Shown: positions 1 to 35,849 of the stretch, piece after piece
Layout: each line of letters begins with the position of its first letter
How positions within the stretch are numbered: position 1 is the stretch's first letter
DNA from: Malassezia furfur
Taxonomy: Eukaryota
Assembly: GCA_052055015.1 (NCBI GenBank)
Contig: JBQJIT010000070.1
DNA length: 35,849 nucleotides
Strand: one strand, 5' to 3'
Program-made: the position numbers and the translations under genes
The notes under the pieces: generated by a model
Database searches by the model: none
What the model was told of the DNA's origin: nothing
The model's input: the letters and a program-made list of their open reading frames with translations, nothing else

Positions 1-2
1 GT

Positions 3-1148
3 GCACGGGCCACCCTCGGCGCGCGGCCGGCGCACTACGACCGCGCGACGCCGAGCGTGGCGTGCGTGCTGCTGCGCGGCCTGCGCTCGGCGACGCTGAG
101 CGATGCGACGCTGGCGCTGCTTGCGCGCGTCGTCGCACTCGAGGACACGGTGCCCGCAGACGACATCGCCCTGGTGCTGGTCGCGACGCTGCCGTGGAGC
201 ATGCAGGCCTGCGACGCACGCACCGCCGGCAGCGTGCGCGCCGCCGACGCGCGTGCCATTGACCCCGCATGCGTCACGGCGCTGGGCGAGGCGCTCGCGC
301 ACGCCGCCGAGCGCGTGCACCGCGCGGACGTTGCGCGCGTCGCCCACTCCATCGCCCGCGCGCGCTTCCGTAGTGCCGACGAGCTCGCGCGCCAGGCGGC
401 CGCGTGTGCCGCCGCGCTGTGCGTGCGGCACGAGGCGCTGGGCGCCGCACTGGTCGTGCGCCTGTGCGACGTGCTGTACTGCGCGTGCGAGTGGGTCGCG
501 CGCCAGGCCCTGCGTGCGCTCGCGGCGCTCCTCGACGCGCTGCGCGCGCAGCAAGCGGACGGCGGCGTACGTGCGCTGGGCGCGCGTGTGCTCGACCCGG
601 TGCTCGCACAGCTCGCGACGCCGCTTGCGCCACTCGCCCTCGACGTGCTCGACCGCCCGGCACTCGCGACCGCGGCCGAGGAGGGCGCCGGCGACGACGA
701 GCGGCCCGAGGCGCCGTCCGCGTCGGGGTGGGGCGTCGCGAATGCGCGCCTCGAGGCTGCGCGCACGCAGCACAACCTGCAGGCCGTCGTCGATGCGTTC
801 GACGGCGCGCTGCGTGCCGCGAGTGCCGACGGGGCCCAGCAGGCACGCGACGACACGGACGAGCTTGGCGCGCTGGCCGTGCAGCTCGACGATCTCGCGA
901 CGTTTTTTGGTCAGGACGACGCAGGCGCGCCGCTTGCGCATCCCCACACGGAGCACGTCGCCAAGATTCTCGCGCGCTCGACGTACCGCGCGCGCGACTC
1001 GATGCTGTTTGCCGCTGCGCCGCCGCCGCTCGATGCGGTGCTACGTGGCGTGTACGCCGACGACACGGCGTCGGCGGCCACACCCCCGACCACGCCGCCG
1101 CCGCCGGCACGCACGCCCAGTCCGCAAGGCTCGGATTGGAGTGGGTAG
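3..1148 (+). CDS. Hypothetical Ala/Leu-rich alpha-helical protein, 5' end outside the window
   Basis: The frame of ORF 57..1148 stays open back to position 3 and ends at TAG 1146-1148. The translation looks protein-like (amphipathic helices, Pro-rich tail), unlike the Arg-rich alternative frames. No family recognised. Confidence 0.7.
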   Translation, partial: ARATLGARPAHYDRATPSVACVLLRGLRSATLSDATLALLARVVALEDTVPADDIALVLVATLPWSMQACDARTAGSVRAADARAIDPACVTALGEALAHAAERVHRADVARVAHSIARARFRSADELARQAAACAAALCVRHEALGAALVVRLCDVLYCACEWVARQALRALAALLDALRAQQADGGVRALGARVLDPVLAQLATPLAPLALDVLDRPALATAAEEGAGDDERPEAPSASGWGVANARLEAARTQHNLQAVVDAFDGALRAASADGAQQARDDTDELGALAVQLDDLATFFGQDDAGAPLAHPHTEHVAKILARSTYRARDSMLFAAAPPPLDAVLRGVYADDTASAATPPTTPPPPARTPSPQGSDWSG

Positions 1149-1180
1149 CGATGTACATACATACTCACAAGGCTATGGAC

Positions 1181-4100
1181 TTAGTGTGCCGACGCGCGGC
1201 CCACCGCCGACGTGACGGCGCCCTCGGGCAGCGCGGGCAGCGGCACGACGTCGGCGCTCTGCACGCTCGGCTTCGGCAAAAAGTCGGCCGCGACGAGCCA
1301 CGCAAAGTACCTGCCAAGCAGCACCTCGTCCACGCCGCGCGGCACGTCGAGCTCGTGCGCCGCAGCCAGCAGGGCATGCGTGTGCTGGTCGTCGAGCTCG
1401 GCCGACTTGGTCGACGTCGGGAGGTCGTCGAGGACAAAGTGCAGCAGCGGGAAGAGCGCGTTCGCCTCGGCATTCGACGCCGCGCCGGACACGACGTGGT
1501 TCTCGAGCTGCGCACGCCACTCGACGTACTCACACGGGCGCACGTCCCAGCCGTAGGTGGCCAGCGCGCCAAGGAACTGCTTGTACCGGATGCGGGGGTG
1601 CGACGTCACATGGAACACGCGCGCATGCGTCGGCGCGGCGGGCGTGGTGTGCGGCGCGGCGAGCGCCGCAAGCGACGTGATGCGCGCGACATGGTCCACG
1701 GGCACCATGTTCACCGTGTTGTCCATGTCGGGGATCTGGCCGAGCTGCACACTGCCCTTGACCAGGCGGAAGAGGAAGTCGTCCGTGTTGGTGACGCCCG
1801 TGCGACTGTCGCCCACAATGTAGCCAGGGCGCACGATCGTCGCACGCAGGCCACGCGCCGCGGCGGCCATGACGAGCCGCTCGCTCGCCCACTTTGACTG
1901 GCCGTAGCCGCTGCCGAGGCCGTGTGCGCTGCCGTCCAAATCGTCCTCCTCGCTGATCCCGCTCAGCTGCGCGTGGGGCGTCGCCTGGATCGTGTCCGAG
2001 AGGCGCACGTAGTGCTCCGTGTCGAGCGCCGACGTCGACGAGACAAGCGTCAGCGCCTTGGGGCGCCCGTCCGCCGCGAGCTGCGCGGCAGCCAGCGTCG
2101 ACAGCACGTTGGGCGCACGCAGCTTCGAGTAGGGGTACACCCAGTGCACCAGGGCACCGTTGTGCACGATCACGTCGACCTCGTCACGCACACGCGCATA
2201 GTCAGCGTCGCTCAGGCCCAGGCGCGGCGCAGCCAGGTCGCCGACCAGCGCCTCGACGCGACCCGACGTCGCCCACGCCTCATCCCACACGCCGCGCGAC
2301 GCAAGCGCATCGCGGATGCGCTGCAGCGCAGCCGCCGCGTCGGACGCACGCGCGTGCACCAGCACCTTTTGCACCTCGGGCCGGTTGCGCAGCAAGTCGT
2401 GCAGCACAAACGCGCCGAGGAAGCCGGTCGCACCGGTGAGCAGCACGGTCCGCACCTCGCTTGGCGCGCCAAAGGACGCAGGAAGCTCGGCAACGAGCGC
2501 CGCCGCGTCTTCGGCGTAGTCGATCTCGGCAGGGCGCTCCGCCTCGGGCGCACTGGGGCCCGTGTGCAGCATCAGCTCACCGTTGCGCAGCGTGTCGACA
2601 GCGGCCGCCAGCGTACGCACGGTCGGCGCATCAAACACGAGGCCGAGCGGGATGTGCACCGCAAACGCCTGGCGCAGCGCAAACACGAGACGCGTCGCGA
2701 GAATCGAGTGGCCGCCCAGGTCGAAGAAAGACTCGTCGAGCGGCACCGGAGACGCGACCCCGGGCAGCAGCTGCGCCCACACAGCGCCGATCGCCTCCTC
2801 CGTCTTGCTGCGTGGCGTGTCGGTGCCGCTTGCAGGGCCCGTGGCGTGCGCGAGGCGCTGCGCGAGCACCGTGTCGGGGAAGGGCAGGGCGGGCTTGTCG
2901 ACCTTGCCGTTCGGGTTGAGCGGCATCTTGGCCAGCGGCACAAACAGCGTGGGCACCGAGTAGGTCGGCAACTTCTGCTTGAGGTACTCGCGAATGTCCT
3001 TGATGAGCTGGCGGTGGCGCGCAATGCCGCGCAAGATGTCGCGCTGCGCGCCTACAATCTCCGACGGGACAGAAACGTCGTCGCCCTCGGCGTGCGCATC
3101 GTCGGTCGGCACAAAGTAGGATACGAGCACCTTTTCTTCGTCCTTGTCGCGGCGCACCAACGTCACATTCTCACGCACGTGCGGGTGGCGCGAAAGGTGC
3201 GTGTCGATCTCGCCGAGCTCGATGCGGAAGCCGCGAATCTTGATTTGGTCGTCGGCGCGGCCCGTGCACTCGACGCGCCCGTCGGGCAGGTAGCGGCCCA
3301 GGTCGCCCGTGCGGTACATGCGGTCACGCGGGCCCTTCCAGTACGCGCCCTCGGGCGTGTCGCGCAGCGTGTCGGGGATCTCCAGGTCCGGCGCGAGCCA
3401 GTTGGCGACAAACTTCTCGGCGGTCACCTCGGGCGGGCCCAGGTAGCCCTCGGCAAGGCCGCCCGACCGCACGTAAATCTCGCCCACCTCCCCGACCGCA
3501 CACGTCTCCTGCCGCTCGTTGCGGTTCACCACGAGCAGTTGCACGTCGATCATGCCCTGACCGGCAGGCATAATGTCTTTTTGCGTCTTGAGGAACGCCA
3601 CGTCCTCGCTCGCGGGCGGGATCGCATAGTACGACACGGCACGCTGTGTCTCGGTGGTGCCGTACATGTTGATGATGCACACGTTCGCTGCCAGTGCCTG
3701 CAGACGCGTGCAATCGCGCTTCGTGAGAATGTCGCCCACAAAGAACGCATTGCGCAGCGACGGGATCGCCGCCGTCGCCTGCGCCGATAGCAGCTGGCCC
3801 ATGGCTGGCGTGAGGTGCGTCACGCTCGCCTCGGTCGCCGCCATCCACTCGGCAAGACGGCCAGGCGTGCCAATGTCCTCAGCAGTGGGGATGTGCAGCT
3901 CTGCGCCAAAGAAGAGCGGGGTAAAGATGTCGCGCTGGATCGGGTCGTGCGCAATGCCGCTCAGCATCGTGAAGCGGTCTGCAGCACTCAGCCCAAAGCG
4001 CTCGCCCATCCAAGGGAAAAAGTGCGTCAGGCTGTAGTGCCGGCCTTGCACGCCCTTAGGGATACCCGTTGAGCCTGACGTGAACGACAGCGTCGCGACA

Positions 4101-5593
4101 CTGTCGGGGCCCAGCACCACCCCCGTCGACTCGTTCGCCTTGTCCTGAGCGACAGCCAACACGTCCTCGCCATTGACCTCGCCACCAACCAGGGCGTCGC
4201 CAACGAGCTCGAGCGCGGGGATCTCAATCTTTAGATCGAGCTCCTCCTCGATGCACGCACGCACCTGGGGGTGAATGCGACCCGCCTTGGCCAGCACCAC
4301 CAGTGCACGGGGACGCGCCACCTGCAGGTAAATGTTTTGGCGGCTTGGCGGATAGCTTGGATCAATCACACTAAACGTCGCCCCGGCCTTGAGCGTGGCC
4401 AGAACGGCGATCACCAGATCGATACCGCGGTACGCATACACCGTCACCACATCGCCCCGGTCCACGCCGGCCATGCGCAGGCGGTGTGCTGCGACGTTGC
4501 TCGCGCGGTTCAGCGCACCGTACGTCATGGTGCGCACCTGTGCAGCAGGTGCCCCCAGCGCGTCGCCTGTCGACACGCTCTCGACCAGGCACCGGCGGTC
4601 GGGGAACGCCTGAGCGTTGCGCTCAAAGATGCTGGTGATGCTCCCGCGGTAGCCGCACCAGTCGAGGTCCTTGCGGGGATCCGGCAGCAAGGCCGCCTCA
4701 TCCGCCGAGCGGAACACAATCTTGCCGACGGGTGCCAGCGGGTTCTGTGCCGCGGCGCGGATCAGCGTCGCGAGCTGCGCCAGCAGCCCCTGCATGCGCT
4801 GCGCGGAGAAGAGCAACGCATTGTACGACACGTGCAGCGCGACGGGTGCATGCGCCGGCGCACGGAACGAGTGGAAAGAACCACTCATCGACGCCGAATC
4901 GCCGTCAGGTGCCTTGGAGCCCGCCTCCGGGTCGACGTCCACGTCGGGCGGCGTCACAAACAGACTCAAGTCCGTCGTGAGGTTCGTCTGCTGCATAAAC
5001 TGCCGCACCTGCGACCCTGTATCGTCAAAGAAGCGCACACGGAACAGCGGCGCGCGCACCCCGCCCGGCGCGGCTCCCTCGGCGGCAAAGCGATCAGCCT
5101 CGATGCGCTCTTCCAGCAGGTCGAATGGCACGCTATTCCGCAGCGCCTCGGCCTCCACGGCCTGCACTCGCCGTGCCACCTGCCAGAAAGAGTCTTCCGG
5201 CTCAACCTTGATGCGTAGCACCACCGCGTTGCCACTCTGGGGGTCATTGGAGGCAACCACCACATCGGTGTCACCTGTGTACCGGTGGATGAGCACGACT
5301 AGCGCCGTGAGGAGCAGGTCGTATACACGCATCTCAGTTCCTTCACTCTCTTCGTCTTCGTCCTGGAAACGCGAGGTAGCCGTCGAGGTGCTCTCGTCCT
5401 CGTACAGCGCCAGACGCGCCAGCGCCTTGGTCACGGGCGCCGGCAGCGACAGGCTCTTCATCGCATGAATCACATTTTGCTTCGCTGGACGTGGATAATC
5501 GGTCGGCAGTGCGAGTCGTGGTAGACTGCGCAGTTGCTGTGACCAAAAGTCGAGTTTTCCCTGGACGTCCGCGTCCGTGCGATCGTCCGCCAT
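1181..5593 (-). CDS. LYS2: L-2-aminoadipate reductase (NRPS-like A-T-R enzyme of fungal lysine biosynthesis), intronless
   Basis: 1470 aa. A-domain motifs SFTSGSTGIPKG, YGTTET, YRTGDLGR, GRADDQIKIRGFRIELGEI and NGKVDK. PCP motif FFDLGGHSI. Reductase motifs VLLTGATGFLG and GYGQSKW. Confidence 0.97.
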   Translation of the reverse strand: MADDRTDADVQGKLDFWSQQLRSLPRLALPTDYPRPAKQNVIHAMKSLSLPAPVTKALARLALYEDESTSTATSRFQDEDEESEGTEMRVYDLLLTALVVLIHRYTGDTDVVVASNDPQSGNAVVLRIKVEPEDSFWQVARRVQAVEAEALRNSVPFDLLEERIEADRFAAEGAAPGGVRAPLFRVRFFDDTGSQVRQFMQQTNLTTDLSLFVTPPDVDVDPEAGSKAPDGDSASMSGSFHSFRAPAHAPVALHVSYNALLFSAQRMQGLLAQLATLIRAAAQNPLAPVGKIVFRSADEAALLPDPRKDLDWCGYRGSITSIFERNAQAFPDRRCLVESVSTGDALGAPAAQVRTMTYGALNRASNVAAHRLRMAGVDRGDVVTVYAYRGIDLVIAVLATLKAGATFSVIDPSYPPSRQNIYLQVARPRALVVLAKAGRIHPQVRACIEEELDLKIEIPALELVGDALVGGEVNGEDVLAVAQDKANESTGVVLGPDSVATLSFTSGSTGIPKGVQGRHYSLTHFFPWMGERFGLSAADRFTMLSGIAHDPIQRDIFTPLFFGAELHIPTAEDIGTPGRLAEWMAATEASVTHLTPAMGQLLSAQATAAIPSLRNAFFVGDILTKRDCTRLQALAANVCIINMYGTTETQRAVSYYAIPPASEDVAFLKTQKDIMPAGQGMIDVQLLVVNRNERQETCAVGEVGEIYVRSGGLAEGYLGPPEVTAEKFVANWLAPDLEIPDTLRDTPEGAYWKGPRDRMYRTGDLGRYLPDGRVECTGRADDQIKIRGFRIELGEIDTHLSRHPHVRENVTLVRRDKDEEKVLVSYFVPTDDAHAEGDDVSVPSEIVGAQRDILRGIARHRQLIKDIREYLKQKLPTYSVPTLFVPLAKMPLNPNGKVDKPALPFPDTVLAQRLAHATGPASGTDTPRSKTEEAIGAVWAQLLPGVASPVPLDESFFDLGGHSILATRLVFALRQAFAVHIPLGLVFDAPTVRTLAAAVDTLRNGELMLHTGPSAPEAERPAEIDYAEDAAALVAELPASFGAPSEVRTVLLTGATGFLGAFVLHDLLRNRPEVQKVLVHARASDAAAALQRIRDALASRGVWDEAWATSGRVEALVGDLAAPRLGLSDADYARVRDEVDVIVHNGALVHWVYPYSKLRAPNVLSTLAAAQLAADGRPKALTLVSSTSALDTEHYVRLSDTIQATPHAQLSGISEEDDLDGSAHGLGSGYGQSKWASERLVMAAAARGLRATIVRPGYIVGDSRTGVTNTDDFLFRLVKGSVQLGQIPDMDNTVNMVPVDHVARITSLAALAAPHTTPAAPTHARVFHVTSHPRIRYKQFLGALATYGWDVRPCEYVEWRAQLENHVVSGAASNAEANALFPLLHFVLDDLPTSTKSAELDDQHTHALLAAAHELDVPRGVDEVLLGRYFAWLVAADFLPKPSVQSADVVPLPALPEGAVTSAVGRASAH

Positions 5594-5605
5594 GATGTCT
5601 CGGGT

Positions 5606-5633
5606 TGAGTCACCATCTTCGCGACGTCACGTG
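5606..5633. promoter_or_regulatory. Candidate Gcn4/AP-1 site (TGACTCA on the minus strand, 5606-5612) and E-box GTCACGTG (5626-5633) in the divergent LYS2 spacer
   Basis: Exact motif matches in the 51-nt gap between divergent ATGs at 5593 and 5645. Function is inferred. Confidence 0.4.
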
Positions 5634-5644
5634 CCTCTTTGGTG

Positions 5645-6412
5645 ATGGTGGGCGGCCCCGACGCGTCCAGCGGGTGGTGGCCGTGGGCCCACAGTGGCGG
5701 TGCGTCGCGCGCCGAGCGCGAGGCGAGCATGCCAGCCCATGCAGCCGATGCACATGCGCCGGTGCAGGACGTCGCACTCCCCGTGCCGCCGGAACGCAAC
5801 GTGCCGCACCTACCGCCGTACGAGGAGCCCAAGGAGCCCCCGCTCACGGTCCACTTGCCGCTCAGCACATTGCTGGTTTCGTGTGCCTTTGGTATTGGGT
5901 TTGCATCGGGCGTGCTGGGCGGTGCGCGTCGTACCGCGCTCGTCTACCTGGCTGAAAATGCACACCGATTGCCGCGCACTGTCCAAGGATGGTACTTTTA
6001 CAACAAGACAAAGTACTACCGCATGATCCTGGGGGGCGTTCAGCACGGCGCACAAACAGGACTGCAACTCGCGGGATGGACTGCCGGATTCTGCCTGTTG
6101 GACGTCATGGCCGAGCATGGGCGGCAGCGCTGGATGCTTCGGCGCCCGGTGCCGGCGTTCAACGACCGTGCGGAGCGGCCCCTGACGTCTTACCTTGGGC
6201 ATTGGTCGGACGGTGCCCTTGCGGGCTCCGCCACGGGGCTCATCGCCGCAATTACTTGTACGTCCCATGCTAACGCAGTCCGCTTCTCCCGACCTGTTTG
6301 GCTTCGCGCCGTGTTGCTGGGCGCTGCAGCAGGCGGCCTCACGGGCGCCTTGCGCGATGTGCGTCAATCCATTTTGGAACAGAGCGACCCCGGACGGCCG
6401 CACATGATCTAA
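5645..6412 (+). CDS. Conserved fungal multi-pass membrane protein, Tim17/Tim22/Tim23-like, probably mitochondrial
   Basis: Gly-rich TM segments and the fungal motif LAENAHRLPRTVQGWYFYNKTKYY. Probable in-frame 21-nt intron at 6258-6278 (GTACGT...GCTAAC.CAG). Confidence 0.75.
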   Translation: MVGGPDASSGWWPWAHSGGASRAEREASMPAHAADAHAPVQDVALPVPPERNVPHLPPYEEPKEPPLTVHLPLSTLLVSCAFGIGFASGVLGGARRTALVYLAENAHRLPRTVQGWYFYNKTKYYRMILGGVQHGAQTGLQLAGWTAGFCLLDVMAEHGRQRWMLRRPVPAFNDRAERPLTSYLGHWSDGALAGSATGLIAAITCTSHANAVRFSRPVWLRAVLLGAAAGGLTGALRDVRQSILEQSDPGRPHMI

Positions 6413-6413
6413 C

Positions 6414-6794
6414 CTACGCACGGTTGCCGGCAGCGACGCGCGCCTCGGCTTCCGAGTAAAACTGCTTCTGGCGCTCGTCCAACACGCGCCGTTTGTTGAA
6501 ATAATCCACCTGTATTAGCTTAGAACCTACCCAGCTCTTAGCACAATTCCCCTCGTATTCGTCTCGCAGCGGCGTGCACGGGTCGTTCTTGCGTTCGTCG
6601 GCTGCTTTTTGCGCGCGCTCTGCTTCAGAGCGAGGCGGATCGCGAAATGCGCCACGACCCAGAGGACCAGGCGTGCCCGACATGTCGGTTCCCGGTGGCG
6701 CAAAAATACCGTTTTTCGTTAGACAAGCATAGTACACGTCGCGGCTCTCCCAGCACCGCTGGCGACTGCTTCGCGACACGCCCGATTGCGACAT
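6414..6794 (-). CDS. COA6: Cytochrome c oxidase assembly factor 6 (COX6B-like CX9C...CX10C protein)
   Basis: RQRCWESRDVYYACL...CTPLRDEYEGNCAKSW. Removing the 21-nt intron at 6510-6530 restores CAKSWVDYFNKRR. Confidence 0.85.
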   Translation of the reverse strand: MSQSGVSRSSRQRCWESRDVYYACLTKNGIFAPPGTDMSGTPGPLGRGAFRDPPRSEAERAQKAADERKNDPCTPLRDEYEGNCAKSWVGSKLIQVDYFNKRRVLDERQKQFYSEAEARVAAGNRA

Positions 6795-6841
6795 GGTCCA
6801 AGCGAGAAGCCTCGGCCGACAGAACAAGCACACCGACACCC

Positions 6842-7784
6842 ATGCGCGCGGGGTCGTCCGACAGACCGGGCGAGCCGTCCAACTCGCTTCCTAGCCGCGC
6901 AGCAGAGGCTAGCGCTAATGTGGGCAGCCGGTTCGTTGGAAAGCAGGATCAAACCGAGGACTCGCTCAAAATTGAGACCGTAGGGCTGGTCCGTCTCGAG
7001 GATTTCCAGCGTAAGCGCGAAGAGCTTCTCGAAGATAAGGAATATGCTTCAGAGCGTGACGCAGAACTACGGTATGCTGCATAGCTCACACAGAGCGAAG
7101 AAGCGCGAGGAGAGGCGCAAGAAAGGACGAAAGGCACAGGCAAAGCTGTCCTTCTCGCTGGACGAGGAGGAAGAGGAAGACCTGCTGCCGTTGCCAAAAC
7201 GCATCCGGGCTGACAAGGACAAGAAAAATGTCAAGGACCCAAGCGTTGACACATCATTTCTTCCGGACCGGGAGCGCGATGCGGAGGAGTTGCGACTCCG
7301 AGACCAACTCAAGGATGAGTGGCAGCAGCAGCAGGAACAACTCAAGAGAGAAGAAATGGAAGTCACCTACTCATTCTGGGATGGCACTGGTCACCGCCAT
7401 TCGGTGAAATGCCGGAAAGGCGATTCTATTGCCGACTTTCTCGAGCGATGCCGCCAGCAGCTTCACCAATTACGCCATCTGCGTGCTGACAATCTGCTCT
7501 ATGTGAAGGAGGATCTCATTATACCGCATCACTATACCTTCTACGATCTAATTGTATCCAAAGCGCGCGGCAAATCTGGTCCTCTTTTCCACTTTGATGT
7601 GCATGATGACGTGCGGCTTCTAAACGACTCTTCTGTGGAAAAGGACGAATCACATGCAGGTAAGGTCGTTGAGCGTGGGTGGTACAACCGACACAAGCAC
7701 ATATTCCCTGCAAATCGCTGGGAGGTATACGATCCAGACAAAGATTACGGCGCGTACCGTTACGCCGACCGCGCAGCGCCCTAG
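6842..7784 (+). CDS. XAP5: XAP5/FAM50 family nuclear protein
   Basis: [10 protein letters not shown] in exon 1. [50 protein letters not shown] and [10 protein letters not shown] in exon 2. The exons are joined by a 22-nt intron at 7072-7093. Start codon uncertain. Confidence 0.92.
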
Positions 7785-7821
7785 CCCGGGGGAGGTGGTT
7801 CCGTGCGCCATAGTACTCCAC

Positions 7822-7836
7822 TTTTTTTTTTTTTTT
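7822..7836 (+). repeat. T15 homopolymer, poly(dA:dT) tract
   Basis: 15 consecutive T between the XAP5 stop and the SUA5 start. It is the only long homopolymer seen in the window. Confidence 0.9.
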
Positions 7837-7920
7837 AGATTCGCAGCTTCGGCAGACCACTGCATGCCCATAGCGGCTCGGCGGTTTGCACACATTTCAT
7901 TGCAAAGGCTTGGTCATTGT

Positions 7921-9300
7921 ATGCAGAAAATGACAACCTCGATCCTTCCTGTTCCAAAATCCGGGCCAGATTTCGGCATCACATTTGACGAGCAGCCCGG
8001 GAAGCCCGTGCGTGTGCACATCAACTCGGACGTGGCGCAACAGAGCTTAACCACCGCAGCGCAGCACCTCGCTGCAGGTGAACTGGTGGCCTTTCCCACA
8101 GAAACAGTATATGGCCTTGGTGCTTGCGCTGTGCGGGCTGAGGCTGCTTCGAAAATCTACCAAGCCAAGAACCGGCCGATGGACAACCCCCTAATTGTGC
8201 ATGTGAGTGACCGGGCAATGATGATGCGGCTTCTTCCGCATGGATACCACGTCAGTCGCGTCTGCGAAGTTCTCATGGATGCATTCTGGCCTGGGCCTCT
8301 CACTCTACTCTTCCCTGTCGGTACAACCGAGGGGAAGCCAAATGTCCCGACCACCGTCACATGCGGACAGCCAACTGTTGGCGTGCGCATGCCCTCTCAC
8401 CCCATTGCGCGTGCGCTGATTGCACTGGCCGATGTTCCGGTTGCTGCGCCGTCCGCTAATGCCTCAGGTCGACCATCGCCTACAAGCGCACAGCACGTGT
8501 ACACAGATCTGGCCAAGCGACATGTGCTGCGCTACATTGTGGACGGCGGCAATTGTGACGTGGGGGTGGAAAGCACCGTGGTGGATGCCGTGACGGCTCC
8601 GGGTGAGATCCACGTGCTGCGCCCAGGCGGCGTCTCTGTCGAATCGCTTGGCTCTGTGTTGCAATCCAACCACCTTTTGCGCGGCAGCCCTGAGGCTCGG
8701 AGCGACGCCGTGCAACTGCGTGTTTACGGCAAGACGCTGGAGCGCAGTGCTACTGCGGAAGAAACCCCAACAACGCCCGGGATGAAATACCGGCACTATT
8801 CTCCCGAGGCCCGTGTCGTCTTGGTCCGGTATCGCCCCCAGGCGGCGTCACTTGCCGAGGTGCTGTCATCACAACTGGCGTCGATCACCGAGGCGGCTGC
8901 TGAGGCTAATGATGCCACGGGTGTACGTCGGCGCACGGGTCATGGGCGTATCGGTGTGATGTGTGCGGTCGACTCGCCAGTCTTTACCTGTGTGTCGCAT
9001 CTGACGTCGGTGCCGCTTGAACCGTGGGCGGCATCGTCTGAGCGCGTGTCGCCCGTGGTGAACTGCGGGCCCCACCAGCTGTGTGTGTATTCACTGGGTG
9101 TGCAATCCGAGCCTGCGACCGCAGCCCAGCGGCTGTTTGACGGGCTGCGCACGCTGGACACTGACATCTCGTGGGCTGGTGAACCGTCGGCGTGCGATTT
9201 GATCCTGGTGGAAGAGATTCCAGACACCGGCATCGGGCTGGCGGTGATGAACCGGCTGCAAAAAGCTGCGACGGAGATCATCGAGGTCGGTTCTGTATAA
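7921..9300 (+). CDS. SUA5: Threonylcarbamoyl-AMP synthase (YrdC plus Sua5 domains), intronless
   Basis: VAFPTETVYGLG, KNRPMDNPLIVH, FWPGPLTLL, AAPSANASGRPSPT, GVESTVVD, PGMKYRHYSP and AVMNRLQKAA. Start at ATG 7921 or 7930. Confidence 0.95.
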   Translation: MQKMTTSILPVPKSGPDFGITFDEQPGKPVRVHINSDVAQQSLTTAAQHLAAGELVAFPTETVYGLGACAVRAEAASKIYQAKNRPMDNPLIVHVSDRAMMMRLLPHGYHVSRVCEVLMDAFWPGPLTLLFPVGTTEGKPNVPTTVTCGQPTVGVRMPSHPIARALIALADVPVAAPSANASGRPSPTSAQHVYTDLAKRHVLRYIVDGGNCDVGVESTVVDAVTAPGEIHVLRPGGVSVESLGSVLQSNHLLRGSPEARSDAVQLRVYGKTLERSATAEETPTTPGMKYRHYSPEARVVLVRYRPQAASLAEVLSSQLASITEAAAEANDATGVRRRTGHGRIGVMCAVDSPVFTCVSHLTSVPLEPWAASSERVSPVVNCGPHQLCVYSLGVQSEPATAAQRLFDGLRTLDTDISWAGEPSACDLILVEEIPDTGIGLAVMNRLQKAATEIIEVGSV

Positions 9301-9365
9301 TAAGAATCATGTATTGTACATACAGTAACTATGATGCCAATTGCATAAGGTATAGAAGTGGTTGC

Positions 9366-11207
9366 CTATGCTGCTCCGGACGAAATCGGCATGAGTGCGT
9401 CCGCGGTGTAATTGGATAACTCGTCACCCGGCTGGTTCTTGGCCTGCGCCTCACGAAGCATGATGCGTTTGCGGCGTTCCAAAATGGTCGCGCCGTCAAG
9501 GTTGAGATTGAATCCTTGACGCATCTTGACATTCGCGGAGCGTTGCGGCTTGCTGGACTGCACCTGCCGTCGCTCCGCAATGGCGCGTGCGGCCGCATTG
9601 CCGTATCGATGGCGCGCGTGGGCCAGCTCGTCGTTCTCTTCGTCACCACTCGAGTTGATCGGGTGCCATACGTGGTGACGGTTCGCTTCAGGCGATGTTT
9701 GTGCCCGATTCTTAGTCTCTTCTTCAATTCGATGCACCGCAGAAGACACGTCAAATGCCTCGCGGAGACGGTTCGCATTGATGGTGCGCTCCGTCTGCGA
9801 CGAGACGTCACGGCGGTGCGGCGGTGCAAGCATCGGCGAGTCGAGCTCCATGTCGTCAAAGAGGCTTGGCATAGCCCCTGCTTGCCTGGTTGGCGTCGGT
9901 GTGGGTATCGGTTGAGCGGCGGCGCCGTCCTCGCGGCACCATTCGTGTGCCAGAAATTGGTCAATCGTGTATCGTTTGTTCACGTCAACGGTCAGCAAGT
10001 TCGAAACTAGGTCCTTGGCCGAGTCGCTGATGTCATCCCACCATGGACTCAAAAAGGTATATTGGCCTTTGGACACCTTCTCAGTGAGGGTCTTGATCGA
10101 TTCATCGTAGAACGGCGGGAAGCCGCATAGGAGTGTGTACAAAACACATCCTAGCGCCCACATATCCACGCTCTTTGAGTAATGTTCGTCGCGCACAATC
10201 TCGGGAGCAGCATACCCCACCGTTCCGCATGGCGTTTTGGTGTTTTGCTCCCACACAATCTTGCTGAGGCCGAAATCGGCAATCTTGACACGACCAATGC
10301 CGCCACCACCCACGCCTGGGCGGAATTCGCCCTCGTCCATCTTGTCCTCGTCATAAGGACGCTTTACAGGGTTCTGCGACGGGATGATGTCGATGGACTC
10401 AAACAGCAAATTCTCCGGCTTGATGTCACGATGCACAATACCACACTCTTCGTGCATGAAGCGGATTGCATGTGCAACTTGCACAACCACATGACGTGCG
10501 AGCGGTTCGCTCAGATACGTCAATTTGACGATCTGTTCGAACAATTCACCACCGTTAAGCAACTCGAGCACCATGAAACAATACTCGTCCGACTCAGTGA
10601 ACGAAATAAGCTGAACGATCGCTGAATGGTTGAGTCGGCGCATAATTTGCACTTCCTTCAAGATTGCATCGCGCTCCGACGCCCGATTGTGCTCGCGCAA
10701 ATGAGGGTCTAGGGTGGCCTTATGGTCGCGTGCGGCATCCTGCTTGCGCACGACTTTGACGGCCACTTCCTGTCCCTTCGAGTGGTCGATGGCCTTGTAG
10801 ACCACCGAGAACGTGCCATCACCCAGTTTTTGGGTGAGCTCAAACTGGGAAGGGAGCCCTGGGTACTGCGGAAGCCCCGACGCCTTCGTGGCAGCCTCTT
10901 CGCGCTCCTGCGCAACAAGCTGCTCCACTTGGTGGTGGATGCTCGGATTCTTTTCCGGATTCTTCTCTTCGACGCTCTCCTTTGCTTGCTCTGTATTGTT
11001 TTGCGGGGTGACGGTCGCAATTGATCCCTGTGAGTTGGCAGGGCTCAGGAACGTGGGGATGGCCATAGTGCCGGCCACGACTGCAGGGGTGACCTGCGCA
11101 GCTGACAGCGCCATAGGGCTAATGGTACTGTCAGGCGCCATCTTCTCCGAGTCGGGCGGCGACATGGCCGCCTTGCCATGCCGAATAAAGTGTCGCAGAC
11201 GGTCCAT
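9366..11207 (-). CDS. MAPK-activated CAMK-family Ser/Thr kinase (Srk1/Rck2-like), intronless
   Basis: LGDGTFSVV, VAVK, HRDIKPENLL, the family-typical GGGGIGRVKIADFGLSK insert, TPCGTVGYAAPE and FLSPWWDDIS. Likely start MDRLRHFIRHGK at 11207. Confidence 0.93.
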   Translation of the reverse strand: MDRLRHFIRHGKAAMSPPDSEKMAPDSTISPMALSAAQVTPAVVAGTMAIPTFLSPANSQGSIATVTPQNNTEQAKESVEEKNPEKNPSIHHQVEQLVAQEREEAATKASGLPQYPGLPSQFELTQKLGDGTFSVVYKAIDHSKGQEVAVKVVRKQDAARDHKATLDPHLREHNRASERDAILKEVQIMRRLNHSAIVQLISFTESDEYCFMVLELLNGGELFEQIVKLTYLSEPLARHVVVQVAHAIRFMHEECGIVHRDIKPENLLFESIDIIPSQNPVKRPYDEDKMDEGEFRPGVGGGGIGRVKIADFGLSKIVWEQNTKTPCGTVGYAAPEIVRDEHYSKSVDMWALGCVLYTLLCGFPPFYDESIKTLTEKVSKGQYTFLSPWWDDISDSAKDLVSNLLTVDVNKRYTIDQFLAHEWCREDGAAAQPIPTPTPTRQAGAMPSLFDDMELDSPMLAPPHRRDVSSQTERTINANRLREAFDVSSAVHRIEEETKNRAQTSPEANRHHVWHPINSSGDEENDELAHARHRYGNAAARAIAERRQVQSSKPQRSANVKMRQGFNLNLDGATILERRKRIMLREAQAKNQPGDELSNYTADALMPISSGAA

Positions 11208-11481
11208 GGGAGGCAAAAGCTGAGTTCCAACCGTCTTGCCCACCAAGAAAAAAACCACCGAAGTACCACGCCCAAATTACAGCTATGACATCATACGTGA
11301 GGACCCCAGACCCGAGAAATTGGGTCAAACCAGGGTTCATTACATCAAGGCGACTCAGTGTGCCCTCCACCGGGCTCGGCCGCCGTCTGGTTGCGATCGG
11401 CGATGGTGCACGTGGATGGGCGGCCGGCGCCGCCTCCACACGACTGGCGCGACGGGCGCAACCGCACTGCTGGCCTCCGCC

Positions 11482-12978
11482 ATGGCATCCTGGGCGACGT
11501 ATGCCCTCGCGGTGCTTGGTGCATACTGGCTCACAGTTTTCTGGAAACGATGGGTACTTCATGCACGTACGCATCAGTTTGTTCTAGAACAGCGCAGGAA
11601 GGCGGGCATTCCGGACTCAGACAAGCGTCCGTTGGCGATCGCCGCAGCGGACGCGGCACAGCGCCGACAGCGTGCGTTTGAGGAACAGCTGCGGCAAAGC
11701 GAGGACGTATTTGGTCCTGCGCAGCCAGTTCCGCATGTCCCTGTTCGTGAGCGTGCGCCGCTGCGTGCTGCGTCAAAACCCGAGCCGCTGGCACGACAGC
11801 GCACCATCACCCAGCGCGAACCTCGGAAACGGGAGCGCACGGACAGTGATGCAGGCAACACTAAGCGCAACCGTCTCGAGGCGGTGTCGAGCCCGTATAA
11901 TCCCTCGCGCAGTGAAGCGCGGCCCTCGCGTAAGCGCCATGCAGAAACGCAGTCCGATGCGCAGTCGGACGCACCCACTCGGAAGATGCGACGCAAAATA
12001 CCCCACGAGGACGACGAGGTGTCGGACGCATCAATGTCAGATATCTCCAATGAGAGTCAACCAGATGATGAGGATGAGCTCGAGTCAATGGACGAAGAGG
12101 ACGAGCTCGTTCCTGGTCCAGAACATGGTAAGAAGCGAGCCGCAGACACCTCCCAAGACCATGGCCCCGGCGACGAATGGCGCGATGCCAATGGACTGCG
12201 CTGGCGCATCGGCGACGATGGTGTCCCTCGCCGGCTGGTTACTCTGGTGGAGATGCGGCCCAAGTACCGCATGCCCAAGGACGCGACCCATTCCGATACC
12301 AAGGCCAAGGTACCTTCGTACACCGACAAGTTTCTGTCACAGGAGGAGTACGAGGAAGCCAAACGGAAGAAACAGCTGGCCTGGCAGCACGAGCTGGCAC
12401 TTGCGAAGAACAGCGCGGCAAACTCGCCCATGGCCGGCATCAGCGACGACAATGTGGAAGACAGTCTTGCGAGTCTTGTGTCAAGGCGCACGAAGATCCA
12501 ACCGCGGCAGAGCATGAACAACTTGCTCCACAGCGAGGGCATGCGTACGCCGCAGCAACTAGTCCGCTCGCGTGCATCGTCCGTGGCGGGCGACGACTCG
12601 TTCGGCGCGTCGATCAGCGAGCGGAGCGGCGATGACAGCCGCTCTTTCTCGTCATCGATTTCGAGCAAACTCCCGGAATCCATGAGCGCTTCAGTGTCCC
12701 GGCGTATGCCGCTTACGCGCTCCCCGGCCCACGCGGCGCTTCGTGCACCCCGGTTTGCTCGGGTGCAGGTCGCCTCCTCGCCCCTGTCGCCAGCACGTGG
12801 TGCGCTCGACCAGGCAGCGAAGCGGAAGCGCGAAGAGCAGCTCATGGCGCAGATCCGCGCAAGCCGCAGCGACTCCGCCCCTTCTGATAGTGCGCCGAAA
12901 ATTGCGTCGCCGGCCCCCTCGGCGGGGTCCGGCGCGGCGCCCCATAGCGGGGCACCCCAGGGCGGCCCCCGCCCGTAG
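11482..12978 (+). CDS. Hypothetical protein: N-terminal TM helix, basic NLS-like clusters, acidic and Ser-rich disordered regions
   Basis: Long ORF whose first plausible ATG (MASWATYALAVLGAYWLTVFW) precedes a hydrophobic helix. No family recognised. Confidence 0.75.
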   Translation: MASWATYALAVLGAYWLTVFWKRWVLHARTHQFVLEQRRKAGIPDSDKRPLAIAAADAAQRRQRAFEEQLRQSEDVFGPAQPVPHVPVRERAPLRAASKPEPLARQRTITQREPRKRERTDSDAGNTKRNRLEAVSSPYNPSRSEARPSRKRHAETQSDAQSDAPTRKMRRKIPHEDDEVSDASMSDISNESQPDDEDELESMDEEDELVPGPEHGKKRAADTSQDHGPGDEWRDANGLRWRIGDDGVPRRLVTLVEMRPKYRMPKDATHSDTKAKVPSYTDKFLSQEEYEEAKRKKQLAWQHELALAKNSAANSPMAGISDDNVEDSLASLVSRRTKIQPRQSMNNLLHSEGMRTPQQLVRSRASSVAGDDSFGASISERSGDDSRSFSSSISSKLPESMSASVSRRMPLTRSPAHAALRAPRFARVQVASSPLSPARGALDQAAKRKREEQLMAQIRASRSDSAPSDSAPKIASPAPSAGSGAAPHSGAPQGGPRP

Positions 12979-12996
12979 ATCCTCCACATTCCCACG

Positions 12997-14497
12997 ATGC
13001 TCCGCTCGGCTGCGCGTGGGACCGCTCGGCGGTCGTTTGGAACGCACGCAGCACGGCACCGTACATCGACGCCGGGCATCTCGACTCCGTCTACGGCTGC
13101 GGCGAGTGACGAGGACTCGGCAGCGCTTGGTCGATTCTTTTACCGCAACCGCATGGTCCAACAATGGGGCAACGTCCCCGCAAAGCGGACGACCCTGCGC
13201 CAGCTTATCCTGTTTGGGCAGTCCGCCCAACGGCATCGCGGACTGCTCATGGAGAGTGCCAACTACCTGCGTACCGAGGTCACTACGCGCATTGCTCACC
13301 GTCTGCGTGATATGCAGGCGCTCCCGTTCGTGGCCATGTCGAACGAGCAGCTCGATTCGATCTACCAGTTCTTCTGGAGCACGTTTGAGACGCTGCGGCG
13401 TATGGAGCGAATTGAAACGCTGGAACAGAATCAGGAGCTGATCAAAGTCATGACCGGCCTCCTGTCGGAACGCAAGAGCAAGCTGGCGCTCATCGCCGGA
13501 ATCAGCCGAGAGTGTGTGTACTATATGGAGCCCGAGACCGTGGACTTGTTCCTTGCGCGCATGCTCCGCTCACAGGTATCGCGTGAGGTGCTGGCCAAGC
13601 AGCACATTGCCTTGACTGCGATGCACCGCTCGGGCGAAAAGTCCAAGGGTACCAAGATCGGGATGATCGACACGGACCTGGACGTCGCCAAGTCGGTCGA
13701 GAAGAGTGCAAAGATTGCTAAGGAGTCTATCGCATCACTCAATGGATGGGATCAGGATGACCCTAGGCTCCCAGAGGTGACGCTTGACGGCGACACGGAC
13801 GTGCACATCGCCTACGTCACCGAGCATCTCGAGTTCATCTTGCTGGAGCTGATCAAAGTATCGATGCAGTCAACCATGGCGCGGTTCACTAACGCATCGA
13901 TCCGCGAAATGAGCCGGTCGCCCCCACCAGTACAGATTACGATTGTGAATGCGCCAGGGCGTGGTGATATGGTGATCCGTGTGTCTGACCGTGGCGGTGG
14001 ACTGCAGTCCGACGAGCCCTCGTTTGAGCGCCTGGAACAGGAGTACGAAGTGACTCGGGCGCGAGGGCCAATTCTGCTGCCACGCAGTGACAAGATGCAA
14101 CGCGATCCCGAGAGTGGTCTTGTCTGGTCGTTTATGAACATTGGCGAGCAGCTCGATCGGATGAACATCCAACTCGACGAGACCGAATCGATGGAACGCG
14201 CCTCGCATTCGGCATCGTCTGCTGACCCTAGCGCGTCCTACCCTGGTGGTGATGGACTGATGCGCTTGTCGGTGCTCAACATGGAGTCGAAGAACGGTCT
14301 TCCTATGTACGTTGCCCAACTAACACCAGTGTCAAGTTGTATGCCGACCTGTTCGGCGGTGGTCTCGACTTCCGGACGCTAGACGGGTACGTATCCATCG
14401 ACTTACCCCAGCTACGGTACGGACATGTATCTGCGCCTGCCCAAATTTGGCACATCGAAAGGTAGGTGCCCCGACTGACCCAGAATTGCACGAGTAA
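12997..14497 (+). CDS. Mitochondrial alpha-ketoacid dehydrogenase kinase family protein (PDK/BCKDK, Pkp2-like), possibly degenerate
   Basis: Presequence-like N-terminus, TLRQLILFG, SANYLRTEVTTRIAHRLRDMQALPF and IRVSDRGGG. Introns 14307-14329 (23 nt) and 14387-14411 (25 nt) restore GLPIVKLYADLFGG...LDGYGTDMYLRLP. A third intron at 14462-14483 (22 nt) gives the end KELHE*. Confidence 0.88.
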
Positions 14498-14517
14498 TCC
14501 AAGGCGCTCTCCGTATG

Positions 14518-15702
14518 CTATCCAATCCCTAGTGTTAGTCCGTAACATACAGTGCATGATCAGAAGCAACAGGCCGCTGATCACAAAGAACATCGACAGG
14601 AACCGGTTCGCGGCACGGTTGCGCTCTTTGGCTTTGCGAAGCTGCACGTTGCCGCTGGTGACTTGCTCGCCGTGACCAGCCGCCTCGGTCTGCAACTGAC
14701 TTGTCTGTTCGTTTTGCTCCTGGAGATGTTGCATAATGCGAGTCTGTAGTTCCGAAATATCGTGCAGTTGCTGCTCTGCATGCTGCACAGCCTGCAATTC
14801 GGATTGCAGCGACTGAATCAGCGCGGATGCTTCCTCCTCAAACAGCTGAACCTGCTCTTTCGTCAACTCTTGCGCAAGGTCGTCGCTGGCTGACTGGCTC
14901 AGTGCTCCTGCACTGCCACGCAAGTTTGTGGCCGAGACATCGCCTGTCGGCCCACTGCGCAGTACTTTCTGCGCACCATCGGCAAGTTTCTGATGGCGCT
15001 GTTGCTCGGCTTCGACGCGACGCTGCTGCAGCGTGGCTTGGACAGACGAAGCACGGGCCAACTGTTCAGAAAGGTACTGCGTCACAGCTGCATGGTATGC
15101 CGCCGTTGCATCAGATGCACTCTGCTGCCGTGCAATGGCACCACCACGCAAGAGCATCATGGGGCCCAGTGCCGAGCTCCTTGCCGAAGAAAGCGACCGG
15201 TCCACGGCCTGCTTCCGCACTGCATCAGTCACTTTCACGTACGTTTTTCGCCGCGTTCCAGTTCTTGTACACTTTCAAGACACTTTTTTATGACTAGCTT
15301 GACCTGAAAATCGATCTCATCGCGCTCGGTATCATTGAGTGTGTGGATGTGCTGCCACTTTGCAAAGGCGTCGTCGGCGGTGTGCTCTGCATCGAGGCCC
15401 GCCTCGTCACCGTCCTTCCAGTCAGTGGAAGAATATCGTCCCTTGGACGAAATGTCAAGATATGGCCGCCGGATTGCAGCGAGAAAGGTATACAGAGATG
15501 CAATTTGCCGTTTCTGATGAGCGCGTATACGTACAATTCGATAGGCCTCACGCGTCCAAGACTCGGCAGCACTTCGTTGCTTCAGCTGCGCAGCGTTGGG
15601 TTTCGGAGGGGTATCTACCTGAATGCCCTTGCTTTCACACTCGTGCAACAGTTGGCGGAACGCACTGGTGTGGTCCACGCGCGGAGGAATGGGTCCCCGC
15701 AT
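14518..15702 (-). CDS. UFE1: ER Qa-SNARE syntaxin-18/Ufe1
   Basis: N-terminal DHTSAFRQ, EAYRI, IRRPYL and LNDTERDEID. SNARE coiled coil LHDISELQ...GNVQLRKAKERN and a C-terminal TM. Introns at 15514-15534 (21 nt), 15220-15242 (23 nt) and 14529-14550 (22 nt). The frame closes at 373 codons. Confidence 0.88.
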
Positions 15703-15737
15703 GGTGATGCTCGTGGATTGCCTCCACACTACAACCC

Positions 15738-16657
15738 CTATTTCCGACGGCGTTTCTTGCCCGTATATTTTGAGTCGCGCGGCACATTCTGGGTGAGTAA
15801 AGGCACATACCGTCTTGCCTCGCGCACGGTCAAGTTCTTTTTTCCGTAGGATGTATTGCTTCACTGTCTCGCCCTTCTTCTTCTTTTTGTTCCGCTCGTG
15901 ACGGTCGTCACGTACACGGCGCTGCTCATGACGTACCACGTTGGCCTCTTCGTGTTCAAGGGCCTGGGGAAGCTGCTGCTTCACACCCTGGCCCTCACCG
16001 TTGGGGCCCACCATCATTTCACCACCGACCCAGAGGACCAGGTAAATCTTTTTCGCCTTGACTGAGTTGGGATAATCAACGACAAGACCACCACCAAACC
16101 CAGCCTTCGTTGCCTGCTGCATAATAAATTGGACCTGGTCGTCGTTCTCTGGATAGAACTGGAAGACACATCGAGCGCCGCGGGTGAGCGACGCATAGAG
16201 AGTGGTGAAAAAAGTACTCAGCCGCGCGCCGGGTGCATTGTACGACGTGTCTGCATTGCAAAGCCATTGTAGAACCGAGATACTGATCGCACCATCGAAG
16301 CTGCCAGGGCGGAACATGCATCCATGGCCTGCGTCCGCGAGCATCATATCTCCCTCCACGTCACGTTCGAGTCCCACACTTAACATGCTGGGACTGATGT
16401 CAAAGCCAACCCATTCGTAGCCTTCCTCGGTAAGGATTTCGCCCGAAAGGCCGGATCCACAACCGATGTCGAGAACGAGCGCAGGCTTCCGGTGTTCGGG
16501 AAGCGCCATGAGCTCGATTGCACGCAGCGTCATTTCTGCTTGAATCTCTTGATTGCGGGTGCTGCGTTAGTTAGGTAACGCACTTGGCCGTATACTTCCG
16601 CGCCTCTGTATCGCCATAGTAGATTTCCGGCGGCGCCTGGTGCTCTGGGCGGCTCAT
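15738..16657 (-). CDS. BUD23: 18S rRNA (guanine-N7) methyltransferase
   Basis: MSRPEHQAPPEIYY, LDIGCGSGLSG, FDGAISISVLQWLCNAD and GFGGGLVVDYPNS. Introns 16562-16583 and 15789-15810 (22 nt each) restore the C-terminal VPRDSKYTGKKRR. Confidence 0.96.
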
Positions 16658-16822
16658 GGTCGCCAAAAAAATGTTGCTGAGTAATTCGCGGTGGAGCCGT
16701 GGCTCGAGCGAGCCGTGTTGGCCGCCGTGGCGGGGGTGGTCGAGGCCGCGTTCGACACCAAGCCAGAACATTCCGGGCCAGTCTGCATGTGCAAGTCTAT
16801 GTATTTCACTAGTGCCCCATAT

Positions 16823-17719
16823 CTAGTGGCGACTAGCGCGGCCTTTAGCTGCAGCCGGCTGAGCAGGCCCCTTTCCTGGGCCCGGAGCGACGCGACCGCC
16901 CGCCGCACGTGGCTGCGCGTCCTGCACGTCTTCCGGCATCGGCAGCATGAACAGGATGACGATAGGAAGAATGTAGTACCAGTATTTTCGAAGGAAAGCC
17001 ACGAGGTCAAATGGCGCCTCGGCCTTCTTCTTCGCCTCACCCTCAGGCGTGTTCTCGTCGATCTTTTCTTTGAGACGCAACGGTCTGGGTAAGTAGTACA
17101 ACGTACGTATCAGGCACCACAGGTACACTCACGGAGACCACTGTAGAGAATCCATCAGAGTGCGGGGCCTCGCCATCGTAGATCGGGCAGGCCTGGTTGT
17201 TGTATGGCACGCGAGGCAGAATTTCGTACGTAAGGCCTACCACATAAGGAGGCGACGAAGTATCTCCGATATTGAGTGGTTGTTTGGAAAGGTGCACCTC
17301 AATGGTATCTTCCACCGGCTCTCCTGGCGGGGCACGCAGTTGACACTGGGTGAGAGCGGCTCACGTACGAGTTTGGTCATGGTCGAAATCCCCTCCTTGC
17401 CGTTCACTTTGGAGGGCCACACGTCGGCAGAGAAGGTACGCGCGTCGCCCTCAACGATCTTAATCTGGTAAAAGGCGTTTTCATCGTTCGGCGGGAAAAC
17501 CATCTCCGAAGGAATTCCCTCGTTGACAACAAGACCCTCGTCGCCGGCGACCGTAGTCGGATAGCGAACCAATGCCCGCGGTTGCCAGGGCATATTCACC
17601 TGCTTTCCATCCTCGCCGATCGTCTGGACACGATGGAGAAGTGTATACGTCTCGCTCTGTGCGGCCACGAGCGCCGCACACACGGCGCCCATCCACACCC
17701 ACCTCGGCATGATCGTCAT
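16823..17719 (-). CDS. EMC10: ER membrane protein complex subunit 10-like type I membrane protein
   Basis: Signal-peptide-like N-terminus and FLRKYWYYILPIVILFML before a short tail. Introns at 17346-17368 (23 nt) and 17085-17106 (22 nt) join three ORF fragments in frame. Start at 17719 or 17710. Confidence 0.75.
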
Positions 17720-17729
17720 TGCCACGTGT

Positions 17730-20700
17730 CTATACAACTAACCACTGTCGATACAGGCGCTGGGCGAGATGTGGAGACCCCGCACTCGCATACAACAGCG
17801 CCAGATTATAAGCGGCTTCGCGCGCCATACAGAAGCCCTGTTCAGGCCGCACATTCCCTTGTGCGAGCTCGAGGACGCGCTGATAGCGGGGGATCGCAAG
17901 GTGGGATAATCCTGCGTGAGTTAGACAACGAACCTAGGTGGTGATAGGCGCGCCCGAAATTGTATTCTGCCTCGGCACTGCCAGGTCGGAGCTGTGCATA
18001 TTGCGTGAGGAAAGCCATGCCCTGCACGATCGTGTGGTTTCGGTTGTCCACTTGACGATTCGTTGCGCGACTCAGGCATGCTACGCTGCAGAGGAGGCAC
18101 AGTAGCGGATCATCCTGCTGGAGTGCATACGCACGGAGTAGATACCCTGTGTTAGTCACGGCACGCACCCATCGCCGGCTGGTAGCTACCCGCACACAGC
18201 ATCAGATAGCCATAAAACATCTCGCTAATTGGCGACGACCGCGTCGGCACAGGCTGTACACTTGCTTCCGTCATGCGTGTCTCATCAGGATCGGCGATCG
18301 ACTCCTCAGCGTCATCGTCGTCAGCGCCCGCGATCGTCCAGCGTCCATTGCGCGCATTGATTTTAGCAGGCCGACCTGAGACAATCGCCTCCTGCGTACG
18401 CATCCGGCGCTGGTACTGCTTCGTGTTGGTGGCGCTCACAAACGCGTCGACGCCGTAGAAACCCATGCCGTTCGCGACTGATGCAATGAGGCGCAGCGGC
18501 TCATTGTGGAATTGATAGTGCGTGGGAAGCCAGCGCACAACATCAAAGGCACGCGTAAAGTTGCGCGAGTACATTGCGCATGCTTTTGGTTAGTTGGCGA
18601 CGTACCAAGCCAGCACAGATGCAAAGCCGTCTTGCGTGCCTCGGACGGCCAAACGGTGTTGGATACCATGATGTGCCGAAACAGGTCATGGATTGTGTCG
18701 TCTTCATCGCCTACCTTGGCAAGGCCCACAGCATACTGCGTAAGCAAAGCACATACCTTCATAAAGAGCAGCACCCAGTCATCAAAATCGACCGTACGGA
18801 ACGCCGACTGCTCAGGCGCGTCGTTGGACATTTCCTCCGCTGACTGTAGCGCCGCATCGTCCACGAGACGGTCGCGCAACCGCGAAAGGAGCGCTTCCGC
18901 CTGGCTATCCAGATCCAGTGCCTTGACTCGCCGGTTCCGACGGGGACGGACGACGCCACGGTATTTCGTGTAGCGCTCCTTGGGAAACAACAGTGACATC
19001 GACCTAAACGAGTCAATCAGGCGTCCGGCCACCTGCATCCATTGGCGCGTTGCATCAAACCGCTTGCGTTCACTCTCGACCGACGTTCGCGGCTCGTCAG
19101 GCGCATCAACCGACCCATCCAAAAAGACGAAGTCTGGATGCCAGAACCCTTCGACAAACACTAGCGGCTCCAGCGCAGATAGCTGCACCCACGCGAGGCG
19201 GGTCTCCTCCTCACGTTGCTGCTCGAGACGCTGGCGCTCGGCAAACGAAATGCCGGAACGTGAGCCGCGAGTCGATGCGCTTTGTGCTGCGCCTGCACCG
19301 CCTGGCGCGCCAGCCTCATTAAAGAACGACAGCGAGCTCGCCTCGTCCTCGGGCACAGGCCCTGTGGACGCGACAGGCGCAGTATGGCCCAATGTGGTGC
19401 CCTCGGTAGCGCCATCAGCTTGTCGCAGCTCATTGCGCGCCACCAGTACTTCGTTAACAAGGCGCAGGGCCTTTTCACGATCGCCCAACTCTTCGCACAC
19501 CTCTGCAAGGCCAAGTTTGACGTCAAAGTTGTCGGGGTTTGCCTCGAGGACCGCCTCGTACACCTGGGCAGCCTCGCTGGGCATACTGAGGTGCTGGAAA
19601 CACATGCCCATCTGCACGTACAGCTGTACATCATCCACCAACCCATCGTCAGCGAGCACCCGGTAGAGGTCGAGCGCGTCGCTATATTGCTGATACTCGA
19701 AGAAGCAGTCTGCCATCTCGAGGAACAGCATGGATTGATCGACCATCTCCGCATCATCCGCCAGGATGGTAAAATGCCGGCGCCCCTCGTCAAAGTCCTT
19801 GAGCATGAATCGAGCTTTGCCAAGTCGCAAGCGGACTTCGCGGTCCAAGACATGGTCAGCAGAGTCGTCCAGCTCCAAATCCTGCTGCGCATCCTCAGGA
19901 AGGTCCTCACGTGGATGCCCCCGCATCCATCGGATGGTTTGCTTTATCACCAGAATAACCTGCAGCGGCCGGCGCAGCAGGAGAAGTAGATCGGCGAGTG
20001 TGACCAGCTCATTGAGCGTGAAGTTGACCTCGGCGCGAGTCGCCTCTTGTAGTGCGGGATCCAGGTTTGGATCTGGGAAGGACACGCCACTCATGCTTGC
20101 CTGCCGCATCTTTTCGAGAATCGACACGCCCGTTTCGTACTCACCTAGTGAAACAAGCAGTGGAATCAGCTCACACAACACCTCGGCATCATAGGGTCGG
20201 ATGCGTAGGATCGCCTGGAACGCCTCCACGGCGGAACGCTGGCGTCCAGAGTCCTTGAGCATCACCGCACGGTCCCAAATCGCGTCAACGTCGTTGCGGT
20301 TCTTCTTGATGGCCTGCTGCAAGCAGTAGATCGACTGCTGCAGCAGGCCCCGCTCGCGGCTGCGACGCGCAAGAGATTTCCACTCATCGCTTGCGTTGCT
20401 CGTGAGGTGTGCACCGACAATACGGCACTGGATCGACTTCTCCTCTTCGCCGAGTTCCTCAAAGCACATTCCCAGGGTGTACCAGGCACCCTTGACTGTG
20501 GGCTCGATGCGGATCACCTCCTCGAGCCGCCGGATGGCGCCTGGCAGATCCGCCTCGACATAAGAGATATTGGCTTGCGCTAGAAGCGCGCGAACCTCCG
20601 ACGAGAGAGCCTGCTCACGGATGCGCGTTGGCTTATGTTTACGCGCGTAGCCATTAACGTCGCGTAACTCGTGGTGAAACGACTCCATCTCCTCCTCCAT

Positions 20701-20991
20701 GGACTCGTTCCACTTCGACTTTCCCCTACGCTGCGTCTCATCTGTATTGCGCTTTGCAGGCTCGTCGGTGAACGCGTGGATAAGGCGCGTAAAGTCCTCT
20801 TGCTCGATCTCCACCTCCTCCTCCTCGACCGGCTCCGGCGGAGGCTCATACTCGTCAGAGGTCGCGTCACTTTCAAACACATCGCCCTCGCTCTCTTCGC
20901 TGTACAGCACTTCGTCCTCCTCACTCGGACGCGCCTGCTTGCGCGGGGCATCCGGCTTTGGTGCGGCCCTGCGCCGCCGTGTAGCACTCAT
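17730..20991 (-). CDS. TFC4: RNA polymerase III transcription factor TFIIIC TPR subunit (tau131/Sfc4)
   Basis: Acidic N-terminus and TPR arrays. The spliced C-terminus reads EAEYNFGRAYHHLGLSHLA...REAAYNLALLY...LYRQWLVV*. Introns at 18736-18756 (21 nt), 18583-18605 (23 nt), 18147-18168 (22 nt) and 17912-17933 (22 nt). Confidence 0.92.
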
Positions 20992-21067
20992 AGACGCACG
21001 GTGCAAGGACCTCCACACTCGGCCGAGGCGAGGTGTCGGCGGGGGCGCCGCTTAGCGTTGGTGCACG

Positions 21068-22566
21068 ATGGAGGCGCCGCCTGCGTACCGGCGACCCGGT
21101 GAGCGGATCGCCTACTACTACGATAGTGCGTCCAACAACTTACCCAGATGACGTGGGGAACTTTTCGTACGGGTTCGGTCATCCTATGAAGCCGCATCGC
21201 ATGCGCATGGCGCACAACCTGATTGTCAACTATGGTCTGGACAAGAAGATGACCATCCTCGTACGTGCTTTTGCTCATCCAGCGTCCCAAGCGCGCCACC
21301 AAGGAGGACATGACTAAGTTTCACACCGACGAGTACATTGATTTCCTGTCGCGCGTCTCGCCAGAGACCGTGCAGGAGCTCACGGGGGATGGGACACGCT
21401 TCCTGATCGGCGAGGATTGCCCCGCGTTCGACGGCCTGTTTGAGTTTTGCACAATCTCGTGCGGTGGCTCAATTGGTGCGGCAAACCGGCTCAATGCTGG
21501 CCTGGCGGACGTCGCGATTAACTGGTCCGGCGGCCTGCACCACGCCAAGAAGCGCGAGGCGAGCGGCTTCTGCTATACCAACGATATTGTGCTCGCGATC
21601 CTCGAGCTGCTGCGCACACACATGCGCGTACTGTACATTGATATTGATGTCCACCACGGCGACGGTGTTGAGGAGGCGTTTTACTCGACAGACCGCGTGA
21701 TGACTGCCTCTTTCCACAAGTTTGGTGACTTTTTCCCCGGCACCGGCGACGTGCGCGACGTTGGTATCAAGCGCGGCAAGAAGTACGCGGTGAATGTGCC
21801 GCTGCGTGACGGGATCGATGCAGAAAGCTATGCATCCATCTTCCGTCCCGTTATCCAACACATCATGGATTGGTTCCGCCCGGGTGCCGTCGTGCTACAG
21901 TGCGGGGCGGACTCGCTGGCCGGTGACAAGTTAGGCTGCTTCAACCTCAATATGCAGGGCCACGCGGCGTGTGTTGAGTTTGTACGCTCGTTTGGCGTGC
22001 CGCTCATCTGTGTCGGTGGCGGTGGCTACACGGTGCGCAACGTCGCCCGCACCTGGGCGTACGAGACGGGGCTGCTTCTCGGCGAGCAGTTGGACAAGAA
22101 CCTGCCCTTCAACGAATATATCCAGTACTATGGCCCCGAGTACAAGCTGGACGTGCCCAAGAGCGGCATGGACAATCTCAACACGCCCGCCTACCTAGAC
22201 AGTCTGCGCACGCGCATCATCGACAACCTGCGCTCCATGCCATTTGCACCGAGCGTACAAATGCAGCATACGCCGCGTCACTCGCTCAACCCCGCGCTGG
22301 ACGACGACGAGGAAGGCGACGACGACCTCGGTGCTGACGAGCGGGTCAGTCAGCGAATGCGCGACCTGCATACCCAAGCCTTCGACGACGAGCTGAGCGA
22401 CGACGGCGAGAACGCCGACGAGCAGATCGTCGCGTACGAGTCGGACATGGCCGCGATTCGCGCACCGCCCAACTACACGCGCACGCATGACTGGATCCGG
22501 TCCGTGCATGCGCCACCGGTGGTACCATACGGCGCGCCGCCAGTGCTGCCCTACCCACCTGCCTAG
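21068..22566 (+). CDS. Class I histone deacetylase (Rpd3/Clr6-like)
   Basis: Spliced N-terminus [56 protein letters not shown] and GGGGYT are intact. Introns at 21126-21147 and 21261-21282 (22 nt each). Confidence 0.96.
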
Positions 22567-23233
22567 TTAGTGGCCGCGCTTTTTGCGCCATTCGGCGATG
22601 CCGCGGTCGAAGGTGGCACGGTCTAGGCCCTGGTTGCCGACCAGCACAAAGTGCACGCCGAGCTTGCGCTCGACCTCGGCTGCGGTCAATGCGAATGCGA
22701 GTGGCCAACCTACCATTGCGGTGCTCGTCGTCGAAAAAGACTGGTGTTAGCTGTGTACGTACTCATGTCGCGATATTCTACCCCCGATGCCTTAGCAATG
22801 TTGGCAAAGTGCGCAACCTTGGAGCCTGGGTAGATCTCAAGCTGGTCAAAAAGGTCTGCGTCAGCATCGCGCACGCACGGATCGCCTTCGTGACGTTTTT
22901 GCGCTCCGACGCGCGGCCTGTTTGCCGCGGCGGGCGGGTGTGCACCGTGTCGCCTTGATCAATCATTAGCTCTCGCAGTGCCTGGCGCGCCACAGCCGGC
23001 GCCGCAGTGCGCGACGCCGCCGCAACGTGCACGCCGCGGTCTTTCAGCTCCAGCAGGATGGACGGTACGTCGCGGAAAAACGCTAGCTTGACGCCGCTGC
23101 GGTCCACCACCTCGTTCAGTGCATCATTTCGACGCTTGAGCGGCGGATCGATGTGCGTATCTACCCAGTAAGGCCATAGCGTGTAGTCCAAGTCGAAAAC
23201 GACCGCCTTGGGCAGCGGTGCGTCGGTAGCCAT
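22567..23233 (-). CDS. MDP1: Magnesium-dependent phosphatase 1 (HAD IIIC)
   Basis: VVFDLDYTLWP and AAASRT. Splicing restores LEIYPGSKVAHF and MIFFDDEHRN. Introns at 22856-22878 (23 nt), 22741-22762 (22 nt) and 22680-22713 (34 nt). Confidence 0.92.
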
Positions 23234-23277
23234 CGAAGCTCCCGATAGCCCCCCGATCGCCTGCGCTCCGGCAGACG

Positions 23278-24892
23278 ATGAGCGGCGCCCCGCGTGCGTT
23301 TTACGAGGGTGCGTACGAGCGAGCACTACCGCACATTGAGGCGATTCGCTCACGCCTTCCGCACTTCTCGTCACCGCTGCTGCGTGTGCAGCGCGTGGGT
23401 CAGCTCGATGCCGACCTGCTTGACGAGGAGCTCACCGACCTGCTCGCGGAGCCAGTCAAGTCGGCGCTCCGCAACGTCTCTCCATCGGTGAGCACGCGGC
23501 ACGTCGACGAGATCTATGTTCTCCTGCGCCTCGTACTATACAAGTTTAGCATCTACGACCGCGGCGCGTCGTATGGTGCAATGCTGCAGAACCTCAAGTA
23601 CCGCAACGAGTGGGCACATACGTCGAACCGTACGTGACCGACGCCTGACCCAGTGCAATCGACCGCCCGTGACGCGCCGTTGCGCGCCTTCCAGCTGACG
23701 TTGTATCCTGTGCTGCGTATACTCCTACCCTATTGCTACAACAAGAGCAAGTCGTACATGAGCGACCAGGGCTACGCTGACGCACCGAGCGACAGCCCCG
23801 AATTCGTCGCGTGGTCGCTGGCGGAGCAGGGGCTGCGCGTGTACAATATCTTGGCGCTACTCAACTTTGCCGCATTCTTGTGGAACGGAAAGTACCGCAC
23901 GATTGCCGACCGCATGCTGGGCATGCGCCTCACCTACGCGAACCGTGCGCTGAATCGTAACGTCTCGTTCGAGTTCCTCAACCGTCAGCTTGTCTGGAAC
24001 GCCTTTACGGTATGTCTCGCGACTCACGCAGGAATTCCTCTTGTTCCTTCTGCCGCTTGTGCGGCCCCAGCGTCTGCTCAAGAAGCTGGCTCGGCTGCCG
24101 ACGCACCCGACAGTGCTTTCGGCTCTGCACGGTGCCCTGCCCAAAGGCATCACGCAGCGCATGAACTTGCACAAAGACCAAGAAGGGCGCGTGCGTATCG
24201 GCACCCGCAAGGAAAAGACACATTTGGGCCGCTACTTCTACCTTCCCGAAGAGTGCTGTGCACTCTGTTTCCAGCGTCTCGAACGTGCCGCAGGCGTTGA
24301 GGTTGACGTGCGCCCCGCCATTCGCACAGCGCCGCCATCGCCGCCACCGCCACCGCCACGCGTCACTATCCCTAATGCGAACCCGCTGCATGCCAGCAAA
24401 GGGCTTGTCGCGCGCCGGCGCAATCGGCAGAAAGACGGGGAAGCCGAGACACCGACAGCCGAATCGAGCGACGCCGCGCAGCGTGCGGCTGCACGCGCCG
24501 CAAAGCTTGCCGAGCGGCGCGCGGCCCGCCAGGTGCGTGCGTCGGCGCCAGCGCAGCCCACTGAGACGCGGCCGAGTCTATTGGCCGCGTCACCAAACGG
24601 GATTCGGTACCTGGATGCGCTTGCCACGACGCCGTACGTCACGCTTCCATGTGTTGATCATGGGCACGCGTGTGTTTACTGTTACTACTGCATTGCTGAA
24701 CAGCTCCTCTCGGAGAATATGGCCGACGAGCTGCAAGACCAGGGCGGTTGGGAATGCCTACGGTGTGGCGAGTACGTCTGGGGCGCGCGGCGGCGTGATG
24801 ACGTTAATGCGCCGGAACTCGAGGCAGAGACGGCCACCAAAATGGACGCGGATGCCCTGCTGGATGCACAGGTGCCCAATACACCGACGTAG
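23278..24892 (+). CDS. PEX2: Peroxisomal RING E3 ligase peroxin 2
   Basis: RVGQLDADLLDEEL, ASYGAMLQNLKY, GKYRTIADRMLG and VSFEFLNRQLVWNAFTEFLLFLLP (after splicing). Split RING CALC...PC..GHACVYCYYC...WECLRC. Introns at 23630-23653 (24 nt) and 24010-24031 (22 nt). Confidence 0.95.
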
Positions 24893-24906
24893 ATTCTGGG
24901 TATACG

Positions 24907-27354
24907 CTATTCGTCGTCGGAGCCTACGTCCAGCTCAGGCAGCGCGTCCGAGTCGGAGTCAGCATCAGTAGGTGGCATTGGTGCCGATGCCAAAGAGACC
25001 GCTGGGCGCACAGGGGCGGCGGTGGCAGGGGCAGGAGCGGGGGCTGCTGTTTTGGCCGGGGCCGGCACTGTGGAGGCGGCAGGTCCATCGGCGTCAGGTG
25101 AAGGCGTCGCGTGAGAGATGTCCGCAGCGCAAGCAGCGGCTGGTGCCGAGGGCACGGCCAGAGCAGGTGTCGACGTTGGCGCCGCCGCAGGCGTATCAGT
25201 CCTAGCAGGTGTAGTTATCTCAGACACCTGCGTAGTTCTCGCCGCAGGCGCAGCAGGTGCCATAGGCGCAGCAGGTGCCACAGGCGCCGCCGTCGGCACC
25301 TGTACTTCTCTGCTCATGACCCGCTCCTCGTCTTCACCGTCGTCCATCGGCTCCTCGCCCATCGCAAGCCGCCGGACCTCGTCCAAAGCCTCGGAACCGC
25401 GCTTTGCCGCATTGTACGCCGGACGCGGGAGCGGTACGACGTCCGACTCGCGGGTCTCAAGAGCCGCAGAGTCGATGCTATCAAACACGGGCGGCGCACG
25501 AGGACGAAGCAAAGGCGTTGTCTGAGCGAGACCATCTTCACACGCGGCACGGAGCAGCGTCACAGATGATTGCAAGCCACGCTCAAGGAGCGCCCGCGTG
25601 CGGAGTAGGACATAGGCCACCAGTGCGCCATGGTTGTTCACCACAAGCGACACCAGGGCGCGTACCGCCGTCTGCGCGAGCGCCAAGACTTCGGGGCGCT
25701 CGACGACCAGCAGGCGGCTCTCAAGCAGCGCCTCGGCCAATCCAACGACGACAAGCGCCCCAGTGCGGGCCAGATCCCGGCTCCCCGGTGTCGGACTGCA
25801 GGAAAGCACACCAAAGAGGGCCAAAAAGAGGGCGAGACCTGCATCAGCCCACTCCATCACACGCGCGCCCTGCGCCAACACACGGTCCTGAGCTAGGCGA
25901 TTCGCCAAAGCCACGGTATCGCTTTCAAACTGGCGCGCTCGCTTCGTCGTGGGTTCGTCAGAGCGCGCCGGGGGCAAAAGCACTTGGCTACAAGCATGGA
26001 TGGCCAGCCGTGCCATGCGCTGCACACGCATCGATGCTGGGTCAAGCACGAGGCTGGCGCCCGGCAGCACGCCGCCCGGCAGCGCACCGTGCGTGAACGC
26101 AACGGCAAGTACGCGCACAACCAGTACACACGTGGCGTCCGGCGTCGTCTGCGCCTCGGCTAGCACGCAGACGTCGTCAAGAAGACGCGTATCTTCTTCC
26201 ATGTAACGCCAACACGCGGTTTGGAACAATAGCGAGGTCACGGCAAACAGACGCAAACCCGCGCGGCGGATTTGTGGGAGCACGGTATATTCGGCCCTCA
26301 GCTGGTCGTGTGGGAGATGCGTTGCGTCTGCCGACTGCGCGCGCACCATCGCATGCGCCAAAGCAAGGAGACGGCCCACCGGGACCGGCACGGGCCGCGG
26401 CGTCGCATATGTCAGGTAGGCCATAAGCACACCCGTGTGCGTCTCGTCACCCACGAGGCAGTGCAAACGCGCCAGATGAGCGGGAATGCTCACGGTATAG
26501 TCCTGTGTCGTGTCGGTCCATCCGAGGGCGGCGCTAGGCACCGCGGCGCCCTGCGATGGCACCGCGCCGTGCACGGCCACGAACGCCGCATCGAGCATCT
26601 CAGTGAGCGGCGCCAGCCAGAGCTGTGCTTGTGACACCTTGCCTTGTCCGCCCGTTACGGCGCCCGTCAGGTGGAGCACCGCAAGGAGTTGCGCAGCTGC
26701 GTGCGTAACCTGCTCGTTGGAGCGCGCGGTGCATGCGTCATTCATCGACGCATATGCGCCAAAAAGAAGGCGCATGCACAGTCCATGTAGCGGTGCGGCG
26801 TGTGGGCGGTAGACGCTCGGGTGCCGACCGACGTGCGACAAGAGAAGCTGCAGGAGCGGCTCGAGCAGCGAGGTGTGGGGCTCGGCCGCTTCGGCGAGCG
26901 CTACGAGCGCGGTCGCAAGTTTTGGTACATTCGGCGCAACCACGACCCGGTAGTACTCGGGGTGCGCGGTGCTCTCGCGGCCCATCACGCGCTCGACTAC
27001 CAGCACGAGAAGCGGCAGCAGACGCGGCAATGACGTTGGCTGCGACGCGGCATGCTCGGCATGCGTAAGCGTCTTTTGGATCCACTGCGCGCCATGCTCC
27101 TCGGCGACGACCCATCCTGCCTGTTCGAGGTACACGTCGGCGACGTGCGCGGCCTTCGCCCACGCAGCGTGCGACTCTTGTGCACGGACAGAGGTGGAGA
27201 GGAGCGCGTGCAGACGGCGGTCAAGCTGCTTGCGCGCATCAGCATCGAGGGTGCCAAGCGTATTACAGGCACGCGCCTCGTCAGCGCACCGCTGTGCGTC
27301 GCTGTCGCTGTGCGACTCCTCGAGCGCGCCCAGCACCGCGGCGAGGGTCGCCAT
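24907..27354 (-). CDS. RIX1: Pre-rRNA processing protein Rix1/PELP1-like, intronless
   Basis: Helical N-terminal domain with HPSVYRPH, VPVPVGRLL and LLRPRAPPV. Pro/Ala/Thr low-complexity region and an acidic end DSDSDALPELDVGSDDE. Family assigned by motif recall. Confidence 0.72.
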   Translation of the reverse strand: MATLAAVLGALEESHSDSDAQRCADEARACNTLGTLDADARKQLDRRLHALLSTSVRAQESHAAWAKAAHVADVYLEQAGWVVAEEHGAQWIQKTLTHAEHAASQPTSLPRLLPLLVLVVERVMGRESTAHPEYYRVVVAPNVPKLATALVALAEAAEPHTSLLEPLLQLLLSHVGRHPSVYRPHAAPLHGLCMRLLFGAYASMNDACTARSNEQVTHAAAQLLAVLHLTGAVTGGQGKVSQAQLWLAPLTEMLDAAFVAVHGAVPSQGAAVPSAALGWTDTTQDYTVSIPAHLARLHCLVGDETHTGVLMAYLTYATPRPVPVPVGRLLALAHAMVRAQSADATHLPHDQLRAEYTVLPQIRRAGLRLFAVTSLLFQTACWRYMEEDTRLLDDVCVLAEAQTTPDATCVLVVRVLAVAFTHGALPGGVLPGASLVLDPASMRVQRMARLAIHACSQVLLPPARSDEPTTKRARQFESDTVALANRLAQDRVLAQGARVMEWADAGLALFLALFGVLSCSPTPGSRDLARTGALVVVGLAEALLESRLLVVERPEVLALAQTAVRALVSLVVNNHGALVAYVLLRTRALLERGLQSSVTLLRAACEDGLAQTTPLLRPRAPPVFDSIDSAALETRESDVVPLPRPAYNAAKRGSEALDEVRRLAMGEEPMDDGEDEERVMSREVQVPTAAPVAPAAPMAPAAPAARTTQVSEITTPARTDTPAAAPTSTPALAVPSAPAAACAADISHATPSPDADGPAASTVPAPAKTAAPAPAPATAAPVRPAVSLASAPMPPTDADSDSDALPELDVGSDDE
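25246..25287. repeat. 18-bp coding tandem repeat (AGGCGCAGCAGGTGCCAY, about 2.3 copies) in the RIX1 low-complexity tail
   Basis: Units at 25246-25263 and 25264-25281 plus a partial copy. Encodes APVAPAAPMAPAAP on the minus strand. Confidence 0.8.
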
Positions 27355-27413
27355 GGTGCAAAAAGTAGGCTTAGTCACGCCTCGTGCGCCGCCCCTGCCC
27401 CTCCTCCACAACG

Positions 27414-30400
27414 ATGGCGCCCGAGCCGACGGCGCCGCCTAGCTCGGCTGCGCGTGCCCGGCACCGTCCCGTGCCGCTCCCGCCGCGGCAAGAGCCGGAG
27501 CCGGGCACGCCGACGGTGGATGACCTGTGTGCGCTGTCAAACTTTCAAGGCAGCTTCCATGCGAACGAGTTTGTCGCGCAGCTGTCCGAGGCGCCGCTTG
27601 AGGACGTGCGCGGCAAGCCCGTGTTTGATGCGCGCCCCTTTCTGGGGGTATTTGCCGATGCAACTGCCCGGCTGCAAGAGATGCGCAACAGCGTCGCGGA
27701 GGAATGTACGACGCTCAACTCGGCCGTGCAGGTGTCGCAGCTGGTTTACACCAAAAAGCTGCGGCAGCTGGCGAACAATTTTGATGCGACGCAGACCTCG
27801 TTTGGGCAGCTACAGGAGCGTATCAGCGATGTGGGTCGCACAGCAATCCGCATCGGTGAACAGCTTGAGTCACTCGACCGCCAGCGCACGCGTGCAAGCG
27901 AAACACACGACCTGATCGAGTACTACTACATGTTTGCGCGCGGCGACACCAAGCGCCTCGACAAGCTGCGCAAGGAGGGCGGACGCGAGGGCCGTCTCAA
28001 GGCTGCAATGATCGCGCGGCGCCTCGCGGTGATTGCACGCGAGGTAGACATACCTGGAAGCTCCGCGACGCGCGAGGCGGTCGATGCGTACTGCGAGCAG
28101 TTTGAGCGTGATATGCTCAAGCTATTTGACAAGTACTACCGGCGCTCGGATCCCAAGATGATGTTCCACATTGCGCAAGTCCTTCAAAGCTTCAACGGGG
28201 GCGTAAGCTGTATCCAGATCTATGTGAACCAGCACGACTTTTTCATTTCCAAGGACCGTGTCGTGCAGGCCGAGCAAATTGGGTCGTCATCCATGTGGGA
28301 GGCCGTCGCCGACCCCAATGCGTTGCCGCCGCGCAAAGAGCCCGCACTCGATGCGCTCTTTGTCGAGATCCGGCGCACCGTCGAGCTCGAGGCACAGATC
28401 ATCGCGGCCGTGTTCCCAAGCCCGTTGCTGGTCATGCAAACGTTCTTGCAGCGCGTCTTTGCACAGAGCGTCCAGGCGTTTGTCGAGGCGATTATGCAGC
28501 GCGCGCACGCCATCGACCAGGAGCACGCGCCGATCACCGCGCGGCACGACCCGACCGCCGACACGGCGGGCCTGGCGTTCCTGCGCATGCTGCATGTCAC
28601 GCGCAGCAGCGCACTGCAGCTCGTCGACGACCTCAAGACAATCGATCTGCGCAGCGCCGGCATCACGACATCGAGCGGGCCGTTTGGCACGTCGGGCGGC
28701 CTCGACAGTCTGTTCCCCCTGGCGGGCACGGACGCAGACGGTCTTGTCCGTGCGGATGCAAGCGGCGCGCTAGGTGTCCCGGCGTATTCTGCGGCGCAGC
28801 TTGCCGCGGCAGGCGGCAGTCCGCTCGGCGCGATGCTTGACCAGGCCGTCGAGGAGCACTTTTTCCCGTACCTCGACCAGGTCAAGTACATTGACCGCGA
28901 GTGCCGTGTGCTGAGTGGTCTGTACGCCGGTGTGCTCGGTCGGTTCTTTACGTGGCACCGCAACACGCTCAAGGCGAGCCGTGCAAATGCGACCATCTTT
29001 AGTCGTGTGCGCGACCAGTTTACCGGCGGTCAGGCCGGCTCGTTCGGGAGCAGCGTCGCGTTCGCCACGCTCTCTGACAGCGCTGGGTACGGCAAAGAAC
29101 CGTCCAATGCCAATGTCTCGTCCTTCCGCAAGCTCGTCGACCGCGCGCGGGGTACACAGCCGGCGGCGCCCGTCGAAGAGGAGGTGCCTGTCGACGACTC
29201 CGATGCGCCGGACGCGCGCGGCGAACTGTCACTTGAGCTCGCTGAGCGCTTGCTCCGTTGGCACGCTGAGGCACTCGGGCGGTGTGTCGACCTCGGCCAG
29301 GCAAGCGAGGTGCCCAAGAACACGTTTGCGCTGCTGCGCGTCGGCACAGATGCCTACCTCAAGGCGTATGTGGAGGCTGCGCTCGAGACGGCGACCGTGC
29401 AGCTGTTTTCGTACGATGCACGGGCGGGCACTGCGCCCGACGTGCACCCTCTGCAGCTGGTGCAGCGTGTGGAGCAGCTCGTGGCGCTGTGGCAGCATTA
29501 TGTGCAAAAGGCCGTGCTGCCGCTTACGGCGACCAGCGTGACGATCCGCCGCGAGACGCTCATTTACAACAACCACAACATGCTGCGTGTCGAGGGCAAG
29601 TGCGGCGCGCTGCTGCAGAAGTTTACCGACAACCTACTCGCGTTCCTCGCAGGGCGCTTGGCCACGCAGAAAAAGACGGACTATGCGCCGAAGGACGACG
29701 ACGTGATGTTTGCGCGCCTCAACACCGACCCGTGTCTCGCGATCGTCGACGTTCTCGACGCGGTACAGACTGCAGCGTTCGCCTACCTGCCCGAACGCAC
29801 GCGCGAGTCGCTGCTCCTTGAGGTTGGCGTCAGTTTCCATGCGCAACTGCTCGAGCACCTCAAAAAATACACCGTTAGCGCCACGGGCGGGCTGATGCTC
29901 ACCAAGGACCTCGCCATGTACCAGGATGTATGCGCGCGCTTTGAGGTGCCCGTCGTGACGGACCGCTTCGAGATGCTGCGCCAGCTCGGCAACCTGTTCA
30001 TCGTGCAGCCGGCCGTGCTCAAGTCGTACATGCGCGAGGGACACCTCGCCAAGATCGACGAGCAGCTGCTGCGTCCCTACCTGCTGCGCCGCGAAGACTA
30101 TGCGCGGGAGGTGCGTGATCTGCGCGACGATTCAGCGGACGAGCATACGAGCACCTCGTTGCTCACCTCGCTGTCGAACCACGGGCTAATGGGCGCGTCG
30201 TGGAGTGCGCCAGGTGCCAAGGACGACGCACAGCCGCACTTTGTCACGGATTTGCCCGACCACGCCGCGTGGCTCGAGTCGCTTTCGCAGCGTGTCACCA
30301 CACCGGAGCTGAGCGAGACCATGACGCGCTCCACGTCGCTCTCGCGCACTTCCACGCCGCAGCCCGCGCACCTTGGCTTGCCGCACTCGCCACGCACGGG

Positions 30401-30503
30401 GTCACCGCGCGACGACTTGCACCGCACGCCGTCGCCCGTGCAGTCGCGCAAGGACCGCCTCGCACAGCTGCACAGCCTCGTGACCGATTTGGAGTCTATG
30501 TAA
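27414..30503 (+). CDS. SEC10: Exocyst complex component Sec10/EXOC5, intronless
   Basis: AIRIGEQLESLDRQR, FNGGVSCIQIYVNQHDFF, FLQRVFAQS, VSATGGLMLTKDL and FEMLRQLGNLFIVQP. Confidence 0.93.
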   Translation: MAPEPTAPPSSAARARHRPVPLPPRQEPEPGTPTVDDLCALSNFQGSFHANEFVAQLSEAPLEDVRGKPVFDARPFLGVFADATARLQEMRNSVAEECTTLNSAVQVSQLVYTKKLRQLANNFDATQTSFGQLQERISDVGRTAIRIGEQLESLDRQRTRASETHDLIEYYYMFARGDTKRLDKLRKEGGREGRLKAAMIARRLAVIAREVDIPGSSATREAVDAYCEQFERDMLKLFDKYYRRSDPKMMFHIAQVLQSFNGGVSCIQIYVNQHDFFISKDRVVQAEQIGSSSMWEAVADPNALPPRKEPALDALFVEIRRTVELEAQIIAAVFPSPLLVMQTFLQRVFAQSVQAFVEAIMQRAHAIDQEHAPITARHDPTADTAGLAFLRMLHVTRSSALQLVDDLKTIDLRSAGITTSSGPFGTSGGLDSLFPLAGTDADGLVRADASGALGVPAYSAAQLAAAGGSPLGAMLDQAVEEHFFPYLDQVKYIDRECRVLSGLYAGVLGRFFTWHRNTLKASRANATIFSRVRDQFTGGQAGSFGSSVAFATLSDSAGYGKEPSNANVSSFRKLVDRARGTQPAAPVEEEVPVDDSDAPDARGELSLELAERLLRWHAEALGRCVDLGQASEVPKNTFALLRVGTDAYLKAYVEAALETATVQLFSYDARAGTAPDVHPLQLVQRVEQLVALWQHYVQKAVLPLTATSVTIRRETLIYNNHNMLRVEGKCGALLQKFTDNLLAFLAGRLATQKKTDYAPKDDDVMFARLNTDPCLAIVDVLDAVQTAAFAYLPERTRESLLLEVGVSFHAQLLEHLKKYTVSATGGLMLTKDLAMYQDVCARFEVPVVTDRFEMLRQLGNLFIVQPAVLKSYMREGHLAKIDEQLLRPYLLRREDYAREVRDLRDDSADEHTSTSLLTSLSNHGLMGASWSAPGAKDDAQPHFVTDLPDHAAWLESLSQRVTTPELSETMTRSTSLSRTSTPQPAHLGLPHSPRTGSPRDDLHRTPSPVQSRKDRLAQLHSLVTDLESM

Positions 30504-30510
30504 AGTACAA

Positions 30511-31137
30511 TTAGTCGCTCCCCGCGAGAAACTCTTGCATGGTGCGAGTCGCCGCGCGCCCTGCCGTGAGCAGCACCTGCTCGCTGTCGTCCAGGCCCTG
30601 CATGAACGCCTGCATATCGTGCGTGAGCGCCGCATCTGTCGACCGCGCGCTGGCGTCGGCCGGCGTTCGCGAAAGCAACACAGCCAGCTCGTAAATGCGC
30701 GCGACGCGGCCCACGTAGGTCTGCGGGTATGAGCGCACCACGTACCTTGGACAGCATTGCATACAGCGCGTCCGACTCAAGCAGCCGCGCGAGGCGCACC
30801 GCCAACGCGTACCAGTGGGGCAGCAGGTTGTGCAGCTGCACGCTCGTTGGACTCGCATCCAGCGCCGCACGCACGCGTGATCCAAATGCACGAGGCATCT
30901 GTATTGTGACAATCTCGCTGTGTGAGCCCGCAACACCTACTACAAGGCGAGCATGTGGGCCATCCAGTACACGAGCTCCACGCGCGTGTGCTTGTGCATC
31001 TGTGTGAGTGTTTTACGTACATCGACCTCGCCGGACTCTTCCAGGTAGCCCAGCCCAGGCACGTCCACGCCAAACGTACACGGGAGCCGCTGCGACTCGG
31101 CGAGGATCGCCTCAACGCTCCAGTAGTCGGCGTCCAT
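30511..31137 (-). CDS. PSF3: GINS complex subunit Psf3
   Basis: DYWSVEAILAESQRLPCTF...PGLGYL, VELVYWMA and FMQGLDDSEQVL. Introns at 31000-31020 (21 nt), 30918-30940 (23 nt) and 30721-30745 (25 nt). The frame closes at 186 codons. Confidence 0.92.
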
Positions 31138-31277
31138 GCGAAGGTGTTGGCACGTGGACGCGTCGCGTCGCGCCGCAGAGCGCCGACCTCCACCTGGGCG
31201 GTGGGGCCCGGCCTCGGCCGCCCTCGGCGCACGGCCCGTGCTCCGCACCGTCGTCGCATGCGCCATTGCTTGTCTAT

Positions 31278-33012
31278 CTATACAGTGTATACTTTGATAC
31301 GGTCCTCGTACGTCTGCAGTGTCGCAGGCGTAAGCGAGGCAATCTCGTCTAGCAGCGCAGGGAGGAACGTGCCCGGCCCACGCACGCCAGGCGCCTTGAC
31401 GGCGCGTTCGGCCGCGACAGTAAACGCAAACACGCCGAGTAGTGCGCCGACGAGAAGCTCACGGTGCGTGCGCGGCAGCGTTATGCGCTGCATGTCCGCC
31501 GATCCAAGCTGCACGCCGTAGATATGCATCGCACTCGCAAGGCCCGCTGCGACCATCACCCCAAGCGAGCACCCCGTCGCCGTCACGCGGCCGAGCAAGG
31601 GTGTCCCGCAGTGCGACTCGATCACGACCTCGCCATTCGTAAGATAGTCCACCTCTCCAGTGAGCAGCACCAGCGCGCCCTCCTGCATCGCAAGCTGCGC
31701 GGCAAGGTGCGCCGGACTCGACAGCGCGCCCACGCTGTCGACGCCTTGCGCCTGCGCCTCGGTAGAGCCCGCGAGCTTGCCAATCTCGGCGGCATTGCCC
31801 TTGATGAGCGTCACTTGCGTTTGGTTCAGAATGTCGTTCGCAACCTCGTAGCGGAACGGCGTCGCACCGACGCCCACTGGGTCCAGCACCACGGGCGTCC
31901 CGCGCGCATTCGCCGCTGGCCCCGCCACCGCCATGCCCTGACGCGCCTCGTTATTGATCGTCCCGATGTTGAGCACAAGCGCACGCGTCGCTTGACTCAG
32001 TGCCACGGCCTCCTCTGCCTCGTGGCTCATGATCGGGCTGGCCGAGAAAGCGAGCGCCACGTTGGCACTAAAGTACGACGAGACGTGCGACGTGATTGTC
32101 TGTACCAGCGTGCGAGGCACAGTGACGTGCGTGTCGTCTTCGGTGTGCGTCGTCGGATTGTACACGGTGTGGTGTGCCTTCAGCAGCGATGCCACCGCCG
32201 TAACCAGCTCGGCTGGGGCCGCAAACGGACTCGGCAGCGCGTGCGTCGTGAGCGACGACATTGCGATACGTGACGATTGCTCCGCCTGTGCTGCGCGGAA
32301 CGCACCGAGCGCCGCGTACAGCTCAGCGGCCGCCCGCCCTGGGTCGCGACGTGCAACAATCGCCGAAATCACCGCGAAACCGTCGGGTGCATTCTGCGAC
32401 GACGATGCGCCCATCATGGTGCGCATCACCGTGCGCAGGTTGATGCCACCGATCAGCACACATGGCATGCGCAGCCGCGCGCCGGGGGGGGCGTCCTGCT
32501 GCGACCGTGCGAGAGCCGCCACCGTCTCGCGCGCACCGTCGAGCATCATGACGTCGTCTTTGGTGACGCCGGCCTTGGACTGGGTGCCCCAGCATGGCCC
32601 GACCCCGGCATAGTCCGCATCACTGTCGAGCGCCGCACGCGCCTGCGCCGCATCGTGCACCGAGATGCCAATGAGGCGTCCCGAACCCAGGCGCCGGCGC
32701 GCCTCGGCCAACCGGGTATCGTCCTGACCAATATGAAGTCCAACGCGCTCGGGAAGTGCCGCAGCAACGTCCACGCTGTCGTTGATGACCATCGTCGCGC
32801 CATACTTGTCGCAGATCGTCAGCGAATCCTTGGCGATTTGGAGAAACTCGTCGTATTCAGCATCTTTTTCGCTGCGTCAGCGGCGCAACATACCGAATCT
32901 GCACAATCGACACATGCCCATCGCGCAGCGTCTCCTCGAGGCTCGCCAGGTAGGACACACCCTCGGGCAGCAGCTCGCGCCCCGTCACCAGGTACAGGCC
33001 GTACTCGGGCAT
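31278..33012 (-). CDS. THI6: Bifunctional thiamine-phosphate synthase / hydroxyethylthiazole kinase (ThiE-ThiM)
   Basis: YGLYLVTG, VQIREKD (across the 22-nt intron at 32872-32893), INDSVDVA and GLHIGQDD. ThiM part has ASPIMS, VVLDPVGVGAT, IKGNAAEI and VTATGCSLG. Confidence 0.95.
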
Positions 33013-33028
33013 CGTCGCGCACGGTTGT

Positions 33029-33038
33029 GTCACGTGAT
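33029..33038. promoter_or_regulatory. Palindromic E-box GTCACGTGAT (Cbf1/bHLH-type) in the divergent THI6/RSM18 spacer
   Basis: Exact motif near the middle of the 49-nt gap between divergent ATGs. The same GTCACGTG core occurs in the LYS2 spacer. Confidence 0.45.
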
Positions 33039-33061
33039 ATCATCGGCGCTCCTCTTCGCTC

Positions 33062-33703
33062 ATGCTTCGAAGCACCTGGAGCGCCGTCGCCGGCGTGCGC
33101 ATGGCGCGCGCGCCGCTCGCTCGTGCCCCGCTCATGCAACTGCGTCTAAAGAGCAGTAACGAGGGGCCCCAGAAGCCGCAGGCAGATGACTCTGCGCAGG
33201 CGAAACTCGACCAGCTCGCGAGCTTCCTCGAGAGCCAGCCCAAGGAGCAGCCAAAGCCCACGCCGCGCTCGCCCCGGGGCCAGACGCAGCGCCCAGCCAT
33301 GGCCGGTGCACGTCGCCAGGACCAGGTGGGACCGACCAAGACGTTCCAGAACGGCCAGTATTACGACCCATACACCCTCGACCCCACCAACATGACCTTC
33401 CAGCCACGCCGTCGTGCGCTGCCGCTGCTCGGCCCGTCGAAGCGCGAAGCGATGAAGCAGGACCCTATTCATATCCTCGGACTGAACCCGGCAAAGCCGT
33501 CTCTGGCCGACGACACCTACAAAAACGGGACACTGCTCTCGGAATACGTGTCGGAAATGGGCAAGATTCTGCCCCGCAACGTGACCGGCCTTACGCGCAA
33601 GAGCCAGCGGTATATTGGCAAGGCCATCCGCCGTGCGCGTGCACTTGGTATCCTGCCGGTCATGAGCCGCGGGCGCGGGTCCAAGGGTGGCGATTGGAGA
33701 TAG
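33062..33703 (+). CDS. RSM18: Mitochondrial ribosomal protein bS18m
   Basis: Arg/Ala-rich presequence and S18 domain YKNGTLLSEYVSEMGKILPRNVTGLTRKSQRYIGKAIRRARALGILP. Confidence 0.93.
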   Translation: MLRSTWSAVAGVRMARAPLARAPLMQLRLKSSNEGPQKPQADDSAQAKLDQLASFLESQPKEQPKPTPRSPRGQTQRPAMAGARRQDQVGPTKTFQNGQYYDPYTLDPTNMTFQPRRRALPLLGPSKREAMKQDPIHILGLNPAKPSLADDTYKNGTLLSEYVSEMGKILPRNVTGLTRKSQRYIGKAIRRARALGILPVMSRGRGSKGGDWR

Positions 33704-33704
33704 A

Positions 33705-34366
33705 TTAGTCGTCCTCGTCGTCCGCAGCTGCTGCCGTAGTCGGCCCCTCATGTTCAAAGTGTTCTTCGGGAAACGCATCCTCGTCCATCGCCATCTCGTC
33801 CGCGGCGTATGTATCCGGCGCTTCGTCCAGCACCGGCTGCGCCTCGACCTCGAGCGGCTCGACCTGCGCTTGTGGTGCAGGGAGATGGGTGATGACACAC
33901 TGCAAAATGTCGTCGATCTGCTCATCCGACATGCGTTGCCCAAGCTCTTCGACGAGCTGCGTAAGTACGTTGACGTACCGTGTGTAGCTCCACGACGCTC
34001 ATCGGCGCATGGTTGACCAGCTGCAGCCGCTCAGCCTTGGTCAGGCCCGGTGTGCCCTGCAGGATCTTGGCGTCGGACGGGGCATAGCCCTTGTCGTCCA
34101 GTGCCTTAAGAAACCCACTGATGTGGTGCGCCTCTTGTCGTGCACACGGTCGGTGCGCCTGCGAGAGCGATGCAATCGTCTGCGTTGGTGCATGCACGTA
34201 CCTCGAACTGGATGGTGCGGACATTGGGTGGCACGGCCTTCATCCACGCCTCCGCATCCTCGTTGTCCGATCGCGCAGCTTCGCGTTGCCGCGTCTCGGT
34301 GTCGCGCAGCAGCTGAAGCACCTCGTAATCCGACAGGAGCGCCGCCCGCGTCTTGACAATGCGCAT
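33705..34366 (-). CDS. RPC17: RNA polymerase III subunit C17/RPC9 (Rpb4 family)
   Basis: MRIVKTRAALLSDYEVLQLL and LTKAERLQLVNHAPMSVVELHTLVEELGQRMSDEQIDDIL after removing introns 34180-34201 and 33957-33978 (22 nt each). Confidence 0.92.
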
Positions 34367-34482
34367 CGTCGAAGAAATCGGCTTACGTACGCGACGCGCT
34401 CCGTATTGGGCGAATTTGCCGATGGGAAGTAAGTGGAGGGTGGCGCGCCGCGTTCCCCTCCACGCCGCCGACGCCGCACACC

Positions 34483-35849
34483 ATGGGCGACGAGGAGACG
34501 AAGCCCGCCAAGCCGCGGACGGGCCCCAAGTTCCGGAAGCCGCGTGTCAAGCTCAACTTTTCGCGCAACCTCGCGGGTGCGCTGACGAGCAACGATGGAC
34601 CCAAGACGAAGCCGTACATGCAGGGCTATGACCGCGAGCTCGACAGTGAGGACGAAGAGACGGGCGAGGGCATGGCGTTTGAAGAGCAGCTCATCCTGCG
34701 CCTGCCTGACGGCCCTGGCGTGAACGGCGAGCTGGACCAGCTGCGGAAGACGATCAAGAAGCGCGGCACGCTGCCCGACACCTGGTTCAAGTTCAAAGAC
34801 TCGCGGCGTGCCGTCTTCTACATCGGGGGGCAGCCGTACGCGGCCAAGATTGTTGATCTGCCGTGCATTGTAGAGTCGCACAAGACGCTCGACAACAAGC
34901 AGATCTTCAAGATTGCGGATATTTCACAGATGCTGCTCGTCGAGCGCCCCGTTGCGAACGAGAGCGAGGCGGTCGAAGCGGCGTCGTCGGCGACGCGCGA
35001 CGCGGGCCAGGCCAAGGCCGGCTTCAACGCGGACGACTATATATACCCCCACGGCATCACGCCGCCGATGCACTGGGCCCGCAAGCGGCGGTTCCGCAAG
35101 CGGATCCACAACCGCGGCATCGACACGGTCGAAAAGGAGGTCGAGAACCTGCTCAACGACGACCGCCGCGCCGAAAAGGTCGAGTACGAGTTTGTGGACC
35201 CTGCCGAGGCGGACGCGATCGAGGAAGAGATCGCCAACACCAAGTACGAGCAGGACGACATGGGCCCCGACGGCGATGACTCGCAGATGCACGGCTCTGG
35301 CGACGAGGACGACGGCGACAGCCGCCGCGGTGGCGACGACGACGACGAGAACGTCGACCAGGTGCTTGCCGCCGAGCTGGACGCAGCGCTTGCACGTGAG
35401 CAGGGTGGCGAGGGCGACGAGAGCGCGTCGAACAGCGACAACGACAATGACAACAGCGACGAGGAGCGCAGTCGGGCGGACAGCGATCTCGAAGACCTCT
35501 GGGACGACGACGAGAACGAGGACGGCGACGAGAACGATGAGAACGAGGCAGAGAACGAGGCAGAGAATGACGCCGACAAGGACGACGATGAGGGCGACGG
35601 CGAAGAGGAGGCCGAGCGCCGCGTGCGTGAGTCGCAGCTCGAGGCCGAGTGTCGCGAGATCGAAACAATGATCCGCCGCAAGCAGCACGACATCGACGCG
35701 ACGCTCAATGCGCTGATCAAGAGCCGCCACCAGCAGGCGCTGCGCAAGCTGCAGGTCGAGTTCGACTTGAAGAAGAAGCACCTGCAGGACATCAAGCAGC
35801 TGCGCCGCGCGATTCGCGAGGAGCGCGCGGCCGAGGCCGAGGAGGCCTC
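34483..35849 (+). CDS. TAF7: TFIID subunit 7, 3' end outside the window (absent from the ORF track because it has no stop)
   Basis: My translation from ATG 34483: GYDRELDSED, FEEQLILRL, FKFKDSRRAVF, AKIVDLPCIVESHKTLDNKQIFKIADISQML and YPHGITPPMHWARKRRFRKR, followed by an acidic tract and a coiled coil. Confidence 0.95.
   Translation, partial: MGDEETKPAKPRTGPKFRKPRVKLNFSRNLAGALTSNDGPKTKPYMQGYDRELDSEDEETGEGMAFEEQLILRLPDGPGVNGELDQLRKTIKKRGTLPDTWFKFKDSRRAVFYIGGQPYAAKIVDLPCIVESHKTLDNKQIFKIADISQMLLVERPVANESEAVEAASSATRDAGQAKAGFNADDYIYPHGITPPMHWARKRRFRKRIHNRGIDTVEKEVENLLNDDRRAEKVEYEFVDPAEADAIEEEIANTKYEQDDMGPDGDDSQMHGSGDEDDGDSRRGGDDDDENVDQVLAAELDAALAREQGGEGDESASNSDNDNDNSDEERSRADSDLEDLWDDDENEDGDENDENEAENEAENDADKDDDEGDGEEEAERRVRESQLEAECREIETMIRRKQHDIDATLNALIKSRHQQALRKLQVEFDLKKKHLQDIKQLRRAIREERAAEAEEA
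35539..35568 (+). repeat. 12-bp coding tandem repeat (GAGAACGAGGCA, 2.5 copies) in the TAF7 acidic linker
   Basis: Units at 35539-35550 and 35551-35562 plus GAGAAT. Confidence 0.75.

Follow-up and report, generated by a model that had tools for sequence, protein, structure and literature searches.

The genes in this 35,849-nucleotide stretch of Malassezia furfur DNA (the window, by which we mean the whole stretch analyzed) raise two questions. Are the GT-AG segments of 21 to 34 nt that interrupt them genuine spliceosomal introns, and, if they are, has their size been described before? The signal architecture, the restored frames and homology, and the exact absence or longer forms of the segments in two Malassezia relatives uphold the claim of the first-pass annotation that these are miniaturized spliceosomal introns. 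We are highly confident in reading all 30 as ordinary U2-type GT-AG introns of a basidiomycete yeast of the skin, apparently shrunk nearly to the minimum that can hold the signals. From the DNA sequence we infer their excision from transcripts, which nucleotide serves as the branch point, and how far the spliceosome may have adapted.

The intron set and its splice signals

Our own recovery yielded 30 GT-AG introns in 14 of approximately 23 genes, a density in the window of about one intron per gene; 26 were found with a first regular expression, three by inspection, and one by a relaxed scan. Their lengths are 21 nt (five introns), 22 nt (15), 23 nt (six), 24 nt (one), 25 nt (two), and 34 nt (one), with a median of 22 nt and a mean of 22.7 nt (n = 30). 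This length table is identical to that of the first-pass annotation, whose three quoted examples (THI6, 32872-32893; HDAC, 21261-21282; COA6, 6510-6530) lie at the coordinates and on the strands claimed and whose overall range, 6258 to 34201, runs from the start of the first intron to the end of the last. None is shorter than 21 nt, 26 of the 30 measure 21 to 23 nt and 29 measure 21 to 25 nt, which bears out the placement of the set near a lower size limit. The host had been taken for a fungus, probably a Malassezia, and the best named protein matches are indeed from that genus; two genes are ~97 to 100% identical to M. furfur proteins, with MDP1 at 97% and the membrane-protein gene that carries the intron at 6258 at 100% in the match table (one mismatch in the alignment).

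All 30 introns begin with GT and end with AG, and they share a layout that runs, from 5' to 3', through GTRNGT, a spacer of 6 to 8 nt, CTNAY, one or two bases, and CAG. The donor is GTNNGT in 29 introns (GTACGT in 15), the remaining one being GTATGC; the narrower GTRNGT describes 28, with GTATGC and GTTCGT as the exceptions. A putative branch box of the form CTNAY is present in 28 of 30, the other two having TTGAC and CCAAC, and YTNAY covers 29 (the 28 plus TTGAC). The putative branch A lies at intron position 16 to 19 in 29 introns, and its distance to the 3' end is 5 nt in 22 of them all (range, 4 to 9 nt). The acceptor is CAG in 28 introns, the one at 18583 having the sole AAG of the set, and GC content is 54% in the introns versus 62% in the window. 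Since fixed signals fill this layout, most of the 22 bases are signal. U12-type introns have a donor of the RTATCCTT type and the branch TCCTTAAC; donors or branch boxes of this minor type number zero among the 30.

A strict version of the motif (GTNNGT-N6-9-CTNAY-N1-2-YAG, both strands) matches the window 24 times, and all 24 matches are listed introns. In simulated sequences, 200 for each of Markov orders 1 to 3, it occurs a mean of 0.16 to 0.30 times and at most twice. Reading frames discriminate far less. Removal of all 30 segments gives 14 gene models free of internal stops, as had been claimed for the spliced models; at each site, however, between 5 and 99 further GT-AG pairs would leave both frames open as well, and with so many alternatives in GC-rich DNA, frame closure alone is weak evidence. 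That abundance could be held to favor a reading in which the segments are indels that disrupt the frame, errors of the assembly, or traces of gene decay and the spliced models an artifact of hand fitting. We regard this as extremely improbable, given that all 24 strict-motif matches fall at proposed sites, with fewer than one match expected in total, that at the same codons the relatives have either GT-AG introns of other lengths or precise deletions, and that the affected genes are of the conserved housekeeping kind, their domains intact. Hardly more credible is removal by other machinery, be it a U12-type spliceosome, endonuclease-and-ligase splicing, or DNA elimination, for which the unusual size is the only argument: the termini and internal motifs follow the U2-type consensus and not the U12-type donor or branch, and the accessible portion of PMC5389616 reports spliced RNA-seq reads for similarly sized introns of Malassezia sympodialis.

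Junctions compared with homologues and relatives

Evidence from homology or comparison supports 26 of the 30 U2-type introns (Table 1), with Pfam, PDB, and ortholog alignments crossing junctions gaplessly; for the other four (7072, 17085, 30721, and 34180), frame and motif are the sole basis. Two syntenic Malassezia loci, L001 and L002, are colinear with the window over ~14.5 to 32.5 kb. Ten introns are missing as exact gaps from at least one of them, and at the mapped sites of 17, a scripted comparison finds a GT-AG intron of another length, three of these (17085, 22856, and 30721) being doubtful. The L001 and L002 lengths were assigned by a script that chooses the best peptide match. Doubtful among its calls are those at 17085 and 22856, the L002 one at 23630, the L001 one at 30721, and, at 14529, a call of 86 nt that is too long. 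By hand, we obtained medians for the matching introns of ~25 nt in L002 (n = 11) and ~45 nt in L001 (n = 14).

Table 1. The 30 introns of the window, with the observations particular to each
Position	Strand	Length (nt)	Gene	Observations
6258..6278	+	21	Conserved Malassezia membrane protein (248 aa)	Motif and homologues; in frame, no stop
6510..6530	-	21	COA6/COX6B family	Motif and 7-residue gap; in frame, no stop
7072..7093	+	22	XAP5 domain	Frame and motif only; donor GTATGC
14307..14329	+	23	Mitochondrial keto-acid dehydrogenase kinase (BCDHK/PDK family)	Exact 23-nt absence in L001, flanking exons align
14387..14411	+	25	BCDHK/PDK-family kinase	L001 lacks exactly these 25 nt, DGYGTD unbroken
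14462..14483	+	22	BCDHK/PDK-family kinase	Followed by 14-nt last exon; intronless in L001
14529..14550	-	22	Syntaxin-18-like SNARE	Followed by 11-nt last exon; 50-nt GT-AG intron at same site in L001
15220..15242	-	23	Syntaxin-18-like	Same site: L001 38 nt, L002 none
15514..15534	-	21	Syntaxin-18-like	L001 47 nt, L002 none; in frame, no stop
15789..15810	-	22	Bud23/WBS-type methyltransferase	Same site: L001 33 nt, L002 26 nt
16562..16583	-	22	Bud23/WBS-type methyltransferase	Same site: L001 43 nt, L002 27 nt
17085..17106	-	22	283-aa protein, EMC10-like C-terminus	Frame and motif only
17346..17368	-	23	283-aa protein, EMC10-like	Aligned site: L001 37 nt, L002 27 nt
17912..17933	-	22	TPR-repeat protein (1057 aa)	L001 52-nt intron, L002 none
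18147..18168	-	22	TPR protein	Exactly these 22 nt absent in L001 and L002
18583..18605	-	23	TPR protein	Same site: L001 75 nt, L002 25 nt
18736..18756	-	21	TPR protein	Exactly these 21 nt absent in L001 and L002; in frame, no stop
21126..21147	+	22	Class I histone deacetylase	Same site: L001 33 nt, L002 26 nt
21261..21282	+	22	Class I histone deacetylase	Absent exactly in L001; L002 24 nt; gapless ortholog alignment
22680..22713	-	34 (longest)	Magnesium-dependent phosphatase MDP1	L001 115 nt, L002 23 nt
22741..22762	-	22	MDP1	Followed by 27-nt micro-exon; P0148 match; same site L002 26 nt
22856..22878	-	23	MDP1	P0148 match; DNA comparison score 0.39
23630..23653	+	24	Pex2/Pex12-family peroxin	In-frame stop inside; 40-nt intron at site in L001
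24010..24031	+	22	Pex2/Pex12-family peroxin	Exactly these 22 nt absent in L001 and L002
30721..30745	-	25	GINS Psf3	Frame and motif only; putative branch A 9 nt from 3' end
30918..30940	-	23	Psf3	Same site: L001 27 nt, L002 25 nt
31000..31020	-	21	Psf3	Same site: L001 47 nt, L002 24 nt; in frame, no stop
32872..32893	-	22	Bifunctional thiamine biosynthesis THI6	Exons abut on chain 3nl2_A
33957..33978	-	22	Rpb4-family RNA polymerase subunit	Pfam RNA_pol_Rpb4 continuous
34180..34201	-	22	Rpb4 family	Frame and motif only; branch box CCAAC

In THI6, exon 1 residues 3-39 match residues 9-44 of 3nl2_A (a weak match at E 0.42, though the top one) and exon 2 residues 1-71 match residues 46-115 (E 7e-7), residue 45 being the codon split by the junction. 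Position 91 of RNA_pol_Rpb4 is the last residue of exon 2 at junction 33957 and position 92 the first of exon 3; the exons that flank 34180 both match this same profile, in different frames. At 15514, exon 1 carries the Syntaxin-18_N profile as far as position 53 and exon 2 takes it up again at 55, and at 23630 the peroxin profile runs to position 64 before the junction and from 69 after it. The spliced MDP1 model (195 aa, three introns removed) shares 190 of 195 residues with M. furfur P0148 and aligns gaplessly with orthologues; the Acid_PPase profile is continuous over its exons, with exon 1 on positions 2-89 and exon 2 on 98-127 at junction 22856. The HDAC model is likewise gapless at junction 21126 against 11 orthologues covering the region, and the L001 kinase ends in the same KELHE-stop that is read past the intron at 14462. 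The flanking peptides of 16562 score 0.97 and 0.91 against the relatives; at 17346 the protein scores are low and the DNA flanks align.

The conserved motifs that splicing had been said to restore are placed accordingly: QIREKD lies across the junction in THI6, FTEFLLF and DGYGTD cross junctions at which relatives encode the motif without an intron, FFDDE is located in the MDP1 micro-exon, and DSKYTG lies immediately past a junction. Around 17085, the relatives are too diverged to align (scores of 0.13 to 0.16), with a 27-nt intron-like element nearby in L002, and the mapped 30721 site in L002 holds a 24-nt intron-like element with a peptide score of only 0.39. The intron at 7072, outside L001 and L002 coverage, lies between a 141-aa exon and the one that bears the XAP5 domain. 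At 23630, L002 probably has no intron (an ambiguous 12-nt call).

The predicted effect of retention is a frameshift for 18 introns, an in-frame stop for seven, and a clean insertion of seven residues for five. The stop would follow after two codons at 15220 and 23630, after four at 7072, and immediately at 30918. Six of the 30 lengths are multiples of three, and one of these six introns, a small sample, contains an in-frame stop; the other five, all of 21 nt (6258, 6510, 15514, 18736, and 31000), are in frame and free of stops, which makes their retention invisible to the frame test. It is conceivable, if unlikely, that some of the five are partly retained or coding and give rise to protein forms seven residues longer. 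Their retention would bring neither stop nor frameshift, and a stop in just one of six contrasts with the enrichment that the accessible portion of PMC5014332 reports for ciliates. All five, however, have a complete donor, branch box, and CAG at the fixed spacing, and 18736 and 15514 are exact gaps in relatives. In Psf3, the unspliced open reading frame spends 59 residues on 52 PSF3_N positions, exon 1 alone covering positions 1-30. The unspliced COA6 frame shows a seven-residue gap at the intron against the human COA6 chains 6nl3, 6pce, and 6pcf (weak matches, E 0.001 to 0.16), so that the residues of 6510 are absent from the human protein.

The intron at 6258, in a gene whose product has a weak Tim17-family likeness, supplies evidence on both sides. 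Its residues are read through in the M. furfur model P0121 (255 aa), which is nearly identical to the window, and in several other species' models, namely those of four relatives (three named species and one metagenome sequence); they are exactly absent from a second M. furfur model, P0122 (248 aa), and from the homologues P0131, P0133, and P0147. The read-through models all start the extra residues with a translation of the donor site, which indicates annotation error.

Intron recognition and other short-intron systems

If the 30 segments are U2-type introns, each would be recognized as a whole, by intron definition. U1 and later U6 would pair with the donor hexamer, U2 would pair with the branch box merely ~7 nt downstream, and the acceptor would be taken by proximity as the first AG, 5 nt past the branch adenosine, with no part played by a polypyrimidine tract. 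No snRNA gene was found within the window, and we infer the pairing of U1 and U6 with the donor.

We do not uphold a high novelty for these introns, and a caveat of the first-pass annotation itself applies here: very short introns have already been published for Malassezia, and some of the present ones figure in a public M. furfur annotation. The accessible portion of PMC5389616 gives M. sympodialis 5350 introns in 4493 genes, with a mean of 30 bp and 99% supported by RNA-seq; the introns of M. restricta have a median of 30 and a mean of 37 (table in PMC9241646), those of M. globosa a mean of 76-79 (PMC4634964), and reviews speak of "very short introns" in Malassezia (PMC7426719). The window shares with these species its genus, the GT-AG type, an intron density similar to that of M. 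sympodialis, and the same reported annotation difficulty. The published means and medians are nonetheless 30 or more, against a median of 22 nt here with 26 of 30 introns at 21 to 23 nt; 29 introns (21 to 25 nt) are at or below the published mean of 30 bp, and one is 34 nt. Since short introns of the genus were already published, the finding is correct but no new kind of biology. In the literature on Malassezia introns, we found no statement of a 21- to 23-nt mode. Possibly undescribed are a 22-nt mode with a 21-nt floor, a shrinkage across species (~45, 25, and 22 nt), and the frequent mis-modelling of deposited proteomes.

Comparable sizes are known elsewhere. As far as the accessible portion of PMC3629993 goes, Encephalitozoon cuniculi has introns of 22 to 76 nt and has lost more than 50 spliceosome components; there and in PMC2483917, its introns resemble ours in size, in strict donor and branch motifs, in a branch box near the acceptor, and in being nearly all signal, but they number only ~37 in total, versus about one per gene in the window. 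Paramecium introns of ~25 bp (accessible portion of PMC5014332) and those of chlorarachniophyte nucleomorphs (cited in the same portion of PMC3629993) share the narrow low-twenties peak, and the ultra-short introns of M. furfur, ciliates, and nucleomorphs are presumably all recognized as wholes. In ciliates, the accessible portion of PMC5014332 describes multiple-of-three introns as depleted and in-frame stops as enriched among them, whereas the window has six of 30 and one of six, respectively (a small sample), together with a clear CTNAY box. Yarrowia lipolytica and some Candida species have a fixed and very short branch-to-AG distance (Irimia and Roy 2008, PMC2483917), as does M. furfur; such intron-poor fungi keep long introns and constrain the 3' part only (PMC2483917), unlike M. 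furfur, in which the stretch from donor to branch is minimal too, with the A at position 16-17. The median intron of Ustilago maydis, of the same subphylum, is 95 nt (table of PMC2483917).

More tentatively, and we consider it doubtful, M. furfur might surpass all other fungi that retain about one intron per gene in how short and how uniform its introns are, with a mode of 22 nt and a hard floor of 21 nt reached by genus-wide steps from ~45 through ~25 to 22 nt, and with a spliceosome that co-evolved. What would then determine the floor is a branch A that lies at position 16 from the donor or farther and, as a rule, 5 nt from the acceptor (4 nt in one intron), and the spliceosome might, for example, choose acceptors without a polypyrimidine tract or U2AF or bring U1 and U2 into very close contact. 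Were the pattern genome-wide and undescribed, Malassezia would offer a natural, genetically tractable series for the study of minimum intron size, and systematic errors in deposited Malassezia proteomes would be flagged.

Such errors are apparent at these loci. At precisely these intron sites, the deposited protein models of several Malassezia species show truncation, read-through, or mis-splicing, and, according to the accessible portion of PMC6473144, the annotators of M. restricta were obliged to use a minimum intron length of 15-20; the trouble that had been foreseen for gene finders is thus real, and a correct intron set is useful for gene annotation. The comparison with M. furfur models covered four of the 30 introns, and one public M. 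furfur annotation splices all four (the three of MDP1 through P0148 and that at 6258 through P0122).

Intron set and architecture

The first-pass annotation had proposed a miniaturised intron system of 30 ultra-short GT-AG introns, and both the observation and its reading hold. All 30 introns were recovered, and their lengths agree exactly with those first given (21 nt, five introns; 22 nt, 15; 23 nt, six; 24 nt, one; 25 nt, two; 34 nt, one), and its three example segments lie where it had placed them. A first regular expression (donor, branch box, YAG) gave 33 matches, 25 of them 21 to 23 nt long, versus 9.9 +/- 3.3 in shuffles, and inspection together with a relaxed scan supplied four further introns. 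A stricter pattern found 24 sites, every one within the 30-intron list, versus a mean of 0.16 to 0.30 and a maximum of 2 in Markov simulations of orders 1 to 3 (200 runs each); the six listed introns that it missed have one deviating element each (e.g., donor, branch box, spacing, or acceptor). The motif matches that we did not count as introns are listed in the table below. The AT-rich match outside any open reading frame (ORF) combines a good donor with a branch-like box and a CAG. It sits in the interval separating two convergent genes, ~45 nt downstream of the stop codon of the protein kinase, and could be either an intron of a 3' UTR or a match by chance.

The introns share a compact architecture. 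Donors are GTACGT (15 introns), GTATGT (5), GTAGGT (4), GTGCGT (4), GTATGC (1), and GTTCGT (1), followed in 27 of 30 by a spacer of 6 to 8 nt and then by a branch box that reads CTNAY in 28 and TTGAC or CCAAC in the remaining two. The presumed branch A falls at position 16 to 19 in 29 introns (position 17 in 15) and lies 5 nt from the 3' end in 22 (range, 4 to 9), and 28 introns terminate in CAG. There is no space for a polypyrimidine tract. The introns have a GC content of 54%, versus 62% for the window. The shortest element combinations observed sum to 21 nt, and none of the 30 introns is below that length.

This architecture, and the frame and homology that removal of the introns restores, are direct observations; how the introns are recognized we infer from established splicing biology. 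Each intron would be recognized whole, as one unit, with U1 and U6 pairing at the donor hexamer, U2 pairing at the branch box ~7 nt downstream, and the first AG past the branch being chosen as the acceptor by proximity. Very short branch-to-acceptor distances in budding yeast remove the need for second-step factors, Slu7 and Prp18 among them, which would fit the 5-nt spacing found here.

Reading frames, homologous proteins, and deposited models

We named genes by Pfam searches of 144 stop-to-stop ORFs and of 35 exons. The introns are distributed over 14 genes, which encode a conserved membrane protein, COA6, an XAP5-domain protein, a keto-acid dehydrogenase kinase, a syntaxin-18-like SNARE, a Bud23-type methyltransferase, an EMC10-like protein, a TPR-repeat protein, a class I histone deacetylase, MDP1, a Pex2/12 peroxin, Psf3, THI6, and an Rpb4-family polymerase subunit. 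The best named protein matches to the window genes are from Malassezia. Two genes match NCBI M. furfur proteins, one at 97% and the other at 100% in the search table, the latter with one mismatch on reading the alignment.

That the spliced models close their frames was borne out for all 14 genes, none of which has an internal stop after intron removal; the smallest exons are 11, 14, and 27 nt. Retention would cause a frameshift at 18 introns, an in-frame stop at seven, and a clean addition of seven residues at five, all of 21 nt. We nonetheless rejected frame closure as sufficient proof; alone it is weak, because 5 to 99 alternative GT-AG pairs per site also leave both frames open. Support beyond frame and motif exists for 26 of the 30 introns. 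Both junctions of the spliced histone deacetylase are gapless against orthologues, and the 195-aa MDP1 model shares 190 residues with a 195-aa M. furfur protein and is gapless versus other fungi. On chain 3nl2_A, THI6 exon 1 aligns up to residue 44 and exon 2 from residue 46 onward, the split codon falling between them, and human COA6 has a 7-residue gap versus the unspliced COA6 ORF. Pfam coordinates run continuously across the junctions of the syntaxin-18, MDP1, peroxin, and Rpb4-family genes, and the seven residues encoded by the membrane-protein intron are missing from four homologues.

Introns of this size had been expected to trouble gene finders, and several deposited Malassezia models are indeed wrong exactly at these sites. 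All four testable introns (three of MDP1, one of the membrane-protein gene) are already spliced out in one deposited M. furfur annotation, and an M. furfur model that is almost identical to the window translates through the membrane-protein intron. Among the deposited models compared (P0004, P0006, P0032, P0121-P0141, P0151, P0152, P0199, P0221, and P0241), those of several species show truncation, internal deletion, or intron translation. Three of four named histone deacetylase models are truncated or mis-spliced; five of 12 membrane-protein models translate through the intron, and four more are cut or deleted there; and MDP1 models of M. obtusa, M. psittaci, and others halt or skip at introns. 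Read-through models start with residues translated from the donor site. Intron-aware models, built with the minimum intron length at ~15 to 20 nt, are needed for comparative genomics, proteomics, and studies of drug targets in these skin yeasts.

The gene packing was also observed. In the convergent pair, 45 nt separate the last introns, which are on opposite strands, and the last exons measure 14 nt and 11 nt; the 3' untranslated regions must overlap. The packing at the end of the methyltransferase gene is extremely dense, its last intron lying 87 nt upstream of the next gene's start codon. The NRPS-like gene sits where the GC content of the window is highest (65 to 73%, versus ~58% in the middle). 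Rfam and tRNA scans across the window found no noncoding RNAs.

Coordinates of introns, rejected matches, and other features (window coordinates unless L002 is named; introns by first coordinate)
Position	Strand	Feature	Detail
1184-5626	-	NRPS-like gene	1481 aa, no introns; partial condensation, adenylation, carrier, reductase domains
11224-12975	+	584-codon open frame	no Pfam match; several long overlapping frames, both strands
14462-14550	both	convergent gene pair	20 nt between ends; stop codons end at 14497 (+), begin at 14518 (-)
15702-15810		methyltransferase gene end	35 nt upstream of next same-strand start codon
5017-5040	-	match not counted	24 nt; in frame within NRPS-like ORF, poor donor; probably no intron
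9293-9323	-	match not counted	31 nt; outside any ORF
28819-28844	+	match not counted	within Sec10 ORF
17346, 22856		matches not counted	shorter versions nested in the introns at these sites
6258-6278		faulty-model site	membrane-protein intron
21068-21282		faulty-model site	
22680-22878		faulty-model site	
7072, 17085, 30721, 34180		introns	support is frame and motif
14307, 14387, 14462, 21261		exact-gap absence	L001
15220, 15514, 17912		exact-gap absence	L002
18147, 18736, 24010		exact-gap absence	L001 and L002
6281-6305, 8069-8093, 15515-15539, 15764-15786		intron-like elements (L002 coordinates)	23-25 nt, absent from window

Malassezia introns in the literature and in two related loci

Short introns are a known property of the genus. 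M. sympodialis has 5350 introns with a mean of 30 bp and 99% RNA-seq support (PMC5389616), M. restricta introns have a median of 30 and a mean of 37 (PMC9241646), and annotation of that species required the minimum intron parameter to be set to 20 and 15 (PMC6473144). Introns of M. globosa average 76 to 79 (PMC4634964), and a review describes Malassezia genes with "very short introns" (PMC7426719). The genus being known for the phenomenon and M. furfur being partly annotated, novelty is low. No stated 21- to 23-nt mode for Malassezia was found in the open-access literature (Creative Commons PMC and bioRxiv). Ciliates, microsporidia, and dicyemids are the lineages with introns below 30 bp listed in a 2026 paper on such introns, in which a term search did not return the genus (PMC13644364). 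Because it is missing from that list, Malassezia is an under-used system for the lower size limit of splicing, one that offers a chance to study this minimum in an intron-rich organism. M. furfur is amenable to transformation (10.1101/638429).

Scanning metagenome contigs with a deacetylase exon yielded two Malassezia loci, L001 and L002, both colinear with about 14.5 to 32.5 kb of the window. We aligned each intron plus 60 nt of flanking sequence and searched, guided by the peptide, for the best splice in either relative. Ten introns are absent as an exact gap from at least one relative; at most of the others the relatives carry a GT-AG intron of another length at the same codon position. Matching introns, compiled by hand, measure 23 to 27 nt in L002 (median 25; n = 11) and 27 to 115 nt in L001 (median 45; n = 14), with six doubtful calls excluded (17085 and 22856 in both relatives, 23630 in L002, and 30721 in L001) and the 50-nt form of 14529 in L001 used in place of an 86-nt call. 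Introns have been lost by exact deletion, and spacer sequence and length change freely. Since the deacetylase, MDP1, and Psf3 genes of L002 contain intron-like elements that the window lacks, presence and absence vary both ways among Malassezia species.

Any novelty would lie in the measurements, namely a mode of 22 nt and a floor of 21 nt for M. furfur introns and a stepwise shortening among the three species. Among the three genomes, intron length also falls with rising GC content (L001, 51% and ~45 nt; L002, 57% and ~25 nt; the window, 62% and 22 nt), a relation of three points only that could be coincidence.

What the first reader, a model, noticed from the sequence alone, without database searches (positions are those of the whole stretch)
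6258..34201. Fixed intron geometry: 16-19-nt lariat loop, AG close behind the branch point, no pyrimidine tract
Seen: in the 21-25 nt introns checked, the branch-like A of CTNAY is at intron position 16-19. The intron ends 4-9 nt (usually 5-6 nt) after it, leaving no polypyrimidine tract. Established: yeast and human spliceosomes need a substantially longer 5'SS-to-branch spacing to hold U1/U6 and U2/SF3b together. Inference: a ruler-like recognition mechanism and a remodelled spliceosome, for example reduced U1 snRNP, U2AF or SF3b/RES components, or sequential rather than simultaneous U1/U2 binding.
Basis: partly seen in the sequence, partly recalled or inferred. Interest (0 to 1): 0.7.

Follow-up and report, generated by a model that had tools for sequence, protein, structure and literature searches.

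The report
Near-minimal 22-nt introns of Malassezia
The window comes from the skin yeast Malassezia furfur or a very close relative, and most of its genes carry real introns only 21-25 bases long with a near-constant layout, which is a little-noticed fungal example of the known class of "tiny introns" and not a new kind of splicing.

Summary
Observation confirmed. I curated 30 GT-AG introns in 14 of about 23 genes. Lengths are 21 (5), 22 (15), 23 (6), 24 (1), 25 (2) and 34 nt (1). The branch-like A of (R)CTNAY lies at intron position 16-19 in 29 of 30, and at 28 in the 34-nt intron. The intron ends 5 nt after that A in 22 of 30 (range 4-9). No intron has a pyrimidine run longer than 5 nt. The strict pattern occurs 28 times against 1.8 +/- 1.3 in 300 shuffles.

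The organism is Malassezia. One protein is 100% identical to an M. furfur entry. Very short Malassezia introns are already in print as annotation statistics: mean 30 bp in M. sympodialis, median 30 in M. restricta. Fixed branch positions with a roughly 5-nt tail are known in Stentor, Trichomonas and Yarrowia.

The spacing is about three times below the roughly 50-nt minimum reported for human spliceosomes. A strict ruler is unlikely, because one intron here has its branch at 28, and orthologous introns are 23-27 nt and 29-115 nt in two syntenic relatives. Spliceosome remodelling could not be tested, since no genome or reads were available.

The parts
6258..6278 (+). Intron, 21 nt. Branch A at position 16, 5 nt to the 3' end. 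Lies in a membrane-protein gene (5645-6412).
   Evidence: Motif. In frame with no stop, so ORF logic is silent. Annotated orthologues P0128 and P0145 lack these 7 codons, while P0126, P0129, P0130, P0131 and P0133 read through with variable 8-10 aa inserts.
6510..6530 (-). Intron, 21 nt. Branch at 16 (CTAAT), tail 5. Lies in the COA6/COX6B-like gene (6414-6794).
   Evidence: NCBI-annotated orthologues P0121 and P0123 lack the 7 codons. ORF-derived entries P0122 and P0125 read through.
7072..7093 (+). Intron, 22 nt, with a GTATGC donor. Branch at 17, tail 5. Lies in the FAM50A/XAP5 gene.
   Evidence: Removal joins two coding segments, and retention gives a frameshift and an in-frame stop. No comparative test was done.
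14307..14329 (+). Intron, 23 nt. Branch at 17, tail 6. PDK/BCKDK-type kinase gene, intron 1.
   Evidence: The spliced model aligns without gaps to the intronless orthologue in L001 across the junction.
14387..14411 (+). Intron, 25 nt. Branch at 19, tail 6. Kinase gene, intron 2.
   Evidence: as for intron 1.
14462..14483 (+). Intron, 22 nt. Branch at 17, tail 5. Kinase gene, intron 3.
   Evidence: as for intron 1.
14529..14550 (-). Intron, 22 nt. Branch at 16, tail 6. Syntaxin-18-like gene, last intron, followed by a 3-codon final exon.
   Evidence: Motif and frame only. The comparison with L001 was weak (135 against 124).
15220..15242 (-). Intron, 23 nt. Branch at 18, tail 5. Syntaxin-18-like gene, intron 2.
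   Evidence: L001 has a 38-nt intron at the same site (166 against 126).
15514..15534 (-). Intron, 21 nt. Branch at 17, tail 4. Syntaxin-18-like gene, intron 1.
   Evidence: The Pfam Syntaxin-18_N profile runs 2-53 on exon 1 and 55-77 on exon 2. L001 has a 47-nt intron at the site.
15789..15810 (-). Intron, 22 nt. Branch at 17, tail 5. Bud23-type methyltransferase gene, intron 2.
   Evidence: Orthologous introns of 33 nt (L001) and 26 nt (L002).
16562..16583 (-). Intron, 22 nt. Branch at 17, tail 5. Bud23-type gene, intron 1.
   Evidence: Orthologous introns of 43 nt (L001) and 27 nt (L002).
17085..17106 (-). Intron, 22 nt. Branch at 17, tail 5. EMC10-like gene, intron 2.
   Evidence: Motif and frame. 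The downstream exon matches Pfam ECM10 positions 62-98. The comparison with relatives was inconclusive.
17346..17368 (-). Intron, 23 nt. Branch at 18, tail 5. EMC10-like gene, intron 1.
   Evidence: Orthologous introns of 37 nt (L001) and 27 nt (L002).
17912..17933 (-). Intron, 22 nt. Branch at 17, tail 5. TPR (TFIIIC-subunit-like) gene, intron 4.
   Evidence: L001 has a 52-nt intron at the site (170 against 108). For L002 the aligner's 40-nt intron option beat no intron by only 2 (155 against 153), and one tblastn match runs straight across the site, so I read the intron as absent there.
18147..18168 (-). Intron, 22 nt. Branch at 17, tail 5. TPR gene, intron 3.
   Evidence: Both relatives lack an intron here, and the spliced model aligns best to their unspliced DNA.
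18583..18605 (-). Intron, 23 nt. Branch at 16, tail 7. TPR gene, intron 2.
   Evidence: Orthologous introns of 75 nt (L001) and 25 nt (L002).
18736..18756 (-). Intron, 21 nt. Branch at 16, tail 5. TPR gene, intron 1. In frame with no stop.
   Evidence: Both relatives lack exactly these 7 codons. The read-through version needs a 7-residue gap.
21126..21147 (+). Intron, 22 nt. Branch at 17, tail 5. Class I histone deacetylase gene, intron 1.
   Evidence: At this junction the spliced model aligns without a gap to the orthologues that cover it and are not read through. Orthologous introns of 33 nt (L001) and 26 nt (L002).
21261..21282 (+). Intron, 22 nt. Branch at 17, tail 5. Histone deacetylase gene, intron 2.
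   Evidence: L002 has a 24-nt intron at the site, and L001 has none.
22680..22713 (-). The exception. Intron of 34 nt, with a TTGAC branch at position 28 and tail 6. MDP-1-type phosphatase gene, intron 3.
   Evidence: Read from the sequence. The downstream exon is conserved in L001 and L002. Orthologous introns are 115 nt (L001) and 23 nt (L002).
22741..22762 (-). Intron, 22 nt. Branch at 16, tail 6. Phosphatase gene, intron 2.
   Evidence: Orthologous introns of 88 nt (L001) and 23 nt (L002).
22856..22878 (-). Intron, 23 nt. Branch at 18, tail 5. Phosphatase gene, intron 1.
   Evidence: The Pfam Acid_PPase profile runs 2-89 on exon 1 and 98-127 on exon 2.
23630..23653 (+). Intron, 24 nt. Branch at 19, tail 5. 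Pex2/Pex12-type gene, intron 1.
   Evidence: The Pfam profile runs 1-64 on one exon and 69-188 on the next. An in-frame stop appears if the intron is retained. L001 has a 40-nt intron at the site.
24010..24031 (+). Intron, 22 nt. Branch at 17, tail 5. Pex2/Pex12-type gene, intron 2.
   Evidence: Both relatives lack an intron here, and the spliced model aligns best to their unspliced DNA.
30721..30745 (-). Intron, 25 nt. Branch at 16 (CTCAT), tail 9. An alternative A at position 18 is possible. GINS Psf3 gene, intron 3.
   Evidence: L002 has a 23-nt intron at the site, and L001 has a 29-nt candidate. The spliced models align continuously to L002 across the junction, while the L001 alignment has a 5-residue gap there.
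30918..30940 (-). Intron, 23 nt. Branch at 18, tail 5. Psf3 gene, intron 2.
   Evidence: The spliced model aligns without gaps across the junction to the spliced L001 and L002 orthologues.
31000..31020 (-). Intron, 21 nt. Branch at 16, tail 5. Psf3 gene, intron 1. In frame with no stop.
   Evidence: as for intron 2. The PSF3_N profile matches 1-30 just before the junction.
32872..32893 (-). Intron, 22 nt. Branch at 17, tail 5. Thiamine-phosphate synthase / hydroxyethylthiazole kinase gene.
   Evidence: Exon 2 starts at TMP-TENI profile position 33, leaving positions 1-32 for the 39-codon exon 1. Frame logic also fits.
33957..33978 (-). Intron, 22 nt. Branch at 17, tail 5. Rpb4/RPC9-type gene, intron 2.
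   Evidence: The Pfam RNA_pol_Rpb4 profile runs 69-91 on one exon and 92-112 on the next, meeting exactly at the junction.
34180..34201 (-). Intron, 22 nt. CCAAC branch at 17, tail 5. Rpb4/RPC9-type gene, intron 1.
   Evidence: Read from the sequence. Profile order is 1-39, then 69-91. Removal gives one ORF starting at the ATG at 34366.

Best explanation
These are ordinary U2-type GT-AG spliceosomal introns of Malassezia (M. furfur or a close relative) that have shrunk to a lineage-specific steric floor.

About 15 of the 22 positions are signal:
- a GTAYGT-type donor at positions 1-6;
- a 5-7 nt unconstrained linker;
- an RCTNAY branch box with its A at 16-17;
- one free base, then CAG.

The 3' splice site is the first AG at least 4 nt past the branch A. 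No pyrimidine tract exists, so tract reading of the U2AF65 type cannot contribute.

The near-constant geometry is the sum of two independent minima, 5'SS to branch and branch to AG. Genome compaction has pushed most introns against both. It is not a ruler that rejects longer spacings.

A 16-19 nt spacing cannot fit the published human A/B-complex geometry. Early assembly must therefore be either more compact or sequential (U1 leaving before U2/SF3b is fully seated). That step is inferred, not shown.
For: Reality of the introns:
- All 30 have GT-AG ends, and 29 of 30 have a GTNNGT donor.
- 25 of 30 would shift the frame or add a stop if retained.
- All 14 spliced models have no internal stop.
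- I count comparative or profile support for 25 of 30.

Signals are sufficient on their own:
- The strict pattern has 28 hits against 1.8 expected, and 26 of the 28 are curated introns.
- The 3'SS is the first AG after the branch in 30 of 30, although 9 of 30 have an AG upstream of the branch.

A floor, not a ruler:
- Among GTNNGT donors paired with a downstream branch box plus AG, none has the A below position 16, and no curated intron is shorter than 21 nt.
- The distribution has a right-hand tail up to 34 nt, with that intron's branch at 28.
- 5'SS-to-branch and branch-to-end distances are only weakly correlated (r = -0.28, n = 29).
- Orthologous introns are 23-27 nt in L002 and 29-115 nt in L001.
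- In the relatives, homology favours the AG 6 nt after the branch A over one 3 nt after it in both 3-nt cases tested. In a third L002 intron only the distal AG, 7 nt after the branch, keeps the reading frame.

Precedents:
- A 5-nt tail behind a fixed branch occurs in Stentor.
- An anchored branch-to-AG distance without a pyrimidine tract occurs in Yarrowia, Trichomonas and Giardia.
- Trichomonas type B introns follow GTWYWD-N7-TCTAAC-H1-2-AACAG.
- The human minimum spacing is about 50 nt.
Against: - Splicing, its efficiency and the branch nucleotide are all inferred.
- The sample is 30 introns from one 36-kb window, so the floor rests on small numbers.
- Five introns rest on motif and frame alone (7072, 14529 and 17085), or on only partial profile evidence (32872 and 34180).
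- The relatives with longer introns are different species, whose spliceosomes could differ. The 34-nt intron could be spliced poorly. A lineage-specific ruler is therefore not excluded.
- The protein and snRNA complement was not examined.
Confidence: 0.65

Rival explanations
1. A molecular ruler measures 16-19 nt from the 5'SS to the branch, in a compositionally remodelled spliceosome with reduced U1 snRNP, U2AF, SF3b or RES, or with obligatorily sequential U1/U2 binding.
For: - The branch position is very narrow: 29 of 30 at 16-19, with sd 0.85 nt.
- The spacing is three times below the human minimum.
- No tract is available for U2AF65.
Against: - One intron has its branch at 28.
- Orthologous introns reach 115 nt in a congener.
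- The distribution is one-sided.
- Stentor splices 15-nt introns with all snRNAs and most core proteins reported as conserved.
- The window keeps FAM50A.
- No component inventory was possible.
Confidence: 0.2
2. Some of the in-frame 21-nt elements are not obligatory introns. They would be optionally retained, adding 7 residues, so part of the set is dual-use coding sequence.
For: - 5 of the 6 introns whose length is a multiple of 3 have no in-frame stop.
- Several database proteins read through them.
Against: - Where tested, orthologues lack exactly these codons.
- The inserts vary in length and sequence between species, as introns do.
- The read-through entries are mostly automatic ORF calls.
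Confidence: 0.1
3. The pattern is chance, or an artefact of my gene models.
For: 2 of the 28 strict matches are not introns, which is as many as chance predicts.
Against: - 28 hits were observed against a maximum of 6 in 300 shuffles.
- All curated sites lie on the coding strand of a gene and restore conserved proteins.
Confidence: 0.02

Closest known systems
Annotated short introns of other Malassezia genomes: M. sympodialis with 5350 introns, mean 30 bp, 99% with RNA-seq support (PMC5389616, passages); M. restricta with median 30 nt (PMC9241646, Table 1); and 'very short introns' in a review (PMC7426719)
   Same: Same genus, same intron density (about 1.2-1.3 per gene), and the same order of length. 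RNA-seq support in a congener shows that such introns are spliced.
   Different: Those papers, in the passages I read, give length statistics only. They say nothing on branch position, branch-to-AG distance or a pyrimidine tract. In this window the mode is 22 nt, and 29 of 30 introns are 25 nt or shorter.
Trichomonas vaginalis type B introns, pattern GTWYWD-N7-TCTAAC-H1-2-AACAG, validated by RT-PCR (PMC6260720, passages)
   Same: About 25-26 nt long, with a strong donor, a yeast-like branch box whose A is at about position 18, a short fixed tail and no pyrimidine tract.
   Different: Only a handful of introns in an intron-poor genome, with a 7-8 nt tail. Here this is the majority class at more than 1 intron per gene, with a 5-nt tail.
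Stentor coeruleus 15-16 nt introns (PMC9505925, abstract and sections 2.1 and 2.5)
   Same: Near-invariant branch position and a 5-nt 3' tail. The same open question of how a full spliceosome handles a sharply looped lariat.
   Different: A 10-11 nt loop, AU-rich, with a weak branch consensus. Here the loop is 16-19 nt, in a 57-73% GC window, with a strong RCTNAY box.
Anchored branch-to-AG 3' ends of Yarrowia lipolytica, T. vaginalis and Giardia (Irimia and Roy 2008, PMC2483917, sections read)
   Same: No pyrimidine tract, and a branch box at a fixed few bases from AG. Yarrowia's box plus 2 nt plus AG equals the 5-nt tail seen here.
   Different: Those lineages are intron-poor (about 0.1 per gene or fewer), and Yarrowia introns are not tiny by my recollection, which I did not check. 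That paper contrasts 'few introns, strong signals' with 'very short introns, degenerate signals'. Malassezia combines very short introns, strong signals and moderate density.

Membership tests
U2-type (GT-AG) spliceosomal introns | GT at the 5' end and AG at the 3' end | tested here: met
   30 of 30
U2-type (GT-AG) spliceosomal introns | Extended donor consensus of the GTAYGT/GTRNGT type | tested here: met
   GTACGT 15, GTATGT 5, GTAGGT 4, GTGCGT 4, GTATGC 1, GTTCGT 1. Complementarity to U1/U6 is recalled, not tested.
U2-type (GT-AG) spliceosomal introns | Branch box with a bulged A upstream of the 3'SS | tested here: met
   CTNAY in 28 of 30, plus TTGAC in 1 and CCAAC in 1. The base before the box is a purine in 28 of 30.
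U2-type (GT-AG) spliceosomal introns | Removal restores a continuous, conserved reading frame | tested here: met
   All 14 spliced models lack internal stops. I count comparative or profile support for 25 of 30 junctions.
U2-type (GT-AG) spliceosomal introns | Excised from RNA through a lariat at the branch A | not testable with these tools
Tiny-intron class with fixed branch position (Stentor, T. vaginalis type B) | Length of about 26 nt or less, with the branch A at a near-constant distance from the 5' end | tested here: met
   29 of 30 are 21-25 nt, with the A at 16-19.
Tiny-intron class with fixed branch position (Stentor, T. vaginalis type B) | Short, near-constant 3' tail and no pyrimidine tract | tested here: met
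   The tail is 5 nt in 22 of 30. The longest pyrimidine run is 5 nt or less.
Intron-poor lineages with convergent strong 3' structures (Irimia and Roy 2008) | About 0.1 introns per gene or fewer | tested here: not met
   30 introns in about 23 genes in the window. M. sympodialis has 5350 introns in 4493 genes.
Intron-poor lineages with convergent strong 3' structures (Irimia and Roy 2008) | Branch box anchored a fixed few bases before AG | tested here: met
   compared with section 9 of the paper.

The most novel reading that the evidence does not exclude
M. furfur's spliceosome commits to 21-25 nt introns by an early pathway that differs in kind from the yeast and human E/A/B route. One version has U1 and U2/SF3b never bound together. 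Another has no SF1-U2AF step at all, backed by lineage-specific loss or reshaping of early factors. Either would make this transformable yeast the first fungal model for minimal-intron splicing.
Probability: 0.25. Interest if true: 0.75.

Novelty: new member of a known kind. Interest (0 to 1): 0.4.

Why it matters
How a multi-megadalton spliceosome assembles on introns shorter than its own pre-catalytic footprint is still open. A 2026 paper calls the constraints on intron length "poorly understood", and its list of lineages with introns under 30 nt (ciliates, microsporidia, dicyemids) does not name Malassezia, at least in the first of three parts that I read (PMC13644364).

Malassezia offers strong, yeast-like signals and about 22-nt introns in most genes. 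Congeners carry 30-115 nt introns at the same sites. The yeast is culturable and transformable: a transformation system for M. furfur is mentioned in an abstract (PMC5654937, listing). Spacing rules and factor requirements are therefore directly testable.

There is also a practical side. ORF callers and some annotations read through these introns, leaving spurious 7-10 residue inserts or truncated models in public protein sets.

Tried and rejected
Tools and data that were unavailable or empty:
- Whole genome: not held, so no genome-wide census and no spliceosome inventory.
I ran the count in Python instead.
- Rfam on the window, L001 and L002 gave 0 matches, so no snRNA was available to examine.
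- Earlier scan notes had nothing on this genome or sequence. A word search returned only two Ostreococcus intron notes.

Searches for further introns:
- A relaxed ORF-joining scan was too noisy in this GC-rich DNA and was dropped.
- A position-weight scan and a codon-usage scan found few further candidates. They missed the 34-nt intron, which I found by hand after Pfam showed a missing C-terminus.
- Other introns with weak signals may therefore remain unseen.

Candidates left out of the count:
- + strand 1141-1171 and - strand 9293-9323, both 31 nt, which lie in 3' or intergenic regions.
- + strand 17103-17136, 34 nt, which is antisense to a gene.
- Two strict-pattern hits inside the TPR gene's first exon (20399-20418 and 19093-19114), which would break a conserved frame.

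Steps that failed or were ambiguous:
- A script meant to tabulate branch positions in the relatives' introns did not run. The cross-species figures come only.
- The L001 result for phosphatase intron 1 and the L002 results for syntaxin intron 2, EMC10 intron 2, TPR intron 1 and TPR intron 4 were ambiguous and were not used as orthologous introns.

Literature:
- Ten searches found no paper describing branch position or branch-to-AG spacing in Malassezia.
- The library is open-access only, and I opened no supplements. Supplementary Figure S8 of PMC5389616, on intron sizes, may bear on this.

Full report
**What the window is.** The window is GC-rich (56-73% in 2-kb bins) and densely packed with about 23 genes on both strands. 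A histone deacetylase exon finds its best named relatives in Malassezia: M. yamatoensis at 84% and M. vespertilionis at 80%. Exon 1 of the gene at 5645-6412 is 100% identical over its full length to a protein named as Malassezia furfur. I therefore treat the window as M. furfur or a very close relative. Everything below rests on this window, two related loci, protein databases and papers.

**The observation.** A plain scan for GTNNGY ... CTNAY ... AG already showed a striking series of 21-25 nt elements. I built spliced models for 14 genes and curated 30 introns.
- Two of the 30 had been missed by the CTNAY filter. The other is 22680-22713 on the - strand, 34 nt, with a TTGAC box. I found it because the Pfam profile of the phosphatase was left without its C-terminus.
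- Lengths are 21 x5, 22 x15, 23 x6, 24 x1, 25 x2 and 34 x1.
- The branch-like A is at position 16 x8, 17 x15, 18 x4, 19 x2 and 28 x1.
- The A-to-3'-end distance is 4 x1, 5 x22, 6 x5, 7 x1 and 9 x1.
- Donors are GTACGT 15, GTATGT 5, GTAGGT 4, GTGCGT 4, GTATGC 1 and GTTCGT 1.
- The base before the box is a purine in 28 of 30, and the base at -3 of the acceptor is C in 28 of 30.
- No intron has a pyrimidine run longer than 5 nt or a T run longer than 4 nt. The linker is 49% pyrimidine against 50% for the window.

**Chance.** The strict pattern has 28 start sites on the two strands. The mean in 300 dinucleotide-preserving shuffles is 1.8 (sd 1.3, maximum 6). 26 of the 28 are curated introns. The other two lie inside a conserved exon and would break its frame. 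Pairing each of the 281 GTNNGT sites with downstream branch-plus-AG boxes gives 28 pairs with the A at 16-19, none below 16, and only scattered pairs beyond, mostly 1 per position with one position at 4. Single signals are not specific: only 20 of 47 GTAYGT sites and 27 of 89 CTNAY-N1-5-AG sites are real. The specificity lies in the combination at that spacing.

**Are they introns?**
- 25 of 30 would shift the frame or bring an in-frame stop if retained, and all 14 spliced models are free of internal stops.
- The deacetylase model was aligned with 12 orthologues. At both junctions it matches without a gap those that cover the site and are not read through.
- The three kinase introns are absent from the syntenic relative L001, whose uninterrupted sequence aligns without gaps across all three junctions.
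- Both relatives lack exactly the seven codons of the in-frame 21-nt intron 18736-18756.
- Pfam profiles continue across junctions in the syntaxin-18, phosphatase, Pex2/12 and Rpb4-type genes. In the last the profile meets at 91|92.
- NCBI-annotated COA6 orthologues have the spliced form.
- I count such support for 25 of 30. The remaining five have motif and frame only (7072, 14529, 17085) or only partial profile evidence (32872, 34180).
- No RNA evidence was obtainable. The branch nucleotide is inferred from the box's likeness to the yeast and Trichomonas branch consensus.
- In the congener M. sympodialis, 99% of 5350 annotated introns, of mean size 30 bp, have RNA-seq support (PMC5389616, passages).

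**Rules that can be read off.**
- The acceptor is the first AG after the branch A in 30 of 30, although 9 of 30 have an AG upstream of the branch. This fits acceptor choice from the branch onward.
- In the relatives I tested two introns that carry an AG 3 nt after the A and a second one 6 nt after it. In both, only the distal AG restores the spacing conserved in all orthologues. In a third L002 intron only the distal AG, 7 nt after the branch, keeps the frame. The smallest tail in the window is 4 nt.
- The two distances vary little (sd 0.85 and 0.89 nt) and are only weakly correlated (r = -0.28, n = 29). That is what two separate minima would give, and not a constraint on total length.

**Relatives.** One metagenome scan with the deacetylase exon returned two syntenic Malassezia-like loci.
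- L002 (57% GC) has 23-27 nt introns at ten orthologous sites.
- L001 (51% GC) has 29-115 nt introns at thirteen orthologous sites.
- The window's 34-nt intron corresponds to 23 nt in L002 and 115 nt in L001.
- Several window introns are absent from one or both relatives: kinase introns 1-3, TPR introns 1 and 3, Pex2 intron 2, and deacetylase intron 2 in L001.
- Within one genus, therefore, the same intron positions are served at 5'SS-to-branch spacings from about 17 to about 100 nt.
- A script that was to tabulate branch positions for these relatives did not run. I give lengths only, taken from earlier outputs.

**How it most likely works.**
- Shown: the layout and the sufficiency of the combined motif.
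- Inferred: the chemistry is standard U2-type chemistry. The donor pairs with U1 and then U6, the box pairs with U2, and the first AG at least 4 nt downstream docks for the second step.
- With the A at 17, only about six unconstrained bases separate the donor hexamer from the purine that opens the branch box.
- Passages of PMC6692369 put the human minimum 5'SS-to-branch distance near 50 nt and the two helices 15 nm apart in the B complex. The pre-catalytic arrangement described for human therefore cannot hold here. Either the complex is more compact, or binding is sequential.
- Nothing here shows which of these holds, or whether components are missing.
- Stentor splices 15-16 nt introns (branch at 10-11, 5-nt tail) with all snRNAs and most core proteins reported present (PMC9505925). 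Drastic reduction is thus not a prerequisite.
- The window encodes a FAM50A/XAP5 homologue. In a Cryptococcus study, loss of this factor changes retention of introns according to branch-to-3'SS distance (bioRxiv 10.1101/2021.03.19.436190, passages).

**Comparison with what is known.**
- Very short Malassezia introns are in print as statistics or as a passing remark.
- M. restricta was annotated with a minimum intron length of 15-20.
- Anchored branch-to-AG distances without a pyrimidine tract are described for Yarrowia, Trichomonas and Giardia.
- Trichomonas type B introns have nearly the same layout as here.
- Irimia and Roy contrasted intron-poor lineages, which have strong signals, with short-intron lineages, which have degenerate signals. 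Malassezia combines very short introns, strong signals and more than 1 intron per gene, so it fits neither class neatly.
- Ten literature searches found no description of branch geometry in Malassezia. The library is open-access only, and I read no supplements.
- The scan's own notes hold no earlier finding on this DNA. They hold only two Ostreococcus cases of uniform intron signals, both judged ordinary.

**Verdict.**
The steric conflict is real, a strict ruler is unlikely, and remodelling is untested.
- This is a new, well-marked member of the known tiny-intron kind, in a tractable fungus.
- I score interest at 0.4.

Noticed in passing
window 6258-6278 and 6510-6530; proteins P0002, P0008, P0122, P0125, P0126, P0129-P0131, P0133: Public protein entries for Malassezia orthologues, including named NCBI entries, read through the tiny introns. 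This leaves 7-10 residue inserts that differ between species. Other entries for the same genes are spliced.
   Followed up: partly
window 6647-7784 (+): This gene has a C-terminal XAP5 domain (E = 1.6e-51) and is a FAM50A homologue. FAM50A is a spliceosome accessory factor whose loss in Cryptococcus changes retention of introns according to branch-to-3'SS distance (passages). The true start codon was not settled.
   Followed up: partly
window 14307-14483, 18147-18168, 18736-18756, 24010-24031; L001, L002: Seven window introns are missing from one or both syntenic relatives. Six of them (three in the kinase gene, two in the TPR gene, one in the Pex2-type gene) lie at these coordinates; the seventh is deacetylase intron 2 at 21261-21282, absent from L001. 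Introns have therefore been gained or lost recently within the genus. The direction was not determined.
   Followed up: partly
L001 9855-9887; L002 6139-6162 and 3411-3435: In the relatives, an AG 3 nt after the branch A appears to be skipped in favour of one 6-7 nt after it, judged by homology or by reading frame.
   Followed up: partly
window 1141-1171 (+) and 9293-9323 (-): Two 31-nt elements with good donor, branch and AG signals lie at or beyond gene 3' ends. They may be terminal or UTR introns.
   Followed up: no
window 49-call table: 6258, 6510, 15514, 18736, 31000: 5 of the 6 introns whose length is a multiple of three have no in-frame stop, so retention would be invisible to nonsense-mediated decay. 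I recall, but did not check, that Paramecium differs in this respect.
   Followed up: no
window 1184-5593 (-): A 1470-residue NRPS-like protein with a partial condensation domain, an adenylation domain, a carrier domain and a reductase domain. By recollection this resembles alpha-aminoadipate reductase (Lys2). It has no intron.
   Followed up: no
window 7822-7836: A run of 15 T in the short spacer between the FAM50A-like gene and the Sua5-type gene.
   Followed up: no
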